DNA from: Escherichia coli
GTDB lineage: Bacteria > Pseudomonadota > Gammaproteobacteria > Enterobacterales > Enterobacteriaceae
Length of the DNA: 64,000 nucleotides
NCBI RefSeq assembly: GCF_041886205.1
Contig: NZ_CP169029.1
Strand: one strand, 5' to 3'
A program made the position numbers and the translations under genes. Within the stretch, counting starts at the first letter, position 1; every line of letters starts with the position of its first letter. Of the stretch, positions 1 through 64,000 are shown in pieces. The notes beneath the pieces were generated by a model. The model had not been told where the DNA came from and ran no database searches. It saw nothing but the letters and a program-made list of their open reading frames with translations.

Positions 1-289
1 TCACATCTCCGGCGCGGCCATACGCCTCACCAAAGTTGCGATTACCCGAAGCAATAACGCCATGCAGCAACGCCCGGTTATGCTCGTCGTTTAAAAAGCG
101 AATTACCTGTCGTGGCACCGCGCCAGCCGTACCGCCGCCGCCGTAAGAGGGCACGATCAGGATGTAAGGCTCGTCTACCTGAATCCGTTCCCGCTCATTG
201 AGCGGGATGCGCACCGCGGGCAGACCTAAACGTTCGATAAAACGCTGCGTATTTTCGGAGCTGCTGGAGAAGTAGACGAGCTGGCTCAT
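1..289 (-). CDS. nrdI: NrdI, class Ib ribonucleotide reductase flavodoxin-like protein; N-terminal part only, gene runs off the left edge
   Basis: Minus-strand ATG at 289-287 overlapping the nrdH stop; translation [36 protein letters not shown] matches NrdI; nrdH-nrdI synteny. Confidence 0.85.
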
Positions 290-531
290 GCACTGGCCGC
301 GTGTGGCGCTGGATGCAGACGGTTAATCATGTCCGGACGGAAACCAGACCAGCTAAGATCGCCAGCAATCACTACCGGCAACTGACGAAAGCCCTGAGCA
401 CGCAACGTTTCTGCCGCTTCAGGAACGCGATCGACATTAATCATTTCAAAATCAAAGCCCCGGTTTTCCATCGCCCGTTTGGTGGCGTGGCACTGAACGC
501 AATCGTTACGAGTGTAAATAGTAATGCGCAT
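286..531 (-). CDS. nrdH: NrdH glutaredoxin-like redoxin
   Basis: 81-aa ORF with CVQC redox motif ([21 protein letters not shown]...) recognised as NrdH; followed by nrdI. Confidence 0.93.
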
Positions 532-723
532 GATTCGTATTTCCGTTTAAAATGAAGATACGGCGCGATGATACGCGTCGGGTTGTCTCTCTGTTGATAC
601 AGAGATACTAGATGTAGTTGAAAAAAGATTCAACCACACAATATATAGCAAATAGTGGTCGAAATTACCCTGGATATGAGCGTGACGGGGTAGGGGGATT
701 TTTGTGATTCACCAAGTAAGAAG

Positions 724-748
724 AAACCCCGAAGACAGGCTTCGGGGT
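724..748 (-). terminator. Hairpin downstream of ygaM, probable intrinsic terminator
   Basis: Inverted repeat accccgaag...cttcggggt just 3' of the ygaM stop. Confidence 0.4.
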
Positions 749-778
749 CAAAGACGCGTATTTATTATCATTTTTGCA

Positions 779-1108
779 CTACGATTTGCGCATGCTTAAC
801 AGTGCGCCGATAAAAATACCTACCGCAGCTGCTGTACCCACGCTACACCAGGGTCTTTCACGAACAAAAGAATCCGCGCAGCCAACGGCATCGCGTGCGG
901 CTTGCTGGACGCGAGTACGACCATGCATTCGCGCCCTGGTTTCTTTCAGCAATGCCTGAGCTTTACTGCGTGCGGCTTCAGCTTCCCCTTTGGCGTCGCT
1001 GCCCCAGGACTTCAATACAGATTCGAGGCTGTCAGCTAATTGATTGACATCATTCTGGATATCCTGCACGCCATCATCAACGTCGTTGCGGTTCGGTCGG
1101 TTAAACAT
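779..1108 (-). CDS. ygaM: YgaM, DUF883 (ElaB/YqjD family) membrane-anchored ribosome-associated protein
   Basis: ORF 779-1120; start trimmed to MFNRPNRNDV...; C-terminal hydrophobic anchor; synteny with ygaC/alaE. Confidence 0.85.
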   Translation of the reverse strand: MFNRPNRNDVDDGVQDIQNDVNQLADSLESVLKSWGSDAKGEAEAARSKAQALLKETRARMHGRTRVQQAARDAVGCADSFVRERPWCSVGTAAAVGIFIGALLSMRKS

Positions 1109-1259
1109 ATGATCCCCCATTAGAATTCGATGTAATTTTCAGTGTAGACCATAATTTTCTTAACTGAGGTTCATCGCGGCTTTATGGACTTTTCTGAAAG
1201 CGTTGTGAATGCGCAATCAGGTAAGGTAGGCCCGCGGTTGATAATAACGAGGATCAAAT

Positions 1260-1604
1260 ATGTATTTACGACCAGACGAGGTGGCGCGCGTACTTGAAAA
1301 AGTCGGTTTTACTGTCGATGTGGTAACCCAGAAAGCTTATGGTTACCGCCGTGGGGAGAATTATGTCTATGTTAATCGCGAAGCGCGAATGGGACGTACC
1401 GCACTGGTAATTCATCCAACATTAAAAGAACGTAGTTCGACACTGGCTGAACCCGCTTCCGATATTAAAACTTGCGATCATTATCAACAATTTCCGCTCT
1501 ATTTAGCGGGTGAACGTCATGAGCATTACGGTATCCCGCATGGCTTTAGTTCGCGTGTTGCGCTTGAACGTTATTTAAATGGTTTATTTGGCGAAGCCAG
1601 TTAA
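1260..1604 (+). CDS. ygaC: YgaC, DUF2002 family protein
   Basis: 114-aa [20 protein letters not shown]...; conserved position between ygaM and alaE. Confidence 0.85.
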
Positions 1605-1607
1605 AGA

Positions 1608-1632
1608 CGCGACTGGCGATGCCAGTCGCGAA
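1608..1632. terminator. Bidirectional hairpin between convergent ygaC and alaE
   Basis: Inverted repeat cgcgactggcg...cgccagtcgcg between the two stops. Confidence 0.45.
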
Positions 1633-1640
1633 AAGAAGAG

Positions 1641-2090
1641 TCAGGCTTTTACCTGCTGGTAACGGCTGACTTTAAACAGTCGGCGGCAATAATCGAGGAA
1701 GTAGCCATAAACCGCCCCCATCAACATCGAAACAACGATGTTTGAACTGACCGCCGCCATAATCTGATGCCAGTCTGCGCCCACCACTAACAAGATCGCC
1801 ACATACACCGGTGACTGGAACGTCACATAAGCCAGGATATCCGCCAGATTTTTTATCCAGCCCGACGGGCTAACTTTGCGTGCCGCGCGCATAAACAGAT
1901 CGCGGTACATACCGTATGGCCATGCAATTAAGATGTTCACCGGAATCGCTACCAATCTGGAATAAAAAGACTGTTCGAAGCTCATTCCGGAGAGGAAAAC
2001 TTCAATACACATGTTCACGACAGAACAGTAAACAACCATCGCGAACGTATCTGCAACTGCATGACGCAAGCGTGACTGCGGTGAGAACAT
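1641..2090 (-). CDS. alaE: AlaE (YgaW), L-alanine exporter
   Basis: 149-aa hydrophobic [24 protein letters not shown]... recognised as AlaE; synteny. Confidence 0.88.
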
Positions 2091-2649
2091 GCTAATGCTC
2101 CTTAATAAAAGCGTAATGGGATGTTAATGGAGATGAAAGCAGTGGATCTCATTGCCATCTGCATTTTCGCATAGCGTATATCGCTGGCTATGACTAATCA
2201 ATTAGTGAAAAATTTTTATTTAATCAGTTTTTGTAGATAAAATATTCCGTAACGGCTCGTTTTTTGTACATTGTGGATTTTTACATGCCGATATGATTTA
2301 TTTTTAATTAAATCAATTAGATATGGGCTTGCCTCTAATTTCACTAATGCAAGTTTGGGGGTGAGGTAACGCTATAAGCGTAGAGAATTCGGTGTATGTA
2401 GTGGCCGGGTCATTTTCAGCATTTTTTATGCCAGACAATGTACATTAACAGCAGAAAGCACCGGTGATGGATGTTTTCTTTTATTCTGTTATATTGCATT
2501 TTTATTCACTTTGGTTTTGTCAGGCTTGCGGAATTAGCGAGCAGAGAGCGCCGTTCTGTTCACCAATAATCTAAATTACTCATCAAAATGGCTAATATAT
2601 AATCTTGAAATTATTCTGAGAGTTTCAGAAAATAACAGCTGAAATAATC

Positions 2650-5600
2650 TCGCGCAGGACTGGCATACTAATTTTGTGACATATAAGGTACGCCACATCG
2701 ACATCACCAATCAAATACATACTCTTTTTTGTTTTGGTGCTCCAGCTGTTCCAGCACCATGTCCAAATGAAGTTCAGAAGCACCTCCACTCTCCTCTTTT
2801 GCCTGGCCACTGTCCGCTCTCAACTCCTCCATCTCACGTTTGTACGCCGAAGAGTTCCAATGTCGTCATCAGAAGTAACTGGAAGAGCAAGAGAGACACA
2901 CACACACACAGCCAACTGCATAAAAATTACGACTGTGAATGTTATAGTTGTTAATTAGCCGCCTTAAAGTTGAGAGCTTGTTGCACACGCCGTAATAATG
3001 AGGTGTTACGGTTGGCCAAATATAAATGTCATCAGTGAGCGTGCCAGCCCCCAGTGTTGTCAGGCCCGGCACCTGGAGAGCAATTTGCTGAGCCTCTGAA
3101 AGGCAGATCTTTGTCACTTCCTATTCAATGACTCAGGCGCGCTGCATGTGGGTCTTGTTGCTCTCGAGCGGTTGTTTATGGCATCTTCATCCAGTTGGTA
3201 TTCACATAAGTTGTTATTGGAAACAGAGCCCTATAAGCAAGTCCCGTCGAAGAAGAAATCCTGCCATTTAATGGTATAACCGAGACAGCACACGTGCTCA
3301 TTAGATTAACTACTGGCACCATTCTGATCTTGCATTAACGGAAGGTTCAGATTTGAATCACCGGGATGATGGGATCCAGTGGTTTTTCAAGGAATTGAAG
3401 TCCCACTTTCAGTTAGCATTTGTGGCATGTTGGCTCAACGTCACGCCACCACGTGGTGTCACCTTGATGCTGGAGACGATGTAATCTTCAGGGAAGATGG
3501 TTTTTTATGCAGAATGAAGTGAAATCGCCTTCAAGTAATGACCGATGAGCAATCATCAAGTGCGACGAAGATCCATTAAATTCTCGCTTGTGGATCAGAA
3601 TTCTGGCATCATGTGAAGTTGTTGAAACCAATGGGTCTCAGGAAGAATACTTGAGGTGGCGAATACCATCATCTACCGGAGCGGCCAAGAATGTGTTGGC
3701 GATCCCGGTCTGGTCCATAGAACTCTTTCCGTTGCACAGGAGCAAGTTGAATGCGAAGGCACCTTATTTGTGCAATGGTGCACCAGCTTTCGTGCTTGTT
3801 GTATGGAGGAGACTACAAGAACCCAACTTGTTAGGCGATTGCTTCAGGAACAGGAGCCACGCTGTGCGCTTTACAGGGCGCTGAGATTGTGAGTTGAGCC
3901 ATCAAAGTCATTTTAAGCGTTAGTTAAAATCAAGAAAACGAAGGAGAGTTAACAGTACCAGTCAGGCACAGTGTAATGAAATAAGTTAGAAGCTGTCAAA
4001 GACCGGCCAGCCGGAATGAGATCAATGCCCAAGTATAGATATTTTTTCAACAAATTAGTTTAGTAGTTCATAAGGGAGTACATGTGTTTCTGAGAATTGT
4101 TATCACCGATTCGTCGTTAGCCGTAAGGGTTTGTCTGTCAATCATCAAAACATTGTTGACTGCTTGATCTCCTTGTTCATTTTAATGTGTTTTGCTGTGT
4201 AGTCTTATTAGTCTGTGCTCATTCCCGTGTGCACCAACGCGTCATTTTTGCCCACATTTTTCGAAGCGATTTGTTAGTCAGAAGCGATGGTTGTTTAATT
4301 TGTTGGAGACAGAGAGTGAGAGAGCTGTATGTGTGTCAAGGTCAGGGACCACAAGGTGCCATCAGGTGAAGAAGGTGGAGGAACATTGGACAAAACCGGT
4401 ATGTCAGGCATGTCGATGAGCAGAAGGCGTTATATTGAAATTGCTGATTGGCAAAAGCGTTACTGGTGACTGACTGCTGAACGATAAGGGGAGCCAGAAA
4501 CCGTTGCTGGCATTTTGCTGCATATCCAGGTCGATGTTCAGGTAATGCCACAATGCCGCTGCTGATGCCAGTTTAAATCCGTCAGTCCTGCATCTTGAAT
4601 GGGGATTTCCAGCAGCAGGCTTCATGGATAACGCCAGTTGCAGAAACAGATAATCTTCAGCGTAAAGGAATTATGACAAAGGCGCAGACGTTGGCGAGCG
4701 TTGGATTTGCTGAAGAGGTGATCAATGGCTATCGCCTGCTGGATGCGGGAATTGTGTCAGGAGCTGCTGGATTATCGACTGACTGCGCGGTGATCTCGTC
4801 AGCATAATCGCCAGTCAGGTTTGGTCGATCCGTTGAACATTTCCAGATGCCGCATAAAACCAGGTCGTCGAGGAGAATTGATGTAACGTTAATGACAGAT
4901 CCAGAATGCTGGATTTGCAGGGAGATGGAGTCATAGCCCGCCACCATTGCCGGATGAAGCCGATGATAGCATCCACTTTACCGCTATCTACTGCGTCAGC
5001 GCCCAGCCTTAAGCCATAATCCTTTGTTAGGTTGTCTCCCATCATCCCCTTAATTGTGCTAGCACACCAATTGTTTACAGGATACATTTGCTTCCATATT
5101 GTGGGTGTCAAAATATAACGAACATAAGTAGTCTTGCCTTCACAGCCACCCTTGTCCTCATCCTTTTAGCTCCACCACCCACTAGGCTGTTCTTAGAGAT
5201 GGAGTTGTTGTGAGAAGAGTTTTCTGTACTGTTAATGCCAAATGCATATAATGCCAGCAACTTATCCAGATTCTTTATCTGTTAAGATTATTGTGCTACA
5301 CATAATTCTTTTGAATGCTAGAGCCATTTTTGAGAAGGTTGAAACTGTTGATGGGTTACTTTCTTATCATTATTGGAGCAGTGGAAGACCATGAACTTGT
5401 TGCATACACAACCGGTTAGTCTTTTCAATGCAGGACAATCCACTGAGAAGATATAATCGTTGATCGCAAGGAGCCAGTGAAATAGACCTCGAATTGTTTG
5501 GCTGACGAATAGGATCCCATTCCATCATCACCAACAGGAGCCAGCAGCTGATGAGATGTTAGCAGAACCAATGGACAAGCCACTGCAATGAGTGAGTTCT

Positions 5601-8600
5601 CGTTCTTCTGCTCTGGAACAAACTGGAATTGCTAACTGGAGATGGAGGCCAATCAGGAGAAGGAAAAGTGCCAACAGTGGCCATATGCGGAAGCTGTTAT
5701 TAAAATTGAAACACCTCTTGAGTGCGGTGTGAAGTAGTCTACCACCACCAAATCTTAGAAGACCTGGTGGAGGAAGAGAAAGCATCTACCTAGTGTCCGA
5801 CGGCGGCGGATTAGTTGATCACCGGGAGGAAGCATCACCCCTACGTGAAGGGAAGAGGAACGCGACGTGAAGAGGGCCGAGTCGAGGCAAAGTCGACGAC
5901 GTAAGCACATCAAGGTCAATGAGTTATTCTACACTGGAATATGTCCGAGTATTTACTTAGTGAAGAACCAATGGCTTGATCTAGGTTGGTTACCCCCGAC
6001 TAACCAATGACTACACAGGAGAAAGAAATATATAAATAAATAATAATGACAAGACCTTAGCGGTGGCGTGGAGGTTTTTGTTGTTCATTGTGATGGACAG
6101 AGTTCTGCTCATAAGAAGTATGGACGTACACTGTGGTTTAGATCAGGATTTAGTCAGGTTTATTGATAACTGTTGAGCATCTAAATGCCTTTAGGTTGCC
6201 TTACTTCAGCAGTTGCTAGCGGTGATTGTCATCACACCAGAAGAACAGAGCCAGCAAAGCCCAGCCAATGCCAGGTCAGCAGAACTCGGTCGAGTCAGGA
6301 GAAACCATGAGCGAGCGAGGTACTAGTTAGCAATGATGGAATGCCTGGACCAGAATGAGGAGATCATAGTGGTGAGTGTGCTTTCAGTGACAAAACCAGA
6401 GCCAAAACCAACAGCAACTAGCTGATGGCAGAGCCAGCTGAATTGCCTTTGCCGAGTGAAAAAATGGATGGGTGAAACACCCATCCTCAGCATCAAAACC
6501 AGAACTGATGTGTTCTGTGACAGGTTGGAAGATTGGCGTGTAGCTGGTGATGCTGCTGAGGAAGACAAAGAGCTGCCACAGCAATGGCAGAGAGGATGGC
6601 TGCTGGCCACTTTCAGTGGCTTGCTAAACCAGGTGGTTGATCACCGGACCCGGAAGTGGTGCACCAGCGAGATGCCCCACATTTCGCGTCGGGTTAGTGG
6701 TTTAATTTGTTATTTTTTTGCGGAGTGGCTGCAGATTGTTAGGTTGATTCCTGTTGATGAGATTCCACTAGGTGGGTGCAAGCTCATCCAGTCTACCTCA
6801 TCTCGTAGCTGTAGAGTGAGGGATTGTTTTACACCAGTGTGGTGAGCACTTGCTTTGCCTCAGCAGAAACATGGTGATGGATTTCCAGAGACTGATGAAT
6901 TGATGTTGTCCAGGATGCTGAGTGGAGGATGTGAGAGCAGGTTGGAGAAGACGGTCAGAGGAAGAAAGAAATTACTTTATTGTGGTGCAGGCATGGCTAG
7001 CTGGCTTAGTCGTCTGCCATCCTCGATCCATGGACATTGTCCAGCGGCAACGTCATTGCTGTTGCATGCCAGAGGACTCGGTTCTTCAGCTTTGTCCAGA
7101 TTGTCGTCTTCCGCAGACACTTGCTGAGACCTCAACATTTCAGCTAGCCACCCAGAATCGGGTTACGCAGGTGCCCCCCCCCCCCCACATCTTGAGCCAT
7201 GAGAGATCCAGATCATTTTTGCTAGTTGTGATCTAGTGGAGGGGGCGGTTGGCCTCCATCGAAGGCGTGAGATCGGGTGCTAGGCCCCATTGAGTTGCTC
7301 GATGAAGTAGTTGTATGCCGGGCGCCTTGACGTCGCACGTACGGACAATGTCGCCTTGCCGTCACAGTGCCCAGAGCCTTGCGTGTTGTGTAGACGCGCC
7401 TCCGGCGAGCTGCTTGATGATGCATGGGACATCTTTGTGGTGTAGGGCGATCGAAGGGTTTGTGAGTGGCTGCACAACCTGCACCACCGATTGTTGCTGC
7501 AGTGGGTAAGGAGTAGTGGTGGAGAAACCTGGAGGTCAGTGATAGACGATTGAAGGCCAGGTGCACCGACCTTGTCAGGGCGATGGTGCAGGGAGGTGGC
7601 GCTGCTATGTGTGGAAGTGATGGTCGGCGTGTGTTGTGGTGGTGTGGTAATTCTTCAGTCTTACTGCTTCATAAAGTTGTTGTTACCAAGAGCTGTTGTT
7701 TGGTTAATCTGCAATCTTTGAATTTCATAGTTGCATCATAGTTTGTAAGCGATACTCGGCCTGAGCAGGTGTAGCCTTCAATTGTCTGCATGGCCAACCA
7801 CTTTGGATCAAGGTGCCGAATCAAGCACGGTCGCCCGAACGAGACGATGGCCTTGAATCGACGGCACCGGGAGTCTTGGTCAGCAAGTTTGGTTAACCGC
7901 TTCACCAACGAAGGAGACCCTCTCCAACCACGCCGCCACCCAGAGTTCATTGTCTTCTCCACGGCGATTTTTAGTTAATCTATGCATATTTATTTTAGTA
8001 GTTTTCACGAGACCGAACCTTCTCCATGTACCAGTGGAGCCTTTCCAACTAAGTTGCTCACCCATTGAAAAAGAACCCATCGTTGGTACCGATGCCACTT
8101 GTACTCGATGCTTTGCCTTATGCCAGCGGCATATTTATGGTGAGAAATAGTGGAAAACCAAGTTTGGCTGCTGGCACGACACGGCTTCAACGTCAAGCCG
8201 AACAAGTGGGGTGAGGCTGAATGTTTCTTCGACACTTGGCGTTGGCGAACGACGAACCTGCTGGCTGAATGTTTATTTGGCTCACTGCAAAAGCAGCTCT
8301 CTCCCAGGCCACCTGGAGCAGCAGGCCTTCACTCTTTGTCACCTCTCCCAAGCTGGATGGTGAGTGATTCAGCTCACCAACTCATGAGGAATTTTTGCAG
8401 CACAAAAGGTGTGACAGCTGCCGCGACCAATAAGCTGCTGCAGAGACGAAAACTTGTGCAGAAATTGAATTCAGATGAGCTTCCATGCTCTGTTGATTGC
8501 ATTAATCAAGTAACTAAGAAGATGTGTTGCCTCCAGTTTGAGCCGAGTAGTTTGATGGTTTTTACTATACTGTTCAGAACTGGTCAACTTGGTTGTAGCT

Positions 8601-11150
8601 GTAAAGATGAGTTGAGATGCTGCCTTTACCTTTGCACTCATGCTGGTGCGAGCTGTGACCAGGAGACGACGGAAGGCCGTGGAATTGCCAGCCTCACCAG
8701 CTCAGCCAGAAGCTGTGTCTGACGCCTGCTCAGGCCACTGTGGGCTGCCAATGCTAGTTGCTTTCAGACATTGCGCCAGGAATCGATGGCATAATGGTGT
8801 TGCTGGCTCCAGAACAATTAGGTGTATCTCTTCCTCCATGTAACTGTTGCAGAATGTGTTTGCCCTCCAGGAAGACGCTACCCAGACCAGAAGGAAGGGG
8901 TTACTTATTACTCTTGCTTCAGCTGGTACCTGTCCACTTTAGTGTAGACTGATGTCATCAACGAGCAATGAAATGGGTGGCGGAGGCCAGCCAATGAGTG
9001 GGCAAATGCGTTGTGTGTCATAGTGGTTTATCAGCACCATGCACCGAACGTGACCAGCTTGTTGTGGTTTTTGCTATGTTGTGAGGCCGATCACGGCTCA
9101 TCCCCGTCATGCTGTGAAGAAGGACTGTGCTGAAGTTTATTACTTATTTGTCCGAAGGTTATTAATTAGGGTACATGTTCACTTATGTTGTAGACGTGCT
9201 AGGTCGACGAGGACAAAGGAGATGGAGCTGATTGCCAGGCGGACGGTGGAGGAAAACGGACGAGCCCATTGTGATGGCTGGTCACTGTGAGTGAGTGAGG
9301 AAGATTGTGAGGAAAGTGGATGGAGCAGAGAGAGAGAGAGTCCAGTGAGCCCCCAAGACGGTTTGACCTCAACCACTCAGTGGTGCAACTGTTGATCTGC
9401 ACGCACCGAATGAGACAAGACCAGGTGGTTAGGAAATGCTGCACAGAAGTGGTGCGTCAGGATGCATGTTGTGATGCTGCCTCCACCAGTGTGGCCATCA
9501 AACCATGGTGGTGTCAAGTGGTGTTGTAATGGCGCCAGACACGAAAGTGAGGACAAACTGGCTGTTTATTGTTGCAGCACCGCACTCAGCGTGAGCATTA
9601 GGCCAGGAAGAGAGCAGTTACGAGTTATCCATGTTGCCTGTGCACCACCACTCGTCCAGCTGACTGCTTCTGCGTCAGACTATGCCCTTGCCGTAACCGT
9701 TGCCATTGCCGCGACGGAGCCAACGCCACGGAGCCAGCGTCTGCACATTTGTTGTCAACTCCATGTCAAGCGACCCCTCGGAACGGTTGTGACATTTATA
9801 TGCGGTGGCAGTTTGCCGCCGTTCCATTTCAGAGTTCAGGTGTGCGGGCGACAGAGCGACTCCTGATGAGTTGGTCATCAGAGCCATGCTCCCAAAAGCC
9901 ATGCTTTGAGCTGTCACGGGGACACAAATCCTAGGATCAGGCCTCGCCCTGTGTCTTCAGCAGGAATGTCATTTTACAGTACAACTGCAGTCCACCTCAC
10001 CAAAAAAAAATCAGACGCCCATCTGTGACTCATGAATGTTTGTAGTGGTTAGGTTAGGAGAGGCAGCCACCTAGATCATGTGCCAACATCCTTGCTAGTA
10101 AGTGGTTATGTGTGAGACCAGAAGAGGTTGTTAATTCAGAGTCAACTGCTGTAAGCGGTACAGGTAGCAGCTTACTGTTTCTATGTGTTCAAAGTGACTC
10201 ACCGACTAGTTGCTCTTTCTTTCAAATTTTTGCCAACTAACTTTATATACAACCACTCACCATCAGATCAATGATGAAATATTTTGCCGACTTGTGCAGG
10301 CACATCCATGCTATGTGTGGTGGAAGAGTGAATTTAGACAGCAGAAGTCATTGGAGGTCAAATAATCCTCCACGGTACCCTTTACCACTTTATTTTCACA
10401 CCCACAAATTGATGTCACCGGACAGGCCGTCCAATCACTAGGCCAACAAGCCGTTGAAATGTTCTGCCAGCAGAAGAAAATGTAAATATGCCGCCATTGC
10501 ATCGAATTTTAGTGACTGAGTGACCACCGCCTCACCCTAGCTTCACCATTCCTACCGCCTACATCTACAACCACTCAATTCATTAAACAGCCCTTCAGGC
10601 TCAGGAAGTCTTGCAGAATGTGTTGTAATTATCTAATACAATTGTCAAAGACTTGGTGACCAAAATGAAGTGATCCATCAGTTGCCCAGGTATGCATTGT
10701 AGTCAAGTGCCCTGTTTGTGATGTTATATATATATCTGATGAATGTAATAGGTTACACAGCAGAGTTGTGAATCACAGGTTGTTTTTTCAGTGGACGATG
10801 CATTCATGTAGCCATTCTTTTTACTAGATGAGGAAGGGAGCCATCATCATTTGAAGCTAATTTAAAACATCCAAAAATGTACCAGCTACAATTGTTTTTC
10901 ATCGAAAATAGAGGAGTTGAACATTTACAGTAGCCAGAATAAAGTGAGAGGAAAAATGAAATGCAGAAAGACAGGTTAGGCCAAGATACGGTCAAAGAAC
11001 TCAATAACTAGAGGAAACGACACACACCCGCCCTGTTTTAGGGTAATAAAACATGAGATGACAAACAACTGTGTGGCTGCTTCCGGAAATAAGATGCAGG
11101 CCCGAGCCAAGCATACAATTAGATATGTCACAAACGCCTCAACTAGTAGA
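2650..11150. other. About 8.5 kb block with no credible coding potential and atypical composition (approximate boundaries)
   Basis: Only short overlapping ORFs on both strands with low-complexity, Cys/Trp-rich translations; frequent CTAG; simple runs (CA)n at 2896-2910, C13 at 7174-7186, (GA)n at 9326-9340, (TA)n at 10725-10737; no RBS-led genes. Confidence 0.6.
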
Positions 11151-11155
11151 TATGA

Positions 11156-13285
11156 TCAATCAGTTGTGGAGAATCTTGAGGAACGAGAAACATGATCACT
11201 CCCTGAATGATTGATCTCTCTGATGTTGCTAGGTGAGAGGCAACCTCTCAACCTTCTTTTATTTATTATAACTAGTCCATCATGAGGAGAGTGATTAATG
11301 TTCACAGAATCCCCACGACTAAAGGCCAGAACGTTTTTAGTTGCAAATACACCCTCAAATGCGCTCCATATTCCTGCTTTATCTATATATAATGCGTGGA
11401 ATTCATTGTAGAGCTGCTGATAGGTAGAGCAACCTTTATTAAGCCACGCCTCACCGCCGACACGCGTCGACCCATCATCATTTTTAATTTCAGTCGTTGA
11501 TTTTAATACTTGGCCATCCCAGTAAACTAAAGGCCTGCTGAACGGGAGAGCGGCCATATATGCCATTGCTAATTGTTCATCTTGTTGATGGTTAAATAGA
11601 AAGTCATTGAAAAGATTGCCATTGTTAGGAAAATCGTGGTTAATGTTAATCAATATCCGTCTTTTTGATGGGATGCTTGAGATTGTTGAACCCGGTTTTG
11701 ATGCAAGGGTTTGGAGATCGCCACCAAATGAAAAAGCTTTTATCGTCTTCATGAGCAATGAAAAATCAATGGCGCTTAAATCATCTCTTTCATAAAGCAG
11801 CGATGACATTTGTTGTTCATCCAACTGACTAGTTACCAGATATTCCATGTAATTCATAACGGCTTTTTCATGATATTTTGGGTTAAATAAGTTAGTATTG
11901 TGTAATCGCTCATTATAATTTTTAAGCGGTGGGGTTATTGATCTTTCTATTTGTTCATGTTTTGAGTGTTTTGCTGCATCGTAACGTAAACCTCGTACGC
12001 CATATTTTCGCATTTCACGAACGTATTGATTTTGCAGCATAATAACCTGGTCACTTTTGGGGGTTGTTTTAGGCATTCCATTTAAACGCTTTTCTTTTAA
12101 TGCATAGAGGTTTTCCCATTCATCCTTAGAAATATTATCTTTACTTGCTTCGAAGTCTTTTGCAGTGAGATGTATATCTTCTGGATGGATTTGTTTACGT
12201 TCTTTTGTTACTGGATCTATAGTAAATGGAATCAAAACCTGACCTTGCCAATAGCCAGGGATACCACTTTCTATATCTTTACTGATCTTCGCTCGTATAT
12301 CAGTAGAGGGATAATCCAGGTCATTTTTACCACTACCCCCGATTCCCATAAAGTTAAAGGTATAATCAGGAATGATATCGATACCAAATTTTTTAGCATC
12401 TTTAACCAATGCGATAAAATCCTGCAAATCTCCCATTGGATTATGGATGGTACAAAGATCTTCGGGTTGATAAGCGTGAAACCAGTAACCTTTTTCTTCT
12501 TCGGGAGTTTCTGGTCCGTCGGCGCGGAAAGTTGTCACTGGAGGGATTTGTATATACCCATAATGGCAACGTGCAAACTCAGACATATTTTCCCTGATTT
12601 GCTGGTAGGTGGCATTAAAAGCATGAAGAATCGCTTCGCCAGGTTTTTTAGGGGTGATGATTTCACATTGTGATTTCTGAACAGCAGTAAGAGATTTACG
12701 CTCAAGTGTTTGCCGTAGATGTTCTGGATTGATTAATATTTTAAATGTTTCTTGCTGTCCGGAAGGTGACGTCACGTTAATATTATATACATCGGCTGCC
12801 AGCTCATAGTCAGGGATGTTAATAGCATATGCAACATATTTATCTTTTGGGGAGGGTTTTTCAGATATAATGTGGGTGAAATATTCAGCAGGACCATACT
12901 GGTGAACCCCCTTGTTATCTTCTCTTTCATTCATTGTATCTCTTTGATAAATCCATGTTTTTCCTTCTCCTATCCTGTCTGGCGCTGTAATGCTACGCTG
13001 TGCAGCTTTATTCAGTTCACGGTAAGTTGTATCTGGAAAAAGGGAAATTTTATAATCGTTTTTTAACAGATCATTAATGATTTTTTCTGCGTGAAAAGTT
13101 GATATAATTTCTCTGTCTTTTAAATCCTGAGGATAAACTCCACAAGCATTAATAATATTTGTTACACAGTTTAGATATTCTAATGTATTTAATTTGGAAT
13201 TTAGATCCCCGTCAGTAATGTTCCATGATAACAATGTGGGGGTGTCGATAGGTAAATTTCTTGGTCCTGGTTTTATAGAAAACAT
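11156..13285 (-). CDS. ygaQ: Glycoside hydrolase family 13 (alpha-amylase-like) protein, YgaQ-like
   Basis: 709-aa ORF; GVRGLRYDAAKH resembles GH13 conserved region II; lies beside ileY as ygaQ does in K-12; AT-rich; the C-terminal end may be affected by the junction with the anomalous block. Confidence 0.55.
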   Translation of the reverse strand: MFSIKPGPRNLPIDTPTLLSWNITDGDLNSKLNTLEYLNCVTNIINACGVYPQDLKDREIISTFHAEKIINDLLKNDYKISLFPDTTYRELNKAAQRSITAPDRIGEGKTWIYQRDTMNEREDNKGVHQYGPAEYFTHIISEKPSPKDKYVAYAINIPDYELAADVYNINVTSPSGQQETFKILINPEHLRQTLERKSLTAVQKSQCEIITPKKPGEAILHAFNATYQQIRENMSEFARCHYGYIQIPPVTTFRADGPETPEEEKGYWFHAYQPEDLCTIHNPMGDLQDFIALVKDAKKFGIDIIPDYTFNFMGIGGSGKNDLDYPSTDIRAKISKDIESGIPGYWQGQVLIPFTIDPVTKERKQIHPEDIHLTAKDFEASKDNISKDEWENLYALKEKRLNGMPKTTPKSDQVIMLQNQYVREMRKYGVRGLRYDAAKHSKHEQIERSITPPLKNYNERLHNTNLFNPKYHEKAVMNYMEYLVTSQLDEQQMSSLLYERDDLSAIDFSLLMKTIKAFSFGGDLQTLASKPGSTISSIPSKRRILININHDFPNNGNLFNDFLFNHQQDEQLAMAYMAALPFSRPLVYWDGQVLKSTTEIKNDDGSTRVGGEAWLNKGCSTYQQLYNEFHALYIDKAGIWSAFEGVFATKNVLAFSRGDSVNINHSPHDGLVIINKRRLRGCLSPSNIREINHSGSDHVSRSSRFSTTD

Positions 13286-13844
13286 AATAACGTTCCTCTA
13301 ATGGTAGAGTAATATGATGTATACGGAAACATAAAAATGTTTAATTGTTATGAAAGTAATTGCAAACAGATGTCCTATTTTTATCCAATATTTATATGGA
13401 AAAGGATAATGCTTAAATCTGTTTTTTTAATTATCGATGTGGTCTGGAGAGGCAACTGTCAAAAATCGCTCATACGAAACTAATTATTAGCAGAATAAGT
13501 TCTATAAAAGAATATATTGCTATATGAAGTTTATTTTTATGGAGTGAAAAGTAACAGATATCATAATGATGCGAAAACTCTTCAGTTAATGTAATAAACT
13601 TATATTATTAGATACAAAATCATTACAAAGTATCATTGAATCAATGATAACTATAGATAGTGTTAATTATTAACATTTGCTTGTTGACTGCGAGTATCGA
13701 CTTTGCGAATGGAGGCGATGTCGGGTTTTATGTCGCATGTATTGACGACCCAAGGTGAATGGGAACGCATAAAAATCTGTTATTTACATCATAAGATCAT
13801 CATGTTTATTGCGTGGTTTATAAGTATTGTTATTGCATACTTAA

Positions 13845-13920
13845 GGCCCTTTAGCTCAGTGGTTAGAGCAGGCGACTCATAATCGCTTGGTCGCTGGTTC
13901 AAGTCCAGCAGGGGCCACCA
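13845..13920 (+). tRNA. ileY: tRNA-Ile2 (anticodon CAT, lysidine-modified), ileY-type
   Basis: 76-nt cloverleaf ggccctttagctcagtggttagagcaggcgactCATaatcgc...ggggccacca with 7-bp acceptor stem and CCA end. Confidence 0.93.
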
Positions 13921-13928
13921 AATAAAAC

Positions 13929-13970
13929 AAGGACTTAGACAGGAAGCTGGCTAAGTCCTTTTTGTTTTGT
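13929..13970 (+). terminator. Intrinsic terminator after ileY
   Basis: Hairpin ggacttag...ctaagtcc followed by tttttgtttt. Confidence 0.6.
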
Positions 13971-13976
13971 TTCAAT

Positions 13977-14001
13977 CTGGGTGACGTAATGGGTGACGTA
14001 A
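13977..14001 (+). repeat. Tandem GGGTGACGTAA motifs at the tRNA-proximal island end; possible integrase arm-type or AlpA binding sites
   Basis: tgggtgacgtaatgggtgacgtaa; the same motif recurs at 33759-33804 next to the integrase start. Confidence 0.45.
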
Positions 14002-14036
14002 CTCAACTATAGGTGCCGTAGTCAGGGAGATTTAGC

Positions 14037-14831
14037 ATGAGCTTTAAGGATAAAGTTGAAGAGAAAAAAATGCGCCGTATGGCCCGTCCCCCTGAGTTAA
14101 CGGTAAAGGACTGGATTAGCCTTTATGATCTTCTTCGTTCAGCCAAAGCTCAAGACTCAGAAGCCATGTACGAAGACTTCGCCTCTGTGCTGTTAACTAC
14201 CCTGTCGGTTGAGCATCATCCGGAACTATACCGCCTGGACGGAAACAAACTAAACGCTGTTGCCGATGACCATTTTGCCTGGGACCTACTATCCGCCCCA
14301 ATGAAAGGGAAAATGTCCCCTGAAGAATTGGCGAAGCGCCCGAAGACCCTTTCCCAACTTCTTTGTATCTACGATGAAGATATCAGTAACGACGAGTCAC
14401 TTCGTACACATGGCTTCTTGCGTGACGCTATTGCCCCTATCCTCGATTTCGAGCTTCTGGATAGCATCGAAGATGAGCCTGACTACAAAGAAAAATATTT
14501 CGAGTTGCTAGCAGCGCAAAAGCACTCGACTCCCCCGCCACTAAGAGGGGAAAGTTATGCTATCAAACGAGAAGAGTTGCTGATCACAGCCCTTGCGGTT
14601 ATCTCTCAAAATCAAAGAGACGCTAATAAAAAGGTCGTCCCAACAGTTACTGAACTTCTGAATCAGATAGAAAAACATGCCTCTGCGTTCTGGCCTCACA
14701 GTAAACAACTTCCGATGTCTCGTGAGAATGCTTCTAAAGAGCTAGGCTTCGCCTTACATCTTTTAGAACAACCAAATCAGAATATTGAATTTCTTCGGGA
14801 AGCCAAAAAAGCAAAAAGAAAAAGTGCATAA
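14037..14831 (+). CDS. Hypothetical protein (264 aa), island-encoded
   Basis: Clean ORF with acidic helical composition and a lysine-rich C-terminus; no motif recognised. Confidence 0.5.
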   Translation: MSFKDKVEEKKMRRMARPPELTVKDWISLYDLLRSAKAQDSEAMYEDFASVLLTTLSVEHHPELYRLDGNKLNAVADDHFAWDLLSAPMKGKMSPEELAKRPKTLSQLLCIYDEDISNDESLRTHGFLRDAIAPILDFELLDSIEDEPDYKEKYFELLAAQKHSTPPPLRGESYAIKREELLITALAVISQNQRDANKKVVPTVTELLNQIEKHASAFWPHSKQLPMSRENASKELGFALHLLEQPNQNIEFLREAKKAKRKSA

Positions 14832-14963
14832 AAAGAAATAGTTACAAAAGGTACCCAGTAATCTTCAGGAAGGTACACGAGAAATATACCGTTCAGTTTG
14901 ATTAACTCCGTTCAGTTTCAGCTTTCACCACCAGGAGTTATTCAATTGAAAAATAAACCAACC

Positions 14964-15167
14964 ATGTCTGATAAGGTTGTCGCCCTTCATCAGCCCCAAC
15001 GTCTGATTCGCATTGATACAATGCTTCAGCTCCTCGATTGCAGTCGCACCACCCTCTACCGCTGGGTTAAAGCTGGCATTTTCCCACAGCCGATAATGCA
15101 TGAGGGCCGAACCGTAGGATGGCCAGCCAATACGTATCAATGCTGGCTTGAGCAAAATAACAAGTAA
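14964..15167 (+). CDS. AlpA-family phage transcriptional regulator (Prophage CP4-57 regulatory protein-like HTH)
   Basis: LIRIDTMLQLLDCSRTTLYRWVKAGIFPQPI matches the AlpA/MerR-like HTH pattern; start trimmed from ORF 14898 to MSDKVVAL. Confidence 0.65.
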   Translation: MSDKVVALHQPQRLIRIDTMLQLLDCSRTTLYRWVKAGIFPQPIMHEGRTVGWPANTYQCWLEQNNK

Positions 15168-15272
15168 TTCTGTTTGTTAAAGGGCTGAAATATTCAGCCC
15201 TTTCTTCATCTGACAATGAAACAAACTGGAACAAAAACGATTATTTTCACCTATTCTGCGACATGCTAAAAC

Positions 15273-16589
15273 ATGAGTAACTCTCTGATTAATCAAGTAA
15301 CAAAGCCCTCACCTGGTCAGGAACTCACCTCGGTATTTAATACTATTACGCCCGATAAGCCTGGCAACCTTGTTGAATATCAGCCAAAGGGAACGTTTGT
15401 TTTCAAAGAAGTGATGTGGTCTGTGCTGCCAGAGAAACGCAACCAGGACACGAAGATCATGAAAAGAATCTTCGGGGCAGTTGACAAGGTATCAGCGATG
15501 TCTCGCTTTCTTGCGGTCAGATATGATTTTCGGCTCCCGACCTACAGTGCGGATAATCGCATAATGGATGATTTCCATAATTTACTTTTCCGCCAGTTAA
15601 GTAAGAACTACCCAAAATCGTTTATCAGCTATCTTTGGGTAAGAGAGCAGGGCTCAGGGGAAGCACAGCATTATCACTATTTGTTGATGCTGGATGGCAA
15701 CTATATCCGTTATCCAAATAAGCTGAATACGATTGTCCGACATTGCTGGGAACAGGTTGCTGGTGGTTCGGTATGGTTCCCGGAAAACGGTTATTACTTT
15801 GTGAGCGAAAATGATCTCAAGACCTATACCGAATTGATGCTGAGAGTTAGCTATCTGGGTAAGCGCCGTACTAAAGAGTCAATTGATAAAGGTATCAAAC
15901 TTTTTGGCTCAGGCATGCGCAAACCGAAACCTGTCGCGCCTTCACGCCAAAAGTCTGCAATAACACCCTGCAAGCCAATCAACCAAAAAGCGGAGACGAA
16001 AACCAACGATCAGGATATGACGTTGAAATCCACCTACTCAGGAATGTTGGACAAATATTTTCTGGGCAAAGCCCGATTACCCGCCGTTCTGCGTAAACGT
16101 TCATCCTATGAACTTTATGACGAAAATAAATGGTGGTGTAATTCACCACGTTGGTCCGGCCATCGTCATAACTACGTGTTAGAGGCTCTGATTACTGGGA
16201 TCAGCCTTTCTGATTACGCACGCAAGTACAAGTTGAATCCAGTACGGGTATATGCAAACTGTCGCCGTGTTGGGGGGCAAAGCCTTAAAATTATTCACTG
16301 GGCATGGCATCGCTATTGCTTCCAGAAAAGCAAATCCACACAGGATGACTACATTAACAATCACCGGCTGAATCATAAAACAGCTAAAAAGCAGTTACGG
16401 CGTAAACCAATGAGCTCTCACTGGAGCCAGCACTTTGATCGATATTATCAAAAGTACTGGCCGAAAGGCTGGACTGTGGCCGACTACTGCCGTGAACACA
16501 ATCTGGTCGCCAGCACTGCCAGACGTTATATAGTCGATTTTCCATTTATAGGCCTGATAGACCCGTTCTTGTTGAAACCATGGTTATAG
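15273..16589 (+). CDS. YfjJ/YagK-family protein (inovirus Gp2-like), probable HUH-type replication initiator
   Basis: 438-aa ORF with HUH-like motif QHYHYLLML; AlpA-adjacent position as in CP4-57 yfjJ. Confidence 0.5.
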   Translation: MSNSLINQVTKPSPGQELTSVFNTITPDKPGNLVEYQPKGTFVFKEVMWSVLPEKRNQDTKIMKRIFGAVDKVSAMSRFLAVRYDFRLPTYSADNRIMDDFHNLLFRQLSKNYPKSFISYLWVREQGSGEAQHYHYLLMLDGNYIRYPNKLNTIVRHCWEQVAGGSVWFPENGYYFVSENDLKTYTELMLRVSYLGKRRTKESIDKGIKLFGSGMRKPKPVAPSRQKSAITPCKPINQKAETKTNDQDMTLKSTYSGMLDKYFLGKARLPAVLRKRSSYELYDENKWWCNSPRWSGHRHNYVLEALITGISLSDYARKYKLNPVRVYANCRRVGGQSLKIIHWAWHRYCFQKSKSTQDDYINNHRLNHKTAKKQLRRKPMSSHWSQHFDRYYQKYWPKGWTVADYCREHNLVASTARRYIVDFPFIGLIDPFLLKPWL

Positions 16590-17176
16590 AGATGAAAACA
16601 CCATAACAGTGTCACCTGGTATACTTACTGAGCGCGGCGTAACTTAAATATAAACACTTAGCCGCCATCAGTAAGCAGAGCCTTATCAACACTACCAGGG
16701 AATTATTGTGCAGCATGATAGCTGAGGTACCTCTCAATTCTTGACGGACATTAACGCACAGACAACGCTGATTACCTCCTGTAAGCCAATTTATATCTGC
16801 TTGCTGCCACATATCCGCTGGGACTAATCCCCTTTAAACACCTTTTACTTCAAAAAAATGTTTTCCTTCTGATTTATCCCATACGCGAAATAATGAAGAT
16901 TTTATTTTAATTACTAATACTTTCAATGAGATAAGATGCATACATTCTTACACTCATATGATCACTTTTATTTTTCTTTTAATATCAACACGTTATGAAT
17001 TGATCAGCACAAAAGTCACTGCAGGGGGTTAGCTGATTGAACGTTTCAGTTCGTTTCTAATGGCCACATATAGATTCACATCAAGAACTAGTGATCACTG
17101 TAGGGTAACGGTATGCCCAGATCAGCCTGCAGGGTATTCGCTGCGGATGACATGAAAAACAAAGACAGGGGATTGC

Positions 17177-17824
17177 TTACGGGTCAACAAACACACTGAT
17201 GGGGAGGTTAAACCGGCGCGCAAGTGCTCGCTTGTGATCCAGTGTTAATGTGCAATCCCCTTTCAGGATGCGACTCACCAGAGATTTATTACCAATCTCT
17301 TCTTCAAAATCGCTCTGAGTCAGTTTGTGCTGATCCATCAGTACGCGCAGTAAGGCAACACCCGTTGGGACCGCTGCAATACGGCTATTAAATTCAGCAA
17401 ACTCCGGCGCTTCATCTTCATACTGACCGATTTTCGCAACCAGAATATCCACCAGCGGATGGTCCGGCTCGTGTTCAATCAGATACTCGACCAGAGCCAG
17501 TGCATCTTCACTGTGGAAGCGTACGACTGATGTATAGGTAACATTTTGTTCAGTAATATATTTCATGGCTGCCAGTAAGTAGGAAGCTTTGAAAGTCACG
17601 TCCTGATAGTCCTTAGCTAACAAACTCCCATTCTCTTCAAACCGTTCAACAAATGCTGCAACTTCTTTTGGATCGATACGGCTGGTTTTATCTTTTCCGT
17701 TTCGAACAAACAGCTTTTGTTCTTCAGTATATAGCGTAAAAGGTACCTTCCTTGCCCCAGTAGACAGTTCAACTGGTTGGGAAAAAGACTCCAACATTAA
17801 ATGATAGAAATCTTTATAAGTCAT
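17177..17824 (-). CDS. Protein with C-terminal XRE-type helix-turn-helix and uncharacterised N-terminal domain
   Basis: C-terminal LTQSDFEEEIGNKSLVSRILKGDCTLTLDHKRALARRFNLPISVF resembles HigA/XRE HTH; immediately downstream of the McrC-like gene. Confidence 0.55.
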   Translation of the reverse strand: MTYKDFYHLMLESFSQPVELSTGARKVPFTLYTEEQKLFVRNGKDKTSRIDPKEVAAFVERFEENGSLLAKDYQDVTFKASYLLAAMKYITEQNVTYTSVVRFHSEDALALVEYLIEHEPDHPLVDILVAKIGQYEDEAPEFAEFNSRIAAVPTGVALLRVLMDQHKLTQSDFEEEIGNKSLVSRILKGDCTLTLDHKRALARRFNLPISVFVDP

Positions 17825-17913
17825 GATTACTACTCCCTCATCATTTTAGCACTCAAGAAAATACATGATGTGGTTGATTATCCGGTTGATAATTATGAAT
17901 CGTCATCGTCTCA

Positions 17914-19215
17914 TTACGGGGAAAACAGGGGGAAGGACGATTGCCACTCACCTTCCACTAATGCCCCTGATTCAAGCTCGAAGGGCACACACCAGAGCGA
18001 TAAATGTTTATCAAAATGGAACACTGGCAACGGAGTATCAAAAAACTGATGACGTGGATATATCAGCATCATATTCCCCTTCCCTTGCAGATATTTTTGC
18101 CCATAAGCGAACATCTGATACAGATCAGCCTGGTTAATTTCATACTTTCTCAGGCTGTTATCAGCTCGGCTGTCTAACAGCTTCCATTTGGCATCCAGTA
18201 CCATTACCTGCTCACCTGTGATGAGAAAGTCAGGTTTAAGCATGAACCATTGTTGAGGAGCCCTTTCGCCAGCAGGTACATGATCTAACAAATAATGACG
18301 TTTTGCCTGCTCAATAAGCTGATAATCCCTCAGCAAAGATAAAGCCAAACTGCGCCCCACCCAGCATTCATATAATTTTTCCATCGGGAACAACAGCGAG
18401 ATCCCCTGATGCAACCCATGCTGAAAATCTGGATTCAGTTTTTCCAGAATAAGTTGGCACCATGGCTTGATGGCACGATAAGCATAGAGATATTTACCGT
18501 TGCTCCATTGCGCCAGAGGCTGCGTTGTACTGCCACAAATTGGCTCTATACCGTCCAGTTGGTGGCTCAACGTGTTCGCCTGTCGCCAGCTCTGCCCCTC
18601 TTTGGTCATTTTAAGCACCCAATTCAGGGCCGTACGTAACAGACGGTTTTCAACTCGCTGAGGTGAAAACTCCGCATAACGCACATGAAAGCGAGCATCT
18701 CTACCAGGAGGCTGTCTCATTTGTGCCGTGATGTTCAACTGACCACGGATAAAAGCGCTGTGCTCATCCTCAACAAGGTGGTAGTCGAACCGCAACCCTT
18801 TGTGTACCAGTTCGGTAAGATGCCGCAAGAACTCGCTGAAAATCCACTCATGCATCGGCTGGTTGCTCCGCTGCAATGCAGCCTGATTAACTTCTCGGGG
18901 TGTAATCCCCAATGAAGCGCTGAGCATTCGACGTAAAAGCTGACGCAGGGGGATTATCTCAGTTGGCGCTTCAAATGTGGTTTTGGGCAGAATTTCAATT
19001 GACTCGCCATTCGGGGATTGTAGATAACCGACATAGCTTCCCAAACGCAAAAACCGCTTCCCTTCTCGGCTGAGAATTTGAGAGGTACCACTCCACTTTT
19101 GTTGCAATTGCTCAAGCCAGGAAAAGGTTGCCTCAGAGACAATTCCCAAATCCATACTGGCTGTTTGAGAACTATCACAAGTCAGCAGAGCATATTCCCG
19201 GACCTGGATCATCAT
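17914..19215 (-). CDS. McrC-like PD-(D/E)xK nuclease subunit
   Basis: 433 aa; C-terminal PDF...VLDAKWK catalytic-type motif; start overlaps the stop of the upstream McrB-like gene. Confidence 0.7.
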   Translation of the reverse strand: MMIQVREYALLTCDSSQTASMDLGIVSEATFSWLEQLQQKWSGTSQILSREGKRFLRLGSYVGYLQSPNGESIEILPKTTFEAPTEIIPLRQLLRRMLSASLGITPREVNQAALQRSNQPMHEWIFSEFLRHLTELVHKGLRFDYHLVEDEHSAFIRGQLNITAQMRQPPGRDARFHVRYAEFSPQRVENRLLRTALNWVLKMTKEGQSWRQANTLSHQLDGIEPICGSTTQPLAQWSNGKYLYAYRAIKPWCQLILEKLNPDFQHGLHQGISLLFPMEKLYECWVGRSLALSLLRDYQLIEQAKRHYLLDHVPAGERAPQQWFMLKPDFLITGEQVMVLDAKWKLLDSRADNSLRKYEINQADLYQMFAYGQKYLQGKGNMMLIYPRHQFFDTPLPVFHFDKHLSLWCVPFELESGALVEGEWQSSFPLFSP

Positions 19216-21194
19216 GTGACAATACCCTGATAAGCTTCTACCGACGCGAAAGCACGTTCATTGATGCGAAAACGCCTGTCAGACAAGCTATCCGCAATAT
19301 CTTTCGGGAATAGTTCAGAGAATGACGGTAATTGTGCTGACTGTTGCAACAGGATAAAACGGTTTTCTTTCGCTTTTACCGAATCATTAAGCACCCAACC
19401 AATGCGCTCATAATCATCAAAGAAATACTCTCTCAGTAATGGAATGATTTTGTTCTGGAAGATGCTGGCCAGACAGGCTTCGCGGTCGGCATTATTTTCT
19501 AATTTTTTTAGTGGCATAAAGTAAGCATGGCCAATCATATGTTCACTATCCAGCAGCGCTTCGATCCGCTGATTAATACGCGTTAACAACGTTTCGACAT
19601 CAACACCGAACGCAGTGACCCCAGCTAACAGCTCCGGTCGTGCGGGCATTTCGGTAAAGCTAAAGCGTCGTCTTAGCGCCAAGTCCATTTGGATGAGTGA
19701 TTTATCCGCAGTATTCATCGTCCCAATGACATAAACATTTTGCGGTACTGAGAATGCTTGCTTTGAATAAGGGAGCATCAGCGACCGCTCATCATCGGCC
19801 CCTTGACGTTTGTCCGGCTCAAGAAGAGTAATAAGCTCACCAAAGATACGTGCTATATTACCGCGGTTGATTTCATCTATTATCAGTACATGTGGTAGAT
19901 CCTGACTATCGGCATTCTCAACAGGAGCCAGCAACTGAGTTAATTTTTCACGATCAATCGTCGTATCCTGCAACTCATATAGGGTCATCTGAGATAGTGA
20001 CTTGATGAAAATTTGCTCTTTAGGAAGGCTTGGGGTGTATGTTCTTAACCATTTAACTGAACGCATTTGATGGTAATACTCACGTTCATCATTGGGTAAA
20101 TAACTATACTCACCTGTAATCTCAGCTATTGCACGGAACTTATGATTTCCATCAGAGACGACGACTAAATCGCCATTCTTAATAATATTTTTAAAGGTAT
20201 TCACGGCAACAGCCATATAATTACTGGTGCCTTCCAATGACTGTTTTTCTGATGCAATCCGAGCTTTGACTGACTCATAGGTAGAGCAGTTACTAAAATC
20301 GATATCTTCTCCCCAACCTAGCAGGACATAATTGTTTGCCAGGCAGTCCTCATACACATCCTCTTCTCCGCCCATGGTATTACCCAGAGACATCTTCCAG
20401 ATCCGCCGACCTTTGAGTGAGATAGATTGTGTTGCACTCCCCTGAACTTTAACCCTGGCATTCAGGCACAGCTGTTTAAAAATACCATCCACAACTTCGT
20501 AGCGAAGCGCGCCCGATTTTTCATCAGTAGTTGCGCGAATCCCTTCGATAAAATCTTCATAGGAGAAGCTCTGATGGAAGGTGGTAAACATAATGCGCTG
20601 CTTTTCTACCAACGCCTTATAGCGTTCATTTACCAACTCCCGTAAGTCATTGCCATGATGTTCGAGCGTAGCCTGTTGGTACCACGTATTATCGGCAATT
20701 TTGACCGCCATTTCGGTGGTACTGTAGGTTTTACCCGTGCCGGGTGGTCCAAAGAGAATTTGGTTTAAGGGATACATTAACGATTGTTCCTTATTTTCGT
20801 TGTCTCTTTTTAGTCTGGGTTGGGTAGTTATAGATGGTTTACCACCCAGCAAAGCCACCAGCGTCTGCAACGCTTCAACGGATTCAACATCAGCCGCGAA
20901 ACCATATTGGGATGTACCGTTATCTTTCGGATAACGGCGGTAGCTGGTGCTTTTTACTTTTTCCCAAAGGCAGTGGATACCCGAAATGCGATCAATTTCC
21001 GCTTTTACGGCAAGGGTTTCAGGTGCAAGAACCAATGGACTCTTTTTAACCACGCCGTCCCGGCTGCGTTTGACATACAGATACTTTCCATTCCCGAGCG
21101 CATGTTCGGATGCATAGCTTGGCTCGAATTTTCCCGCCTCAAGCCGGTAACCCAATTCATTCAACGCCTGGTATATCTCGAAAGAATTCAGCAT
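19212..21194 (-). CDS. McrB-like AAA+ GTPase subunit with an unusually long insertion inside the AAA+ module
   Basis: Walker A ILFGPPGTGKTY, McrB-signature LIIDEINRGN and RRRF; about 285 aa between Walker A and Walker B; AAGGAG RBS before the ATG. Confidence 0.75.
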   Translation of the reverse strand: MLNSFEIYQALNELGYRLEAGKFEPSYASEHALGNGKYLYVKRSRDGVVKKSPLVLAPETLAVKAEIDRISGIHCLWEKVKSTSYRRYPKDNGTSQYGFAADVESVEALQTLVALLGGKPSITTQPRLKRDNENKEQSLMYPLNQILFGPPGTGKTYSTTEMAVKIADNTWYQQATLEHHGNDLRELVNERYKALVEKQRIMFTTFHQSFSYEDFIEGIRATTDEKSGALRYEVVDGIFKQLCLNARVKVQGSATQSISLKGRRIWKMSLGNTMGGEEDVYEDCLANNYVLLGWGEDIDFSNCSTYESVKARIASEKQSLEGTSNYMAVAVNTFKNIIKNGDLVVVSDGNHKFRAIAEITGEYSYLPNDEREYYHQMRSVKWLRTYTPSLPKEQIFIKSLSQMTLYELQDTTIDREKLTQLLAPVENADSQDLPHVLIIDEINRGNIARIFGELITLLEPDKRQGADDERSLMLPYSKQAFSVPQNVYVIGTMNTADKSLIQMDLALRRRFSFTEMPARPELLAGVTAFGVDVETLLTRINQRIEALLDSEHMIGHAYFMPLKKLENNADREACLASIFQNKIIPLLREYFFDDYERIGWVLNDSVKAKENRFILLQQSAQLPSFSELFPKDIADSLSDRRFRINERAFASVEAYQGIVT

Positions 21195-21223
21195 TTCCTA
21201 CACCACTCCTTGATGAAAAAGCG

Positions 21224-24200
21224 TTAAGCCCCTTTCAACATATCAAACACCACGCGGGCAAAGCCCTTCGCCAGTTCAGGATTAGAGAGGTATTGCACCA
21301 TCATCTCCTGCTGGGCGTCGTTGCTGTCCATCACGGCATCATCAATGGCTTTCGGGAAATCGCCCAGCATCGCCTGCTCACGCGTATTGTTCGCAATCTG
21401 GGTCATCACCGCCTGGTTTTCTGACAGCTTGTCGCGCACCGCGAAGGCATAATTGATCATGTCTTTATCGGTCAGATTATCGGTGACGAACAGCTCGTTC
21501 AGGCGCGCCAGGATATTCGACAGAAACTCTTCTTTCTTGTCTTTCGGCTTCGCCGTACCGACATCATTCCCCGGTGTGATTTTGTATTCTGCCGCATCTT
21601 CCTGCAGCTTCAGATGCTGTTCGTGGAGTTTCGACAGGCGATAATGGCTCATCTCCACGTTGCTTAAATCAATCTCATCTTCTTCGATACGCTGTTCATG
21701 CAGTAACGGGCGCAGGTGGCGGGCAAATAGGCTCAGTTTTTCCAGGTTCTTGTCGTCGTAATCGACGATTTGCGACATAAACTCGTAAAAGCGGACAAAG
21801 CTGCCGAGGTCTTTCTTGAAGATATCCAGCTTACTTTTTTCTTTCTCGCACTCTTTGAAGCTGTTTTCCGCATTGGTGATCAGCACAACATCGCCGGTCT
21901 TCTTAGTACGTTCGAAGATCGCTTTGGCCTTTACATACTCGTCAATCGCCGAGGTGTAACGCTGTTTCCAGCGCTGCACCGCTGGTTTGCAGATATTACT
22001 AATGGCCGCGTTGGATTTGTTTTTGCTGAAGAACGCTTCGCAGAACTGCTCCACTTCGTTCCACAGGAAAATACCGCTGGTACGCAGCTTTTCAAAGAGC
22101 TCAAAGACCTGTTGCGGGTCGCTGACATCCGTCAGTTCTGCTGTCTGGTAGTACGGCTGGAAAGCCCCCAAAATCTCGTCGGGCTCGTTGTAGAAATCGA
22201 GCACAAAGGTGCCTGACTGCGCCTTCCCCGGATAGGTACGGTTCAGGCGTGACAGCGTCTGTACACACTCCACGCCGCCAAGCTTTTTATCCACATACAT
22301 GGCACACAGCTTGGGTTGGTCAAAACCGGTCTGGAATTTGTTGGCCACCAGCATCACCTGGTAGTCGTCGGTATCAAACGCTTTGCGCATATCCCGGCCT
22401 TTCAGGCCTGGGTTCATATTGATTTCGGTGAACTTCTGGTTAAGCAATGCAAGGCTATTGTGGTCATCTTCATGGAACTCAACTTCACCGGAGAACGCCA
22501 CCATTGCGCTGATCTTGTCGTATTTTTGCTCGGCGATGTATTTATCGAATGCCAGCTTATAGCGCACCGCTGCTTTACGCGAACTGGTCACCACCATCGC
22601 TTTCGCCTGACCAGCCAGTAAGTGCATCACATGCTTGCGGAAGTGCTCAACAATCACCTTCACTTTCTGCGACACGTTATGATCGTGCAGCGATACCCAC
22701 TGGTTGAGTTTGATCTTGGCTTTCTTGCTGTCTACTTCCCGGTCAGGATCGTCCAGCTTTTGCAGCAGCTTGTACGCCACCTTGTAGTTGGTGTAGTTCT
22801 TCAGCACATCAAGTATGAAGCCTTCTTCGATGGCCTGACGCATTGAGTAAACGTGAAACGCTTCCGGTTTGTTCGTTTTCGACGCCGGTTCCTGCGGATT
22901 AGGACGACGGCCAAACAGCTCCAGCGTTTTGGCTTTCGGCGTGGCGGTAAAGGCGTAATAGTTGAGATTGTTGCTGCCTTTACGTGCGGCGACGGTGGCA
23001 TCCAGAATATCTTCTGAAGACATCTCCACATCGTCATCCGCTTCTTCGGTCATAAGCACTTCTTTCAGCTGACGCGCCGTAGAACCACTCTGCGAGGAGT
23101 GCGCTTCATCGGCAATCACCGCGTATTTGCGCTGCTTGAGGCTGACGCTGTTTTCAATCGCCTTCAGGACAAACGGGAACGTCTGGATAGTGACGATAAT
23201 GATCGGCTGCGAGTTTTCCAGCGCGCTGGCCAGCTTCTCCGATTTAGAACCGTCGCCTTCTTTGTTATTGATCCGCCCGACCACGCCATCCTGATGCTCA
23301 AACTGATAGATGGTGTCCTGCAGCTGATCGTCAAGCACGGTGCGGTCCGTCACCACAATCACCGAATGGAACTGCTTCTCGCCATTTTCATCATACAGGC
23401 GGGAAAGCTGATGGGCCGTCCAGGCGATAGAGTTAGATTTGCCCGACCCGGCACTGTGCTGAATCAGGTATTTATTGCCGGTGCCTTCCACTGTGGCGGC
23501 GGTGATCAGTTTATTCACCACATCCCACTGGTGATAGCGTGGGAAAATCAGGCTCTCACTTTTGTACTTCAGGCCAATGGCATCTTCTTTTTCTACGATT
23601 TGCAGATGCACGAAGCTCGCGAGAATTTTCAGCAGATTGTCCGGCAGTAGCACCTCATTCCACAGGTAGCTGGTGGCGTAGTCGTTGGCATCTTCCGGGA
23701 TATCGTTCCCCGCACCGCCGTCATGGGTGCCTTTGTTAAACGGCAGGAAGAAGGTTTTATCGCCCTCGAGTTTGGTCGCCATAAACACTTCGTACTGGCT
23801 GACGGCAAAGTGCACCAGCGCGCCGCGTTTAAAGGTCAGCAGCGGCTCGGGTTTATTAGTGCCTGGGTCCTTTGGCAAACGCGTTTTCTTATATTGCGTA
23901 ATGGCGTTTTGCACCGTCTGCTTAAATTCAGACTTCAGTTCCAGGGTCGCTATCGGCAGGCCATTAACGAACAATACCAGGTCGATACGCCATTTCTTCG
24001 CTTTTATACCGGTATCTTCAAATGCGGCGTTCGATGCATGCGGGCTGTAAACCAGCTCCGGCACGATGCGGCAGATATTCTGTTTATAACGAGCCAGTGT
24101 TTCCGGATTGAGGTTATGTTCCGGCTTAAACTGGCACAGAGAAAAACGCGCGTTATGGCTTTTGATACCATGTCGCAGCACGCCTAAAGTGCCATAGGTG

Positions 24201-24472
24201 CGCGAAAGCATATCAGTAGCGTTGATGTCCGCTTTTTTCAGCTGCGCCACCAGCGCATCGAGGAAATGACGTTCGGTATCGGTAGGGTAAATTTTGGCAA
24301 ACTTCTCCCACTCCTGCGGCTGTGTGGTCTGCACAAAGGTCAGCACATCCTGGGAATACAGCGCACGTTCGCGATCATAGCCGTCAGTTTTGCCACAAAT
24401 CCAGCCTTTTGCTTTCATCTGAGCAATCATTTCGTTCTGGAAGATAAGCTCTTTGGTGCTGTCCATGCTCAT
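21224..24472 (-). CDS. hsdR: Type I restriction enzyme R subunit (HsdR)
   Basis: 1082 aa; N-terminal PD-(D/E)xK (IDLVLFVNGLPIATLELKSE), helicase motif I HSAGSGKSNS, DEAH box VIADEAHSSQ. Confidence 0.88.
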   Translation of the reverse strand: MSMDSTKELIFQNEMIAQMKAKGWICGKTDGYDRERALYSQDVLTFVQTTQPQEWEKFAKIYPTDTERHFLDALVAQLKKADINATDMLSRTYGTLGVLRHGIKSHNARFSLCQFKPEHNLNPETLARYKQNICRIVPELVYSPHASNAAFEDTGIKAKKWRIDLVLFVNGLPIATLELKSEFKQTVQNAITQYKKTRLPKDPGTNKPEPLLTFKRGALVHFAVSQYEVFMATKLEGDKTFFLPFNKGTHDGGAGNDIPEDANDYATSYLWNEVLLPDNLLKILASFVHLQIVEKEDAIGLKYKSESLIFPRYHQWDVVNKLITAATVEGTGNKYLIQHSAGSGKSNSIAWTAHQLSRLYDENGEKQFHSVIVVTDRTVLDDQLQDTIYQFEHQDGVVGRINNKEGDGSKSEKLASALENSQPIIIVTIQTFPFVLKAIENSVSLKQRKYAVIADEAHSSQSGSTARQLKEVLMTEEADDDVEMSSEDILDATVAARKGSNNLNYYAFTATPKAKTLELFGRRPNPQEPASKTNKPEAFHVYSMRQAIEEGFILDVLKNYTNYKVAYKLLQKLDDPDREVDSKKAKIKLNQWVSLHDHNVSQKVKVIVEHFRKHVMHLLAGQAKAMVVTSSRKAAVRYKLAFDKYIAEQKYDKISAMVAFSGEVEFHEDDHNSLALLNQKFTEINMNPGLKGRDMRKAFDTDDYQVMLVANKFQTGFDQPKLCAMYVDKKLGGVECVQTLSRLNRTYPGKAQSGTFVLDFYNEPDEILGAFQPYYQTAELTDVSDPQQVFELFEKLRTSGIFLWNEVEQFCEAFFSKNKSNAAISNICKPAVQRWKQRYTSAIDEYVKAKAIFERTKKTGDVVLITNAENSFKECEKEKSKLDIFKKDLGSFVRFYEFMSQIVDYDDKNLEKLSLFARHLRPLLHEQRIEEDEIDLSNVEMSHYRLSKLHEQHLKLQEDAAEYKITPGNDVGTAKPKDKKEEFLSNILARLNELFVTDNLTDKDMINYAFAVRDKLSENQAVMTQIANNTREQAMLGDFPKAIDDAVMDSNDAQQEMMVQYLSNPELAKGFARVVFDMLKGA

Positions 24473-25791
24473 GCGGTGGCCTCCTGTGGCTCCTCAGCGT
24501 CCTGCGTGTCAGGTGCTACCCAATCACGGACGTCGATTTTTCCGGTGACGGCAGCGGAGATCAGGGCGGTACGGCGTTCCTGGAGAATTTGAATAGTCTG
24601 CTCGACCATTTCTTGAGTTATTTGTATTTTGTCTATCTTTTCCAGTACTTTTTTTGCCAGATAAACCTGATCATCAAAAGGAATATCTCTCACGTAAAAA
24701 TTACTAATTTGCTCTGGACTAATATGCGGCACACTAACACCAGTCAAGTCTATTTCAGCATATTCTCTGAATTCATTGCTACTAAGACATAATTTAATAA
24801 ATGGTTGATATGATTTTATATTTGACCTTATCCTTGCAACTCGCTGCAATAAGAGGCAAGGTAAATCCTGCTCTTTAATTTCTGAAACCCTTGCTCCAGA
24901 ACTAATCCATGGTCTATCCATACCAAAAACAATATCGCCAGCCGCTAATAAATAATCACTGAGCCTATCGAGTGTTCTAACATCCCAATATACAACGTCA
25001 TCCCATTTTATGCTGTCAACACCGACATTAACCCCTCGTAAAAGAGGAATACTATTATCAGGTGAAAATTTAAATTTTGTACTTGAAAATGGATAGCCAG
25101 TTTGAATACTAACTAAGTTTTTTAGCTTAGTTTTCCTCTCATTACTACGTATACTGGCGACACTTGAGATCACGGCCTGACGCTTTTCTTTAAGTAGTTC
25201 AATTAGTTGCTGTTGCTTCTCGATCAGGTTATCGATTTTTGCAGTTTCGTGATCGAGGAAACTGTATATTTTTTCCTGCTCAGTCTTGTCTGGAAGCAGC
25301 AGCTCAATATTTCTAAATTCATCAGGATCCAGATCCCATTGATTGACTCGTATCCCCTTGGAGCGGCTCAGATATTGAGTAACGTAAATCGGGTTGCGAA
25401 GTAAATAATGCACATACCTTGGATGTGCCAGTTCAAAAAGGACATTGTTGGGTTTATAGACAAAATATGCCGGACTAACTATCCCTTCATACTCTGAAAT
25501 TGCGATTGAACCTTGCCAGGCTTTCATCTTATTCATAACCAAATCATTTGGCTCAACCAATTGATAGGGGGACAAATCCTCTGAAGGCTTATTATTGTTA
25601 TCATCTCTGCTTGATTTTGGTATAACACCATAGTCCCGATATACGGAAAGCAATTCTTTCTCTGTATATCCGGTCCGCTTGATCCTGGAAAACAATCTGG
25701 ATATGGATACGGTTTTCCAGTGATTCGGAATCTCCCCCAACCACTCAACCCCAGAATCCTTATACTCCGGATACATCTTATACTTCGCCAT
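24469..25791 (-). CDS. hsdS: Type I restriction-modification specificity subunit (HsdS)
   Basis: 440 aa with two target-recognition-domain-like halves separated by a coiled-coil-like spacer; overlaps hsdM stop and hsdR start. Confidence 0.8.
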   Translation of the reverse strand: MAKYKMYPEYKDSGVEWLGEIPNHWKTVSISRLFSRIKRTGYTEKELLSVYRDYGVIPKSSRDDNNNKPSEDLSPYQLVEPNDLVMNKMKAWQGSIAISEYEGIVSPAYFVYKPNNVLFELAHPRYVHYLLRNPIYVTQYLSRSKGIRVNQWDLDPDEFRNIELLLPDKTEQEKIYSFLDHETAKIDNLIEKQQQLIELLKEKRQAVISSVASIRSNERKTKLKNLVSIQTGYPFSSTKFKFSPDNSIPLLRGVNVGVDSIKWDDVVYWDVRTLDRLSDYLLAAGDIVFGMDRPWISSGARVSEIKEQDLPCLLLQRVARIRSNIKSYQPFIKLCLSSNEFREYAEIDLTGVSVPHISPEQISNFYVRDIPFDDQVYLAKKVLEKIDKIQITQEMVEQTIQILQERRTALISAAVTGKIDVRDWVAPDTQDAEEPQEATA

Positions 25792-28175
25792 CAGGAATGT
25801 ACCTCCCGCAGCAGCTTCATAATCTCGGTACTGACTGCATCCAGATCGGCATCAATCTCTTCCAGTGGGCGCGGCGGCTGATAGACGTAGAAATGGCGGT
25901 TAAACGGAATCTCATAACCGACAATTCCCACCTCACCATCTTTCGCATCACGCTTATCGGCGTTGATCCACGCATCATTTACATGCGGCAGCACTTCTGC
26001 TTTGAAGTAGTTTTCGATCAGGTCGCTGGTCGACATTGCCGGGTTCAGCGGCACGTTTTCGTTATCGCGCAGCTCGCCGTCCTGTTCGAACTCAACAACC
26101 TTGCCTTTGTACTCAAACGCACCGTACAGCGGCTGAGCGGCTTCTTTCAGCACCTTCTTCACCACCGGCTCGGCATCCGGGTTTTTCGTGGTAATGGCAT
26201 CGATAAACTGCTTGTTCTCTTTCGCATCCAGCTTCACGCCAGCCGTTTTGATGGCCCCTTTCAGGGTCAGTTGGAACTGATTGAAGTCATTGCTCACCCG
26301 CGTTTTGCCACCCGCCTGCGCACCCAATACCACCTGAATCTGCTGTGCTTTTTCCATGAACTCGCGCTGTGCCAGCCACAATTTGCTGTCGAGCAGGTCT
26401 TTAATCTGCTTCTCTTTCAGCTCTGCAAATTCGGCTTTGATGATGGCGCGCGCTTCGGCTTCCAGTTCGGAGAAATCACCATAGCTGTCCTCCCTCCACT
26501 GGGATGCGAACTCTTCATACAGGCGTTCCATTGGCGCGTTAAACGGCTTCGGCGCAAAGCGCAGAGTCGCAATCGCTTCATCAGTCACCTGTGCAGATAA
26601 CCGCAGCGGGCGCTCAATGGTCAGGCGGCGATAGCCAAAGTCGGTGCTGTTAAAGATTTTGCTGGCGAAGGTTTTCGGAGCTTCGGTTTTGGCCATGGCA
26701 GGCTGACGGCCACGGTTGGATTTTTGCTCGGCGGCTTTTTCCAGACCCAGTTCTTCCAGGGCTGTGACATCCACCACCTGAAAATCACCGAAGGTCTGCG
26801 TGATCAGTTTGATATCGTCTTCGCCCATCAGGTTGCGCTTGGAACCCAGCGATTTACGCATTTTGCCGCACAGGTTAGTGCCATCAATCAGCTGTACTTT
26901 TCCTTTACGCTCAGGCGCTTTCTTGTTGGAGAGGATCCAGACGTAGGTGGCAATACCGGTGTTGTAGAACATATCTGTTGGCAGCGCGACGATGCCTTCC
27001 AGCAAATCGGCTTCCAGAATGTAGCGACGGATTTCGCTCTCACCGCTGCCCGCACCACCAGTAAACAGTGGAGAGCCGTTAAGGATAATCCCGATACGTC
27101 CGCCGTTGCTCACGGTGCCATCCACATTGTGGTTGTCGCGCATTTTGCTGATCAGGTGCATCAGGAACAGCAGCGAGCCGTCGGAAACACGCGGCAGGCC
27201 CGGGCCAAAGCGACCGTTAAAGCCCTTTTGCGTATGTTCGTCGTTAATCTCGCCCTCAATCTTCTTCCAGTCCACGCCAAACGGTGGGTTAGACAGCATG
27301 TAGTCGAATTGATCCAGCGGTAACTGGTCGTTAGAGAGGGTGTTACCCAGCTTAATGCGGCTGACGTCCTGACCTTTGATCAGCATGTCGGCTTTACAGA
27401 TAGCGTAGGATTCCGGATTCAGCTCCTGACCAAAAGCGCGCATCACCGCGTTAGGGTTCAGCTCGTGCACATATTCCATGCCCGAAGAGAGGAAACCACC
27501 CGTCCCGGCCGTCGGGTCATAAATGGTGCGGATGATACCAGGCTGCGTCAGGGCTTCATCATCTTCCATAAACACCAGTGAAGTGGTCAGACGCACGATA
27601 TCGCGTGGGGTGAAGTGCTCACCGGCGGTCTCGTTAGATCTTTCCGCGAAACGACGGATAAGTTCTTCAAACACCAGGCCCATCTCATAGTTGGAAATCG
27701 CTTTCGGGCTGAGATCGGTGGTGGCGAATTTCTTCACTACTTTGAACAGCAAGTTGGCGTCTTCCAGCAGGCCGACGAACTCACTGAATTTAAAATGCTC
27801 GAAGATTTCACGCGCATCGGGCGAGAACGACTGGACGTAATTCTCCAGGTTGGCTTTGATGTCGTTCTGCCCCATCTTGCCAAGATCCATCTTCGAGGTG
27901 TTGAAGAAGGAAAGCTCGCTGGCGCGCAGCAGAAACTTCTCTTTGGCATCTTCCGGCAGCGTGCTGGTTTTTAATTCATCATATTTCGCCACCACCGCAT
28001 CTTTGGTCTCCGCCAACACACACTCAAGACGGCGCAGCAGCGTAAAGGGCAGGATCACGCGCCCGTACTGAGACTGTTTGAAATCACCGCGCAGTAGATC
28101 GGCCACCGACCATATAAACGCAGCCGTTTGAGAAAAGTTAGTGTTAGTCATAAGCGACACCCAAAAAAATGGCAT
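25791..28175 (-). CDS. hsdM: Type I restriction-modification methyltransferase subunit (HsdM), long form; alternative start at 28151
   Basis: N-terminal HsdM_N-like region ([37 protein letters not shown]), NPPF catalytic motif, about 250-aa C-terminal extension. Confidence 0.82.
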
Positions 28176-28358
28176 AAAAAAGTGGCAAGATTATACCCCA
28201 TCAGGCATAAGATGCTTTGACTTATAACGCATCAGTTTGAAACACAATGGTGATGGGGGTCACAGGGGCTGACATGTACTTTTAAGATTAAAAAGCATTA
28301 ACATCTACTTTTGAAGAAAACAGAAAAAAACAATCACAAACCTTTAAAAACAAAAACT

Positions 28359-31300
28359 ATGCCAATTATTAATAAAAAGTATCAAGAGCTTCAGTTAACA
28401 GATGAGTACATTACCGATCCACTGCTCATGGCCCTAGCCTGGAAGAAAAGCCATCACTACATACGTACCACAAATTGGTATGCTGACAACTTTGAACTAG
28501 ACCTGTCGGCTTTGGACCTAATGCAGCACTGTAAAGATTGGGTCAAGAGAATGCAGGACAAAAAAGAATTTAAATTTTCAGAGCTACAACTTGTTCCTGT
28601 ACCAAAAGCCTGTAAATGGGAGTTTAAGACTGTCGAAAATAAGGTTCTATGGCAACCTTGTGATGAAAAAGAACTTACCCTACGCCCCCTTGCCCATATA
28701 CCCATAGCTGAACAAACCATCATGACATTAGTCATGATGTGCCTAGCCAATACAATAGAAACCAAGCAAGGAAACCCAGACACCAGCTATGACATCGTCC
28801 ACCAGAAAGGTATCGTCAATTACGGAAATAGACTTTATTGTCAGTATATTGACGATAAAGCAGAGCACAGCTTCGGTGCAACAGTGACATATAGTAAATA
28901 CTTCACTGATTATCGGAAATTTTTAAATAGGCCTTATCATTTTGCGTCAAAAGCGCAAGGTGAAATTTCGCCGGACGAAGCCGTTTACATCATAGAACTA
29001 GATCTTGCGAAGTTTTTCGATTTAGTAAACAGGAAGACTCTAATTCAAAAGATAAAAAACCATATCAGTGAGTCAATAAACAATAAAGAAAACCCACTCG
29101 CCAATCATTTATTTAAATGTTTTGCAAACTGGGACTGGACTGCATCTAGCATAAAAAATTATGACATATGCAAGTCAGACGAAGTAACAGAAATACCAAA
29201 AGGCATCCCTCAAGGATTGGTTGCAGCAGGGTTTCTATCAAATATTTACTTACTTGAATTAGATCAATTCTTGCATAATAAAATTAACACAGACATAACT
29301 GATGACATTAAATTTGTTGATTACTGTCGATATGTCGATGACATGCGATTTGTGGTTAAGGTTAAAAAATCAAAAAATAATAATACCGCATTCATAAATG
29401 ATGTAATAACCAATCTTCTTAAAAATGAGATAGATAATCTTGGACTGATAATTAATCCTAAAAAAACAAAAGTAGAAATTTTTAGAGGCAAATCCGCAGG
29501 CATCTCGCGTAGCTTGGAAAACATCCAGACCAGATTAAGCGGCCCAATATCAATGGATAGCGCCAACGAACAACTTGGGCATCTTGAGTCATTATTAAGT
29601 CTGACAAAAACCGATTTTGAACCACCGAAAAATGGTAAATCAAATAGATTAGCTGAGATTGAAAAAGACCGTTTCGATGTCAGGGAGGACACTCTTAAGC
29701 GCTTTTCTGCCAATAAAATCAGTAAGATACTAAAAGAGTTAAGACATTTCATCTCGCAGGATATAGATACTGATGGGGAGGTTATTGCCGGGGAATGGGA
29801 TTATCTGCAAGAACGTTTGGCACGGCGTTTTATTGTCTGTTGGAGCCATGACCCGTCACTGGCACTGCTACTCAAGAAAGGGCTGGAACTTTTCCCTGAT
29901 CCTAAGCTATTAGACCCTATACTTGAACAGCTTTGCTCACTCATTGAAAGCGATAATGAAAAACAAAGTGCAGTAGCTACTTATTGCCTTGCTGAAATAT
30001 TTCGACATTCAGCAATGACTATTCATAAAAAAGACACCTATGCATTCCCTGCACAAGCCAATGTGGATGGGTACTTTGAAAAAATACAACATTGCGCCGC
30101 GACATTCATTAATAAGCGCAGCGCCTCTGACAACGAAACTTGGAACCTGTTAATTAATCAGGCTAGTTTTCTGTTGCTTGTGCGTTTAGATAATACATTA
30201 GAAAAAAATGGCACTGATGCCAGGCATGATCTTATCTTAAAACTGGCATCAGGCTTTAGAACAATTACACTTCCCACTAAAATGGATAGCAAGACTATAG
30301 CCTCATGTATTTTGTTGGCTAGTCAATTAGTTAAAGATAACAAACCATTTATTCGCTCCTGCGCTTCTTTGTGCGAAAGAATTTATGACAAAGAACACGT
30401 CATAAAATTGAAGAAAATAGTTAGCATAATATCACATCAAAACTTATCATTGTTTAAATCCTTAGTTTATCATTCACGACCTTTACAACAGAAGTGGCTA
30501 AACTCAGACTCCGTGAAAATAATAATTAATGAATGCCATATAGATATACAACCTTTGGCGACTTCTTTAGGCATGATAAAAAGTAGTCACTCATTACTTA
30601 GAATCATATCAAGACCTGATAACCCATTTGCCAATGAGATAATGGCATTAAAACTGATGCAAGCCCTTTTATTGGACAGGATTGTTTGCCTGGATAATAA
30701 AAAAGATTATCAAATAAGTGTAGCAAACACCAAAGTGACGTTTCATAACTACTCCAACCCTCCAACATCGAATGTCTTCGATGCAGGAATGGATATGGAT
30801 GCAAAATTATTCAAATCATCGGGATGGGTCGATTCTATTTTCACGGATGATGCAGACACTCAAATATTGTATAGAGTTGCCATGTGCATCCGTTCAGTAC
30901 TACTCGGCAAACAAGACTGGACAGATTTTGGTCAAGCAATTTCCCCCAAACAGGGTTATCGGGGTATTAAAACTAGTAGAGACAAACGTCAATTGGGGAT
31001 GATGACAACACCTGAGTCCATTGCCGGTGAGAACTCTCAGGTTTCTGGTTGGCTTACCACACTCTTATCCAAGTTGCTTGCCTGGCCGGGAATTTCAGTG
31101 GGTGATAATGGATATCAATGGCCAGCAATTTTTACAGTAGATGCTGTCAGAAAACTAGTTGATGCTCGGCTGAGTAAACTTAAGCAGGATTACTGCAAAC
31201 TATCAGGAACTCCGGGACTTACAGAAAAAATACAGTTCAACTGGTCTGACTCGAAAAAAGCCCTAACAGTTGCTATGGTCCAGTCAAAACTGCCTGCAAC

Positions 31301-32135
31301 GAAAGATTTTGTCAGCCATGGACTTCTTTTAAACTCCGCAAAGTATAGAGTGATTCATCGCAGACATGTTGCTGAAGTGGCTGATTTAGTTGTAAAACAC
31401 ACGCTTGCACAAAAAACAACTCAACGAACTCATGGTGAAAAAATAGAGAACATTGATTTAATAGTATGGCCTGAGCTCGCTGTACATAGTGACGATTTGG
31501 ATGTACTCATCGCCTTATCTAGAAAAACGAATGCAATCATATACTCGGGCCTGACATTTATTGAGCAACCTGGAATCAAAGGACCAAATAATTGTGCCGT
31601 TTGGATTGTCCCACCTAAAAGCAATAGCAGCCAGAAAGAAATGATAAGACTTCAAGGCAAGCATAATATGATGGAAGATGAGAAAGGCCGGGTTGAACCC
31701 TGGAGACCATACCAATTGATGCTTGAACTTGTTCACCCCCAATTTACTGATAAAAAAGGATTTGTTCTCACAGGCTCCATTTGTTATGACGCAACCGACA
31801 TCGCGCTAAGTGCAGATCTCAGGGATAAATCAAATGCTTATCTTGTAGCAGCATTAAACAGGGATGTTAATACATTCGATTCCATGGTTGAAGCACTGCA
31901 TTATCATATGTACCAGCATGTTGTGCTCGTTAACTCAGGGGAATTCGGAGGATCTTACGCTAAAGCACCTTACAAGGAGCCGTTTAATCGTTTGATTGCT
32001 CATGTTCATGGCAATGATCAGGTAGCTATAAGTACGTTTGAAATGAACATGTTTGATTTCCGTCGTGATAATATAGGAAAAAGTATGCAATCCGGGTTAG
32101 ATAAAAAAACTGCTCCTGCAGGAATCATAATGTAA
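28359..32135 (+). CDS. Reverse transcriptase-nitrilase fusion, defence-associated RT type 1 (UG1)-like
   Basis: RT motifs GIPQGLVAAGFLSNIYLLELD and YCRYVDDMRFVV (YVDD); C-terminal carbon-nitrogen hydrolase motifs IVWPELAV and LTGSICYDATD; start trimmed from the TTG-initiated ORF 28311 to ATG at 28359. Confidence 0.75.
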   Translation: MPIINKKYQELQLTDEYITDPLLMALAWKKSHHYIRTTNWYADNFELDLSALDLMQHCKDWVKRMQDKKEFKFSELQLVPVPKACKWEFKTVENKVLWQPCDEKELTLRPLAHIPIAEQTIMTLVMMCLANTIETKQGNPDTSYDIVHQKGIVNYGNRLYCQYIDDKAEHSFGATVTYSKYFTDYRKFLNRPYHFASKAQGEISPDEAVYIIELDLAKFFDLVNRKTLIQKIKNHISESINNKENPLANHLFKCFANWDWTASSIKNYDICKSDEVTEIPKGIPQGLVAAGFLSNIYLLELDQFLHNKINTDITDDIKFVDYCRYVDDMRFVVKVKKSKNNNTAFINDVITNLLKNEIDNLGLIINPKKTKVEIFRGKSAGISRSLENIQTRLSGPISMDSANEQLGHLESLLSLTKTDFEPPKNGKSNRLAEIEKDRFDVREDTLKRFSANKISKILKELRHFISQDIDTDGEVIAGEWDYLQERLARRFIVCWSHDPSLALLLKKGLELFPDPKLLDPILEQLCSLIESDNEKQSAVATYCLAEIFRHSAMTIHKKDTYAFPAQANVDGYFEKIQHCAATFINKRSASDNETWNLLINQASFLLLVRLDNTLEKNGTDARHDLILKLASGFRTITLPTKMDSKTIASCILLASQLVKDNKPFIRSCASLCERIYDKEHVIKLKKIVSIISHQNLSLFKSLVYHSRPLQQKWLNSDSVKIIINECHIDIQPLATSLGMIKSSHSLLRIISRPDNPFANEIMALKLMQALLLDRIVCLDNKKDYQISVANTKVTFHNYSNPPTSNVFDAGMDMDAKLFKSSGWVDSIFTDDADTQILYRVAMCIRSVLLGKQDWTDFGQAISPKQGYRGIKTSRDKRQLGMMTTPESIAGENSQVSGWLTTLLSKLLAWPGISVGDNGYQWPAIFTVDAVRKLVDARLSKLKQDYCKLSGTPGLTEKIQFNWSDSKKALTVAMVQSKLPATKDFVSHGLLLNSAKYRVIHRRHVAEVADLVVKHTLAQKTTQRTHGEKIENIDLIVWPELAVHSDDLDVLIALSRKTNAIIYSGLTFIEQPGIKGPNNCAVWIVPPKSNSSQKEMIRLQGKHNMMEDEKGRVEPWRPYQLMLELVHPQFTDKKGFVLTGSICYDATDIALSADLRDKSNAYLVAALNRDVNTFDSMVEALHYHMYQHVVLVNSGEFGGSYAKAPYKEPFNRLIAHVHGNDQVAISTFEMNMFDFRRDNIGKSMQSGLDKKTAPAGIIM

Positions 32136-32155
32136 TAAATATTAGATATTTTTAT

Positions 32156-32194
32156 ATTAGAGGTGAGGAGATGGCGTCACCTCTAATATTTTCG
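32156..32194 (+). terminator. Intrinsic terminator after the RT-nitrilase gene
   Basis: Perfect 10-bp inverted repeat ttagaggtga/tcacctctaa followed by tatttt. Confidence 0.6.
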
Positions 32195-32428
32195 CTGATT
32201 GTATTTAGCATCAAATAATAAAGGTACAATTAATTTAAGTGACTATCATGAAAAAATTAGTTCCGCCATATCAAGTAACCCCGGCACAAATCTATCGTTC
32301 CGTTGCCAGTTCTACAGCCATTGAAACCGGAAAACCCGTGCAAGAAATTGAGCGACAGCTCAAACGTAACCGAACGCTGGCGAAGAACGTCGGCCTCGCC
32401 AGCAAATCCAGAGATCCGATTTAAGCCT

Positions 32429-33736
32429 CTATCTCTGCCCAAACAGGTTAACGACATTGTTTTCCTGCTGTTGCTGGTGGTTATTCACCCGAGACTCCCA
32501 GATCTCGAGAGCCTTACGCTTTTCAACCAGGTAATCGTAACGATCGTAGTGTTTAGAACTCACATCCTGTAGAGCATGGTTCTGAATGCGGTCACGCAGG
32601 TCTTTAGCAATACCCGCTTCGCCCATCAGGGTCTTACAGGTACGACGAATATCACGCGCAATAAAAGATGGGCTCAACGCAAAGTGTTGCCGGTAATAAA
32701 TGATGGCTTGTGCAAAGCTGTCTGTGCGTAGATGCTGTTCCGGTTTAATACGCTGCGGGAAGATGTAAGGACTCTGACTATGATTCTCAGCTTTCAACTT
32801 TTCGAGTATCTCAATGGCTGACTCAGTCAAAGGCACCAGATGATCCCTTTTATTTTTCGACACATCCGCCACTATCAATAACGTTTTTTCTTCCCAGTTA
32901 ACGGCATCCCAACGGCTGGAAACCAGTTCATGAGGCCGCTGGCCACCCGTATAGACACACAAGTTAAGCAATTGGCTGATTAACGGGCCGACCTTTGGTG
33001 CTTTAGGGAAATCCCCCATCAGTTGCTGCAACTCATCCAGCTTCAGCCAGTTTGTCCCTGCCTTCTCCGCTGCAGATTGTTTGGGTATGACACTCACTGG
33101 GTTCATTTGAAGCCCAAACATCACGTTCTGCTGGTGGTTTGCCGGATCGTTGTCAGCCTTCAACCCATAATTGAATGCTGCCATCAGATAAGAGCGAACA
33201 CGATTTGCTTCAACTGATGCGCCACGTTTAATAATGGTGGCCAGAATTTGTTTGATATGAGCGGGGATAACGTCACGCGCTTTCGTCGCTTTAGGTATAA
33301 ATGGATAGGTTTCTTTTTCCAGCCGGTACAAAACCTGTTGCCAGGTGCGTTTACCGTCTTCACGCATTTTGGTGGTGTAACCCAAAATGAGTTGCTCAAT
33401 GCTGCCTTTGAGCTGGTCTTCACGTTGTTGTTGTTCGGCAGAGAAAAGCTGCTCTGCGATTTCAGCTTTGGGGTCTTTCCCTTCTTTAAGAAGACCCGCA
33501 TGTTCTTTACATTGCTGTCTTGCCTGCGCGAGTGACAACTCTGGGAAACGGCCAAGCAGAATGAATTGCCGTTTTCCTTGCCAAAAATAACGATAGTAAA
33601 ATACTCGCTGACCCGATGGCTCAACTTTCACCCCTAATCGCCCTGCCCCACGCTCACCACTTTTATCCCATTCATAATAAGCAGTAGTCTTCGGCTTCAA
33701 GCCACTAATCATTGAGACAGTTAAATTATCAGCCAT
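32429..33736 (-). CDS. P4-type tyrosine integrase of the ileY island
   Basis: N-terminal arm-binding-like domain (MADNLTVSMISGLKPKTTAYYEWDKSG...RVFYYRYFWQGKRQ); start trimmed from ORF 33838 to ATG at 33736; adjacent to attR. Confidence 0.82.
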   Translation of the reverse strand: MADNLTVSMISGLKPKTTAYYEWDKSGERGAGRLGVKVEPSGQRVFYYRYFWQGKRQFILLGRFPELSLAQARQQCKEHAGLLKEGKDPKAEIAEQLFSAEQQQREDQLKGSIEQLILGYTTKMREDGKRTWQQVLYRLEKETYPFIPKATKARDVIPAHIKQILATIIKRGASVEANRVRSYLMAAFNYGLKADNDPANHQQNVMFGLQMNPVSVIPKQSAAEKAGTNWLKLDELQQLMGDFPKAPKVGPLISQLLNLCVYTGGQRPHELVSSRWDAVNWEEKTLLIVADVSKNKRDHLVPLTESAIEILEKLKAENHSQSPYIFPQRIKPEQHLRTDSFAQAIIYYRQHFALSPSFIARDIRRTCKTLMGEAGIAKDLRDRIQNHALQDVSSKHYDRYDYLVEKRKALEIWESRVNNHQQQQENNVVNLFGQR

Positions 33737-33758
33737 AGTATTTTTCAGTCCTTTGTTC

Positions 33759-33804
33759 GTTACGTCACCCAGTCTGATTCTGGGTGACGTAGTGGGTGAC
33801 GTAA
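33759..33804. repeat. Three GGGTGACGTA motifs (one inverted, two direct) upstream of the island integrase
   Basis: gttacgtcaccc ... tgggtgacgtagtgggtgacgtaa; same motif as 13977-14001. Confidence 0.45.
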
Positions 33805-33929
33805 GGATGATACTGAAGGTAAAAACGCAGAACAACATGAAACAACAACCAGCAAATAACCTACTGTTATTTATTAAATTTAATCTAACGTGAAAAAAGA
33901 TGCAAAATCATGAAACATGGATTTCATAT

Positions 33930-33976
33930 GACTCATAATCGCTTGGTCGCTGGTTCAAGTCCAGCAGGGGCCACCA
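33930..33976 (+). repeat. 47-bp direct repeat of the ileY 3' end (attR of the island)
   Basis: Identical to tRNA positions 13874-13920. Confidence 0.85.
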
Positions 33977-34731
33977 AATCATCATTCATGTATCAGGAAG
34001 AGTTAAGGGTACAAGGGGTACTCGATGGCGGTCTATATTTCACGATTAACGCCATTTCAAGGAAGAAGTGCGGTGGGTGGTTTCGAATGAGGGCTGGTGT
34101 TTTGGTACGTGGCATGCCACTGCAATGTATTTATCCATCAGTACTCATTCAAAAGTACCTGGAAAAAATGCCCGCTATGCCAAGCGGGCAAATTGCTTAC
34201 ATGTGGAATTAAGTAATTAACGATAAAGCCAGAGTATTATCATTTATCATGCCTCTTCATTTAATCAGGTTAATTACTCAAATCACTGAACTATTCTCTG
34301 TTCGCTTACTGATGATAAGTGAAGTGTCACAACCACGATTTGTATGTGGACCAATGCCGTAGAGTAAGGATGAAATGTCTCTGCCACGCATTAAACATCT
34401 ACTACTGACCAGAACACCCGCCGCAGGCAGATGAGTCTTGTGAGTATTACAGAAGCATGGCTATGCTCATTAACCAACTCTAATAGATATAAATTCCTAA
34501 CACTCGAAAAACGAATTTCACTAATAAGTCATAACGGGTGATTTTTATCATACAGCGAAATAACCTTTTGTTTATTAAATTTAACATTCTTGTGCTTATT
34601 TAATTAAAAATTCCATGCGTAGCATGTGAAACAGTTAATGTCAGCAAATGTCTCAAATGAGCGATTTTTTATAGTGACAAACAGTAATAACGTTAAAAAT
34701 AGCCATGAAGACATTAACTGAGGAATAGACA

Positions 34732-36081
34732 ATGTTAGTTAGTAAAAGCAACGAATTTAACACTAGCGCAGTTTTGGCTAGCAGGAATTATAATGAAAAC
34801 AATTCTTCCAACCCCATGGGGCTACTAGCTTATAGTATTTTAAATTTAATTTGTAAGGAAGCTGCCTCAGGGACGTACAACGGTGCTATTGAAATTTTAC
34901 AAAAAATGATGTCTGAATGTAAATATCAAGAAGGCAACGCCTTTGTCATTATGGGATCTGGAGAACAATTAAAACGTATTAAATATGATGTTGATGAAAA
35001 TAACTTAAAAGTATTCAACGTACACTTTAATAATAATGAAGAGTTAGTTACTGATGGTGAGCCTGACGTAGTATGTTTAAGCAAGCAGGAGTGGGAAAAT
35101 CTTCTCATTAAATTAAAACCGGAGATTAAAGAAAATGTGTTTTCTGAAAATAACAAATCATCGAGAGAAAATAATGTTGATCAGTATGTTCAATCCGCTA
35201 AAAGAAATGAACAGGCCCTTTTCGATAATATAATAAAAAGTGATTTTCATGTTGCTTCACTTCAGCCAGGTAGTACGCGTAGTGTTATTTCAGAAACGCC
35301 ACGAAATGTCTGTATGGAACCACGTAATTCCTATGAAACCAAAATAGATGAGATTTCATCTTTGTCAGAGTCAAAGGAACACTCCATAGATATTCAAGAA
35401 AAAACAGATGCGTTTGTGAATGAGTTCAAGGGGATATTATTTGATAAAAATGGAACGTCTTCAGAGTTTCTACTTAATTTTTATGAATGTTGCTATGAGT
35501 TTTTACCAAGAGCGCAGCCTCAGGATAAAATCGATAGCTATAATTCAGCACTGCAAGCTTTTTCCATCTTTTGTTCATCTACGTTGACACATAATAATAT
35601 AGGCTTTGATTTCAAATTATTTCCAGAAGTCAAGCTGTCTAGAGAACATCTTGAAACGGTATTCAAATACAAAAATGGCGATGATGTCCGGGAGATAGCC
35701 AAAATTAACATTACTCTCCAAAAAGAAGAGGGTGGTTTATATAATTTACGTGGATTAGATTTTAAGGGATGCTTCTTTTCTGGACAGAACTTCAGTAACT
35801 ATGATATTCAATATGTGAACTGGGGAACGTCATTGTTTGATCTTGATACTCCATGTATTTTTAATGCGCCTGCTTACAACAAGAGTAATGAAAAATCATT
35901 AGAACGCGTCAGCGAAAACGGTTTAAGTGGAGTCTTGTCTGATCGTAATAAAAAAATAAAACTCATCACGGGCGTGGCACCATTCGATGATATTTTATTT
36001 ATGGATGACGACTTTGATGATAGTTCCTCTGAGGATGATCCCGTTGAGAATAGTCCTGTTGTGACTAGTCCCCTTGTATAA
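34732..36081 (+). CDS. Hypothetical AT-rich protein (449 aa), possibly YpjC-like; acidic Ser/Asp-rich C-terminus
   Basis: Long clean ORF, low GC, Asn/Lys-rich; position equivalent to ypjC next to the ancestral ileY junction. Confidence 0.45.
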   Translation: MLVSKSNEFNTSAVLASRNYNENNSSNPMGLLAYSILNLICKEAASGTYNGAIEILQKMMSECKYQEGNAFVIMGSGEQLKRIKYDVDENNLKVFNVHFNNNEELVTDGEPDVVCLSKQEWENLLIKLKPEIKENVFSENNKSSRENNVDQYVQSAKRNEQALFDNIIKSDFHVASLQPGSTRSVISETPRNVCMEPRNSYETKIDEISSLSESKEHSIDIQEKTDAFVNEFKGILFDKNGTSSEFLLNFYECCYEFLPRAQPQDKIDSYNSALQAFSIFCSSTLTHNNIGFDFKLFPEVKLSREHLETVFKYKNGDDVREIAKINITLQKEEGGLYNLRGLDFKGCFFSGQNFSNYDIQYVNWGTSLFDLDTPCIFNAPAYNKSNEKSLERVSENGLSGVLSDRNKKIKLITGVAPFDDILFMDDDFDDSSSEDDPVENSPVVTSPLV

Positions 36082-36485
36082 AGTTCTAAAAGCAGTTTTC
36101 AATGATAAATAAATGGCTATTTTTACGAAGAGATAATAACGTAGATTGAAACAATATGTATTATTGATTGAGTAAACGGGATTATTATTCACACTACATC
36201 CATTTTAGTGTCACTACCAAAGAAAAAGGGGCTACGTTTTCATGTAACCCCTTGATTTATTTGGTGGGCTGGCAGTGACTGAATTGGTGCTGTAATTGGT
36301 TGAAATATTTCATCTAATGTCTGGTTTAACTTTCCTTAGCTGCCTGAAAGTTTTTTGATCTCACCCAGCAATAACAGCGTTACGGTGCACCACGACTGAC
36401 TGAAGAACTGCGTGCTCAGGGTTACCACTTCAACGTAAAACCGTGGCAGGAGGTCCGGACTGAAAAAACTGCTCAGGACATTATC

Positions 36486-36612
36486 GGCAGGGTACGCACT
36501 GGTAGTCTGTAAACTGAACCGACTGGGGCGCAGTATGTGGCATCTTGTCGTGCTGTTGGAGGAGCTGTGCGAACGTGGTATTAACTTTCGTGCTCTGGCC
36601 CAATCTATATTT
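36486..36612 (+). pseudogene. pinH: Serine recombinase (Pin/Gin invertase family) fragment, pinH-like
   Basis: Translation ...[37 protein letters not shown] matches the resolvase catalytic-domain motif; no intact N- or C-terminus. Confidence 0.6.
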
Positions 36613-37007
36613 GCCCAACAATGGGGGGACGGAAGCTGTAAAAGTAAAACAATCTGCGATCTCAGAGTTATTGTGTGATTTTTATGTGAGCAGAAGATAT
36701 TCATCAGAAACGATTATGTAAATCATTTTATTTTGCCGACTGCCTGATTGTCGAAAGAAAAGAATACGCCCGGGTTTCCTGAATAGATTGACTTTTTTAT
36801 CCAACCACACTTCAGCGCACTGCGTTTAAAAAATGCCTCATTCTTATGCGGAATATCATCATTTCATCATGATGTCTTTGATGAGCGGTGAACACAATAC
36901 ACTTGCGCTGTCTCTTCAGGATGAATCCCCTGGTCTGGTGCCTGTGGGCTGATGTTGCAGCAAAGCTAAGGTCGCTTAAACGCTACTCAGTATTCACTTT
37001 TCAGAGG

Positions 37008-40000
37008 ATGAAATTTATGAACAGGACCAGTCCCTATTATTTTCGCCGCTCAGTACTTTCCTTATTGATATCTGCCCTGATATATGCTCCGCCCGGGATG
37101 GCGGCCTTTACTACTAATGTTATTGGTGTGGTAAATGATGAGACTGTAGATGGCAACCAACGAGTAGATGAACGAGGTACAACAAATAACACTCATATTA
37201 TCAACCATGGCCAGCAGAGTGTTTATGGCGGAGTATCTAATGGAAGTATTATTGAATCGGGTGGATATCAAGATGTTGGAAGGAATAACAATTATATGGG
37301 GCAGTCTAATAATACAACCATTAACGGAGGAAGACAGACAATTCATGACGGGGGCATTTCCACCGGTACGATAATCGACAGTGGCAATCAGGACGTTTAT
37401 ACAGGTGGTATCAGCAATGGAACGACAATTAAGGGTGGTAATTCACACATAAGTGGGGGGACTGCGAATGGAACAATCATTGATGGTGGCAGCCAACGAG
37501 TAACAACGCAGGGGCATGTTGACAGTACAACGATAAATAAGTCTGGCTCTCAGGACATCACGCAAGGAAGTCTGGCGACGAACACAATCATAAATGGTGG
37601 ACGACAGTATGTTGAACAGAGCACAGTAGGAACAACCACCATTAAAAATGGCGGTGAGCAAAGAGTATATGAAAGCCATGCGCTGGACACGACGATTGAA
37701 GGTGGAACTCAGTCTCTGAATAATAAGTCAACGGCAAAAAATACTCAGATCTATTCTGGTGGTACGCAAATTGTTGATAACACCAGCACCTCGGATGTTA
37801 TTGAAGTTTATTCCGGTGGCGTGCTTGATGTTAGTGGTGGTACGGCAACAAATGTTACCCAGCACGATGGTGCAATTTTAAAAACAAACACTAACGGTAC
37901 GACGGTGAACGGTACGAATAGTGAAGGTGCATTCTCCATCCACAATCACGTGGCAGACAATGTGTTGCTGGAAAACGGTGGTCATTTAGACATAAACGCA
38001 TATGGTTCGGCAAACAAGACTATTATCAAAGATAAAGGAACAATGTCAGTTTTAACCAATGCTAAAGCTGATGCGACCCGAATAGATAACGGCGGGGTAA
38101 TGGATGTTGCCGGAAACGCGACCAATACCATAATTAATGGTGGCACACAGAATATTAATAATTATGGCATAGCCACGGGAACCAATATCAACAGCGGAAC
38201 GCAAAATATCAAGAGCGGCGGGAAAGCTGACACGACAATTATATCCTCCGGGAGCCGGCAGGTTGTTGAGAAAGATGGTACGGCAACTGGCAGCAATATT
38301 AGCGCCGGAGGCTCGCTGATTGTCTATACCGGCGGTATTGCACATGGGGTTAACCAGGAGACGGGCAGTGCTTTAGTTGCCAACACGGGTGCAGGGACTG
38401 ATATCGAAGGATACAACAAGCTCTCTCACTTCACTATTACCGGAGGGGAGGCTAATTATGTTGTGCTGGAAAATACCGGCGAACTGACGGTAGTGGCTAA
38501 AACCTCGGCGAAAAATACTACCATTGATACTGGCGGTAAGCTGATTGTCCAGAAGGAGGCTAAAACAGATAGCACCAGACTTAATAATGGCGGCGTTCTG
38601 GAGGTTCAGGACGGTGGTGAGGCTAAGCATGTTGAGCAACAATCCGGCGGCGCATTAATTGCTTCCACGACCTCCGGAACACTTATCGAAGGAACCAACA
38701 GTTATGGTGATGCTTTCTACATCAGGAATTCAGAAGCTAAAAATGTAGTGCTGGAAAACGCTGGCTCATTAACAGTCGTCACTGGTTCCCGGGCAGTTGA
38801 TACGATTATTAATGCCAATGGCAAAATGGATGTTTATGGAAAAGATGTTGGCACTGTACTTAATAGTGCTGGCACCCAAACAATATATGCCAGTGCCACT
38901 TCTGATAAAGCAAATATCAAAGGTGGCAAGCAAACGGTATATGGTTTAGCCACTGAAGCAAATATCGAAAGTGGTGAACAAATTGTTGATGGTGGGTCAA
39001 CAGAGAAAACACACATCAATGGTGGCACGCAAATCGTTCAGAATTATGGTAAGGCAATCAATACCGATATCGTCTCTGGCCTACAACAAATTATGGCAAA
39101 CGGGACAGCGGAAGGTTCCATTATTAATGGGGGTTCACAGGTAGTTAATGAGGGCGGTCTGGCTGAAAACTCGGTGCTTAATGACGGCGGCACACTCGAT
39201 GTGCGGGAGAAAGGCAGCGCAACGGGGATACAGCAGAGTAGCCAGGGCGCTTTGGTTGCAACCACCAGGGCGACGCGGGTCACAGGAACACGCGCGGATG
39301 GCGTCGCGTTCAGCATCGAGCAGGGTGCGGCGAACAATATCCTGCTGGCAAATGGCGGCGTGTTAACCGTGGAGTCAGACACCTCTTCTGACAAAACACA
39401 GGTCAATATGGGCGGACGGGAGATCGTCAAAACAAAAGCCACTGCGACAGGCACGACGCTCACCGGCGGTGAACAAATTGTCGAGGGTGTGGCGAATGAG
39501 ACAACAATTAACGACGGCGGAATACAAACAGTTTCAGCTAACGGAGAGGCAATAAAAACAAAGATCAATGAAGGCGGTACGCTGACAGTCAACGATAATG
39601 GCAAAGCGACAGATATCGTCCAGAACAGCGGTGCCGCTCTCCAGACGAGCACGGCTAACGGTATTGAAATCAGCGGTACTCACCAGTACGGTACTTTTTC
39701 CATTTCCGGCAATTTAGCGACCAATATGTTGCTGGAAAATGGCGGTAATTTATTGGTATTAGCAGGTACCGAAGCTCGCGACTCCACGGTTGGCAAGGGT
39801 GGGGCAATGCAAAACCTGGGTCAGGACTCCGCCACAAAGGTTAACTCTGGCGGGCAATATACCCTTGGGCGGTCAAAAGATGAGTTTCAGGCTCTGGCCC
39901 GGGCAGAAGATCTCCAGGTCGCTGGCGGTACGGCAATCGTCTACGCAGGTACGCTGGCGGATGCATCGGTCAGTGGCGCGACAGGAAGCCTGTCGTTAAT

Positions 40001-41597
40001 GACGCCACGGGATAATGTTACGCCAGTTAAACTCGAAGGGGCGGTCCGGATTACCGATAGCGCGACATTGACTCTGGGAAATGGCGTCGATACCACGCTT
40101 GCCGACCTGACGGCTGCCAGCCGGGGCAGTGTCTGGCTTAACAGCAATAATTCCTGTGCAGGTACCAGCAACTGCGAATATAGAGTAAACAGTTTGCTAC
40201 TCAACGACGGTGATGTTTATTTGTCAGCACAAACAGCAGCGCCTGCCACAACTAACGGTATCTACAATACGCTGACAACCAATGAACTTTCCGGTAGCGG
40301 TAATTTCTACCTGCATACCAACGTTGCAGGCTCCCGGGGCGATCAACTGGTCGTCAACAACAACGCCACTGGTAATTTTAAAATCTTTGTTCAGGATACC
40401 GGCGTCAGCCCACAGTCTGACGACGCGATGACGCTGGTGAAAACAGGGGGAGGGGATGCTTCGTTTACGCTGGGCAATACCGGCGGTTTCGTTGATCTTG
40501 GGACCTATGAGTATGTCCTGAAAAGTGACGGCAACAGCAACTGGAACCTGACCAATGATGTCAAACCCAACCCGGACCCCATCCCAAATCCAAAGCCAGA
40601 CCCAAAACCCGATCCAAAGCCAGACCCAAATCCAAAACCAGACCCTACTCCCGATCCAACGCCGACACCCGTTCCGGAGAAACGCATTACGCCTTCTACG
40701 GCAGCCGTACTCAATATGGCAGCAACATTACCGTTGGTATTTGATGCTGAGCTAAACAGTATTCGCGAGCGGTTGAACATAATGAAAGCGAGTCCACACA
40801 ACAATAATGTCTGGGGGGCGACGTATAACACCCGTAATAATGTCACCACCGATGCGGGTGCCGGGTTTGAGCAGACGCTGACCGGAATGACAGTGGGGAT
40901 CGACAGCCGTAATGATATTCCTGAAGGAATTACCACGCTAGGCGCTTTTATGGGCTATTCCCATTCACATATCGGTTTTGATCGCGGAGGACATGGCAGT
41001 GTGGGCAGTTATTCTCTGGGCGGCTATGCCAGTTGGGAACATGAAAGTGGTTTCTATCTGGACGGTGTCGTGAAGCTGAACCGTTTTAAAAGTAACGTAG
41101 CAGGTAAAATGAGCAGCGGTGGAGCCGCCAATGGCAGTTACCACAGCAACGGGCTGGGCGGTCACATTGAAACCGGGATGCGATTTACCGATGGTAACTG
41201 GAACCTGACGCCGTATGCATCGTTAACGGGGTTCACCGCTGATAACCCCGAATATCATTTATCCAATGGCATGGAATCGAAATCAGTCGATACCCGCAGT
41301 ATATATCGTGAACTGGGTGCAACGCTGAGTTACAACATGCGTCTGGGGAACGGTATGGAAGTTGAGCCGTGGCTGAAGGCGGCTGTGCGCAAAGAATTTG
41401 TCGATGATAACCGGGTGAAGGTGAATAATGACGGTAATTTCGTCAATGATTTGTCGGGCAGACGTGGAATATACCAGGCAGGTATTAAAGCCTCATTCAG
41501 TAGTACGTTAAGCGGGCATCTCGGGGTGGGGTATAGCCATGGTGCCGGTGTGGAATCACCGTGGAACGCGGTGGCTGGTGTGAACTGGTCGTTCTGA
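37008..41597 (+). CDS. ypjA: AIDA-I-type autotransporter adhesin, YpjA-like
   Basis: Signal peptide (MKFMNRTSPYYFRRSVLSLLISALIYAPPGMAAF), long repetitive GG-x-Q/T beta-helix passenger, Pro-rich linker, C-terminal beta-barrel ending ...AGVNWSF; start trimmed from ORF 36888. Confidence 0.85.
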   Translation: MKFMNRTSPYYFRRSVLSLLISALIYAPPGMAAFTTNVIGVVNDETVDGNQRVDERGTTNNTHIINHGQQSVYGGVSNGSIIESGGYQDVGRNNNYMGQSNNTTINGGRQTIHDGGISTGTIIDSGNQDVYTGGISNGTTIKGGNSHISGGTANGTIIDGGSQRVTTQGHVDSTTINKSGSQDITQGSLATNTIINGGRQYVEQSTVGTTTIKNGGEQRVYESHALDTTIEGGTQSLNNKSTAKNTQIYSGGTQIVDNTSTSDVIEVYSGGVLDVSGGTATNVTQHDGAILKTNTNGTTVNGTNSEGAFSIHNHVADNVLLENGGHLDINAYGSANKTIIKDKGTMSVLTNAKADATRIDNGGVMDVAGNATNTIINGGTQNINNYGIATGTNINSGTQNIKSGGKADTTIISSGSRQVVEKDGTATGSNISAGGSLIVYTGGIAHGVNQETGSALVANTGAGTDIEGYNKLSHFTITGGEANYVVLENTGELTVVAKTSAKNTTIDTGGKLIVQKEAKTDSTRLNNGGVLEVQDGGEAKHVEQQSGGALIASTTSGTLIEGTNSYGDAFYIRNSEAKNVVLENAGSLTVVTGSRAVDTIINANGKMDVYGKDVGTVLNSAGTQTIYASATSDKANIKGGKQTVYGLATEANIESGEQIVDGGSTEKTHINGGTQIVQNYGKAINTDIVSGLQQIMANGTAEGSIINGGSQVVNEGGLAENSVLNDGGTLDVREKGSATGIQQSSQGALVATTRATRVTGTRADGVAFSIEQGAANNILLANGGVLTVESDTSSDKTQVNMGGREIVKTKATATGTTLTGGEQIVEGVANETTINDGGIQTVSANGEAIKTKINEGGTLTVNDNGKATDIVQNSGAALQTSTANGIEISGTHQYGTFSISGNLATNMLLENGGNLLVLAGTEARDSTVGKGGAMQNLGQDSATKVNSGGQYTLGRSKDEFQALARAEDLQVAGGTAIVYAGTLADASVSGATGSLSLMTPRDNVTPVKLEGAVRITDSATLTLGNGVDTTLADLTAASRGSVWLNSNNSCAGTSNCEYRVNSLLLNDGDVYLSAQTAAPATTNGIYNTLTTNELSGSGNFYLHTNVAGSRGDQLVVNNNATGNFKIFVQDTGVSPQSDDAMTLVKTGGGDASFTLGNTGGFVDLGTYEYVLKSDGNSNWNLTNDVKPNPDPIPNPKPDPKPDPKPDPNPKPDPTPDPTPTPVPEKRITPSTAAVLNMAATLPLVFDAELNSIRERLNIMKASPHNNNVWGATYNTRNNVTTDAGAGFEQTLTGMTVGIDSRNDIPEGITTLGAFMGYSHSHIGFDRGGHGSVGSYSLGGYASWEHESGFYLDGVVKLNRFKSNVAGKMSSGGAANGSYHSNGLGGHIETGMRFTDGNWNLTPYASLTGFTADNPEYHLSNGMESKSVDTRSIYRELGATLSYNMRLGNGMEVEPWLKAAVRKEFVDDNRVKVNNDGNFVNDLSGRRGIYQAGIKASFSSTLSGHLGVGYSHGAGVESPWNAVAGVNWSF
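40561..40672 (+). repeat. Tandem short repeats encoding the (P-D/N/K-P) linker inside ypjA
   Basis: cccaaatccaaagccagacccaaaacccgatccaaagccagacccaaatccaaaaccagaccc, encoding PNPDPIPNPKPDPKPDPKPDPNPKPDPTPDPTPTP. Confidence 0.7.
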
Positions 41598-41609
41598 CCA
41601 TCAACGAAA

Positions 41610-41640
41610 AAGCCCACATCTGTGGGCTTTCATGTTACCA
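41610..41640 (+). terminator. Intrinsic terminator after ypjA
   Basis: Hairpin aaagcccacatctgtgggcttt immediately after the stop. Confidence 0.55.
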
Positions 41641-41825
41641 GGAGCCGCGGCTCTTTTGCGTATCCTGTTTTGTCTCCTCACCGTCTGGTCGGTGTCCTGC
41701 TGAGGCTGCTAACTTCCTGTTTTTGTTGGTGTTGTCCTTACACCGTCCAATCATGATTGGGCTGGCGGAGTCTGAATAACATTTGCAACATAATGTTTTT
41801 ATTGTTTATTTTCCAATTCAACTTT

Positions 41826-41854
41826 CATTGGTATACCTAAGCGTATACCAATGG
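41826..41854. repeat. Palindromic GGTATAC-containing repeat at the left end of the P4-like element
   Basis: cattggtatacctaagcgtataccaatgg; close copy of cgtatacctaaacgtataccaat at 53200-53222. Confidence 0.5.
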
Positions 41855-41932
41855 CGATTTGTTGCAATGATTCCTGTGGTTAAGCGAACTTGTTGTTGAA
41901 TAGCTCACATCAAGAAAAAAACTTTTTTTACG

Positions 41933-42034
41933 GAAAACTGTTCACACTGTTCACTCGCCATTATTTGTCTTTAATTTCAATGTGATATACGGTGAATAGT
42001 CCGTGAACAGTGAACACTTTACTGTTCACTTTCC
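41933..42034. promoter_or_regulatory. Cluster of TGTTCAC/GTGAACA octamer iterons downstream of the primase gene, P4 ori-like
   Basis: ctgttcacactgttcac ... ggtgaatagtccgtgaacagtgaacactttactgttcac; resembles P4 type I iterons bound by alpha. Confidence 0.5.
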
Positions 42035-42079
42035 GGGATTTCAGGTAAAAAAAGACCGGCTGATGCCGGTCCGGGTAGG

Positions 42080-44413
42080 TTATGTCGCGGTGGTTTCGTC
42101 GCACCGGGGCAGCCAGTCGGCGTTGCTTTCCTCCCTGAGCGCAAGGTTCGTCTGCATCCCCTGATTTGTTCGCCGCCTGGCGTAATTCAGCCCGTACTCT
42201 TTCAGCATCGATGACAGCCCTTTGCCGAACATGGTCAGGCTGAGGGTGTTCTTGTAGCCGTGCGCCTCCATGTAAACCAGATAGGCGTGATACAGGTACA
42301 GGCGCGGCTGTCGCGGGATGATATTCGCATTCCCCATGTACATACCGTCAGGCTCGGGCAGCGCCTCCAGATAGCCACAAAAATCGAATGTCGGGTCAGC
42401 GTCGCGCTTGATGCTGAGTGCCTCGTCGGAGTTCTGCTGCGACTGGAGCAGTGTGCGCGCGGTCATCGGGTCGCTGAACGTCTGCATAAGCTGACGCACG
42501 ATGACGGCCAGCTCGCGGGCAATTTTATCTTTCAGCTTCGGGTCACGCTCCTCCGGGGCAATCTGTTCCGGGAAGTGCATTATCACCCGGCGACGCGACA
42601 CGCCGCCGCTGCGGTCGGTGAAGCGCATCGGATTGTTGTTTACGGCCAGTATCACCGCCGGAATATGGGTGGAGTACGCATCGCGGTATTTCGGGTCAAC
42701 CGAGACCGCATCCCCGCCGGTGATGGCCTTGAGTCCTGCCCCGTCACCGCTCCATTTCTCCTGGTCAGGCAGACGTATCAGCGAGAAGCCAATCAGCGCC
42801 GCGCGCTCGCGGGGGGATTCCAGCGTTTCGATAGTCGCTGACGTGGCGTTATCTTCCCCGGCGAGCATGGTCGCTATTTCGGCCAGAATACTTTTCCCGC
42901 TGCCACCGGGACCGGTCACTTCGAGGAAGAGCTGCCAGTCGTAGCGGTTCGCCAGCACCATAAACAGCGCGGCGAGTATCACGTCACGTTTATCGGCACG
43001 CGAACCGGCGGCGCGGTCGAGCCAGCGCCAGAAATTCGGCGCGTGCGTCTCCAGCGTTTCCCCCTCCACCGGCGGGGTGAAATCCACGTCGCACAGGGTG
43101 CGCAGCCAGTGCGTTTTGCTGTGCGGGCTGAATATACCGGTACTGGTATCAAGCACGCCGTTGCGAAAGCCAATCAGCCGCCGTGGCGGGGCATCCTGCT
43201 GCGGAATAATCAGTTTCAGGGTGTCCACCACCGAGGCAATTTTCCCCGACGAAAACGGGGCGCGCAGACGCTGGAACAGCCCGGCCACGTCGCGCGCAAA
43301 GTCTGACGGCGGAATGATTTTCCATATACCGGCTTCATAGCGGGACAGGAGCTGCCCGTTCGCATCCACCGCCAGCGCTTCGCCGTAATGCTCATGCACC
43401 CGCATGGCTTTCTCACTGGTGCTCATGGCGGTAAATTCCGCCTCGCTCATGGTAGAGAAAGGGCTTTCAGCCGGTGGCCGGATGGCGTCATACATGGCTT
43501 TACGCGTGGCCTCCCCACCGTGCTGTGTATACGCATCATTCCAGTCACCGAACACCGGCGGCAGGGCGACCACGCCCTCACAGGACTCTGCGGCCGCAGA
43601 CGCTTTGGTCTGGCCGTCGCCGTTAAGGTCACGGTCGGCGGCAATGACAATCCGGCAGGCCGGGTATTTGTGACGGGCAAGGCTCGCCAGAGAAAGGAGG
43701 TTCACCGACGACAGCGCCACCATGACGGTTTCGCCGGTCAGGTGATGCACGGTGAGCGCGGTCGCGTAGCCCTCCGCTATCCACAGCCGTTTTCCCGCCT
43801 CTTTTTTCCCGTCGAGAATATGACATGTCCCTTTTACCTGCCCCCCTTTCAGGGTGCGCTTGAGACCGTCCGCGTTAATGAGCTGGACGTTAACCAGTGC
43901 GCCGCTATCGTCATACAGCGGGACAACCACATCCCCGGCACGGTACGTCACACCGCCGGTTTTGTGCATGGCCGTCAGTACCTGACATTCCCGGCCGGGA
44001 AAGCCCTTGCGGGTGAGGTAGGCGTTGCCGGTGGCCGGTTGGGTTTTCTCCATCAGTCTGGCGGCCAGCGCGGCCGCCGCTTTGCGGTCGGCCTCCGTTT
44101 CAGCGTCTGCGGCCGCAGTCACCGCCGGGGATACCGGAGGCAGGTTGCCGGTCACGGCGTTCACCTTCCCGGCCGCCTCTGACGGGGTCACGCCGAACAC
44201 TTTCTCAACCAGTTTCAGACCGTCCCCCGCGCCGCACTGGTTACAGAACCACGTCCCGCGTCCCTCCTTATCGTCAAAGCGAAAGCGGTCGGAGCCGCCA
44301 CACACCGGACAGGCCTGATGACGGTTTTTGATGACCGTTACCCCCAGCGCCGGGAGAATGCGCGGCCAGTGGCCGCACGCCTGTTTCACGGTGTCCGTTA
44401 CGTTCATTTTCAT
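42080..44413 (-). CDS. P4 alpha-type primase-helicase
   Basis: 777 aa; N-terminal zinc-binding primase region CPVCGGSDRFRFDDKEGRGTWFCNQCG; Walker A-like GPGGSGKS. Confidence 0.85.
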   Translation of the reverse strand: MKMNVTDTVKQACGHWPRILPALGVTVIKNRHQACPVCGGSDRFRFDDKEGRGTWFCNQCGAGDGLKLVEKVFGVTPSEAAGKVNAVTGNLPPVSPAVTAAADAETEADRKAAAALAARLMEKTQPATGNAYLTRKGFPGRECQVLTAMHKTGGVTYRAGDVVVPLYDDSGALVNVQLINADGLKRTLKGGQVKGTCHILDGKKEAGKRLWIAEGYATALTVHHLTGETVMVALSSVNLLSLASLARHKYPACRIVIAADRDLNGDGQTKASAAAESCEGVVALPPVFGDWNDAYTQHGGEATRKAMYDAIRPPAESPFSTMSEAEFTAMSTSEKAMRVHEHYGEALAVDANGQLLSRYEAGIWKIIPPSDFARDVAGLFQRLRAPFSSGKIASVVDTLKLIIPQQDAPPRRLIGFRNGVLDTSTGIFSPHSKTHWLRTLCDVDFTPPVEGETLETHAPNFWRWLDRAAGSRADKRDVILAALFMVLANRYDWQLFLEVTGPGGSGKSILAEIATMLAGEDNATSATIETLESPRERAALIGFSLIRLPDQEKWSGDGAGLKAITGGDAVSVDPKYRDAYSTHIPAVILAVNNNPMRFTDRSGGVSRRRVIMHFPEQIAPEERDPKLKDKIARELAVIVRQLMQTFSDPMTARTLLQSQQNSDEALSIKRDADPTFDFCGYLEALPEPDGMYMGNANIIPRQPRLYLYHAYLVYMEAHGYKNTLSLTMFGKGLSSMLKEYGLNYARRRTNQGMQTNLALREESNADWLPRCDETTAT

Positions 44414-44424
44414 GGTGTTCTCCC

Positions 44425-44745
44425 TCAGTGCAGCGCCGGTGCGGTGATATGACGGGCGCAGAGTTCATCCATCACGGCCAGCCCGAGAAAGGACAGCGAC
44501 GGCGCGGCCTTGAGTGGTCCGGCTTCCATTAAATCTTCGAGCAGGGCACAGGCAATCTGACGGCCTTTTTCCTCGCCATGCTGGCGCAGGTAGAAGCCCT
44601 CCAGCTCGGTCGCAATGGCGCTTTCCAGCGTACTGAGCGTGAGCTGCGGGTAGCGGTGCTGACGTTCGCACAGGGTCAGCCATGCACAGGCCACGGCGCG
44701 GCGATAGAGCGCGGCGCGTAAGACGGGCGTTAATGGCTTTTTCAT
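44425..44745 (-). CDS. Hypothetical protein, 106 aa (same size and position as P4 orf106)
   Basis: ORF immediately upstream of the primase, start overlapping the upstream ORF stop. Confidence 0.45.
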
Positions 44746-45047
44746 ACGTTGCGCTCCCCGGCCAGCCAGCGCTGATTGCAGCGTTCGACCACACCTTCAA
44801 GCCGGGCGGTCATGAGGTAAATCACCGAGGTGAGCTGTAGCTGCTGCGCCGGATTGTGGCGCAAAGAGGTGCAGTCCTGCACCTGCATCAGTTCGCCGAC
44901 GAGCTGGCCGACGTTGCGAAGATGTTCGAGGCATTCGAGGTCTGCCCGGCTGATGGTGGGCTGGTTTATATTCTGCGACCGTTCCGTACTGTTAACAGGC
45001 ATTATTTCGTCTCCTGAGGACGTGCGTATCCCTGCGCAGATACGCAC
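44742..45047 (-). CDS. Hypothetical P4-like small protein, 101 aa
   Basis: Translationally coupled to neighbouring ORFs in the primase-upstream cluster. Confidence 0.45.
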
Positions 45048-45073
45048 ATTTTATTTTGGGGTGTCGTTTTTAA

Positions 45074-45523
45074 TTACAGATAACGGCGGTAGCTGTTATC
45101 CGGTTTTATTTCCGTTTCCAGCCTGAAATTATTCCGCCATTTATGCGCCACCGGCGCCGGGCGTTTAACCGGGGGAATATCATCAGGATAGTTATCGATA
45201 TTCCGCGCCCGGTATTGCTGTAATGCCGGGTCGGCCGCTATTTCGCGTAATACGGCGTGGCGGTTTTCAGGGTTGCGCTTAAATACATCGGGATGCTCAC
45301 AGGTAAAGTCCCGCAAAAAACGACTGAGCGGAATTTCTGCCATACGGCCACCGGCAATAATACGAATGAGGATGGTGTAGGTGCGCCGGTAAGGGTTCCA
45401 GACCAGCCCCGGACAGCGGTACGGCATATCCCACGGAATACCGTCGGCCAGCACGCCCGACACCACCACATCAGGAAATCCTGTACAGCGATATGTTTCG
45501 CCCGGCTGAGGGAAATCAAACAT
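45074..45523 (-). CDS. Hypothetical P4-like protein, about 149 aa
   Basis: ORF 45074-45565 trimmed to ATG at 45523, which overlaps the stop of the upstream small gene. Confidence 0.4.
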   Translation of the reverse strand: MFDFPQPGETYRCTGFPDVVVSGVLADGIPWDMPYRCPGLVWNPYRRTYTILIRIIAGGRMAEIPLSRFLRDFTCEHPDVFKRNPENRHAVLREIAADPALQQYRARNIDNYPDDIPPVKRPAPVAHKWRNNFRLETEIKPDNSYRRYL

Positions 45524-45815
45524 GGTGCTCCCCTCCGTTTCCCGACGTCGTGGCGAGAAAGTCACGGCACAGGCCTTTGGCTTTCAGCTCTTCCAGGACG
45601 TAGCTGACGTCCTCATGGATATAACTAAAAATCTGCGGCAGGTATAGCTGGTGTAAACCGTTCAGCTCACGGCGCAGCAAATCTCCACCGATGAACTGCG
45701 AGACGGCGCTGGCGCGATTGAGTTTATGGTACGCCTCAATGCTGAGGTGTTCCTGCATGGGGTTAAGGTCATCACGACGCGCTGAGATGGTCTGAGGGGT
45801 GTTTTTATTATGCAT
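45516..45815 (-). CDS. Hypothetical small protein, 99 aa
   Basis: ATG at 45815 preceded by a GGAGG RBS; the N-terminal part of the longer listed ORF is low-complexity and probably not translated. Confidence 0.4.
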
Positions 45816-46403
45816 GTGACACCTCCACAACCGGCAGACGGGCGGCAAGGGAAAGCACGTATTCCCGGACAAGGGTGCGGCGGGCGGCCAGCTCGTCACC
45901 GGCCACGGTGCGGAGCATACAGATACGGGGTTTACGGTCTGCACGACGGACGGCGGCAAACACAAAGACAAACTGAGGGTGTGACGGGGTGAGGGTCGTA
46001 GCCATAAGGCAACCTCCTTCGAGTAGCAAATTATTGCTATCGCCGGAGTTCTCACGCTCAGTGGCGATAGCCCAGACGGGGGTGAGAATACCGGCCTCGA
46101 AGAATACCGGCCAGCCCGAGGGCTGCCCCGCCTGAGCTACCATTGACATGACAGCATGATATGCGATTGCGGACAGGAGACACAAAGTGACGTCTGCACG
46201 ACGATCCGCACACCACGCCATTATCTGGCGCTCTGTGGCGTTAGTTGCGACACAAAAAAAGACGCATGGCGCGTCTGGTGTCGCCTTCGAGTTACTCGGG
46301 TTCTCACGCCCGGTTACCGATTTTGCGGCAACAGCAAAACTGTACCAGGAAACACACAACGGATGCAAGCCAGAAAAAGGGGCTTTGTGAAATCGGCTCT
46401 GAT

Positions 46404-46622
46404 TCATGCGTCGTATTTCCGGTTGCGGTGCGCGACACGTTCTTCCATCCATGCCGTGATTTCAGACTGTAGCCAGGCGACATTTTTACCCCCGAGGGAA
46501 ACCTGCGCCGGGAAAGCGTTACGGGCGATTAAATCGTAGAGCGTGGAGCGGGACAGGCCGCACTGATGAATGACTTCCGGGAGACGTAAAAAACGTTCCT
46601 GAGTCGGGGCTGAAACCGGCAT
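46404..46622 (-). CDS. alpA: AlpA-family transcriptional regulator of the P4-like element
   Basis: [49 protein letters not shown] matches the AlpA HTH family; start trimmed to MPVSAP. Confidence 0.7.
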
Positions 46623-46944
46623 CGGGTGCGCGGCAGTGGGGGACGGTGGTGCTGATGAAACTGTGTGCATAACGCTACCTCGTTAATATCCGCAGAGATC
46701 CGGACGTATCCGTCCGGTATCAGGTAGCGCTCTATTTTGTGAATATTTTTCTTCAATGCAACAGAGGCATGTTGTGTCGTGGAGCAGTTTTGTCTGTTAT
46801 TTAAGCAGCGACCTGAAAATATGAAAAATAATTGGCACATGACGCGCTGAGACGTTCATAAATCACAGTCAATTGATATCGCCTATCAATAGATAAAAAT
46901 ATAATTATTAAAACAATGACTCTCTAAAAGGAGCTTGCCGAAAC

Positions 46945-47050
46945 CAGTGAACAGTAGTGAACAGTTGGTGAACACTTTTCTCTCAACTGTTCACTCTTTA
47001 ATTTATTGTTTTATTTATATTTTTATACTGAGTGAACAGTAGTGAATAGT
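46945..47050. promoter_or_regulatory. Second TGAACAGT iteron cluster, P4 crr-like
   Basis: cagtgaacagtagtgaacagttggtgaacac ... caactgttcac ... gagtgaacagtagtgaatagt, about 5 kb from the ori-like cluster. Confidence 0.5.
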
Positions 47051-47218
47051 TATATGTAAAAAAACAAATAGAGTGAGGGGTTTTCCTGCGACCTTTCTCT
47101 GGCCAGCCGGGTTTTTAAGTCCTGTTTGTGCCATGTCTGCGACAACGGCAATGAATCGAGTTGTTGTCTGAGGGACGGCAGAATGGCGTCAGGTTGAAAA
47201 CACAGAGAGAACCCGACG

Positions 47219-48022
47219 ATGAAACCAGATTTGTTTACCGCAGTAATGAAAACCATCGGCAGCACGCAGGATGAGAACATCCGCACGGCCATTGACAGCG
47301 CACTGGATACCCTTAACGAGAAAGCAAACCAGAACGCAGAGGCCACGATAAATAATGCGCTTGAGGCATTCAGCAAGGCCAAATCCGCGCACACGGAAAA
47401 TATGCTGAAACTGAATGATATTGATGCGGCCATTACCCGCAGTGAGAAAGAGCGTCAGAACGCCCTGAATGAAAGTGCCGAAGCGGAACAGAACTGGCGT
47501 ACCCGTTTTCGCGAACTGCGCGGCATGATGACCCCGGAACTGAAAGCCGAACACAGTCAGCGAGTGGCCGGTCGGGAGCTGGCGGAGGAATTCACCGCCC
47601 TGATTGATGAGCTCAACGATGATAAAGCCAGTACCATGCTGGCCGCCTGTACATCAGGAGATAAGTACGTCGGCACGCATTTTACGGTGTTCTCTGCCTA
47701 CTCCCGGAATGAGTGGGCGACCGTGATGAAAGACATCCCTCCCTCACTGGTGCGCGCATTTGCGTTACGTCTGCGTGAACTCGAAATGAAAGGAGAAGAA
47801 CACCCTCACAACGTTCTCATTCAGGAACTGGGGGAGAATGTACTGGCGCAAAGCAGGTACTACACATTCAACATGGCGCAGGAGCCGGTAATTTCAAAAA
47901 TTGGGCTTCACCGTCCGGCACTCACCGGCGTGGATATGAAACTCTATAAAAGCCCGGTTCTCAGAATGGCGCGGGCTAAAGAGCTGGCACAGAAGAAAAA
48001 ATCGCGGGGGGTTAAGCCATGA
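47219..48022 (+). CDS. Possible Sid-like capsid size determination protein
   Basis: 267-aa alpha-helical protein immediately upstream of the Delta and Psu homologs, in the P4 sid-delta-psu order. Confidence 0.4.
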   Translation: MKPDLFTAVMKTIGSTQDENIRTAIDSALDTLNEKANQNAEATINNALEAFSKAKSAHTENMLKLNDIDAAITRSEKERQNALNESAEAEQNWRTRFRELRGMMTPELKAEHSQRVAGRELAEEFTALIDELNDDKASTMLAACTSGDKYVGTHFTVFSAYSRNEWATVMKDIPPSLVRAFALRLRELEMKGEEHPHNVLIQELGENVLAQSRYYTFNMAQEPVISKIGLHRPALTGVDMKLYKSPVLRMARAKELAQKKKSRGVKP

Positions 48023-48261
48023 TGCGCTGTCCGTACTGCAAACAGGCTGCCCATGTCCGTACCAGCCGTTACCTGTCGGATAACGTCAAACAGAGCTACC
48101 TCCAGTGCGTGAATGTCTTTTGCTCCGCAACCTTTCGCACCACCGAGTCTATCGACGAGGTAATACGGCCACCGGCAGAAGAAAAGCCCGAACCGCCGCA
48201 GACAGTACCAGAAACACCGCCCCGAATTCTGGACTGCGCCCGGTCATCGCTGCGCCACTGA
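48019..48261 (+). CDS. Ogr/Delta-family zinc-finger late transcription activator
   Basis: CPYCKQAAHVRTSRYLSDNVKQSYLQCVNVFCSATF matches the Ogr/Delta C-x2-C...C-x4-C pattern. Confidence 0.8.
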   Translation: MMRCPYCKQAAHVRTSRYLSDNVKQSYLQCVNVFCSATFRTTESIDEVIRPPAEEKPEPPQTVPETPPRILDCARSSLRH

Positions 48262-48277
48262 TTCAGGAGAAAAGACA

Positions 48278-48853
48278 ATGGCACGAGCACTACTGGAACA
48301 GGCCTTTGAAACCTGTCAGAAGAATAAATCGGACTGGGTGAGCAGCAAGTCAGCACTGGCGCGGGCTGAAATGGCGCTGAAAGAGCTGGAGCTGACCTGC
48401 ACCCGTTATGAACCGGAGGCCGCACAGGCGCTGCGGGATGATATTGACCTGAAAAAATGGGCGGTAAATCAGTCGGCCGGGCAGTACATCCGGTCACATG
48501 AGGCCGTGCAGCGTATCAGTATCCGGCGTCAGCTCCACGCCTTTATGCAGGTAAGCGGCGACGCGCTGGCCGCCGCACTGGCACCGGAATTAATGCATCT
48601 CTGCGAACAACCTGACATTGTCAGAGAACGGGCTCTCGACCGGGCGGCCGCCAGTGTTCGCGAAGCGCTGTCCGTTTATGTAACCCGCGGAGGAAATATT
48701 GATTACGCAGAGGATGATCGCGACATTCTGACAACCATCGGTTTCCGGCCTGACAGAGCATCGAGAGACGACAACCGGGCAAAATATACGCCTGAACAGA
48801 GTCAGATTTTCATGCGCCGACAGGCCGCGCAGACCCGCAAAAAATCCGCATAA
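48278..48853 (+). CDS. Psu-like polarity suppression protein
   Basis: 191 aa; remembered Psu-like motifs (KKWAVNQSAGQYIRSHEAVQ, AAALAPELM, DILTTIGFRPD); position after delta. Confidence 0.6.
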   Translation: MARALLEQAFETCQKNKSDWVSSKSALARAEMALKELELTCTRYEPEAAQALRDDIDLKKWAVNQSAGQYIRSHEAVQRISIRRQLHAFMQVSGDALAAALAPELMHLCEQPDIVRERALDRAAASVREALSVYVTRGGNIDYAEDDRDILTTIGFRPDRASRDDNRAKYTPEQSQIFMRRQAAQTRKKSA

Positions 48854-49113
48854 AACGCCCCGAAAATACCCGTCTTTTTAATAAAAATAGCCATGCATGC
48901 CTACGCTGCATGGCTTTGCATGCAAAAACCTGAATTTTCCACACCCCGCCGCACCAGCACTGGCGCGGCCTGAGTCCCTTCATGCGCCTGCATTAAAAGT
49001 GCCCCACGAAGCGGGCAGGCGTGGCGGGGAGAGCATTGCGCGCCAAGCGATATATAATTAATTAATGAAGAAGGATAGAATTAACCATATAGCCATAAAA
49101 AAGGATGCGGGTG

Positions 49114-50685
49114 ATGAAGGCGAGTGATATGCAGCACTTATGTAATATAGCCAGAGAGCTTGTTTCTGATGGCAAGTTTGAAAAGGCGTATGAGTTCACG
49201 TTGCAGATTTATAAATCCCTTGACGAAAATATCTTTGGGGATAATTACTATATACTTCTTTATAATATGGCTGCGAATTTTGTTGATATAGGAGGAATGC
49301 AACCGAATAAAGAGGCTTCTCTGCTAGGCTATAACTTAATGAATGAGCACTTTGACTCTTTTTCTAAAATTATGGATGAATCTACGCTCTATTATAACCT
49401 AGCAAACGCAAAGTCAAACTTGGTTGAAAAAGGCAGTGTTTTTAAACAAACGTTTACAACAATTGAGGATATGGTGGATGTAAAAAATTTATACTGGAAG
49501 GCATTTAAATTACTCGGTGATGATAATACTATATATAGCAAAGAACTGAAGGTCAATTTAGCAAACTCACTCAAGCAACAGTTTAGAGTTGTAGAGTCTA
49601 TTTCATATTATGATGATGTTATTTCCTCGGGGGAAGATATACCGCAAGCATGGATTAACAGGTCTGAAGCCTTAATGCTATTGCTGCAACTCTCTGGTTC
49701 TCATACTATAAAGCATATAAGAGAGATTAGACTTGGATATATGAAAGCAATTGAATCAACAGAGATGCCACCGCCATGGAAACCACACTTTCAATCACGT
49801 GCTGAAAAACTCACGGAAGATATAATCGAAATGTCGGGAAAACCATTTTTTGAAAAAGAAGATGAGCTTGATGAAAAACAGACGCTAGAAGAATATAGCA
49901 AACTTAATAATTATCAAAAATTCGTTTTAGATAACCACTTTGTTCTTTCTGAGCATGGGGTGTATTGTCCTTGCGTAGTTGGGGCTAAAGATAACCTAAC
50001 AATATTACCAACACATAATGATGTTTCTGGTGATTTTATTATTCCCATGGAAATGGTTTTGAATAGGCTAAAGTCTGAATATGCTTTGGCAAGGCGCTCG
50101 TTATTCGAGTATGAGTACATGGAGGAAGTTGATGATGTGGCCTGTTATTCAGAGTTGTATAACGATGAAGTTTTAAATGTTGGTGTTGAGAAGATAAGAA
50201 ATGCATTTCGTATATGTTTTGGTGTGTTAGATAAAATAGCTATTGCAATATGTGAGTTATACGATGTTTATCCAGCCAATAAAATAGTGTACTTTGAAAA
50301 TTTTTGGCAATTAAACCAAAATGGGCGAAGGGATAAGTTTGAAGAAATAAAAACTCCAGCTTTACTGGCTTTATATAGTCTAGCTACTGACCTAAATGAT
50401 AGAAAGAATGGTGAATTATCCTTTTATAAGGATTGGAGAAATGATTTGGAACATAATATAGTGATCGTTCATAAAGATTGCGAGCCTTTAGATATATATA
50501 ATTCCTACGGTTACATGAAGAATATTAGGTTGATATCGGAGTCTGATTTTACTAGACATTTTAAAGTGTTATTGCAAATAGTACGCTCAGCAATTTTTCT
50601 TTTTACCTTTATGGTAAGAGAAGAGGGGGGTAAAAGTAACAAGGATTCATTTTTGATATCAAACTCACTAGATTGGAAAATATGA
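49114..50685 (+). CDS. Hotspot cargo: TPR-like N-terminus plus C-terminal HEPN-like domain, candidate abortive-infection protein
   Basis: AT-rich 523-aa ORF; TPR-like helical repeats; R-x4-H motif in WRNDLEHNIV; start trimmed from ORF 49105 for RBS spacing. Confidence 0.55.
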   Translation: MKASDMQHLCNIARELVSDGKFEKAYEFTLQIYKSLDENIFGDNYYILLYNMAANFVDIGGMQPNKEASLLGYNLMNEHFDSFSKIMDESTLYYNLANAKSNLVEKGSVFKQTFTTIEDMVDVKNLYWKAFKLLGDDNTIYSKELKVNLANSLKQQFRVVESISYYDDVISSGEDIPQAWINRSEALMLLLQLSGSHTIKHIREIRLGYMKAIESTEMPPPWKPHFQSRAEKLTEDIIEMSGKPFFEKEDELDEKQTLEEYSKLNNYQKFVLDNHFVLSEHGVYCPCVVGAKDNLTILPTHNDVSGDFIIPMEMVLNRLKSEYALARRSLFEYEYMEEVDDVACYSELYNDEVLNVGVEKIRNAFRICFGVLDKIAIAICELYDVYPANKIVYFENFWQLNQNGRRDKFEEIKTPALLALYSLATDLNDRKNGELSFYKDWRNDLEHNIVIVHKDCEPLDIYNSYGYMKNIRLISESDFTRHFKVLLQIVRSAIFLFTFMVREEGGKSNKDSFLISNSLDWKI

Positions 50686-50814
50686 AAACATTACGTTGCA
50701 AGTATATCTTGTATTCGTTCAACTTTGACCTGACACACCTCTGGCACAAAGCCCCAATCTCATAGGCGGTTCTATGCCAGGGGCTGAAAGTCTGTCTCTG
50801 GTAACATACACTTA

Positions 50815-51801
50815 TTATGTTATATTGAGGAAATCTGGGATATTAGCTGGTTCAAGGTCAAAAATATATTTAATGATTCCGGCTTTTAGGTTCTCCTCAA
50901 TTCCTTTCCTGAAATCTAGAATACTTGAGATTGTTGCATCATGTTGTAAATGATGTCGCCAGTGAACATCTTTTTCTCGACTATGAAAAGATAACAATCG
51001 GGTTAGAGCCATATGTGCGAACATTCCTGATTGTTCATCGATTGTATAATGGGCAACCACGTGGGAATCAGAATATGATTCTTTCGTAGAAAGATCCCAA
51101 GAATGAAATAATTGCTGAGCAATTGGTGATAGATCCCTTATTTGTTCATTTCTTCCGTTAGTGAAGTAAACATCATCTATGACGGTATGCCAGTTTTCTT
51201 GTGTCCCTTCATCTGTTTCAATGGTTTCAATAATATTTTCTTTCTTGAAACTTATATGAACACCTGAATTAACTTGTGGAGTGTAGGTGAAGTCACCTAA
51301 AACTTTACTCATTAAGCTATTACGCATTGCATCATTGAAATTAAGATTGAAATTTGTTTTTGCCTTTGTAAATAAATCTAGATCTACCAGGCTCCAAATT
51401 CCATGTCTTCTCCAGGCAATTAAAACGGGCAGCCCTAATAATTGGCCGTAAGCTCTTAATCTGGACACGTAATCTGGACGAAAAGACAAAACATTTCCCA
51501 TGTAAGATTTAACTTCAATCAAAACAGTAGTCTTGCCTGCGCCACGCACATTAAAATTTGCTAGTAAATCTGGAACCTGAAAAGTCTTGTTAGAAGTAGT
51601 TGGATACTGCTGTTGATCCAATTTATGGACTAGGTTGCATTGACCTAGCCAACCACAGATAATCGAAAACTCGTCTTCTAACGGGAGGCCAATATTAAGT
51701 CTATTTACACGTTCAGCGATAGCCTTAGCGTCAGCCTCCCAACCCAGTTGCTCTAGAGATTCATGTATAAGTCTCTCTAAATCTGTCGGCTTATCTTTCA
51801 A
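50815..51801 (-). CDS. Hotspot cargo: putative PD-(D/E)xK-fold nuclease-like protein (328 aa)
   Basis: AT-rich ORF convergent with the HEPN-like gene; N-terminal motif FQVPDLL...VLIEVKS. Confidence 0.55.
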   Translation of the reverse strand: MKDKPTDLERLIHESLEQLGWEADAKAIAERVNRLNIGLPLEDEFSIICGWLGQCNLVHKLDQQQYPTTSNKTFQVPDLLANFNVRGAGKTTVLIEVKSYMGNVLSFRPDYVSRLRAYGQLLGLPVLIAWRRHGIWSLVDLDLFTKAKTNFNLNFNDAMRNSLMSKVLGDFTYTPQVNSGVHISFKKENIIETIETDEGTQENWHTVIDDVYFTNGRNEQIRDLSPIAQQLFHSWDLSTKESYSDSHVVAHYTIDEQSGMFAHMALTRLLSFHSREKDVHWRHHLQHDATISSILDFRKGIEENLKAGIIKYIFDLEPANIPDFLNIT

Positions 51802-51960
51802 GGTAGCTCCCTATAGGTTTAGTTCGAACTCAATAAGTTATATGTCATTAACATATTACAAAGTTATGCCATTATCGCTTAAAGCCGATCATCATGTAAG
51901 AATACATTATATCCGTGGCAACGGTTAGTGCTAATTCACAGATATACTGAGCAAAAATTT

Positions 51961-53148
51961 TTAATGATTTACTTTATCTCCCCACCAATCCATCAACTCA
52001 ACTCTTTGAAGTAAATAAGTTGAACGGTTGTAAGCTTTTCGAACTTCATTTTTGTCTGAGTGTGCTAATGCTGCTTCAATAACATCAGAATTAAATCCGG
52101 CTTCATTGAGTGCAGTACTTGCGATGGACCGTAACCCGTGAGCAACTAATTTCCCACCATAACCAATACGCTTAAGTGCGGCATTAGCAGTCTGACTATT
52201 CATTGGTTGCTTAGGGTTATTTCTGCTGGGAAAAACATGTTCACGGTGAGCGCTGATTGGTTTCATCACTTCCAGAATATCTAACGCCTGAGGAGATAGT
52301 GGGACTATGTGCTCACGCTTAGCTTTCATCCGTTCGGCAGGAATTGTCCAGAGCTTTGCATCAAGATCGATCTCTGCCCACCGGGTACTGGAAGCCTCAG
52401 AAGGGCGCACAAGGGTCAGGAGTTGCCATTCGATTAGACAGCGAGTCGGAACAGACAGATTTGACATGACTAAAGAACGCATCAGCTTCGGCAATTCTTC
52501 TGGCCGCAACGTCGGCATGTTTTGCTTTTTGGGCTTCTCAAAGGCCATGCCAACACCGGATGCTGGATTGGCATCAATCAGACCAGTGTTTACGGCATAA
52601 ATCATGATTTCGTTAATGCGCTGCACCAGTCGACGTACAGTCTCAAGCGCCCCACGTGCTTTTATTGGCTCAAGGGCTTCAACCAAAGTTCGGGCTTTGA
52701 TTTGCTGAACGGGGATCTCACCGATGGCAGGGAATACATCTTTCTCCAGTGAACGCCAAATGTCTTTTGCGTAATCAGGGGTAACGCTTTTGCTTTTGAG
52801 ATGGAACCAGTTAGCGGCGACCGTTGAAAAAATACTGTCCAGAGCGATTTGCTGCTGTTCCTCTGCAACTTCGGCCTGAATTTGCGGGTCAATTCCGTTG
52901 GCTAACAAGGCAAGGTAATCCGCTCTTAACCCTCGGGCGTCAGCAAGTGAGAGGGCGGGGAAAGCACCTAGCCCCATCATTGTCCGCTGTTTTGTCGCCG
53001 GACGTTGATAACGGAAACGCCAGAGCTTTTTCCCGCTGGTTTTCACTATCAGGAAAAGGCCATCGCCATCATGCAGCGTTAGATCCTTCTCTAACGCTTT
53101 AGCGCGCAGAACTTCGGTGTTGGTCAGGGGGCGTGTTGTCCGTGCCAC
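51961..53148 (-). CDS. intA: P4-type tyrosine integrase, IntA (CP4-57)-like
   Basis: MARTTRPLTNTEVLRAKALEKDLTLHDGDGLFLIVKTSGKKLWRFRYQRP... resembles the IntA N-terminus; located immediately 3' of ssrA. Confidence 0.88.
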   Translation of the reverse strand: MARTTRPLTNTEVLRAKALEKDLTLHDGDGLFLIVKTSGKKLWRFRYQRPATKQRTMMGLGAFPALSLADARGLRADYLALLANGIDPQIQAEVAEEQQQIALDSIFSTVAANWFHLKSKSVTPDYAKDIWRSLEKDVFPAIGEIPVQQIKARTLVEALEPIKARGALETVRRLVQRINEIMIYAVNTGLIDANPASGVGMAFEKPKKQNMPTLRPEELPKLMRSLVMSNLSVPTRCLIEWQLLTLVRPSEASSTRWAEIDLDAKLWTIPAERMKAKREHIVPLSPQALDILEVMKPISAHREHVFPSRNNPKQPMNSQTANAALKRIGYGGKLVAHGLRSIASTALNEAGFNSDVIEAALAHSDKNEVRKAYNRSTYLLQRVELMDWWGDKVNH

Positions 53149-53166
53149 TGTGGCCGCTCCTTCATG

Positions 53167-53226
53167 AATTGGTATACGCTTTTAGGTATACATCCTACCG
53201 TATACCTAAACGTATACCAATAATCA
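53167..53226. repeat. GGTATAC-rich repeats between the integrase start and ssrA, probable integrase binding or attachment region
   Basis: aattggtatacgcttttaggtatacatcctaccgtatacctaaacgtataccaataatc; matches the repeat at 41826-41854. Confidence 0.5.
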
Positions 53227-53332
53227 CCGGATTTAGCCGGATGTTCTCGGACAACTACAGACACAAAAAAGCCCGCAGAGCTTGTGCTATACGGGCTTTC
53301 TGTACTTCACCGGACGTATCCGGATCATCATT

Positions 53333-53695
53333 TGGTGGAGCTGGCGGGAGTTGAACCCGCGTCCGAAATTCCTACGTCCTCGGTACTACATGCTTAGTCA
53401 GTCTTTACATTCGCTTGCCAGCTGCGGACGGACACGCCACTAACAAACTAGCCTGATTAAGTTTTAACGCTTCAACCCCAGGCAGGGCTTCCACGCGATC
53501 TCTTTTGGGTTTGACCTCTCTTGATCCCCGTCCTAAGAGCGGAGGCTAGGGAGAGAGGGCTCTAAGCAGGTTATTAAGCTGCTAAAGCGTAGTTTTCGTC
53601 GTTTGCGACTATTTTTTGCGGCTTTTTACGAGGCCAACCGCCCCTCGGCATGCACCTTGGGTTTCGCAAATCCCGTCGAATCCAGAATCAGCCCC
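53333..53695 (-). ncRNA. ssrA: tmRNA (SsrA)
   Basis: Reverse complement reads GGGGCTGATTCTGGATTCGACGGGATTTGCGAAACCC ... GGTTCAACTCCCGCCAGCTCCACCA, matching E. coli ssrA over its length. Confidence 0.95.
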
Positions 53696-53909
53696 AATGT
53701 GTAACGATAAGTATACCAGATTTATGAGCGCCATGACCAGCCTCAATGGCGTTATCGTTAAAGATTTAGCACCCATGTAGCCTGATTTTTATTCGATTAA
53801 GCAATGGGATGGCAACATTTTCGTCGGATGTGATAGCCAATAAGATGTTCATTCGCGCCGCCGGAGAGGGAGGCGCGGTGAGGAACTGGTCAATAATTGG
53901 AGTGCAGGT

Positions 53910-54392
53910 TTAACGGTGGGCGTTTTTCATGATACGCGCTTTATCCACCTGCCATTCGCGCTCTTTGATATCTGAACGTTTATCGTGCTGTTTCTTACCT
54001 TTGGCGACGCCGATTTTCACTTTGCACCAGGCATTTTTCCAGTACAGGGAGAGCGCCACTACGGTATAGCCTTCTCGATTGACGCGACCGTACAATGAGT
54101 CCAGTTCGCGCTGGTTGAGAAGTAACTTGCGGGTACGGGTAGGATCGCACACCACATGCGTGGAGGCCACTGCCATTGGCGTGATGTTTGCGCCAAACAG
54201 GAACGCTTCTCCGTCACGCAGAAGGACATAGCTGTCGCTGATATTGGCTTTTCCTGCGCGCAGGGATTTAACTTCCCAGCCTTGCAGGGCAAGTCCCGCT
54301 TCGAACTCTTCTTCGATAAAGTATTCGTGACGGGCGCGCTTGTTAAGCGCGATGGTCGCTGAACCAGGTTTATGTGCTTTTTTCTTCGTCAT
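53910..54392 (-). CDS. smpB: SsrA-binding protein SmpB
   Basis: 160-aa [36 protein letters not shown]... recognised as SmpB; adjacent to ssrA. Confidence 0.95.
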
Positions 54393-54523
54393 AAGCGTCG
54401 TGAATCATCGGTAATCTGAAATCGAAAACACCCCATATCAATCCTGCGGGGGACAAGGCTCTATCTTAGCATGAACCCGATGTTACCCAGCGCCGGGATA
54501 GCGTTTTTTTTACAGCAGGATAA

Positions 54524-55000
54524 ATGATATTATTTGTTGGATTTTTGTTGATGGAAATTGTTATGCCTCAGATTAGCCGGACCGCACTGGTACCCTACAG
54601 CGCGGAGCAAATGTATCAGTTAGTGAATGACGTTCAGTCTTATCCTCAGTTTTTGCCGGGTTGTACCGGAAGTCGGATTCTGGAGTCCACTCCTGGGCAG
54701 ATGACTGCGGCGGTAGATGTCTCTAAGGCTGGGATCAGCAAAACGTTTACTACCCGCAACCAGTTGACCAGTAACCAAAGTATTCTTATGAATCTGGTGG
54801 ATGGGCCGTTTAAGAAATTGATCGGCGGCTGGACGTTTACGCCGCTGAGCCAGGAGGCGTGTCGTATCGAGTTTCATCTCGACTTTGAGTTTACCAATAA
54901 GTTGATTGAACTCGCCTTTGGTCGCGTGTTTAAAGAGCTGGCGGCTAATATGGTCCAGGCTTTTACGGTTCGTGCGAAAGAGGTTTACAGTGCCAGGTAA
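54524..55000 (+). CDS. ratA: RatA (YfjG), ribosome association toxin, SRPBCC family
   Basis: 158-aa ORF recognised as RatA; synteny smpB-ratA-ratB. Confidence 0.88.
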
Positions 55001-55280
55001 AATTGCCGTTGAGGTGGCTTATGCGCTACCTGAGAAGCAGTACATGCAGCGTGTGACGCTGCAGGAGGGTGCGACGGTTGAAGAAGCTATTCGCGCCAGT
55101 GGCTTGCTGGAATTGCGTACCGATATCGATTTAACTAAAAACAAAGTCGGCATTTACAGCCGTCCGGCAAAACTAAGCGATAGTGTGCATGATGGCGATC
55201 GGGTGGAGATTTATCGCCCTCTCATTGCCGATCCGAAAGAGCTGCGCAGGCAACGAGCAGAAAAATCAGCAAATAAATAA
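54990..55280 (+). CDS. ratB: RatB (YfjF)
   Basis: GTG start at 54990 overlapping the ratA stop; product [27 protein letters not shown]... about 96 aa. Confidence 0.8.
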
Positions 55281-55289
55281 CAGACAGGA

Positions 55290-55317
55290 AAAAGGTGCTC
55301 ATTGAGCACCTTTTTTA
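55290..55317. terminator. Bidirectional terminator between ratB and bamE
   Basis: Hairpin aaaaggtgctcattgagcaccttttt. Confidence 0.6.
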
Positions 55318-55341
55318 ACGTTTTTGAGAGCAACTTTATTA

Positions 55342-55683
55342 TTAATTACCACTCAGCGCAGGTTTGTTATCAATGTTGGTCAACACACCGCTACTGTTAA
55401 AGGTCAGCGTCAGCGTTTGCTGCGTTACACCTTCATGACCTGGTTGCTGGCGGAAGACATAGAACCAGGTATTCGTACCAAATGGATCGGACATCAGCGG
55501 TGTACCCAATGCGTACGCAACTTGTTGTTGCGTCATGCCAACACGTATTTTGGATACGTCGTTAGCGGTCAGATAGTTCCCCTGGTTGATGTCAGGACGG
55601 TAAACCACTCGCTCCAGAGTGGAACAGCCTGCGGTCAACATCAATAGTACTGCTGCTGCAGCAGTCAGCGTTTTACAGCGCAT
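55342..55683 (-). CDS. bamE: BamE (SmpA) outer membrane protein assembly lipoprotein
   Basis: 113-aa ORF with lipobox LTAGCS; recognised as BamE. Confidence 0.9.
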
Positions 55684-55831
55684 AGTGATTTGATTCCTTT
55701 TCGGGCCCGAGCAGTACGTGGCTCATCTGTAATATGCCGATGATAATAGACCTTTCATCACTTTAAAACCTTTTGCTTTCCGGTCTTACGGCGTTTTGCT
55801 GTTTACTCTGACCGTGAAGCAGGAAAAAAGT

Positions 55832-57493
55832 TTACGCCGCAAGCAGTTCTTTCGCATTCGCCAGTGTGTTACGTGTGACTTCGCTGCCACCAAGCAGGCG
55901 CGCCAGCTCTTGTAACCGCGCTTTTTTATCCAGGGATTGCATATGCGTTTCTGTCATCGCACCATCGGTTTCTTTGCTGACAAAATAGTGTTGATGACCA
56001 CATCCCGCGACTTGTGGCAGGTGGGTAACACACATTACCTGAGTTGATTCGCCGAGTTGACGCAGCAGTTTGCCGACAACTGCCGCTGTTGGACCGCTAA
56101 TCCCTACATCCACTTCATCAAAAATCAGTGCCGGGGTTTCCATTTTACGCGCGGTAATGACCTGGATTGCCAGTGCGATGCGGGACAATTCACCACCGGA
56201 TGCGACTTTGGCAATAGGCTGCATTGGCTGACCAGGGTTGGTGGTTACCCGAAATTCAATACGATCGGCACCGTCAGCGCCCAGGTGATGCTCGTCAAAT
56301 TTAACATCGATCGTAAACTGCCCATGCGGCATTGAGAGCGCATGCATACTGTCGGTGATCAGCTGTGCAAGTTCTTCTGCATATTGCTGGCGTTGTTGGT
56401 GTAATGCGCGCGCGGTTTCCAGTGCCTGCTGATGATGTTTCGTTACCGCCAGCGCGAGCGTTTCTTGTGAGTCGGCCTGATCGTCCAGTTGCTGCTGTTC
56501 TTCCAGTAGCGACTGGTAATACTGTGGTAATGCCTCAGGGCTGACGTGATGTTTACGTGCCAGCGAAATCTGTTTTGAGAGGCGCTGTTCAAGTTCAAAC
56601 AGTCGGTTGGGATCGAGATCCAGATGATCGCAGTAGTGGCGAAGTTCATCGCTGGCTTCAGCAATCTGGATGGTAGCTTCTTCCAGCATATCAAGTACGC
56701 CGGACAGTTTGCTGTCCATGCCAATCAATTCGCTCACCAGTTGTTTAGCCGTGTAAAGCTGACTTTGCAGGTTTGCGTCTTCACCGTCGGCCATTAATGC
56801 CAATGCATTCTGGCTGGTAGTCAGCAATTGACCGCTGTTCGCCAGACGTTTGTACTCTTCGTCGATTTGCTCAAACTCTCCGGGCTGCGGATTAAATTCG
56901 TTAAGTTCTTTCAATTGGTATTGCAGTAGTTCCGCACGGGCGGCGCGTTCCTGACTTAACTGTTGATGATGCGCGAGGTCGCGGCAGCTTTGATGCCACA
57001 ACTGATAACGTGCGGTCATTTCCTGAAGCAGAGAGGTTTCATTGGCATAGCCATCAAGCAGGAATTTTTGGTGCTCGGGTTTGGTGAGTAACTGATGAGC
57101 GTGCTGACCATGGATCTGAATCAGCAACTGACCCAGTTCGCGCAGTTGTGACAGAGGAACAGCTGTACCGTTGATGAAACCACGGGAGCGACCATCGCTG
57201 CTGATTACGCGACGAAGCAAACATTCATGCCCGTCTTCAAGCTGGTTTTCTTCCAGCCAGCGCAGGGCCGCTGGCGTATCTTTCAGAGAAAAACGGGCGC
57301 ACAGGTCAGCGCGAGCAGCGCCATTACGCACCATGTCGGCTTCAGCTCGACCACCGAGACAAAGGCCGAGGGCATCTATCGCAATAGATTTACCCGCGCC
57401 GGTTTCACCGGTTATTACGGTCATGCCGCTGTGAAAATCAATCTCAAGCTCACGAACGATAGCAAAGTTGCTGATGGTCAGTTGTGCCAACAT
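55832..57493 (-). CDS. recN: DNA repair protein RecN
   Basis: 553 aa; Walker A GETGAGKS; SMC-like coiled coil; recognised as RecN. Confidence 0.95.
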
Positions 57494-57578
57494 AGTCGTT
57501 TTCCTGTATGAAAAACCATTACTGTTATTGTGTACAGTATAAACTGGTTTTATATACAGTAAAGAGGCTGGCGTAAAA

Positions 57579-58457
57579 TTAGAATAATTTTTTTGACCAG
57601 CCGAGCTTTGTGCTTAATGTATTGAAATAACTGTAATCTTTAGGATGAATCAGATTCAGATGGTAATCACAGCGACGAATCAAGACATCTTCACCTTCCT
57701 GAATAGGTAGTGCTATCTGGCTGTCGCAACTGATTTCCAGGTCGTTACGGCGATGCGAAAAACGCAGACGGATCGTGCTGCTGCTGTTTATGACCAGTGG
57801 TCTTGCTGACAACGTATGCGGGAACATGGGCACCAGGGTAATCGCATCCAGAGAGGGGGTCAGAATAGGACCGCCTGCAGAGAGGGAATAAGCGGTGGAG
57901 CCTGTTGGTGTCGAAATAATCAGGCCATCAGATCGCTGAGAAAACGCAAAGATCTCGTCGATATACACTTCGAACTCAATCATATGCGCCACTTTACCAG
58001 GATGAAGTACCACTTCATTTATCGCGGTGCTGATGCGCTTTTGGCAATCTTGCTGACAGACTTGCGCTTCCAGCAAAAAACGTTTCTCGCTGATGTAGTG
58101 ACCTTCCAGCACATCGGCTAATTGTTGCTGGGCGTTATCGGGGTCAAGATCAGTCAGGAAACCCAGGTTGCCACGGTTGATTCCAATAACTTTTATATCG
58201 TAACGGGCGAGCGTGCGCGCCGCGCCCAGCATATTACCGTCGCCACCAACGACTACCGCGAGATCAGCCAGTTGCCCAATCTCCGCGAGCGTGCCAGTTT
58301 TCACATTCTTCAGTTGCAGTTCGTGAGCGATTTGCTGCTCAACGATGACCTCGTAACCTTTTGTGCACAGCCAGCGGTAGAGCATTTCATGTGTTGTCAG
58401 TGCAGTGGGGTGCCGTGGGTGTCCCACAATGCCAATACACTTGAAATGATTATTCAT
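57579..58457 (-). CDS. nadK: NAD kinase
   Basis: 292 aa; GGDGN motif ([14 protein letters not shown]); recognised as NadK. Confidence 0.95.
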
Positions 58458-58546
58458 TTTTCCGAGGTCCTTGTTGCGAAGATTGATGACAATGTGAGTG
58501 CTTCCCTTGAAACCCTGAAACTGATCCCCATAATAAGCGAAGTTAG

Positions 58547-59173
<627 letters not shown>

Positions 59174-59195
59174 TTTCTGTTTTCGTAATAAATAA

Positions 59196-59229
59196 CGGCC
59201 CAGCATGCGAATGCCGGGCCGTTTTTTTA
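59196..59229. terminator. Bidirectional terminator between grpE and yfjD
   Basis: Hairpin cggcccagcatgcgaatgccgggccg followed by a T-run. Confidence 0.6.
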
Positions 59230-60489
59230 CTCCGCCACACTCTCGCGCAGCGGTTTCACAGGAAAAACTTTTACCTGCTTAATCATATTGTCCTGTACGT
59301 CGAGAATATCGATATCGTACTCGCCAATACGCACGCGGGTGCCAGCGACAGGGATCTCTTCCAGAGCTTCAAGAATGACGCCATTAACCGTGCGGGCATC
59401 GTCTTCAGGTAGATGCCAGTTAAAGGCTTTGTTGATTTCTCGCACGTTGGCGGTGCCATCGATAATCACCGAACCGTCGTTTTGCGGCGTAACCTCTTCG
59501 GCAAGTGTTGGCGACATCGACGTAGTGAAATCGCCGACAATCTCTTCCAGAATATCTTCAACCGTCACCAGCCCCTGAATGTCTCCATACTCGTTGACGA
59601 CCAGGCCGACTTTCTTTTTGTTGCGCTGAAACTTCACCAACTGTGTGCTGAGCGGCGTACCTTCCGGTACAAAATAGATCTCGTCCGCGGCGCGCAGCAT
59701 GGTTTCTTTGGTGAACTCTTTTTTCTCCGACATCAACCGCCAGGCTTCACGTACTCGCAGCATACTGATGGCGTCGTCCAGCGAATCACGGTAGAGCACG
59801 ATGCGCCCGTGAGGTGAGTGGGAGAGTTGGCGCAGAATCGATTTCCAGTCATCGTTGATATCAATACCGATAATTTCACTGCGCGGCACCATGATGTCAT
59901 CAACGGTCATCTTTTCCAGATCGAGCACAGACAGCAGCATATCCTGATTGCGACGGGAAATTTGTGAGCGTGATTCGTGCACGATAGTGCGCAACTCTTC
60001 TTTGCTCAAAGAGCCGCTAACCACGATATCGGTTTTGATACCCATCATGCGCATCAGCATACGGGTGATAGCATTCAGCAACCAGACCAGCGGCATCATC
60101 AAAATTTGCAGCGGAGCCAGCAGAAAACTACTCGGATAAGCGACTTTTTCCGGGTACAGCGCGGCAATGGTTTTCGGCAATACCTCAGCAAAAACCAGTA
60201 CGACAAAAGTCAGCACACCAGTCGCAATTGCCACGCCCGCATCGCCGTACAAACGCATCCCGACAATAGTGCCGAGCGCAGAGGCAAGAATATTGACCAG
60301 GTTATTGCCGATTAACACCAGGCTTATCAGGCGGTCTGGCTTACGCAGCAATTTTTCGACGCGTTTGGCCGAGCGATTACCCTGTTTCGCCATATGTCGA
60401 AGACGATAGCGGTTGAGGGTCATCATTCCGGTTTCGGACCCGGAAAAATAGGCTGAAATGACCACCATGATGATCAGAATAATGATCAA
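59227..60489 (-). CDS. yfjD: YfjD, CNNM/CorC-family inner membrane protein with CBS domains (UPF0053)
   Basis: 420-aa ORF with N-terminal DUF21-type transmembrane region then CBS pair and CorC_HlyC-like C-terminus; synteny. Confidence 0.85.
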   Translation of the reverse strand: MIIILIIMVVISAYFSGSETGMMTLNRYRLRHMAKQGNRSAKRVEKLLRKPDRLISLVLIGNNLVNILASALGTIVGMRLYGDAGVAIATGVLTFVVLVFAEVLPKTIAALYPEKVAYPSSFLLAPLQILMMPLVWLLNAITRMLMRMMGIKTDIVVSGSLSKEELRTIVHESRSQISRRNQDMLLSVLDLEKMTVDDIMVPRSEIIGIDINDDWKSILRQLSHSPHGRIVLYRDSLDDAISMLRVREAWRLMSEKKEFTKETMLRAADEIYFVPEGTPLSTQLVKFQRNKKKVGLVVNEYGDIQGLVTVEDILEEIVGDFTTSMSPTLAEEVTPQNDGSVIIDGTANVREINKAFNWHLPEDDARTVNGVILEALEEIPVAGTRVRIGEYDIDILDVQDNMIKQVKVFPVKPLRESVAE

Positions 60490-60533
60490 CGTAGTAGTAG
60501 AAATGTGTTCCAGGGGAAACTCCTTTTCTGGGT

Positions 60534-61325
60534 TTAGCTGATTAACTGCTGGACAATTCGGCTGCCGAAGTAGGCCAGTGTCAGAATTACCGCGCCCGCA
60601 ACGTTAAACCAGACGACGCGGCGTCCACGCCATCCTTCATGGTAATGTCCCCACAGCAGCACAATATAGACAAACCACGCCACGATAGAGAGCACAGCCT
60701 TGTCGATATTTTCCATGCTAAATAGGTTGTGCATGTAGAACAGGCCAGTGCAAAGCGTGAGCGTTAGCAGCACCACGCCAATCTGCGTGATGTGGAACAT
60801 TTTACGCTCGATACTCATCAATGGCGGCATTTCCTGGTTAAATGCCAGCTTCTTGTTCTTCAGTTGGTAATCAATCCACGCCAGTTGCAGCGCGTACAGG
60901 GCGGCGATAATTAGCGTGGCATAGGAAAAGAGCGATAAGCCAATGTGCACCAGCATCCCAGGCGTTGCTTCCAGATGGGTGATGTATTCATTGGGCATGA
61001 AGGTCGCCAGCGCCAGGTTGATAAGCGCAAAGGCATAGACAATGGGTAGCAGCAACCAGCCACGATTGCGAGAAGCCACAATGGTCATTACCGTACAGAT
61101 CATCAAACTGACCAATGAACCAACGTTCAGCAGGCTGAGGTTTTGTCCGCTATCACCGTCGGGTAGGATGCGGGCTTCCAGAGCGATTGCGTGGCAGACC
61201 AGCGCGATGACCGCAGAAATAATAGCCATGCGCCGCCAGCCGCCGTTTTTTTGCAGCAGACCGGGAACAATCAGCGCAAGACTGACGGAGTAGGCGACAA
61301 GCGCGAGCAGAGCAAAAACGGGCAT
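60534..61325 (-). CDS. ypjD: YpjD, inner membrane protein (cytochrome c assembly family)
   Basis: Hydrophobic ORF 60534-61400; start trimmed to MPVFALLALVAY (263 aa). Confidence 0.8.
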   Translation of the reverse strand: MPVFALLALVAYSVSLALIVPGLLQKNGGWRRMAIISAVIALVCHAIALEARILPDGDSGQNLSLLNVGSLVSLMICTVMTIVASRNRGWLLLPIVYAFALINLALATFMPNEYITHLEATPGMLVHIGLSLFSYATLIIAALYALQLAWIDYQLKNKKLAFNQEMPPLMSIERKMFHITQIGVVLLTLTLCTGLFYMHNLFSMENIDKAVLSIVAWFVYIVLLWGHYHEGWRGRRVVWFNVAGAVILTLAYFGSRIVQQLIS

Positions 61326-61491
61326 AGTAATGTCGACAGTTTGAGCAATAAGAAAGAGAAGCAGTATAGCGTCAGGTGAACGCTGCTCCAACCGTTGCAT
61401 AACAACAAAGACGCCTTCATGTTATACTGCGGCAAAATACTGATGATGTGTCGCGATTGCGGCCAACCGTTTCCACCCCAGGCGAGAGACA

Positions 61492-62853
61492 ATGTTTGAT
61501 AATTTAACCGATCGTTTGTCGCGCACGCTGCGCAATATCAGTGGCCGTGGACGCCTCACTGAAGACAACGTAAAAGATACGCTGCGCGAAGTGCGCATGG
61601 CGCTGCTGGAGGCGGATGTCGCTCTGCCGGTAGTGCGTGAGTTTATCAATCGCGTAAAAGAGAAAGCGGTTGGTCATGAAGTTAATAAGAGCCTGACGCC
61701 GGGGCAGGAGTTCGTCAAAATCGTCCGTAACGAACTGGTTGCGGCGATGGGCGAAGAGAACCAGACCCTGAATCTTGCAGCACAACCGCCTGCGGTCGTG
61801 CTGATGGCAGGCCTGCAAGGTGCTGGTAAAACAACCAGCGTTGGTAAACTTGGTAAGTTCCTGCGCGAGAAGCACAAGAAGAAAGTGCTGGTGGTTTCTG
61901 CCGACGTTTATCGCCCGGCGGCAATCAAACAGCTTGAGACGCTGGCAGAGCAGGTGGGCGTTGATTTCTTCCCTTCTGATGTTGGTCAGAAGCCGGTTGA
62001 TATTGTTAACGCGGCGCTGAAAGAAGCCAAACTGAAATTCTACGACGTGCTGCTGGTGGATACCGCTGGTCGTCTGCACGTTGACGAAGCGATGATGGAC
62101 GAGATCAAACAAGTCCATGCGTCGATTAACCCGGTTGAAACCCTGTTTGTGGTTGACGCCATGACCGGTCAGGATGCGGCCAATACGGCAAAAGCATTCA
62201 ATGAAGCGTTACCGCTTACCGGCGTAGTGTTGACCAAAGTGGACGGCGATGCCCGCGGCGGTGCGGCGCTCTCTATTCGTCACATCACTGGCAAACCGAT
62301 CAAGTTCCTCGGTGTTGGCGAGAAAACAGAGGCGCTGGAGCCGTTCCATCCGGACCGCATCGCGTCGCGTATTCTCGGCATGGGCGACGTACTGTCGCTG
62401 ATCGAAGATATCGAAAGCAAAGTTGACCGCGCGCAGGCAGAGAAATTAGCCAGCAAGCTGAAAAAAGGCGACGGCTTCGATCTCAACGATTTTCTTGAGC
62501 AACTGCGCCAGATGAAAAATATGGGCGGCATGGCTAGCCTGATGGGCAAGCTGCCGGGCATGGGGCAGATCCCGGATAATGTTAAGTCTCAGATGGACGA
62601 TAAAGTGCTGGTGCGTATGGAAGCCATCATCAACTCGATGACGATGAAAGAGCGCGCTAAGCCAGAAATCATCAAAGGTTCGCGTAAGCGTCGTATCGCT
62701 GCCGGTTGCGGTATGCAGGTGCAGGACGTTAACCGCCTTCTGAAGCAGTTCGACGACATGCAGCGCATGATGAAGAAAATGAAGAAAGGCGGAATGGCGA
62801 AGATGATGAGAAGCATGAAAGGGATGATGCCACCGGGATTTCCTGGTCGCTAA
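61492..62853 (+). CDS. ffh: Signal recognition particle protein Ffh
   Basis: 453 aa; GTPase motifs GLQGAGKTT, DTAGR, TKVDGD; Met-rich C-terminal M domain. Confidence 0.95.
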   Translation: MFDNLTDRLSRTLRNISGRGRLTEDNVKDTLREVRMALLEADVALPVVREFINRVKEKAVGHEVNKSLTPGQEFVKIVRNELVAAMGEENQTLNLAAQPPAVVLMAGLQGAGKTTSVGKLGKFLREKHKKKVLVVSADVYRPAAIKQLETLAEQVGVDFFPSDVGQKPVDIVNAALKEAKLKFYDVLLVDTAGRLHVDEAMMDEIKQVHASINPVETLFVVDAMTGQDAANTAKAFNEALPLTGVVLTKVDGDARGGAALSIRHITGKPIKFLGVGEKTEALEPFHPDRIASRILGMGDVLSLIEDIESKVDRAQAEKLASKLKKGDGFDLNDFLEQLRQMKNMGGMASLMGKLPGMGQIPDNVKSQMDDKVLVRMEAIINSMTMKERAKPEIIKGSRKRRIAAGCGMQVQDVNRLLKQFDDMQRMMKKMKKGGMAKMMRSMKGMMPPGFPGR

Positions 62854-62911
62854 ATGACCTTATGCGATAGAGTTATTAACTGCTGATTGCATTTTCTCCA
62901 GAAATCAGTAA

Positions 62912-63238
<327 letters not shown>

Positions 63239-63256
63239 TCTGTCACGGTGGTCATG

Positions 63257-63805
63257 ATGAGCAAACAACTCACTGCGCAAGCACCTGTTGATCCCATCGT
63301 TTTGGGAAAAATGGGTTCGTCTTACGGTATTCGTGGGTGGCTCAGAGTGTTTTCTTCCACCGAAGACGCCGAAAGCATTTTTGACTATCAGCCCTGGTTT
63401 ATCCAGAAGGCGGGTCAGTGGCAGCAAGTCCAGCTGGAAAGCTGGAAGCACCACAATCAGGACATGATCATCAAGCTGAAAGGCGTTGACGATCGTGATG
63501 CGGCGAACCTGCTGACGAATTGTGAAATTGTCGTGGATTCATCGCAACTGCCTCAGCTTGAAGAGGGTGACTACTACTGGAAAGACCTGATGGGCTGCCA
63601 GGTAGTAACCACTGAAGGCTACGATCTCGGTAAAGTCGTCGATATGATGGAAACCGGATCCAATGACGTTCTCGTCATTAAGGCAAACCTGAAAGATGCG
63701 TTTGGTATCAAGGAACGCCTCGTACCGTTCCTCGATGGGCAGGTTATCAAGAAAGTCGATCTCACTACTCGTTCAATCGAAGTAGATTGGGATCCTGGTT
63801 TTTAA
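63257..63805 (+). CDS. rimM: Ribosome maturation factor RimM
   Basis: [32 protein letters not shown]...; rpsP-rimM-trmD operon order. Confidence 0.9.
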
Positions 63806-63835
63806 ACCACCGGATAAACGGTAAAAGACGGCGCT

Positions 63836-64000
63836 ATGTGGATTGGCATAATTAGCCTGTTTCCTGAAATGTTCCGCGCAATTACCGATTACGGGGTAAC
63901 TGGCCGGGCAGTTAAAAATGGCCTGCTGAGCATCCAGAGCTGGAGTCCTCGCGACTTCACGCATGACCGGCACCGTACCGTGGACGATCGTCCTTACGGC
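63836..64000 (+). CDS. trmD: tRNA (guanine-N1)-methyltransferase TrmD, N-terminal part; continues beyond the window
   Basis: ATG at 63836; translation [55 protein letters not shown]. Confidence 0.9.

Follow-up and report, generated by a model that had tools for sequence, protein, structure and literature searches.

The 8591 bp at positions 2663-11253 of the window, by which we mean the whole 64,000-nucleotide stretch of Escherichia coli DNA analyzed here, are very probably a corrupted copy of the genome's own stpA-to-glaH segment, that is, an artefact of the data rather than a biological element. The block is no element and has no function of its own. The original prediction had described a stretch at 2650-11150 that replaced the stpA-to-csiD region; what we found is that same region, from stpA to glaH (csiD), still colinear but heavily corrupted. 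The block as such was located correctly, while its exact edges had to be moved, given that homology to E. coli ends at position 2662 and restarts at 11254. It is defined by the diagonal of shared k-mers, a global alignment, the identity profile and the selection-blind character of the damage.

The edges of the block are sharp. Identity was 100% through position 2662 and again from 11254, with values of 0.39-0.65 per 250 columns inside, and at the left edge the fall from 100% to about 0.55-0.65 took place within a few bases. Both flanks were 99.96% identical to E. coli strain 6EVA (positions 1-2662 aligned with positions 1175-3836 of the 6EVA locus at this identity), and the remainder of the window outside the block was ordinary-looking E. 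coli sequence. The left edge falls in the alaE-stpA intergenic region. According to the ORF list and the annotation of the 6EVA locus, the left flank carries an intact native alaE (1641..2090, minus strand), followed by the intact part of the intergenic region (2091..2662), whose final clean base lies 97 bp upstream of the expected stpA start. The right edge falls inside the coding sequence of an alpha-amylase-family (ygaQ-like) gene on the minus strand, of which the 5' part is intact (11254..13285, from the ORF list and the comparison with 6EVA) and the 3' end, placed by alignment mapping, is corrupted (11059..11253). The ygaQ-like ORF of the window (11156-13285) encodes 709 amino acids, the final 33 codons being junk inside the block; the native protein has 750.

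Over its whole length, the block was colinear with the native 10,164 bp segment stpA-ygaP-ygaV-yqaE-kbp-csiR-gabPTD-lhgO-glaH, a counterpart that also spans the 3' 221 bp of the alpha-amylase-family gene. The colinear band contained 81, 39, and 18 shared 10-, 11-, and 12-mers, respectively, against 7, 0, and 0 when the reversed block was used as the null, and the offset between block and native segment rose smoothly from 0 to 1573. The global alignment of the two scored 642, compared with 2-12 for five control stretches of 10 kb, the reverse complement of the native segment among them. Two simpler transformations were rejected: a shuffled native segment disagrees in length (8591 and 10,164 bp) and base composition and with the order being kept, and reversed or complemented native sequence gave no signal. 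At the sites that differ between strains 6EVA and GDSC2227PM, the block agreed with 6EVA in 103 cases and with GDSC2227PM in 36; the counts come from an allele-masked alignment, since alignment to a single strain had favored that strain. These surviving strain-specific alleles indicate that the parent of the block was the flanks' own lineage.

Degraded coding sequence with homology to known bacterial genes, which the original prediction had set against its own reading, was found at the DNA level for 11 genes. The stpA remnant (2759..3128, plus strand) corresponds to 405 native nucleotides, of which 59% of the bases are kept; its reading frame is lost and it gave no tblastn match. Alignment mapping placed after it the remnants of ygaP (3164-3631, minus), ygaV (3639-3905, minus), and yqaE (4082-4210, plus). 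The best-preserved part is the kbp remnant (4287-4720, plus), with 65% of its bases kept. It was recovered by blastn (72.5% identity over 120 nt, E-value 5e-8) and marginally by tblastn with amino acids 3-78 of Kbp (31%, E-value 0.011). The remnants of csiR (4721..5352), gabP (5373-6643), gabT (6847-7961), gabD (7975-9141), and glaH/csiD (10026-10807) were likewise mapped by alignment, all on the minus strand as is that of lhgO (9159-10015), the most damaged, with 45% of the bases kept and 34% deleted.

At the protein level very little of this is visible, and the earlier claim that the block holds no credible genes was borne out. Its longest ORF has 190 amino acids, and its longest stop-free frames (192, 150, and 148 codons) are at chance level, the mean maximum being 152-161 in random Markov-1/2/3 sequences matched in composition. 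The period-3 signal was absent from the block (0.09-1.6, vs. 3-11 in neighboring genes), and its ten longest ORFs gave no NCBIfam family, nor anything close to any cut-off. As had been stated, there was no StpA-like translation in tblastn searches of the block; all 12 native proteins were used as queries, and the sole match was the marginal one of Kbp. The composition is not E. coli-like either, in agreement with the original prediction. CpG and TpA are depleted (observed/expected ratios of 0.59 and 0.60) and CA/TG is in excess (1.39), and CTAG occurs 26 times (3.0/kb), whereas the native segment has 0.1/kb and the window outside the block 0.7/kb. The combination of short open frames, low CpG and high CA/TG was seen in none of the other 2 kb stretches of the window. 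The bias is strand-asymmetric, as seen in GG and CC (0.78 vs. 1.13), and G and C make up 25.6 and 21.7% of the bases, respectively. The low complexity that had been noted holds only mildly, in the form of six simple repeats of 8-14 nt; the (AC)7, (AG)7, and C13 runs exceed Markov expectation, and homopolymers of at least 6 nt occur at 0.93 runs/kb, including a new C13 and a new A9.

The eukaryote-like composition, the short microsatellites and the lack of bacterial ORFs are what would be expected of foreign DNA, whether eukaryote-like contamination, a chimeric join, a vector or an engineered insert replacing the native genes. We give this explanation practically no weight, since full-length colinearity with the native segment and the lineage-specific E. 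coli alleles refute it: homology to the supposedly displaced sequence runs from stpA to glaH. Moreover, the strand-asymmetric dinucleotide bias is unlike genomic eukaryotic DNA, and blastn in 'distant' mode found no match to the block among plasmids (vectors included) or phages. The collections searched gave no matches, and no ORF belonged to a family that would point to mobility genes. Megablast of the block against 5,426 complete E. coli genomes gave nothing, positions 2663-6600 had no match in E. coli by blastn in 'distant' mode, and exact 30-32-mers from the block and the left junction were absent from GTDB genomes and JGI metagenomes. We ascribe the eukaryote-like composition to the corruption process and not to a eukaryotic origin. 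The absence of ORFs over 8.6 kb could suggest a functional non-coding element of great size, be it a structured RNA or a regulatory array, but this is just as hard to credit. An Rfam scan of positions 1-16000 at the gathering threshold returned only a tRNA at 13845-13917, and no family in the block; ARAGORN also reported only the tRNA at 13845 and none in the block. There was no conservation of the block in the other genomes, and a damaged gene cluster explains its sequence. Of the candidates first listed, an assembly or data artefact is retained together with the non-credible coding capacity, while colinearity removes the foreign, contaminant, engineered, and large non-coding ones.

With respect to the damage itself, about 57% of the native bases are kept, 24% are substituted and 19% are deleted; the total damage is about 45%. 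Small deletions numbered approximately 570 and small insertions 170 (a ratio of about 3.4:1), spaced at about one indel per 12-14 nt and leaving the segment 1573 bp shorter on balance. One or a few large deletions do not account for this shortfall, as none was dominant and the largest reached 66 bp upon realignment with cheap gap extension. Substitutions amounted to about 0.3-0.4 per site, with all 12 types present at 5-20% each and with asymmetry between strands (C>T 0.196 vs. G>A 0.095). The C>T excess on what is presumably the leading strand, if its orientation is taken from the K-12 gene order, has the same direction as natural replication skew. The damage is selection-blind: codon positions 1, 2, and 3 and intergenic DNA were hit equally, with 0.556, 0.590, 0.548, and 0.592 of the bases kept, respectively. 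It was roughly but not perfectly uniform across the block (34% deleted in lhgO vs. 10% in kbp), and the deletion rate stayed flat at 0.18-0.21 for homopolymer runs of 1-5.

Real biology could be invoked for such a tract, through targeted mutagenesis, localized hypermutation or the re-import by recombination of a long-decayed pseudogene tract. The block is genuinely homologous to native genes, and recognizable homology with broken frames, as in natural pseudogenes, extends to 11 genes (with the E-value of 0.011 for Kbp by tblastn). Deletion bias and selection-blind change resemble neutral pseudogene decay, and a deletional bias in bacteria was reportedly described by Mira, Ochman and Moran in 2001. 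The region is also dispensable, because some strains have IS1-associated deletions there. Nevertheless, about 0.4 substitutions per site plus some 740 indels would take neutral evolution tens of millions of years, whereas the flanks match a living strain at 99.96% identity and the surviving alleles come from the same lineage. Neither a divergence compatible with the flanks (99.96% vs. about 57% of bases kept) nor gradual, gene-wise borders were seen; the edges are sharp to a few bases, one of them within a gene. Known targeted mutators do not match a spectrum of all 12 substitution types plus indels. To our knowledge, deaminase-T7 fusions, APOBEC and RIP produce almost only transitions (C>T/G>A) and no indels, whereas here C>T/G>A did not dominate and about 570 deletions and 170 insertions were present. 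In addition, the block was absent from every other genome searched. In attention to this, an origin in real biology is very improbable, and so is a living E. coli in which sharply bounded in vivo hypermutation had left a 10 kb tract about 45% diverged and the chromosome otherwise unchanged.

The more serious competitor, still unlikely, is a very poor long read (e.g., early nanopore 1D) that was left uncorrected and bridged a gap between accurate short-read contigs. It would account for a noisy colinear copy of the strain's own sequence that switches abruptly to near-perfect flanks, which is the arrangement observed, and for errors that are strand-specific and deletion-biased. For R7 flow cells, an accuracy of 67.4% has been published, with 24.2% mismatches, 7.5% insertions, and 8.3% deletions (PMC5093776), and the 24% mismatch of the block equals that figure. 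Early nanopore accuracy ranged between 65 and 88% (PMC5093776). A total damage of about 45%, with 19% deleted, is however well beyond even the R7 values. Base calling with a 5-mer model yields reads without homopolymers longer than 5 (PMC5093776), while the block contains C13, A9, and runs of at least 6 at 0.93/kb, so that long homopolymers are neither absent nor compressed. Its deletions are independent of homopolymer length, in disagreement with a nanopore or 454 signature, and the 10 kb region is repeat-free, with no cause for a short-read gap.

We therefore return to the corrupted copy, whose source was most likely computational, a real genome window having been either put through simulated neutral decay or scrambled on purpose. 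The damage we found is blind to selection and stays within an exact interval, outside which the sequence is normal, with deletions heavier in lhgO than in the rest. The starting material would have been the native stpA..glaH segment together with the 3' end of the amylase-family gene in a 6EVA-like lineage. From one exact coordinate to another, a position-independent noise process would then have overwritten the (+) strand as written with substitutions of all types and frequent small indels, biased towards deletion. The changes show a context bias that destroys CpG, and a few short simple repeats are expanded. We infer that the process was non-biological, as no natural process accounts for damage that is sharply bounded and selection-blind and whose spectrum matches no known mutator. 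The depletion of CpG and TpA, the excess of CA/TG and the repeat runs imply a generator more elaborate than a plain independent-site mutator.

A cell that did carry the sequence would be a strain missing 11 genes, with StpA and the GABA/glutarate cluster among the losses. Barring the improbable case that the sequence is real, annotators would wrongly log the loss of stpA, of the gab/csiD-lhgO cluster and of five other genes, as well as a truncated amylase-family protein. As biology it offers nothing new, whether an element, foreign DNA or a giant non-coding RNA. The lesson is one of quality control, in that an alien-looking stretch, gene-free, with eukaryote-like dinucleotides and without BLAST hits, can turn out to be the expected genes of the locus blurred by heavy noise. 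Standard BLAST overlooks this kind of corruption, which is exposed by k-mer diagonal counts and global alignment to a syntenic close relative.

Compared with known systems, the block shares with bacterial pseudogene decay the lost frames, the predominance of small deletions over insertions and the equal damage at all codon positions, but neither flanks of 99.96% identity nor an edge that cuts through a gene otherwise intact is compatible with natural decay of such depth. Localized hypermutation (deaminase mutators, kataegis, fungal RIP) also produces a defined tract with sharp limits and a C>T excess; it consists almost only of C>T/G>A changes without indels, in contrast to the approximately 740 indels found here. 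An uncorrected R7-era nanopore read filling a gap in a hybrid assembly would resemble the block in its excess of deletions over insertions, its mismatch rate of about 24%, its strand-specific errors, and its abrupt borders with accurate contigs. The deletion load of the block is, however, roughly double the value published (PMC5093776), and its homopolymers of 6-13 nt are not something that 5-mer base calling can produce (PMC5093776). A plain independent-site mutator, unlike the block, would give neither dinucleotide context effects nor expansions of small simple repeats. In silico corruption or simulated decay agrees with the block in having no copy in the public collections searched, in its uniform and selection-blind damage with all substitution types, limited to exact coordinates and to a single strand as written, and in leaving untouched the flanks of a tract whose parent is the local native sequence.

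Megablast comparison of the window with 5,426 complete E. coli genomes gave matches for positions 1-2662 and from 11254 onward and none between 2662 and 11254, so that the foreign-looking block spans 2663-11253 (8591 bp). To its left lies E. coli chromosome (nrdI-nrdH-ygaM-ygaC-alaE) and to its right an alpha-amylase-family (ygaQ-like) gene and a tRNA(CAT). These flanks were 99.96% identical to those of the close relative strain 6EVA, in which they lie 10,164 bp apart. The edges were sharp to a few bases, the left one being located 97 bp upstream of stpA and the right one within coding sequence: the ygaQ-like ORF (11156-13285, minus strand; 709 aa vs. 750 aa in 6EVA) has its first 676 codons intact, while its final 33 are junk within the block. 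The original prediction was correct as a description of the block, except for its right edge, 11150, which was about 100 bp off. In some natural E. coli (3036 and AR Bank #0346 were compared), an IS1 joins the ygaC/alaE side straight to the alpha-amylase-family gene. In these strains the same region, stpA-glaH, was lost in a genuine IS1-associated deletion and is therefore dispensable.

The absence of credible genes from the block was confirmed. Its longest ORF had 190 aa, and its longest stop-free frames (192, 150, and 148 codons) were of the length found in composition-matched random sequences (Markov-1 to Markov-3). Three-base periodicity was present in the neighboring genes and absent from the block. 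The composition is, as anticipated, not that of E. coli: CTAG occurred 26 times (3.0/kb vs. 0.1/kb in the native segment of 6EVA), the CpG observed/expected ratio was 0.59 vs. 1.27, the TpA and CA/TG values were 0.60 and 1.39, and the bases were skewed (G 25.6% vs. C 21.7%). No second 2 kb stretch of the window paired equally short open frames with block-like composition.

Elsewhere, a genomic island of about 20 kb (13845-33979) was found at the tRNA(CAT) gene (13845-13920; tRNA-Met by ARAGORN, annotated as tRNA-Ile in RefSeq), bounded on the far side by a direct repeat (50 bp, 33930-33979) of the 3′ end of this tRNA. Window positions 12027-28369 were 99.8% identical to the annotated strain GDSC2227PM and, judging by this identity, the island encodes a YagK/YfjJ protein, McrC with an AAA ATPase (McrBC-like) and a type I restriction-modification system. 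GDSC2227PM lacks the distal end (28311-33838), which carries a 1274-aa DRT type 1 reverse transcriptase-nitrilase fusion defense protein (28311-32135; PADLOC Drt1a, 1396 bits, full length) and an adjoining 469-aa tyrosine integrase (32429-33838, minus strand). The top-ranked matches cover only window positions 33930 onward, which suggests that few complete E. coli genomes have this combination. The rest of the window, as far as ssrA, is made up of E. coli islands in an ordinary mosaic. The second mosaic island (36888-53333), which adjoins ssrA in a CP4-57-like position, showed only 89-94% identity to other E. coli, in alignments that covered about 56-58% of the query. It includes a 1569-aa YpjA/EhaD-type autotransporter ORF (36888-41597) and a GC-rich stretch (42000-46000, about 0.60) with many short overlapping ORFs.

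By sensitive blastn, the block had no match in 72,556 plasmids or 50,697 phage records, nor did positions 2663-6600 in E. coli genomes. Exact 30-32-mers of the block and its left junction were absent from GTDB species genomes and JGI metagenome contigs, and none of the NCBIfam matches of its ten longest ORFs came close to any cut-off. Neither Rfam at gathering thresholds, a scan for structured RNAs that had been proposed at the outset, nor ARAGORN revealed RNA genes in the block.

The native segment of 6EVA comprises stpA, ygaP, ygaV, yqaE, kbp, csiR, gabP, gabT, gabD, lhgO, and glaH, together with the final 221 bp of the amylase-family gene. When the block was compared with this segment by small-word blastn, weak matches appeared in the correct order and nearly correct position, the best one in kbp (72.5% over 120 nt, E 5e-8). 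Counting shared k-mers by diagonal, with the reversed block as null, gave 81 10-mers, 39 11-mers, and 18 12-mers in the colinear band vs. 7, 0, and 0, and the diagonal offset climbed smoothly across the block, starting at 0 on its left edge and reaching 1573 on its right; these counts make the relationship unambiguous. Global alignment scored 642, while five equal-length controls, the reverse-complemented native segment among them, scored 2-12. Therefore, the block is the native gene cluster itself, heavily damaged, and a remnant of every native gene could be placed by alignment, such as stpA (2759-3128), kbp (4287-4720; 65% of bases kept, 10% deleted), gabT (6847-7961), and lhgO (9159-10015; 45% kept, 34% deleted). 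The lhgO remnant was clearly more damaged than the rest, so either the noise was not perfectly uniform or the parent was unlike 6EVA there. Foreign DNA, a vector, and a large non-coding RNA element were rejected, given this colinearity and the lack of plasmid, phage, or Rfam matches. About 3% of sites differ between 6EVA and GDSC2227PM within the native segment and, in an alignment with these sites masked because naive counts are reference-biased, the block matched 6EVA in 103 cases and had the alternative allele in 36. Its parent was thus of the lineage of the flanks, that is, the genome's own native sequence.

About 57% of native bases were retained, 24% substituted, and 19% deleted; being taken from an optimized alignment, these figures would, if they err, understate the true damage, and only 48% of bases were retained under a second gap-scoring scheme. 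Identity was 100% as far as position 2662 and again from 11254; throughout the block it was 0.39-0.65 per 250 columns, and the longest exact run in common was 14 nt. There were about 570 deletions, mostly of 1-5 nt (maximum 29 nt), and about 170 insertions (maximum 7 nt). Retention at codon positions 1, 2, and 3 (0.556, 0.590, and 0.548) equaled that of intergenic DNA (0.592), which indicates that the changes were never seen by selection. All twelve substitution types were present, with strong strand asymmetry (C>T 0.196 vs. G>A 0.095; retained C 0.60, A 0.79). C inside CpG was damaged more (0.35 retained vs. 0.52), hence the eukaryote-like dinucleotide profile. A few simple repeats exceeded the length given by Markov models: (AC)7 at 2896, C13 at 7174, (AG)7 at 9327, A9 at 10002, and (TA)5 at 10725.

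Some 0.4 substitutions per site and 740 indels amount, at established mutation rates, to tens of millions of years of neutral bacterial evolution, and we know of no natural process that confines such change to a sharp interval beside 99.96%-identical DNA. To our knowledge, no targeted mutator yields every substitution type together with abundant indels, and genuine in vivo hypermutation of the 10 kb tract within such sharp limits is highly improbable. As the change is blind to coding, follows one written strand, and is seen nowhere else, we read the block as a corrupted copy rather than as a biological feature. The block is almost certainly an artefact of some kind, and very probably a corrupted copy of computational origin; simulated neutral decay, the deliberate scrambling of a real window, or a similar process would fit every property. 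An uncorrected early-nanopore read serving as gap filler would fit several, as the block mismatch is the same as the 24.2% published for R7, but it carries about double the published load of deletions, and the 6-13 nt homopolymers of the block cannot be emitted by 5-mer base calling (PMC5093776). Moreover, its indels are not tied to homopolymers, deletion frequency being independent of homopolymer length. As biology, the block, read as a corrupted copy, is nothing novel: it looks like the decay of pseudogenes under a deletional bias, but the time depth and borders do not fit, and it resembles localized hypermutation, but the mutation spectrum does not.

Follow-up and report, generated by a model that had tools for sequence, protein, structure and literature searches.

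Decay of bacterial pseudogenes is characterized by a deletion bias and by enrichment of G:C→A:T changes, and the sequence described here is qualitatively reminiscent of it. The phase-variable loci of Haemophilus and Neisseria possess repeat tracts whose range of lengths includes C13 and (AG)7. Nanopore sequencing errors follow the order deletions > mismatches > insertions, and in read orientation A↔G exchanges stand well above transversions, whereas C↔T exchanges do so only slightly; modern nanopore reads carry 5–8% error (PMC8486125). Long-read assemblies produced by layout only retain the error rate of the raw reads in the absence of polishing, and reads of the junk or "glitch" kind occur (PMC6966772).

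The window, that is, the whole stretch of DNA analysed, comprises 64,000 nucleotides of an Escherichia coli assembly (GCF_041886205.1, NZ_CP169029.1). Near its beginning is found a corrupted block (2663..11257, no strand assigned) of approximately 8.6 kb, which lacks any long open reading frame and appears as a collinear, error-laden copy of the native sequence, shortened by about 15%. The left flank (1..2662, no strand assigned) is intact and contains nrdI, nrdH, ygaM, ygaC, alaE, and the alaE–stpA spacer; its identity is 100.0% to LHM10-1 and CP52E and 99.96% to 6EVA. Both flanks are 99.96–100% identical to other strains, up to position 2662 and from position 11258, and the noise ends abruptly at either edge of the block. 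Comparison with strain 6EVA reveals that these edges are base-exact and that they ignore gene boundaries; position 11257 is the last difference, a C→T change, beyond which the sequence is identical to the native one.

The native sequence replaced by the block measures 10,164 bp and is found, for example, in NZ_CP138428.1 at 3333828–3343991. It begins upstream of stpA, continues through ygaP, ygaV, yqaE, kbp, csiR, gabP, gabT, gabD, lhgO, and glaH, and finishes within an amylase gene, of which it takes in the last 221 nt (3′-end). Eleven genes are lost to the block, all of which are dispensable. The amylase gene, a ygaQ-like member of the alpha-amylase family (11156..13285, minus strand), retains native codons 1 to approximately 676 and then enters the block; the chimeric product possesses an unrelated tail and consists of 709 amino acid residues, as against 750 in the native protein. 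Within the block all six frames contain stop codons at the density expected by chance, and codon periodicity is absent. Outside the block the window is occupied by an integrative island that is natural and internally consistent, and a defence-associated Drt1a reverse transcriptase gene is found at 28311–32135, some 17 kb from the block.

The relationship of the block to the replaced interval is evident from tiled comparison. The best matches of 300-nt tiles are collinear from block position 57 (native 58) through 8279 (native 9775), and all of them are on the same strand. Global alignment of the two sequences gave a score of 2599, compared with −289 and −332 for shuffles, and a column identity of approximately 58%; about 41% of the alignment columns differ, and a calibrated simulation indicates that about 47% of the bases in the block have been altered. 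The errors comprise 2,132 deleted bases, 1,759 mismatches, and 559 inserted bases, with indels mostly of 1–2 nt, and at this level of identity and with this number of deleted and inserted bases all reading frames are therefore destroyed. The best-preserved remnant (4360..4825, plus strand) corresponds to the 3′-ends of kbp and csiR; it is approximately two-thirds identical to the native sequence, contains many 1–2-nt indels, and has a local alignment score of 112 against 22 ± 2 for shuffles (blastn E = 8e-8). A tblastn search of the block with 12 native proteins recovered a sole, marginal trace, that of Kbp (31% over 80 amino acid residues, E = 0.011). The possibility that the block is a reversed or shuffled form of the native interval was considered and rejected, since the reversed interval, like the rest of the window, aligns with the block no better than chance. 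Judged by these alignments, the block is evidently a garbled, collinear copy of a stretch of eleven ordinary genes native to E. coli and not foreign DNA.

Database searches with the block itself were negative. Neither megablast searches of E. coli genomes (5,426, all complete) and plasmids nor a blastn search of phages returned a match; this outcome is uninformative by itself, because a copy of approximately 58% identity offers no 28-nt seeds. An Rfam scan (E ≤ 1) revealed no family, and a search for mobile-element signatures was negative for long internal repeats, terminal inverted repeats, and target duplication. The longest open reading frame of the block (190 amino acid residues) has no match in a homology search, and the chimeric amylase and three block open reading frames are absent, on exact look-up, from a collection of 15 billion proteins in which the native AlaE, included as a control, was found. 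None of the 5,426 genomes presents an intermediate state of the locus.

Four simple-sequence tracts in this block had been reported by the first-pass annotation, and all are present. Two of them lie exactly where they had been placed: (AC)7A at 2896–2910 (15 nt, plus strand), which is directly preceded by (AG)3 at 2890–2895 to form a compound tract, and C13 at 7174–7186 (plus strand), which is G13 on the minus strand. The existence of the other two stands, with small corrections to their limits. The (AG)7 tract spans 9327–9340 (14 nt, plus strand), its start having been set one base early, and (TA)5T spans 10725–10735 (11 nt, plus strand), two bases short of the end originally given as 10737. 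Further tracts, absent from that list, are an A9 run at 10002–10010 (plus strand), (GTGA)3 at 9287–9299, and (ATAA)3 at 6032–6043.

As ordinary E. coli background we took approximately 353 kb, consisting of seven fetched loci and the window outside the block, and used a published review (PMC7015867) alongside. Tracts of unit length 1–2 and at least 10 nt number four in the 8.6-kb block and none in the 55.4 kb that make up the rest of the window. At a threshold of at least 11 nt the count of mononucleotide and dinucleotide tracts is again four in the block, with none in the seven loci (297.5 kb); the longest in the background loci are a 10-nt (GT)5 in 23S rDNA and a 10-nt (GA)5. The enrichment is significant by Fisher's test (p = 5e-6, calculated with a 173-kb subset of the background). 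The great rarity of such runs, remarked upon earlier, is thus borne out for E. coli, none of at least 11 nt having been found in the approximately 353 kb, and the frequency of tracts in the block is far too high for this organism. Nor does the dinucleotide composition of the block account for the excess, because three tracts of 13 nt or more are observed where a first-order Markov null fitted on the block's own sequence predicts 0.002.

Alignment also reveals what the native sequence was at each of these positions. The sequence under (AC)7A is GAAGAAGAAGAACAGCAGCAGCG, in which period-3 repeats became period 2, and that under C13 is GGTGCCGCCCAGACCGC, a C-rich stretch which has been smoothed to a homopolymer; the change from GCCGCCCAGACCGC to C13 illustrates how native sequence has been turned into simple repeat. 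The native counterpart of (AG)7 is non-repetitive and the tract arose de novo, that of (TA)5T is TGTTTGGTCGTCTGTTCGG, which is not a TA repeat, and that of the A9 run is CCAATAATCACAAAATCA. Native sequence thus collapses locally into homopolymers or dinucleotide repeats and then regains register.

The substitution spectrum is strongly asymmetric. On the plus strand C→T (13.5%) and T→C (7.7%) exceed G→A and A→G (4.8% each); read on the minus strand these become G→A at 13.5% and A→G at 7.7%, with C↔T at 4.8% in each direction and transversions at 3–7.7%. Even at palindromic dinucleotides the damage is one-sided: CG→TG was observed 176 times against 38 for CG→CA (p = 2e-22), and change of the T in TA 154 times against 33 for change of the A (p = 7e-20). 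The noise depends on the preceding minus-strand base only, that is, in one direction. The 4-mer content of the block correlates with that of its own reverse complement at 0.38, compared with 0.73 for native DNA, and strand symmetry is violated by the observed/expected ratios for GG (0.78) and CC (1.13). The corresponding ratios are 0.59 for CpG, 0.60 for TpA, and approximately 1.39 for CpA/TpG. Fitting a context-free mutation channel to these data yields predictions of 1.12 ± 0.035 for CG against the observed 0.59, 0.94 against 0.60 for TA, and 1.00 against 1.38 for TG, as well as 0.003 tracts of at least 13 nt against three. The errors are also bursty: the standard deviation of identity per 250 columns is 0.044, compared with 0.022–0.027 in stationary simulations of equal mean identity, and 20 exact-match runs of at least 10 are found where such simulations contain 4–8; match runs as a whole have a nearly geometric length distribution that ends at 14. 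A simulator of random mutation at independent sites was tried and rejected, failing on the CG, TA, and TG odds, the tract counts, and the over-dispersion. Neither a double-stranded DNA process operating in the cell nor a simple random-mutation model reproduces this pattern of damage.

We consider it very probable that the block is not real DNA of this organism and that its tracts are artefacts. Since they are located in a garbled copy of native sequence, the tracts themselves are most likely a data artefact; the first-pass annotation had offered artificially generated sequence or assembly artefact as an alternative, and this is essentially where the evidence points. As to the kind of artefact, we favour, with a probability of about 0.5, an uncorrected readout of the minus strand, of nanopore type and very low accuracy. 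The minus strand would have been read sequentially, as a single strand, at very low accuracy, the likely source being a stretch of nanopore-type long read, real or simulated, such as the "glitch" region of one read. This bad stretch would then have been put into the assembly layout and missed by consensus and polishing; it could escape polishing because at approximately 58% identity other reads fail to map, while the flanks were polished perfectly. Where the signal was poor the basecaller presumably reverted to its learned sequence prior, which would explain why CpG and TpA are avoided and TG/CA is in excess, as well as the (CA)n, (GA)n, (TA)n, and poly-C tracts. We found no published description of CpG and TpA avoidance or of de novo dinucleotide runs in basecaller junk. 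Overlappers normally would not use sequence so rich in errors. It is likewise unusual for an otherwise perfect assembly to contain a lone stretch of 10 kb left unpolished where the sequence is unique and non-repetitive.

The main rival to a sequencing readout is that the block was made computationally and spliced over the native interval, either as a simulated or perturbed decoy or as a re-rendering by a neural or language model, with the simple repeats representing the degenerate repetition loops typical of generators. We regard this as a serious possibility at somewhat less than even odds. It would suit the base-sharp edges that are blind to gene boundaries, the absence of the block from all public collections searched, an error level implausibly high for a real assembly, and the collapse of native sequence to repeats followed by a return to register. 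The preceding-base dependence in one direction resembles a generator that proceeds from left to right under a prior poor in CpG and TpA, and suits such a generator just as well as a long read. Particular forms of this proposal are less well accommodated. A simple independent-site simulator is excluded by the context dependence, the creation of tracts, and the over-dispersion; a free-running generative model would lose collinearity over 10 kb and miss the register at the far boundary; and token-wise masking or infilling would leave many long exact runs, whereas those observed are nearly geometric and do not exceed 14. The natural and coherent island that makes up the rest of the window also speaks against a generator, and both the order of deletions, mismatches, and insertions and the A↔G bias on the read strand fit a physical sequencing channel.

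Explanations that accept the block as genuine DNA fare worse. Decay or hypermutation in situ, whether by pseudogenization, a targeted deaminase, or re-copying by an error-prone polymerase or reverse transcriptase, with tracts arising by slippage, would be in keeping with the native homology, the deletion bias, the enrichment of G:C→A:T changes, the dispensability of all eleven lost genes, and the presence nearby (28311–32135) of a defence-associated reverse transcriptase gene. We nevertheless judge it very unlikely. Approximately half of the bases are changed between flanks of 99.96–100% identity with base-sharp transitions, and time-dependent decay is on this account impossible; replicated double-stranded DNA cannot maintain a one-sided spectrum at palindromic CG and TA; some 25% indels are not a product of deaminase or reverse transcriptase mutagenesis; and an intermediate state is present in 0 of 5,426 genomes. 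A specific version, in which the 10 kb from stpA to glaH was re-copied in vivo by an error-prone, deletion-prone single-strand polymerase or reverse transcriptase, conceivably tied to Drt1a of the adjacent defence island, and recombined back, is barely plausible; were it true, it would constitute a locus-wide "scrambled" copy with newly made microsatellites. The depletion of CpG and TpA, the CpA/TpG excess, the random density of stops in six frames, the lack of 3-base periodicity, and the (CA)n, (GA)n, and (TA)n motifs would all suit a foreign, eukaryote-like insertion or contaminant with ordinary microsatellites, a reading raised by the first-pass annotation. The likeness proves superficial: homology to the native E. 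coli interval extends collinearly over the whole block, its k-mer content is strongly strand-asymmetric, and it has no Rfam family, no homolog of its longest open reading frame, no terminal repeats, and no target duplication. Eukaryotic CpG decay is moreover excluded because double-stranded genomic decay, in which CG→TG and CG→CA should be similar, cannot give 176 against 38. A eukaryotic origin thus merits next to no credence, and the same is true of the proposal that these are genuine contingency (phase-variation) tracts in a new accessory region. Although C13 and (AG)7 are long enough to slip and of phase-variable size, no intact open reading frame or recognizable promoter context surrounds the tracts, they are found in no other E. 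coli genome among the 5,426, which leaves no length polymorphism between strains, and they fall inside native genes that have no repeat there. The suggestion that they are hypermutable slippage tracts could apply solely to genuine DNA, which this is unlikely to be, and the tracts are associated with neither an intact open reading frame nor a locus conserved among strains.

If accepted as it stands, the block might be reported as a transfer from a eukaryote, a large non-coding region, or a set of new hypermutable tracts, all of which would be wrong. Recognizing it as a garbled copy guards against stpA, the gab operon, glaH, and lhgO being wrongly reported as lost, keeps a truncated-amylase protein and spurious open reading frames out of databases, and flags the source assembly for re-polishing. 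Artefacts of this type can be sought elsewhere with the same tests, namely by aligning tiles to the syntenic interval of a sister strain and checking that they are collinear, by looking for one-sided damage at palindromic CG and TA, and by simulating with a fitted channel.

By comparison with known systems, the block shares with eukaryotic microsatellite DNA its motif types, including a compound (GA)(CA) tract, the depletion of CpG and TpA, and the excess of CpA/TpG, but differs in its homology to stpA through glaH, its one-sided depletion, and its unequal GG and CC ratios (0.78 and 1.13). With phase-variable loci of Haemophilus and Neisseria it has in common short, slippable mononucleotide and dinucleotide tracts, whereas those of the block are neither in nor upstream of a functional gene, are unconserved, and are embedded in sequence that probably is not real itself. 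Like an eroded pseudogene it displays homology to former genes, destroyed reading frames, net loss (8.6 kb from 10.2 kb), and G:C→A:T changes, yet its divergence is base-sharp between flanks of approximately 100% identity, single-stranded, and directional. The error level of approximately 41–47% exceeds the 5–15% typical of raw nanopore reads with current chemistries and is far above the 5–8% of modern ones, and an exceptionally bad read segment or early chemistry would be needed. In its other properties the block resembles nanopore error: it is collinear with the true locus, deletions outnumber mismatches and mismatches outnumber insertions, and A↔G exchanges dominate in the minus-strand orientation. 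It likewise resembles unpolished long-read segments in its strand-specific errors, its low-complexity miscalls, and its perfect flanks where polishing worked.

Four simple repeats lie within a block of about 8.6 kb (2663-11257) that lacks a long ORF: (AC)7A at 2896-2910, directly after (AG)3; C13 at 7174-7186; (AG)7 at 9327-9340; and (TA)5T at 10725-10735. The first-pass annotation had listed all four, starting (AG)7 one base early and making (TA)5T 13 rather than 11 nt long; an A9 run (10002-10010) and two tetranucleotide triplets in the block were absent from its list. Its claim that such runs are very uncommon in E. coli is borne out. The block has four mono- or dinucleotide tracts of 10 nt or more and the remaining 55.4 kb of the window none; for 11 nt or more the count is four versus none across seven E. 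coli loci (297.5 kb in all; Fisher p = 5e-6 for the 173-kb subset), so that no similar repeat density was seen in either. Three tracts reach at least 13 nt, where a first-order Markov model fitted to the block predicts 0.002. In K-12, tri- and tetranucleotide repeats do not exceed 5 and 4 units, respectively, and A/T accounts for 93% of mononucleotide repeats (reviewed in PMC7015867). The file thus does contain the tracts, and for E. coli they are highly unusual; we consider it highly probable (about 0.9) that they are by-products of ordinary genes having been rendered in corrupted form, and not a real genomic feature.

The window originates from the E. coli chromosome. Several strains match positions 1-2662 (nrdI, nrdH, ygaM, ygaC, and alaE) and the sequence that starts at 11258 (with a ygaQ-like amylase gene and a tRNA) at 99.96-100% identity; megablast found no match for 2663-11257 in 5,426 complete E. 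coli genomes, plasmids or phages. Strain 6EVA has 10,164 bp between these flanks, against ~8.6 kb here; its interval holds stpA, ygaP, ygaV, yqaE, kbp, csiR, gabP, gabT, gabD, lhgO and glaH, together with the final 221 nt of the amylase gene. Sensitive blastn of the block against this native interval reveals ordered though weak matches, and local alignment of block-relative 1698-2163 with the kbp/csiR junction scores 112 (shuffles 22±2). When the block was cut into 300-nt pieces and each was matched against the native interval, the best matches were collinear end to end (block to native: 57→58, 588→651, 1699→1882, 3673→3962, 5481→6065, 7823→9205, and 8279→9775), none being on the opposite strand. 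The global alignment scores 2599 (shuffled blocks, -289 and -332), with 6,273 matches, 1,759 mismatches, 2,132 deleted and 559 inserted bases (58.5% column identity), the indels being mostly of 1-2 nt. Since this ordered, collinear similarity reaches both edges, where it jumps to ~100%, the block is evidently a shortened, heavily corrupted copy of the native interval. Protein-level survival is almost nil, the sole trace being Kbp (31% over 80 aa, E=0.011).

Coding character has been lost. The 3-base periodicity signal is 10 versus 145 in the native interval, and stop codon density is at the random-sequence level in all six frames. The block has a GC content of 47%, with CpG o/e of 0.59, TpA of 0.60 and CpA/TpG of ~1.39; relative to the native interval C is down 32% and G 15%, and CGCG falls from 89 copies to 8. 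CTAG rises from 1 copy to 26, abolishing its avoidance in E. coli. Unlike the CpG/TpA loss, this gain is explained by plain randomization, because a fitted context-free channel, which mutates the native sequence at independent sites at the observed error rates, predicts 23±5. No Rfam family was matched in the block and no terminal repeat of it was found. The amylase gene (11156-13285, minus strand) is cut short by the block, giving a product of 709 aa (native 750 aa) whose C-terminal tail is unrelated, and would, as it stands, be wrongly annotated as a new variant or a pseudogene. Neither this chimera nor three block ORFs have an entry in a collection of 15 billion proteins, in which the AlaE control was found; no homolog of the block's 190-aa ORF was found.

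The corruption is one-stranded. C→T stands at 13.5% versus 4.8% for G→A, base retention is 0.73 for A, 0.63 for T, 0.62 for G and 0.51 for C, and the 4-mer spectrum correlates with its own reverse complement at 0.38 (native control, 0.73). CG became TG 176 times versus CA 38 times (p=2e-22), and TA dinucleotides lost T 154 times versus A 33 times (p=7e-20); any process in replicated double-stranded DNA must affect both partners of these palindromic dinucleotides equally. On the minus strand this amounts to G→A after C and A→G/C after T, context dependence being limited to the preceding base. The C13 tract corresponds to native GCCGCCCAGACCGC, and (AG)3(AC)7 to (AAG)3AAC(AGC)3 with one base lost per repeat unit; the native sequence beneath (AG)7 and (TA)5T is non-repetitive. 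The tracts form through collapse of the native sequence, and the copy is back in register after every tract.

The principal rival explanation is that a computational generator or perturbation made the block, as its sharp edges, absence from databases and directional first-order context would allow. Independent-site simulation fails on context dependence, tract creation and over-dispersion: the fitted channel gives a CG o/e of 1.12±0.035 (observed 0.59), TA of 0.94 (0.60), TG of 1.00 (1.38) and 0.003 tracts of 13 nt or more (3). The noise is also bursty: in stationary simulations of matched mean identity the SD of identity per 250 columns was 0.022-0.027 (block 0.044), and exact runs of 10 or longer numbered 4-8 (block 20). 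Base composition does not account for this identity profile. Free-running generative models are disfavored because the block remains collinear and finishes in register, and token-wise infilling by near-geometric match runs. Collinear alignment with the native interval rejects foreign DNA. The eukaryote-like character suggested earlier describes the superficial composition of the block but not its origin, which is a corrupted native copy; eukaryotic insertion is rejected by homology to the host locus and one-sided CpG loss. Contingency loci are dismissed since the tracts lack gene context and conservation, and natural pseudogene decay by the pristine flanks and sharp edges. It is very improbable that the locus was genuinely re-copied in vivo by an error-prone process.

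The window is otherwise clean and natural. An integrative defence island of ~20 kb (13924-33979) is inserted at the 3′-end of the tRNA gene (13845-13920) and bounded by att repeats, exact direct repeats of 50 bp (13874-13923 and 33930-33979). ARAGORN calls the tRNA Met (anticodon CAT) and RefSeq labels the identical gene tRNA-Ile; it is presumably of the lysidine-modified ileX/ileY type, the conflict being a naming discrepancy, not an anomaly. On the island are a gene with a YagK/YfjJ domain, McrBC-like genes, the R, S and M genes of a type I R-M system, Drt1a, a defence reverse transcriptase-nitrilase of full length (28311-32135; PADLOC 1396 bits), and, adjoining attR, a tyrosine integrase (32429-33838, minus strand). 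Identity to strain GDSC2227PM is 100.0% from 13900 to ~28300 (99.8% over local alignment 12027-28369); that strain is 100% identical over the left 14.4 kb of the island and has IS1 in place of the Drt1a-plus-integrase segment (28300-33912). Megablast matched this segment in none of 5,426 complete RefSeq E. coli genomes, and this cargo is therefore rare in the species. Positions 39001-64000 hold ypjA, a GC-rich segment at 42-45 kb that includes a primase-helicase-like ORF of 777 aa, tmRNA (53333-53695), then smpB, recN and ffh. Since the best complete genome covers only 80% of this region, in 4 pieces (95.9% identity), further island mosaicism near ssrA is indicated.

Of low biological interest, the block serves as a quality flag. 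Its pattern is that of a sequential readout of a single strand, anchored to a signal and subject to a learned or physical context bias, not that of in-cell evolution. The best account is that one long read, real or simulated, contributed a segment of very low accuracy to the assembly layout; layout-only assemblies retain raw-read error without polishing, and junk and glitch reads are recognized (PMC6966772). We infer that long reads were used and that polishing failed here: the segment would have escaped correction, because nothing maps onto ~58%-identity sequence, while the flanks were polished to perfection, and a basecaller prior may have produced the CpG/TpA avoidance and dinucleotide runs. 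The main difficulty is an error of ~41-47%, far above that of typical raw reads. In nanopore reads deletions outnumber mismatches and mismatches insertions, with A↔G, in read orientation, at 3-5x the transversion frequency and C↔T slightly elevated (PMC8486125); if taken as a minus-strand read in reverse complement, the block matches this pattern exactly. It behaves like an uncorrected long-read error stretch, sharing three defining features but differing in the magnitude of error.

Follow-up and report, generated by a model that had tools for sequence, protein, structure and literature searches.

An open reading frame of 709 codons next to ileY in Escherichia coli joins a truncated ygaQ-family gene to foreign codons at a probably artefactual junction

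A stretch of 64,000 nt of Escherichia coli DNA (contig NZ_CP169029.1 of assembly GCF_041886205.1; the whole stretch is called the window here) carries a long open reading frame next to the tRNA gene ileY. Is this frame an intact member of the ygaQ family, and does its 3′ end belong to the gene? The frame extends over positions 11156..13285 on the minus strand, starts with ATG and encodes 709 aa; the absence of internal stops, described in an earlier sequence-only reading, is confirmed by the ORF listing. A frame of this length in DNA of 38% GC is far beyond chance, and a GAGGAA ribosome-binding site can be read from the sequence 8 nt 5′ of the start. The gene ileY (tRNA-Ile2, anticodon CAU; 13845..13920, plus strand) lies 559 bp upstream; it was identified by ARAGORN and by the Rfam tRNA model (71.6 bits), and is annotated as tRNA-Ile in the matched genomes. 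The intergenic region between both genes (13286..13844) is AT-rich (about 30% GC), native and 100% identical to the comparison genome 6EVA, and includes the ribosome-binding site of ygaQ and, presumably, its promoter.

The same reading had placed a disrupted ygaQ at this position in K-12, and this is correct: the MG1655 pseudogene b4462 (2,253 bp) is syntenic, lies between ileY and glaH and is interrupted in frame by stops at three Trp codons (111, 346 and 614). Older annotations divided b4462 into ygaQ and ygaR fragments. A horizontal origin had been suggested from the high AT content. The GC content is 37.8% for the ORF versus 46.8% for the window outside the foreign block described below, and the literature treats ygaQ as an example of a horizontally acquired, AT-rich gene that is silenced by H-NS and contains spurious intragenic promoters (PMC7229825), which supports the remark on the AT content.

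The assignment to GH13 had been based on the motif GLRYDAAKH, which resembles region II of this family. The motif corresponds to aa 432-440 (11966..11992, minus strand), includes the predicted nucleophile D436 (nt 11978-11980) and aligns to region II of the B. subtilis amylase and of R. bromii Amy16. A check for the catalytic residues had been proposed, and all residues of regions II, III and IV are present in the window ORF. The predicted general acid/base E481 of region III is encoded at 11843..11845, and H550-D551 (the "NHD" of region IV, with D551 as predicted transition-state stabiliser) at 11633..11638, both on the minus strand. R434, D436, K439 and E481 are invariant in an alignment of 44 homologs; H440 is found in 43 of the 44, as are H550 and D551, for which the exception is a truncated sequence. 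Region I is different. D307 and N311 are kept, but all 11 sequences of the YgaQ clade have Phe (DYTFNF, "NFMG") at the position of the His, which is present in 32 of 33 relatives outside the clade; the remaining one has Gln. This His is a substrate-binding residue and not a catalytic one. Judged from the alignment, the Phe argues for a divergent subfamily rather than for exclusion from GH13. Given the missing His, the substrate of the YgaQ clade, and even its hydrolytic competence, is uncertain.

The fold of the native protein of 750 aa agrees with this assignment. An AF2 model (mean pLDDT 83.8, pTM 0.86) shows, besides a (beta/alpha)8 core and a domain B, a domain C with nine strands at 652-742; pLDDT is below 50 at aa 1-25 and 93-111 in the N-terminal region. 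In a Foldseek search against the PDB almost all of the top 50 matches were alpha-amylases, and all were GH13 enzymes (best E 2.6e-23), among them P. haloplanktis 1B0I, Drosophila 8OR6 and Bacillus 3DC0 and 1BAG with target-normalised TM scores of 0.74-0.78. Searching the PDB sequences with phmmer retrieved the B. subtilis amylase and R. bromii Amy16 with E values of about 5e-8, and Pfam Alpha-amylase (PF00128) scored 23.8-23.9 bits at a cut-off of 22, with its match at aa 264-525 of the window ORF. By its fold and by regions II-IV the native protein is a member of GH13. From what is established for GH13 enzymes, a retaining double-displacement mechanism on alpha-glucosidic bonds would be expected for the native enzyme, with D436 as nucleophile, E481 as acid/base and D551 stabilising the transition state. 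Inspection of the native protein revealed no evident signal peptide, and it is therefore probably cytoplasmic.

The family is narrow. It comprises sequences from E. coli and Shigella, an E. albertii ortholog (738 aa, 59% identity) and a few relatives of 700-825 aa with 32-39% identity; beyond these follow GH13 enzymes of the ordinary type, about 450-530 aa long, with 23-28% identity, some of them annotated Synechococcus. Within E. coli, the ygaQ-family gene is a common, already annotated accessory gene. The exact 750-aa sequence was found on 60 contigs, and its cluster at 90% identity has 15,629 members.

The description of the window ORF as apparently intact did not hold at the C-terminus. 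BLASTP against WP_000491446.1, the intact 750-aa protein of 6EVA, gave 676 identities over 676 residues and nothing beyond. In the DNA, every position from 13285 down to 11258 agrees with the native gene; position 11257 is mismatched, and 11254-11256 match by chance. The homology breakpoint thus falls at 11254-11258, inside the ORF, and the next 200 nt past it are 23% identical to the native sequence, which is the random level. When positions 9000-14000 were compared by megablast to complete E. coli genomes, 5,425 of 5,426 matched, and among the matches listed the alignments start at 11254. The native part (11258..13285, minus strand) comprises codons 1-676 of 750. These encode the N-terminal region (about 215 aa), the A/B catalytic domain and, of the strands predicted for domain C, the first two. 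The DNA of this part is 100% identical to 6EVA, and its identity to a second comparison genome, GCA_036252075.1, is 99.993%. The remaining 33 codons and the stop (11156..11257, minus strand) are read from a foreign block, and the resulting tail, RRLRGCLSPSNIREINHSGSDHVSRSSRFSTTD, stands in place of the 74 native residues 677-750. It had been noted that the end of the ORF abuts an ORF-free block and that the 3′ boundary should be checked. The check was warranted. Instead of stopping at the edge of the block, the ORF extends into it by about 100 nt. The native stop codon would fall at window position 11033.

The conservation of the last codons, also proposed as a check, was analysed in two alignments, one with 11 and one with 44 relatives. 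In all full-length homologs 48-87 residues of conserved domain C follow the column of K676, and the tail bears no likeness to the C-terminus of any homolog. The C-terminus of the homologs is thus a different one, the outcome that the earlier reading had named as refuting an intact gene, and it points to a truncation or fusion at this junction. Pfam Alpha-amylase_C (PF02806) matches the native protein with 31.1 bits (aa 649-738), and a Pfam search of the window ORF did not recover it. The truncation point lies inside domain C after the second strand, so that seven of the nine strands predicted in the AF2 model of the native protein are taken away; the C-terminal all-beta domain, present in the native protein, is thus not preserved in the window ORF. 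The tail itself is uninformative, because the block has about one stop per 20 codons and a run of 33 codons is close to the length of a stop-free run in random sequence. With regard to orthology, the ileY side and residues 1-676 are retained at 100% identity, and the glaH side and residues 677-750 are replaced by the block. Therefore, the ORF is a truncated member of the YgaQ family.

The block (2663..11253, right edge ambiguous between 11253 and 11257) has a length of about 8.6 kb and is ORF-poor. At megablast and blastn sensitivity it matched nothing in collections of E. coli genomes (28 Gb), plasmids (7.3 Gb) and phages (2.3 Gb), and one 24-mer from it was not found in JGI metagenome contigs. 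For eight of its ORFs no exact record exists among 15 billion proteins and 153 billion gene positions. Pfam searches with its ten longest stop-free segments gave sub-threshold noise only, and an Rfam search over the whole block gave no matches. The longest ORF from start to stop has 190 aa. The 3-base periodicity is 0.98 versus 2.2 in the flanks, i.e., there is no coding signal. The ratio of observed to expected CpG is 0.59 in the block versus 1.0-1.4 in the flanks; CpA (1.39) and TpG (1.38) are in excess, and TpA is at 0.60. CTAG occurs at 3.0 per kb in the block versus 0.72, the number of Chi sites is 0 versus 10, and a (AC)7.5 microsatellite lies within the block. The block is foreign, non-coding DNA, and its dinucleotide signature looks like that of a CpG-methylating eukaryote; among animal genomes its composition would be fish-like. 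It is also the sole unusual object near the ORF.

Several other origins of the block were considered and rejected. Shuffling of native E. coli sequence, whether by mono- or dinucleotides, would keep the CpG ratio above 1; reversal would swap CpG with GpC, and GpC is likewise above 1. When the block was compared in its forward, reversed and complemented forms with part of the native 6EVA region (gabP to ygaQ, L001), no likeness was found. A low-order Markov-random sequence is not compatible with the (AC)7.5 run, which has a likelihood of about 1e-4 under a first-order model. Internal repeats were not found in the block. RNA folding gave no excess stability (mean MFE z-score +0.26), and a giant structured RNA was rejected on this basis. 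Tetranucleotide correlation does not set the block apart, with r at 0.51 for the block and at 0.44 for one native segment. A terminator-like hairpin at 11234-11250 is within chance expectation.

The native arrangement was derived from the comparison genomes. Both flanks of the block are collinear with 6EVA at 100% identity: on the left side, window positions 1-2662 (nrdI, nrdH, ygaM, ygaC, alaE), and on the right side positions 11254-13923, where the 6EVA gene (L001 5780..8032) is 2,253 nt long and its product is the 750-aa WP_000491446.1. The left breakpoint (2662|2663) is 96 bp 5′ of stpA. Between the breakpoints 6EVA has 10,164 bp, compared to about 8,591 bp for the block, which replaces stpA, ygaP, ygaV, yqaE, kbp, csiR, gabP, gabT, gabD, lhgO and glaH as well as the 74 codons at the 3′ end of the amylase gene. 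The natural draft genome GCA_036252075.1 differs from the window at a single position in 15,336 nt (11254-26589), a match that includes the same 20-kb ileY island. This genome carries the intact 750-aa gene, followed by the native glaH, lhgO, gabD, gabT and gabP, and its homology to the window stops at 11254. The 709-aa product has no record among 153 billion gene positions and 15 billion proteins. At the junctions and in the block we found no IS element, integrase, recombinase, selectable marker or repeat, and microhomology at the junctions did not exceed 3 chance nt.

Our data support the view that the 709-aa ORF is a chimera of a truncated common ygaQ gene and 33 arbitrary codons from a foreign block, with a junction that is most likely artefactual; we assign a probability of about 85% to this reading. 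Codons 1-676 represent the 5′ 90% of a widespread gene whose intact form encodes 750 aa. At 11254-11258 the native sequence gives way to the 8.6-kb block, in place of about 10.2 kb that reach from 96 bp 5′ of stpA to codon 677. Translation would pass through the arbitrary block codons and then stop, and a product with so little of domain C would, as judged from the structural model, probably be misfolded or inactive. The junction itself is most likely a product of sequence construction, arising either from a substitution made in silico or from an error in scaffolding or assembly. This conclusion is drawn from absence and context: a genome near-identical over the 15.3 kb compared keeps the native arrangement, the product is absent from the records and no mechanism was found at the junctions. 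Some of the data fit less well. In a typical chimeric mis-assembly foreign DNA is found on one side only, but here both flanks are collinear E. coli sequence, and this is at least as compatible with a deliberate or in-vivo replacement as with an error of the assembler. The unequal lengths of inserted and replaced DNA also argue against a simple mask of equal length. The same two observations would be expected if illegitimate recombination in a living lineage, natural or engineered in the laboratory, had exchanged stpA to glaH and the 3′ part of ygaQ for 8.6 kb of DNA from a eukaryote: the flanks, 100% identical to natural isolates, do not resemble a one-sided chimeric contig, and none of the replaced genes is known to be essential. 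We nevertheless regard such an event as very unlikely, considering that the block and its junctions lack any marker, recombinase, IS element, integrase or repeat, that microhomology is limited to the chance level, that the composition of the block is wholly unameliorated, that the native order is kept in a genome near-identical over the 15.3 kb compared, and that the fusion protein does not occur in public assemblies. That the block is a genuine chromosomal replacement, arising from cross-kingdom acquisition or undocumented engineering, removing stpA, the gab/csiD-lhgO-glaH cluster and the 3′ part of ygaQ and creating a YgaQ fusion ORF, is highly improbable. Even less credit can be given to the idea that the ORF is a natural, functional YgaQ allele with an alternative, shorter C-terminus. 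The frame is open, the native start and ribosome-binding site are present and the catalytic residues are all kept, as would be expected for such an allele; yet the DNA of the tail has no homology to any E. coli genome, no homolog shares the tail (RRLRGCLSPSNIRE...), no identical sequence occurs among 15 billion proteins, the truncation falls within domain C after its second strand, and an open run of 33 codons is expected by chance.

The question of function also has to be considered, since a nuclease activity was reported for a part of YgaQ. A search of the literature found no report of alpha-glucan hydrolase or transglycosylase activity for any YgaQ-family protein, and the sole functional paper describes a fragment of 110 aa as a nuclease. 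Over-expression of this K-12/W3110 fragment led to mitomycin C resistance, the purified fragment cleaved the ssDNA of 5′ flaps, and both resistance and cutting were lost in a mutant combining changes of D25/D27 and of a C-terminal Glu-Arg-Lys triplet (PMC4725251). If YgaQ were a DNA-repair nuclease and not a glycosidase, with its activity within the N-terminal 110 aa, the loss of the C-terminus in the window ORF would matter little. We consider this unlikely. The 110-aa polypeptide results from the first nonsense mutation in a pseudogene, lies wholly outside the amylase catalytic domain (aa 264-525) and includes part of the region of low pLDDT. Moreover, the full glycosidase active site is conserved in distant relatives that do not have the N-terminal region, and an independent replication of the nuclease result was not found in the searched literature.

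With a chimeric origin of the 709-aa ORF, its apparent intactness is an illusion that results from read-through into foreign DNA, and has little biological weight. The locus is of importance for quality control. Annotation would yield a 709-aa protein, plausibly named "alpha-amylase family", although no such protein exists in nature, and an annotator would overlook that eleven native genes (stpA to glaH) are replaced. For specialists, the YgaQ clade represents a divergent GH13 group with a Phe in region I and an uncharacterised N-terminal region, and it is relevant that the published "YgaQ nuclease" corresponds to the 110-aa product of a nonsense-truncated pseudogene, outside the amylase domain.

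The closest known counterpart of the window ORF is the intact ygaQ allele of 6EVA (WP_000491446.1), with which it shares residues 1-676, the position between glaH and ileY and the upstream region. The window ORF differs from this allele by the lack of residues 677-750, i.e., most of domain C, and by the 33 unrelated residues found instead. K-12 ygaQ is located at the same locus, has the same native length of 2,253 bp and has a translation that appears highly similar; it is broken by three stops, whereas the window copy does not have these stops and is cut at codon 676 by the block. A more distant comparison is possible to the three-domain GH13 alpha-amylases, represented by 1BAG and 1UA7 (B. 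subtilis), 3DC0 (Bacillus sp. KR-8104), 1AQH and 1B0I (P. haloplanktis AHA) and 9QF9 (R. bromii Amy16). Identity to these enzymes is only 17-19%, and YgaQ differs from them by the additional N-terminal region of about 215 aa, by the region-I Phe and by having no evident signal peptide, but it shares with them the fold of (beta/alpha)8 barrel, domain B and domain C, the catalytic Asp/Glu/Asp and regions II-IV.

The foreign block of 8.6 kb (window 2663-11253, with the right edge ambiguous to 11257) is nearly free of ORFs and has replaced about 10.2 kb of native chromosome, from stpA to glaH. Its composition is eukaryote-like (CpG o/e 0.59, CpA/TpG 1.39); it is rich in CTAG and contains an (AC)7.5 repeat. 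No Chi site is present in the block (2663-11253), and its sequence had no match in any of the collections searched (E. coli genomes, plasmids, phages). Exactly at the right junction, where the block enters the 709-aa ORF, a terminator-like hairpin (TGAGAGGCAACCTCTCA, then a T-run) is located at 11234-11250 on the plus strand, opposite to the strand of the ORF. Two terminator-like sites were found in the region versus 1.7 expected, which is within chance expectation.

The tmRNA gene ssrA (53333-53695, minus strand; tag ANDENYALAA) lies within the window, which therefore covers the part of the E. coli chromosome running from ssrA through ileY to nrd. The segment 42001-46000 has an unusually high GC content (59-61%). 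A genomic island of 20,056 bp (13924-33979) is integrated in ileY, and 43 bp from the 3' half of the tRNA are directly repeated at its two boundaries (13881-13923 and 33937-33979). Its cargo comprises a 264-aa ORF, an AlpA-like gene, a gene for a YagK/YfjJ-domain protein, McrBC-like genes and a type I restriction-modification system. The ileY site is empty in strain 6EVA, a reference with the native locus, and in some genomes the same island was found at other chromosomal positions (L005-L008).

In K-12, ygaQ is a pseudogene (b4462; positions 2898-5150 of locus L009). All three of its inactivating stops fall on Trp codons (111, 346 and 614), and the b4462 fragment preceding the first stop is what has been published as a 110-aa 'YgaQ nuclease'. 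A distant member of the YgaQ clade (824 aa, 33% identity) is encoded at 4916-7390 of a human-gut metagenome contig (L010), surrounded by genes for InvH, LRR, FidL-like, EAL and intimin/invasin domains.

N-termini of the YgaQ clade are rich in Ser, Thr, Asn and Pro and lack an evident signal peptide; these features and the gene neighbourhood on L010 might point to a link with a virulence island or a secretion system. The clade may represent a distinct GH13 subfamily: its members are extended at the N-terminus by about 215-290 aa, a stretch missing from typical GH13 relatives, and in alignment A4 the GH13 region-I His is replaced by Phe in 11/11 YgaQ-clade sequences (NFMG versus NHMA; native residue 312, window 12350-12352).

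Follow-up and report, generated by a model that had tools for sequence, protein, structure and literature searches.

A 20-kb defence island inserted at the ileY tRNA gene of Escherichia coli and nearly identical in Citrobacter

Introduction

The interval between ileY and ssrA, which extends from a pseudogenised amylase gene to smpB and includes 'tRNA_Met_CAT', is defence hotspot #9 of E. coli and is occupied in 62% of genomes, and the ileX site (yqjH-mug) is hotspot #4 (Hochhauser et al., 2023; PMC10121019). The same study merges ileY and ssrA into a single hotspot, named the tmRNA locus, and acknowledges the transfer of 'integrase-only' islands between cells as an open question (PMC10121019). 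In K-12 (PMC3032704), and likewise in the DNA analyzed here, ileY is flanked by the amylase-like gene ygaQ and by ypjC. The P2-like coliphage 186 integrates at both ileY and ileX, which are tRNA-Ile(CAU) genes (PMC3448106).

We characterized an insertion at ileY in a window of 64,000 nucleotides of E. coli DNA, for which a preliminary description had proposed an approximately 20-kb defence island. That proposal held: positions 13924-33979 (20,056 bp) are a precise insertion that duplicates 50 bp, and near-identical copies occur in another genus. The literature searched, including by accession, yielded no account of this island or of its integrase lineage, exact junctions, or occurrence in Citrobacter and Enterobacter.

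Results

The tRNA gene at the left junction, ileY (13845-13920, plus strand), encodes tRNA-Ile2; ARAGORN calls a tRNA with anticodon CAT here, and the Rfam tRNA model agrees that a tRNA is present (71.6 bits). RefSeq lists an identical gene in empty-site strains as tRNA-Ile. An exact direct repeat bounds the insertion, with one copy (attL) at 13874-13923 and the other (attR) at 33930-33979, both on the plus strand. The preliminary description was correct that this repeat is exact and derives from the 3´ part of the tRNA, but its length is 50 bp, not 47 bp: the core takes in the last 47 nt of the tRNA, beginning at position 30 in the anticodon stem and finishing with CCA, and then AAT. The ileY gene thus stays intact, with the island supplying an identical copy of its 3´ 47 nt and the displaced host 3´ end persisting as the partial tRNA at attR. 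Because the two copies are identical in the window, the crossover point cannot be placed within the core. A 32-mer of the core, with up to 3 mismatches allowed, was found at just these two sites in the window (chance expectation 0.00), and this search gave no third or degenerate core inside the island. In L011, an E. coli copy, attR carries a G-to-A substitution at 33967.

The right flank retains the arrangement expected of an interrupted ileY locus. A ypjC-like ORF (YpjCB, 939 bits) begins 756 bp past the partial repeat, and in an empty-site strain it begins the same 756 bp past the intact tRNA, in keeping with the suggestion that this ancestral neighbor had been displaced to the partial repeat. 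We constructed the empty site in silico by joining 12400-13923 to 33980-35500, which removes one repeat copy and the intervening DNA and gives a junction of 3,045 bp. An unbroken match to this junction at 100.0% is present in E. coli wlxctx60; among 5,426 complete E. coli genomes, 2,872 have at least 80% of it in one place. The joined flanks are found uninterrupted in E. coli genomes, and therefore an empty site exists; the comparison that the preliminary description had suggested as a check on site-specific insertion came out in its favor.

Island DNA itself was detected by megablast in only 1 of the 5,426 complete genomes, and the genes for the DRT1 reverse transcriptase and the integrase described below in 0 of 5,426, at a sensitivity of about 85% identity or more. 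The genome with island DNA, GDSC2227PM, retains the left 14 kb but has neither integrase nor right-hand repeat. The preliminary description had named such a case, the same genes without repeat or integrase, as one that would imply vertical inheritance. The case does occur, this once, but the implication does not follow: IS1 truncates the GDSC2227PM copy after hsdM, so the partial island represents decay, not vertical inheritance.

Copies of the island are also present in other genera. In Citrobacter, it is 99.96-99.97% identical and occupies the tRNA-Ile(CAU) gene by mug, the ileX position, with 3-5 mismatches separating the E. coli and Citrobacter copies over 11.5 kb. In these other hosts, the alignment begins at the tRNA and stops at 33979 (33978 in L007/L008), and no alignment was obtained between the E. 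coli and Citrobacter host flanks. That the near-identical sequence ends precisely with the repeat shows recent site-specific transfer between genera. The tRNA of the Citrobacter and Enterobacter hosts keeps the host base at position 6 and agrees with the island copy throughout the 3´ 47 nt. One Enterobacter genome has the island ends at the ileX position with an IS-flanked kps capsule cluster replacing the defence genes. Both the Citrobacter island and the Enterobacter one with its replaced cargo end at the repeat boundaries in tRNA-Ile(CAU) genes, again as site-specific insertion predicts. Hosts were named by exact Mug proteins (L016, Citrobacter freundii; L017/L006, Enterobacter). Klebsiella, which urease and dha genes had suggested as the non-E. 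coli host, was rejected when exact-protein look-up returned Citrobacter and Enterobacter.

The integrase gene (32429-33736, minus strand) encodes a tyrosine integrase of 435 aa, lies 194 bp from attR, and reads away from it. Assignment rests on Pfam (Arm-DNA-bind_3, 2e-15; Phage_int_M; Phage_integrase, 1e-14) and PHROG (phrog_1 integrase, 2e-40) matches. It had been called P4-type, a label that fits in domain architecture only: against the P4-type model (NCBIfam PRK09692 / NF007246) the protein reaches 95.4 bits with a cut-off of 434, compared with 589.8 bits for the ssrA integrase of this window, and it is only 28% identical to that P4/CP4-57-type integrase. The gene adjoins the partial repeat, not the intact tRNA. 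With the integrase there and AlpA/YfjJ by the intact tRNA, the layout inverts the usual tRNA-int-alpA order. The sequence collection has the exact protein in 151 indexed blocks, and the contexts in which it appears are E. coli ileY and a locus flanked by rpoD-mug-tRNA and by the dha operon. Relatives at 95% identity are found in Buttiauxella and Silvania and at 79-80% in Pantoea, Erwinia, and Chimaeribacter. Upstream of int, each of these has a partial copy of tRNA-Ile, and the ~10 kb covered on each side contains no intact tRNA.

Both ends of the island have further sequence features. Directly 3´ of ileY, RNA folding revealed an island-borne terminator-like hairpin with a U-run (13928-13969, plus strand; -22.4 kcal/mol, z -5.3, with 0 of 200 shuffles as stable), which is at the equivalent place in all other hosts. 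A simple terminator scan had overlooked this hairpin. Two tandem GGGTGACGTAA motifs (13979-14001, plus strand) are candidate integrase arm-binding sites of a P' arm, and three motifs of the same type, one inverted and two direct, upstream of int (33760-33804) are candidate P-arm sites. At up to 1 mismatch, GGGTGACGTAA has 7 matches in the 64 kb, where 0.61 are expected, and 5 of the 7 fall within ~170 bp of the island ends; it is this statistical enrichment that marks them as candidate binding sites.

The genes that the preliminary description had listed, for an integrase, an AlpA-like regulator, a YfjJ-like protein, the R-M/McrBC string, and the RT-nitrilase, were all recovered by domain and profile matches. 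Nearest the tRNA is orf264 (14037-14831, plus strand), which encodes a conserved island-specific protein without a match in Pfam, NCBIfam, PHROGs, or PADLOC. Its homologues form only 17 clusters, all in Enterobacterales, and its AlphaFold2 model, from a 13-sequence alignment, is unusable (pLDDT 45). It is followed by a gene for an AlpA-family HTH protein (14946-15167, plus strand; Pfam Phage_AlpA, 1.4e-7), a putative excisionase or activator that matches phrog_66 'excisionase and transcriptional regulator' (1.7e-9). Next is a YagK/YfjJ (inovirus Gp2-like) HUH protein with C-terminal HTH repeats (15273-16589, plus strand; YagK_YfjJ_C, 5e-15; REP_ORF2-G2P, 6e-5), a putative rolling-circle initiator or relaxase with the HUH motif at residues 133-135 and YLGK at 194-197. 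Its C-terminus resembles the HTH of terminase small subunits (phrog_1711, 3.7e-7), and tblastn gave no match to the protein among 50,697 phage records. The activities proposed here for Int, AlpA, and the HUH protein are predictions from domains and motifs. Two further ORFs are orf215, downstream of mcrC (17177-17824, minus strand), with a C-terminal XRE-type HTH (phrog_1373, 1e-7; a weak Pfam HTH_3 match, 1.4e-3; a partial PADLOC PD-Lambda-2_B match, 9e-7), and a 58-aa ORF between DRT1 and int (32248-32424, plus strand), called as a gene in most copies (L004 to L012) and without a PHROG match.

Three anti-phage systems fill 17914-32135, ~14 of the 20 kb, which makes this a defence island. The leftmost comprises genes for a McrC-family nuclease subunit (17914-19215, minus strand; Pfam PF10117 McrBC; RefSeq 'McrC family protein') and a McrB-like AAA+ GTPase subunit with an inserted domain (19212-21194, minus strand; AAA_5, McrB_lid, DUF8426), of which residues 281-391 match the PADLOC PDC-S02 domain. 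NCBIfam scores are below the equivalog cut-offs for both McrC (4.8e-17, 62 bits versus 338) and McrB (6e-35, 121 bits versus 637), and the two, matched in Pfam at family level, are a divergent McrBC-like pair, of the modification-dependent nuclease type, and not the K-12 enzyme. Adjacent, overlapping hsdR, hsdS, and hsdM genes, all on the minus strand, constitute a type I R-M system recognized by PADLOC: the restriction subunit HsdR (21224-24472; REase_I, 2.5e-35; Pfam HSDR_N, ResIII, T1R_D3-like), the specificity subunit HsdS (24469-25791; Specificity_I, 4e-101), and the methyltransferase HsdM (25791-28151; MTase_I, 1.5e-285; HsdM_N, N6_Mtase), the last 786 aa as called, with an ORF that reaches 28175. 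The third system is a DRT1 (UG1) reverse transcriptase-nitrilase (28311-32135, plus strand; PADLOC Drt1a, E=0, 1396 bits), which is full length, with residues 20-1272 aligned to 4-1176 of the 1176-position profile and the nitrilase part at residues 761-1272 (RTasNitrilase, 2.7e-118). The cargo is modular. Among island copies, hsdS is unaligned in L024 and L025 and of other lengths in L018 and L023, and in the slot beside int that DRT1 occupies here, the relative L025 has no DRT1 and L024 has other ORFs.

Discussion

Our data point to 13924-33979 as a site-specifically integrated, horizontally mobile island whose integrase targets tRNA-Ile2(CAU), at ileY in E. coli and at the ileX-equivalent by mug in Citrobacter and Enterobacter, a reading to which we give a probability of about 0.9. 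In the proposed mechanism, Int would recombine an attP of ~300 bp, with the core flanked on both sides by GGGTGACGTAA arm sites, with the tRNA gene to integrate the island, and crossover may occur at the end of the identity block nearest the anticodon loop. AlpA would act as an excision or directionality factor, after which the HUH YagK/YfjJ protein might nick and replicate the circle, or mobilize it; by its motifs, this protein could be a relaxase. Movement between cells would rely on a helper, because the island is without capsid, packaging, or conjugation genes, and no island ORF is left over to encode a T4SS. Exact searches for the predicted 92-nt attP junction in viral and metagenome contigs found nothing; circles are rarely captured in assemblies.

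As an alternative, the island could be a P4-like or PICI-like satellite packaged by a helper phage, perhaps one of P2/186 type sharing the tRNA-Ile attachment site. The combination of int, alpA, and a Rep-like gene is that of PICI and CP4-57-type modules, the terminal HTH of the Rep-like protein matches terminase small subunits, L020 and L038 have P2/186-like prophages in tandem with the island or a relative of it (in L020 with a partial-tRNA junction one base from that of the island), and phage 186 has been recorded at ileY and ileX (PMC3448106). Tandem prophages, however, are expected wherever an attachment site is shared, and the YfjJ-like protein went unmatched in the phage records. PHROG searches of the non-defence island proteins showed psu, sid, delta, primase, capsid-redirecting, and complete terS genes to be absent. 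A search at up to 3 mismatches for a P2/186-type cos sequence found no such site in the island, and the same search found one, at 49018-49036, in the P4-like satellite at ssrA in this window. Neither described satellite group accommodates the island: psu, sid, delta, the alpha-primase, and the P2-type cos of P4-like satellites are missing, and of the PICI features it has int and alpA, plus the HUH Rep-like gene, without primase, terS, ppi, or rpp; the nearest feature to terS is an HTH resembling the N-terminus of TerS. At 20 kb, it is also larger than typical satellites and than the 10-15 kb by which PICIs are defined. We consider a satellite unlikely.

The odd layout raises the question of whether the 20 kb is one mobile unit or two unrelated neighbors, an int-less alpA-yfjJ remnant by the tRNA and an int-DRT1-RM element at the far end. 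Int is far from the tRNA with alpA/yfjJ at the opposite end, and the commoner E. coli ileY islands have int, alpA, yfjI, and gp2 contiguous. Two neighbors are nevertheless very improbable, given that the island contains no third or degenerate core, that both ends recur more than 99.9% identical in Citrobacter at the same two junctions, and that the GGGTGACGTAA motif is common to both ends. In the diverged hosts Buttiauxella selenatireducens and Citrobacter gillenii, orf264 and int are present together on single contigs, which argues for one element. Still less credence, close to none, attaches to an island ancestral at ileY and vertically inherited, with empty-site strains as deletions. GDSC2227PM, which keeps the left 14 kb without integrase or right repeat, would fit such descent, but its copy is cut off by IS1, the ratio of 1 island in 5,426 complete genomes to at least 2,872 uninterrupted sites runs the other way, and 99.97% identity to Citrobacter copies whose host flanks do not align effectively refutes it.

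Starting from the mobile tRNA-Ile2(CAU)-specific island that we favor, a broader idea can be put forward, which we regard as doubtful. The island may represent a distinct, unnamed tRNA-Ile2(CAU)-specific 'integrase-only' family across Enterobacterales, in which int and the AlpA/HUH-Rep module lie on opposite sides of attP, Rep is fused to TerS-like HTH repeats, and a slot by int swaps defence genes. Its intergeneric movement might depend on an undescribed use of helpers, either 186/P2-like phages sharing the attachment site or a conjugative plasmid recognizing the HUH nick.

The island is a clear but ordinary instance of a well-known kind of element, and the findings fit current understanding without altering it. 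It provides a fully delimited example of anti-phage systems traveling as one 20-kb unit with type I R-M, a McrBC-like pair, and DRT1, which hardly differs between E. coli and Citrobacter and is always in a tRNA-Ile(CAU) gene. The variable slot by the integrase is a place to seek uncharacterized defence genes. With defined junctions, an empty site, and a candidate attP, experiments on excision and transfer are easy to design, making the island a workable model for the movement of 'integrase-only' islands.

Several described elements share parts of this organization. Like CP4-57 and CP4-6 of K-12 (int, alpA, yfjI, yfjJ/yagK), the island combines an arm-binding tyrosine integrase, AlpA, and a YagK/YfjJ Gp2-like protein with a tRNA or tmRNA target; excision of CP4-57 is driven by AlpA. 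Unlike them, it has int by the partial repeat and alpA-yfjJ at the opposite end by the intact tRNA, and lacks yfjI. A precedent for this layout is the Yersinia high-pathogenicity island, where int and the AlpA-like excisionase Hef are at opposite ends and flank attP in the circle, although that island targets an asn tRNA, carries siderophore cargo, and has int by the intact tRNA. The commoner E. coli ileY islands (for example, that of strain ET776, NZ_CP100909.1) use the same site in the same orientation, with int by the partial ileY copy, and are also defence-rich, with type I R-M, a UvrD helicase and ATP-dependent endonuclease, and a PD-(D/E)XK nuclease. They differ from the present island in cargo, in having int, Fic, AlpA, YfjI, and Gp2 contiguous at the int end, and in integrase lineage, since their integrase, found in ~430 records, is 58% identical to that of the island as protein and 67-69% as DNA. 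Phage 186 is a complete phage whose P2-type integrase belongs to a different family, whereas the island is without phage genes or a cos site. The island also fits the category of 'integrase-only' defence islands, which likewise pair an integrase with defence genes without recognizable transfer machinery (PMC10121019).

Precise insertion at ileY

The single tRNA gene in the region lies at 13845-13920 on the plus strand and has a CAT anticodon (ARAGORN, with Rfam in agreement); ARAGORN names it tRNA-Met, whereas the identical gene is tRNA-Ile in RefSeq. Its position matches that of K-12 ileY, which sits between the amylase-like gene and ypjC (PMC3032704). A repeat finder returned one long repeat, an exact 50-nt direct repeat at 13874-13923 and 33930-33979 with a spacing of 20,056 bp, which comprises tRNA positions 30-76 (5´ side of the anticodon stem through CCA) followed by AAT. 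The preliminary description was right that an exact copy is present, but the 47 bp it gave are the tRNA portion only. Identity blocks running from the anticodon stem-loop to the tRNA 3´ end are reportedly what Williams, in 2002, called the 'anticodon-loop' class. Allowing up to three mismatches, a 32-mer derived from the repeat occurs twice and no more in the window (0.00 expected), with no third or degenerate copy of the att core inside the island.

We joined 12400-13923 to 33980-35500 in silico as the empty site and searched it against 5,426 complete E. coli genomes, a comparison with empty-ileY genomes that had been proposed beforehand. Strain wlxctx60 is 100.0% identical across all 3,045 bp in one piece, 2,872 of the 5,426 genomes cover at least 80% of the junction in one place, and several other top matches are broken solely by an IS. 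The order in wlxctx60 is amylase-like gene, tRNA-Ile and then, 756 bp on, ypjCB; the distance from the partial repeat to ypjCB in the window is also 756 bp, and thus the insertion was precise. The same spacing bears out the ypjC-like ORF as the ancestral neighbor of ileY. The observation of a defense island between repeats at ileY is therefore confirmed, and its interpretation as a site-specific insertion is supported, with corrections to repeat length and to integrase position and family.

Island contents

A strong hairpin followed by a U-run (~13928-13969; -22.4 kcal/mol, z -5.3) comes right after the tRNA, and then two tandem GGGTGACGTAA motifs (13979-14001) and orf264 (14037-14831), for which no family was found in any library searched. 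Next are an AlpA-family HTH protein (14946-15167; Pfam 1.4e-7; phrog_66, 'excisionase and transcriptional regulator') and a 438-aa YagK/YfjJ protein (15273-16589; Pfam YagK_YfjJ_C and REP_ORF2-G2P) with an HUH motif (H133-Y-H135), YLGK at 194-197, and a C-terminal HTH resembling the terminase small subunit N-terminus (phrog_1711, 3.7e-7). By eye, residues about 300-438 (window 16100-16589) hold three HTH-like repeats, SLSDYARKYKLNPVRVY, TQDDYINNHRLNHKTAKKQL and WTVADYCREHNLVASTARRYI, and the match to terminase small-subunit N-termini falls on the last of them.

The minus strand then encodes the XRE-type orf215, a divergent McrC / McrB-like pair (Pfam McrBC, AAA_5, McrB_lid) scoring under NCBIfam equivalog cut-offs, and the type I R-M genes hsdR, hsdS and hsdM. 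As read from the sequence, the McrB-like protein (19212-21194) carries a ~130-aa domain (PADLOC PDC-S02-like, Pfam DUF8426) between its Walker A motif and the remaining AAA+ module; its N-terminal region shows no resemblance to known families. On the plus strand are a full-length DRT1 reverse transcriptase-nitrilase (PADLOC Drt1a, E=0, 1396 bits), a defense system already characterized, and, after it, a 58-aa ORF. The 435-aa tyrosine integrase (32429-33736, minus strand; Arm-DNA-bind_3, Phage_int_M, Phage_integrase) closes the island, with three further GGGTGACGTAA-type motifs upstream of int (33760-33804). The GGGTGACGTAA 11-mer has seven matches in the window at up to one mismatch, against 0.61 expected, and five of the seven are no farther than about 170 bp from an island end. 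These motifs are good candidates for arm-type integrase sites that would flank attP on both sides.

Could two elements be lying side by side? The evidence favors a single element, since the island contains no internal att copy, its two ends and two junctions recur in Citrobacter, orf264 and int share contigs in diverged hosts, and the same 11-mer marks both ends.

Integrase lineage and layout

The integrase had been described as P4-type, which holds for its domain architecture but not for its family: it scores 95 bits against NF007246 (P4-like integrase), where the cut-off is 434, and shares 28% identity with the genuine P4-type integrase found at ssrA in this window. The best match among phages reaches 41%. 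Identity to the integrase of the more common ileY islands of E. coli is 58%; about 430 records have an integrase of that kind, at the same position and in the same orientation, with different defense-rich cargo. Each relative at 95% (Buttiauxella, Silvania) or 79-80% (Pantoea, Erwinia, Chimaeribacter) carries a partial tRNA-Ile copy ~190 bp upstream of int, with no intact tRNA found in the ~10 kb to either side of int. An int beside the displaced copy is thus a conserved trait of the lineage and no accident. The AlpA / HUH module of the island is at the end opposite int, adjoining the intact tRNA.

Distribution across hosts

Island DNA is present in just one of the 5,426 complete E. coli genomes, GDSC2227PM, where IS1 took away everything right of hsdM, and megablast finds neither DRT1 nor int in any complete E. 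coli genome, making the island a rarity in this species. The exact 435-aa integrase is nevertheless indexed in 151 blocks of the assembly collection and carries the NCBI label 'MULTISPECIES [Enterobacteriaceae]'. L004, a copy in the ileY context of E. coli, shows 100% identity to the window from 22429 to 43736. Most other copies lie between ure-tsaD-rpsU-dnaG-rpoD-mug-tRNA and the dha operon, and exact look-up of the flanking Mug proteins places these in Citrobacter (C. freundii) and one, CP095170.1, in Enterobacter. Their site is the tRNA-Ile(CAU) gene adjoining mug, which corresponds in position to ileX. Between the Citrobacter copies and the window there are 3-5 mismatches in 11.5 kb, and the alignment starts at the tRNA and stops at 33978 or 33979; the host tRNA retains the host's C at position 6 in place of T, and its 3´ 47 nt are those of the island. 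This is direct evidence of recent site-specific transfer of the island between genera. Single copies are decaying, as indicated by an IS3-family element that breaks the YfjJ-like gene in one Citrobacter-context locus (L019, 11563-12710) and by a truncated orf215 in GDSC2227PM.

Cargo turnover

Several island copies have a swapped hsdS. In a Silvania locus (L025), hsdM directly follows int without DRT1, and in Buttiauxella massiliensis (L024; integrase 95%) the DRT1 slot (11980-14604) holds two ORFs of 582 and 270 aa, which have no PADLOC match and are defense gene candidates. A 79% relative in an IMG/VR contig has PDC-S11 and a different type I R-M adjoining int. The Enterobacter copy CP095170.1 carries, in place of McrBC, type I R-M and most of DRT1, a kps-like group-2 capsule cluster flanked by two IS copies (11602-21308 of L006, 13825-20795 of L017); a 138-aa DRT1 remnant stays, and the island ends, orf264-alpA-yfjJ and int, are unchanged.

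Other features of the window

The 8.6 kb at 2663-11253 contain no ORF longer than 190 aa, and megablast of the stretch against the 5,426 complete E. coli genomes and the plasmid collection gave no match; 5001-9000 also has no match in those genomes by distant blastn. Both flanks match wlxctx60 with 99.9-100% identity; that strain has stpA through gabPTD, lhgD and glaH (10.2 kb) at this place, and the island-carrying assembly GCA_036252075.1 has native gab genes there. The amylase-like gene loses its 3´ end to the segment (709 aa vs 750). A simple shuffle of native DNA was ruled out, and the segment looks like non-native filler.

A second island (41900-53330) is a P4-like satellite of canonical layout adjoining the tmRNA gene ssrA (53333-53695). 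It encodes an alpha-primase (42080-44413), Psu-like genes (47219-48853) and a P4-type integrase (51961-53148; 590 bits). Its psu-int slot, which in wlxctx60 holds a SIR2 gene, contains ORFs of 526 aa (49105-50685) and 328 aa (50815-51801; weak Hjc-like nuclease match). Neither has a PADLOC match, and they are thus possible uncharacterized defense genes.

Mobility and relation to known islands

The ORF list of the island leaves no room for conjugation genes, PHROGs assigned no phage structural or satellite genes among its non-defense proteins, and no exact match to the predicted attP junction turned up in collections of viral and metagenome contigs. Searched with up to three mismatches, a P2/186 cos query does not hit the island; the same query does match the P4-like satellite at ssrA, at a 186-type cos-like site (49018-49036), a positive control for the search. 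P2/186-like prophages were seen in tandem with the island (L020, 1-9800) or with a relative (L038, 1-9200) at the same tRNA, in both possible orders, and the L020 prophage integrase abuts a partial tRNA copy starting at 13875, one base later than the island repeat. Phage 186 uses ileY and ileX (PMC3448106). A common attachment site accounts for these tandems without a helper relationship.

In the most likely picture, excision would be driven by Int and AlpA, the HUH protein would then nick and replicate the excised DNA, and some helper would transfer it between cells. Circularization would place int and orf264-alpA-yfjJ on either side of attP, reading away from it. A precedent is the Yersinia HPI, in which int and hef are at opposite ends.

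Most useful among the results of this analysis are the exact boundaries, the identity across genera, the targeting of both ileY and ileX, and the variable slot beside int. The island is a new and well-delimited example of a known element type at a known hotspot: Hochhauser et al. (2023) describe 'integrase-only' defense islands with unclear mobilization, and list hotspot #9, from the pseudogenized amylase gene to smpB ('tRNA_Met_CAT'), as occupied in 62% of genomes, and hotspot #4, yqjH-mug, with the same tRNA type, in 1.35%.

Follow-up and report, generated by a model that had tools for sequence, protein, structure and literature searches.

The window, a 64,000-nt stretch of the Escherichia coli contig NZ_CP169029.1 (assembly GCF_041886205.1), carries a 20.1-kb genomic island at ileY, the gene for tRNA-Ile2 (Table 1). 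The island is bounded by a perfect 50-bp direct repeat that corresponds to the 3' part of ileY, and in most E. coli genomes the site is empty, with the intact tRNA joining the window's right flank directly; the ileY island is thus a real insertion. Its cargo, consisting of DRT1, a type I restriction-modification system and an McrBC-like system, marks it as a defence island, apparently intact and probably mobile. Insertion has replaced the 3' part of ileY with an island-supplied copy and displaced the original one to the far end. The 50-bp core segment runs from the tRNA anticodon loop to 3 nt beyond the tRNA end, and the crossover site lies somewhere inside it. Directly downstream of the tRNA stands an island-borne hairpin, missed by the terminator scan and seen only by folding, which is predicted to give ileY a new terminator and to space the core from the repeats described below; equivalent hairpins are present in related islands.

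Table 1. Attachment-site features and associated genes of the ileY island, in window coordinates.
Feature	Position	Strand	Basis or remark
tRNA-Ile2 gene ileY (integration target)	13845..13920	+	ARAGORN, anticodon CAT/CAU; RefSeq tRNA-Ile in L001, L002
core identity segment (50 bp), attL copy	13874..13923	+	perfect direct repeat D1
island-borne hairpin, then U-tract	13921..13968	+	inverted repeat I6; folding energy -23.8 kcal/mol, z = -5.4
tRNA-side arm: TGGGTGACGTAA twice, as tandem 12-bp units	13978-13989 and 13990-14001	+	exact search; proposed integrase arm-type sites
AlpA-like small HTH protein, presumed recombination directionality factor	14946..15167	+	Pfam Phage_AlpA, E = 1.8e-7; 73-aa HTH regulator in L001 annotation
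YagK/YfjJ-domain protein	15273-16589		weak REP_ORF2-G2P match
P4-type tyrosine integrase (Int), 435 aa, with N-terminal arm-binding domain	32429..33736	-	Pfam PF13356, PF22022, PF00589
inverted arm-type copy, TTACGTCACCCA on the + strand	33760-33771	-	exact search; 24 bp upstream of int ATG
int-side arm: tandem 12-bp units TGGGTGACGTAG (33781-33792) and TGGGTGACGTAA (33793-33804)	33781..33804	+	proposed integrase arm-type sites
conserved -10-like hexamer (int strand: TATCAT)	33807..33812	-	read from sequence; 2 bp upstream of tandem pair
candidate -35, TTGTTC	33830-33835	-	17-bp spacer to -10-like hexamer; 3/6 match
pair of 14-nt direct repeats 73 bp apart, AACAACATGAAACA and AAAATCATGAAACA	33831..33917	+	int-side arm, between tandem pair and core
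core identity segment (50 bp), attR copy: original 3' part of ileY, now displaced	33930..33979	+	perfect direct repeat

An initial annotation of the window had pointed to clusters of a short motif at both island ends, two tandem copies on the tRNA-proximal side and three, one of them inverted, near the integrase start, and an exact search bears this out. The 10-mer GGGTGACGTA occurs five times (13979-13988, 13991-14000, 33782-33791 and 33794-33803 on the plus strand; 33761-33770 on the minus strand), all just inside the two ends. Shuffled sequence yields a mean of 0.04 copies and reached five in 0 of 100 shuffles, which excludes chance; allowing one mismatch adds seven further sites, scattered without clustering. 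The placement is not symmetric, as had been supposed, since the gap to the core repeat is 55 bp on the attL side (two copies) and 126 bp on the attR side, where the three copies lie at 126-168 bp. The repeats are unrelated in sequence to the core. Within 1.67 Mb of compared sequence the exact 10-mer occurs 14 times against 3.2 expected, and 12 of these 14 occurrences are arm positions within the clade of the window's integrase, so that the motif is not dispersed.

These positions delimit the functional attachment site to an attL arm at 13874-14001 and an attR arm at 33760-33979. Excision would join the island ends into an attP of about 300 bp, reading in order the int start, the inverted site, 11 bp, a tandem pair, 126 bp, the 50-bp core, 55 bp with the terminator hairpin, and the second tandem pair. 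The IHF consensus WATCAANNNNTTR has no match inside either arm; the 14-nt repeats AACAACATGAAACA and AAAATCATGAAACA are a candidate accessory-factor site.

We consider the five copies of GGGTGACGTA to be arm-type sites of the island's own integrase, at a probability of roughly 0.85. The N-terminus of this protein carries an Arm-DNA-bind_3 domain (PF13356, DUF4102; Pfam E = 2.9e-16) and matches the PDB entries 3JU0 and 3JTZ by sequence (E = 3e-6). Its AF2 model (pLDDT 78.5) has an N-terminal four-stranded beta-sheet plus helix as in 3JTZ, 3JU0 and 3RMP, with target-normalised TM scores of 0.76-0.88 at 31-34% identity, and the title of 3RMP reads 'recognition of attP substrates by P4-like integrases'. 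The integrase would thus be heterobivalent: its catalytic and core-binding domains would act on the tRNA core, while the N-terminal domain would dock on the 12-bp arm units, so that the arms would be linked to the core in an intasome with a geometry set by the conserved spacings. We infer from this arrangement that Int binds the units and needs them for recombination.

The initial annotation had proposed a motif search across related islands. Megablast found no E. coli complete genome with the window's integrase, and distant blastn of E. coli returned 0 matches with the int-side arm; relatives were therefore taken from other genera. The same search with the tRNA-side arm gave only 4 matches, because the arms diverge too fast for blastn. 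The 80 integrase relatives compared retain a common layout and spacing, but the 10-mer differs from clade to clade, and more than 10 different ones fill this layout. GGGTCAGGTA stands at all five positions in the ileY island of E. coli ES5, which encodes an Int of 58% identity, and 14 other islands with both ends to hand likewise carry the same clade-specific motif at both ends. In 13 small islands the tRNA-side pair agrees with the int-side pair over 23 nt apart from 0-3 mismatches; the distance from the tRNA end to the tRNA-side pair is 55-60 bp in 13 islands of different motif class, and that from the tRNA-fragment end to the start of the int-side pair is 171-176 bp in about 40 relatives (most loci). 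The repeats are thus element-specific and co-vary with the cognate integrase, both ends changing in concert. For the small Vibrio islands an identity as PICMI satellites was considered and rejected, because PICMI sit at fis and carry a primase. Two loci with truncated integrases (L031 and L068) were left out of the layout comparison, and six (L067 and L069-L073) had no clear 12-bp-period pair by the criteria applied. The inverted copy is present in most relatives and absent from the Pantoea/Erwinia clade, E. albertii and E. coli ETEC1717, indicating that its role is not universal.

Partial Mantel tests, which are confounded by shared ancestry and for AlpA rely on a short alignment, associated the motif with the Int N-terminus given the C-terminus (r = 0.56, p = 2e-4) or given AlpA (r = 0.59, p = 2e-4), as against r = -0.16 for the Int C-terminus and r = -0.06 (p = 0.67) for AlpA, each given the N-terminus. 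By these correlations, motif divergence appears to track the N-terminal domain of the integrase, and neither its catalytic part nor AlpA. Furthermore, in all 29 loci the base at motif position 10 goes with the amino acid at Int position 37, which lies in predicted strand beta2: loci with C have K or R there (A in L051 alone), and loci with T have Q, an association likewise confounded by shared ancestry. This residue is a candidate contact, and one beta-strand residue appears to set one base.

The initial annotation had named the integrase or a recombination directionality factor (RDF) as the reader of the repeats. The integrase is favoured, since motif distance follows its N-terminal domain and does not follow AlpA. 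That the AlpA-like RDF binds the repeats, bending the arms for excision and repressing int, strikes us as improbable, although the window encodes such a protein and its gene is also found in 48 of the compared sequences, most relatives included. RDFs such as TorI do bind repeated sites overlapping the int promoter (PMC2951348). The repeats of the ileY island, for their part, occupy both arms in the exact P4 arm-repeat layout. RDF sites are usually confined to a single arm, where they lie between core and arm-type sites; neither this one-arm placement nor co-variation with the RDF was found. Additionally, Aeromonas islands have the layout without a recognisable AlpA, including a 6-kb island in which AlpA and YagK/YfjJ are both without a Pfam match. 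Comparison of AlpA between the window and ES5 (27% identical) is uninformative.

Still less probable is a replication role, in which the repeats, united on circularisation, would serve the YagK/YfjJ (inovirus Gp2-like) replication protein as iterons or as an origin element. Such a protein is encoded in the island, and the minimal islands L032 and L040 have homologues. Against this, the copies number just 2 + 3, lie on either side of the core and are fixed in spacing relative to the tRNA; the layout is identical in P4, which has a different replication protein and separately annotated ori repeats; and loci L044 and L045 have the layout without a Pfam YagK/YfjJ match. Because most relatives encode AlpA and the YagK/YfjJ-like protein alongside the integrase, gene content taken by itself argues against neither, and the three minimal islands, with AlpA in 3/3 and the YagK/YfjJ-like protein in 2/3, do not discriminate on this ground.

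The CRE-like TGACGTA core noted in the initial annotation is present in the 10-mer but reads TCAGGTA, TCAAACA, TAGTCAAG, GTGTAGTT and others in relatives, with position, period and orientation kept; since it is not conserved, it is incidental. A host transcription-factor site (CRE/CRP-like) would have to keep its sequence constant; such a site, or a remnant of chance or duplication without a recombination role, is hardly credible given the copy number and confinement described above, and homologous loci share no constant palindromic TGACGTCA-like core of the CRE/bZIP or CRP type.

Under the arm-site interpretation, the repeats may also bear on integrase expression. TATCAT and TTGTTC together form a putative int promoter; a TAnnnT hexamer stands at the same position across clades and in P4, and no int-strand promoter came out of a strict sigma-70 scan. 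The int-side sites sit between the -10-like hexamer and the int ATG, so bound integrase should repress its own gene, an arrangement that suggests negative autoregulation of int. Autoregulation has been reported for P4 Int, there as Int/Vis autoregulation, and for IntS (PMC2951348) and for IntI of PAI I536 (PMC7286903).

Among known systems, phage P4 is the closest in organisation (X51522, 'attP arm sequence repeat'): its int side has an inverted copy and a tandem pair of 12-bp period, and a second pair follows beyond the core. In both elements the int-side pair lies about 110-125 bp from the core and has a TATCAT hexamer just upstream, while the second pair lies about 53-55 bp beyond the core. 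Both also use a tRNA 3' end as target and encode an integrase with a DUF4102-type arm-binding domain. The repeats themselves differ (ATGCCCCC in P4, GGGTGACGTA in the ileY island), the integrases are only 21% identical, and the inverted copy overlaps the int ATG in P4 whereas it lies 24 bp upstream in the ileY island. Cargo and target also differ, P4 being a satellite phage that uses leuX according to the literature, as opposed to a defence island at ileY.

Further likenesses link the ileY island to other integrase systems. HPI and HAI7 islands reportedly target asn tRNA genes. Their integrases have the same N-terminal domain as that of the ileY island, while their arm sequences differ; 3JTZ, 3JU0 and 3RMP are arm-type binding domains of the integrases from these HPI/HAI7 genomic islands (Szwagierczak et al. 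2009, cited in PMC8138268). In KplE1 at argW (IntS/TorI; PMC2951348) and in PAI I536 (IntI; PMC7286903), the int promoter lies within the attachment arm, overlapped by arm-type sites, with self-repression; in the ileY island, by comparison, autoregulation is only predicted. KplE1 also differs in the number and arrangement of its P' sites, and its TorI sites have been mapped. Lambda Int shares the heterobivalent principle, with five core-flanking arm sites (P1, P2, P'1-P'3) bound by the N-terminal domain, but its arm-binding domain is three-stranded, of another fold subgroup, and the arrangement and spacing of its sites are different. We found no description of ileY-island arm sites in the literature. 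The GGGTGACGTA repeats are almost certainly an ordinary, well-understood kind of feature, of which the ileY set is a further example that does not overturn current understanding.

The integrases of the ileY-island family all target one core, the 3' half of tRNA-Ile2, and do so with at least ten arm-site 'codes'. In an example of identities to the window's Int, N-terminal domains reach 27-51% as against 53-62% for catalytic parts, the N-terminal domain evolving faster. Lambda and HK022 integrases share arm sites and differ in core specificity; in the ileY family, conversely, it is the arm sites that diverge around a constant core. One tentative idea, which we hold to be possible but doubtful, is that the arm codes could form an orthogonality system in which islands that compete for a single attB or occupy it in tandem (in E. 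coli, ileX and ileY) are kept from excising, capturing or scrambling one another. Such a system would be the mirror image of lambda/HK022.

In summary, our analysis delimits the functional attachment site of the ileY island and offers a prediction of how its integrase gene is kept low. The conserved geometry also provides a rule for finding island ends together with their cognate integrases: one pair of 12-bp period is to be sought about 58 bp beyond the end of the tRNA, and another about 173 bp from the displaced tRNA fragment. Moreover, comparison across the family yields testable predictions of which residue goes with which base when DUF4102 domains recognise arm sites. If the orthogonality idea is true, the arm units would constitute a compact, re-programmable specificity module.

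The island at ileY is a 20.1-kb insert bounded by a perfect 50-bp direct repeat, which runs from the anticodon loop to 3 nt beyond the tRNA end. The tRNA (anticodon CAT) is annotated by RefSeq in the same context as tRNA-Ile, i.e. ileY, flanked upstream by glaH-lhgO-gabDTP and an alpha-amylase pseudogene, and downstream by ypjC-like DUF5507/5508. The site is empty in most of 5,426 complete E. coli genomes, where the tRNA is directly joined to the window's right flank; the window integrase is found in none of the 5,426, and the island's left part is common to only one complete E. coli genome. A hairpin with a U-tract (-23.8 kcal/mol, z = -5.4) separates the tRNA end from the left repeats and is an island-supplied replacement terminator for ileY; equivalent hairpins occupy the same place in relatives of unrelated sequence. 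The left part encodes, in order, a hypothetical protein, an AlpA-like HTH protein, a YagK/YfjJ-domain protein and an HTH protein, and the cargo at 17177-32135 is a defence island. About 19 kb to the right lies ssrA (tmRNA gene, tag ANDENYALAA), and blocks of low and high GC in between suggest further mobile DNA.

The initial annotation correctly described a motif repeated twice at the left end and three times at the right: five exact copies of GGGTGACGTA occur in the 64-kb window, against a mean of 0.04 in dinucleotide-preserving shuffles. Allowing one mismatch added only scattered singletons, and the motif is not dispersed, with 12 of 14 exact matches in the 1.67 Mb examined lying at arm positions. 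At the right end, 11 bp separates the 10-bp core of the inverted copy from that of the tandem pair. A possible degenerate third copy at the tRNA side (AGGTGCCGTA, two mismatches) lies 10 bp past the pair, and the hypothetical-alpA-yfjJ cluster begins with an ORF 17 bp downstream of it; relatives do not conserve this copy, which may be due to chance. Between the int-side pair and the core lies a 14-nt direct repeat, the first copy of which overlaps a candidate -35; it may be a site for a host factor or a recombination directionality factor (RDF).

Features of the window (NZ_CP169029.1), phage P4 and fetched loci of other genomes (handles L0xx); motif classes are in int orientation
Feature	Location	Strand	Sequence or detail
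tRNA	13845-13920
50-bp direct repeat	13874-13923; 33930-33979
Hairpin and U-tract	13921-13968
Motif copies 1, 2 (exact search)	13979, 13991	+	GGGTGACGTA
Motif copy 3 (exact search)	33761	-	GGGTGACGTA
Motif copies 4, 5 (exact search)	33782, 33794	+	GGGTGACGTA
Left-end pair of 12-bp units	13978-14001		TGGGTGACGTAA x2
Right-end inverted 12-bp unit	33760-33771		TTACGTCACCCA
Right-end pair of 12-bp units	33781-33804		TGGGTGACGTAG then TGGGTGACGTAA
Possible degenerate copy	14011-14020		AGGTGCCGTA
14-nt direct repeat	33831-33844; 33904-33917		AACAACATGAAACA; AAAATCATGAAACA
McrBC-like pair	17914-21194	-
Type I R-M HsdR/HsdS/HsdM	21224-28175	-
Drt1a reverse transcriptase-nitrilase	28311-32135	+	1274 aa; PADLOC E = 0
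Tyrosine integrase, right end	leftwards from 33736	-	435 aa; Arm-DNA-bind_3, Phage_int_M, Phage_integrase
Int residues 37; 28	33626; 33653
ssrA	53333-53695	-
P4 inverted arm repeat	X51522 3915-3926		overlaps int ATG
P4 int-side pair	3942-3953, 3954-3965
P4 core	4078-4097
P4 far pair	4151-4162, 4163-4174
ES5 tRNA-side end	L002 20246-20401		at ileY
ES5 int-side end, displaced tRNA 3' half	L003 35100-35366		adjoins nfeF
Minimal islands	L032 659-5224; L040 9974-14161; L044 9786-14143
No inverted copy	L006-L012, L016, L048, L085 (20170-20246)
Motif class	window, Buttiauxella, Silvania; Pantoea/Erwinia clade (pair only)		TACGTCACCC
Motif class	about 25 enterobacterial loci		TTACCTGACCC
Motif class	Salinivibrio, Grimontia, Enterovibrio		TGTTTGACTA
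Motif class	Colwellia, Motilimonas		TACTTGACTA
Motif class	L042		TTAGATCACCC
Motif class	L043		AACTAGACCC
Motif class	L044, L065, L038		AACTACACCC
Motif class	Aeromonas		AAGTACACTT
Motif class	L030, L041, L049, L063		ACTACAG-type
Motif class	L078		CTTACGGTGA
Motif class	Pseudomonas islands (tRNA-Gly in L080, L081)		AACTGTCACC

In layout, the window repeats the attP arm design of satellite phage P4, and its putative arm sites are of this well-known P4 type. The GenBank record of P4 (X51522) annotates each 'attP arm sequence repeat' as a 12-bp unit (core ATGCCCCC), and TATCAT stands directly upstream of its int-side pair in int orientation. The gap between int-side pair and core is 126 bp in the window and 112 bp in P4, and that between core and far pair 55 and 53 bp. 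The two integrases are only 21% identical. In the heterobivalent model, the integrase N-domain binds arm sites and the C-domain the core (PMC2951348, PMC8138268).

The same layout recurs among the 80 integrase relatives (34-95% identity) that we retrieved from 100,044 species genomes with a peptide-pattern scan. Most carry a pair with a 12-bp period upstream of int, and many an inverted copy 8-18 bp nearer the start codon; the 10-mer itself is clade-specific. The inverted copy is absent from the Pantoea/Erwinia clade, E. albertii and E. coli ETEC1717, where the tandem pair is intact. The motif search across related islands proposed by the initial annotation found the same clade-specific pair at both ends of 13 islands, those short enough for both ends to fall within the fetched locus, with 0-3 mismatches in 23 nt between ends (11 of the 13 measured). 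E. coli ES5 carries a different ileY island with the same anatomy and another motif: tRNA, hairpin and GGGTCAGGTAATGGGTCAGGTAA on one side, and TTACCTGACCC, 12 bp and GGGTCAGGTAATGGGTCAGGTAA upstream of an integrase 58% identical to that of the window, so that all five arm copies are altered in concert. The GGGTCAGGTA-class integrase occurs in about 449 of the 5,426 E. coli genomes, the window's class in none. The two ES5 island ends lie at ileY and beside nfeF, with another downstream terminator; we take the nfeF surroundings to be the ileX neighbourhood of the K-12 map, which implies a large ileX/ileY inversion, via the islands or the identical tRNA genes.

Minimal tRNA-Ile2 islands of 4-4.5 kb in Vibrio, Motilimonas and Psychromonas look like satellites. 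Their order is int, an abutting or overlapping hypothetical gene, alpA and one to three small genes, with a YagK/YfjJ (Gp2-like Rep) protein last in L032 and L040; L044 has no Pfam match to YagK/YfjJ. We rejected their assignment as PICMIs, which sit at fis and carry primase.

Spacing is rigid. The tRNA 3' end lies 55-60 bp from the tRNA-side pair in 13/13 measured cases (window, ES5 and 11 small islands), and the start of the int-side pair is 171-176 bp from the 3' end of the displaced tRNA fragment in most loci, with no conservation of the sequence between. This argues for a defined nucleoprotein architecture.

The initial annotation had proposed arm-type sites for the integrase or an RDF, and our comparisons point to the integrase as the protein that would read the motif. 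Its N-terminus matches the solved arm-type binding domains of two integrases, those of HAI7 and HPI, both in sequence (3JU0, 3JTZ) and in fold. The AF2 model (pLDDT 78.5) shows four strands plus a helix, and its three best matches in the PDB are 3JTZ, 3JU0 and 3RMP; the 3RMP entry bears the title 'Structural basis for the recognition of attP substrates by P4-like integrases'. Within the family, divergence is faster in the first 100 residues than in the remainder of the integrase. Two partial Mantel tests used representatives dereplicated at 90% integrase identity; like the residue-base and AlpA-less-island comparisons, they are correlative and share phylogenetic confounding. Motif distance followed N-terminal distance with the C-terminus controlled (r = 0.56, p = 2e-4) and not the converse (r = -0.16; 28 representatives). 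Across 29/29 loci, separate lineages included (alignment A2), residue 37, which falls in the predicted beta2 strand, is K/R where motif position 10 is C (exception, A in L051) and Q wherever it is T; residue 28 (E/Q versus S/T) tracks position 2. Both residues are candidates for the contacts that determine the specificity of the DUF4102 arm-binding domain.

Recognition by the RDF, presumably the AlpA-like protein, is disfavoured by the P4-type layout, which occupies both arms, and by the 20 representatives with an AlpA homologue, in which the motif follows the N-terminus when AlpA is controlled (r = 0.59, p = 2e-4) and shows no such link to AlpA when the N-terminus is controlled (r = -0.06, p = 0.67). 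The layout is also kept in Aeromonas 6-kb islands that have no Pfam-detectable AlpA or YagK/YfjJ protein. The missing YagK/YfjJ match there and in L044 also speaks against iterons for a YfjJ-like protein, as do copy number, spacing fixed to the tRNA and the P4 annotation. A host CRE/CRP-like site or chance is excluded, because relatives replace the TGACGTA core singled out initially while the layout persists, and by the shuffle counts.

Integrase binding may also bear on int expression. Across clades, the int-side pair is preceded at 1-3 bp by a TAnnnT hexamer (TATCAT, TACTAT or TACACT), with a weak TTGnnn element 17 bp further upstream, so the first part of the int transcript would be covered by the arm sites. 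Some integrases are known to repress their own gene by binding within a promoter embedded in att: this is documented for IntS, has been reported for P4 Int (both in PMC2951348) and has been shown for the P4-like IntI of PAI I536 (PMC7286903). Since a strict promoter scan called no int promoter, we only infer such autoregulation in the window. More broadly, the many arm codes of this family, all used on one shared attB, may plausibly serve as an orthogonality system that keeps competing islands apart.
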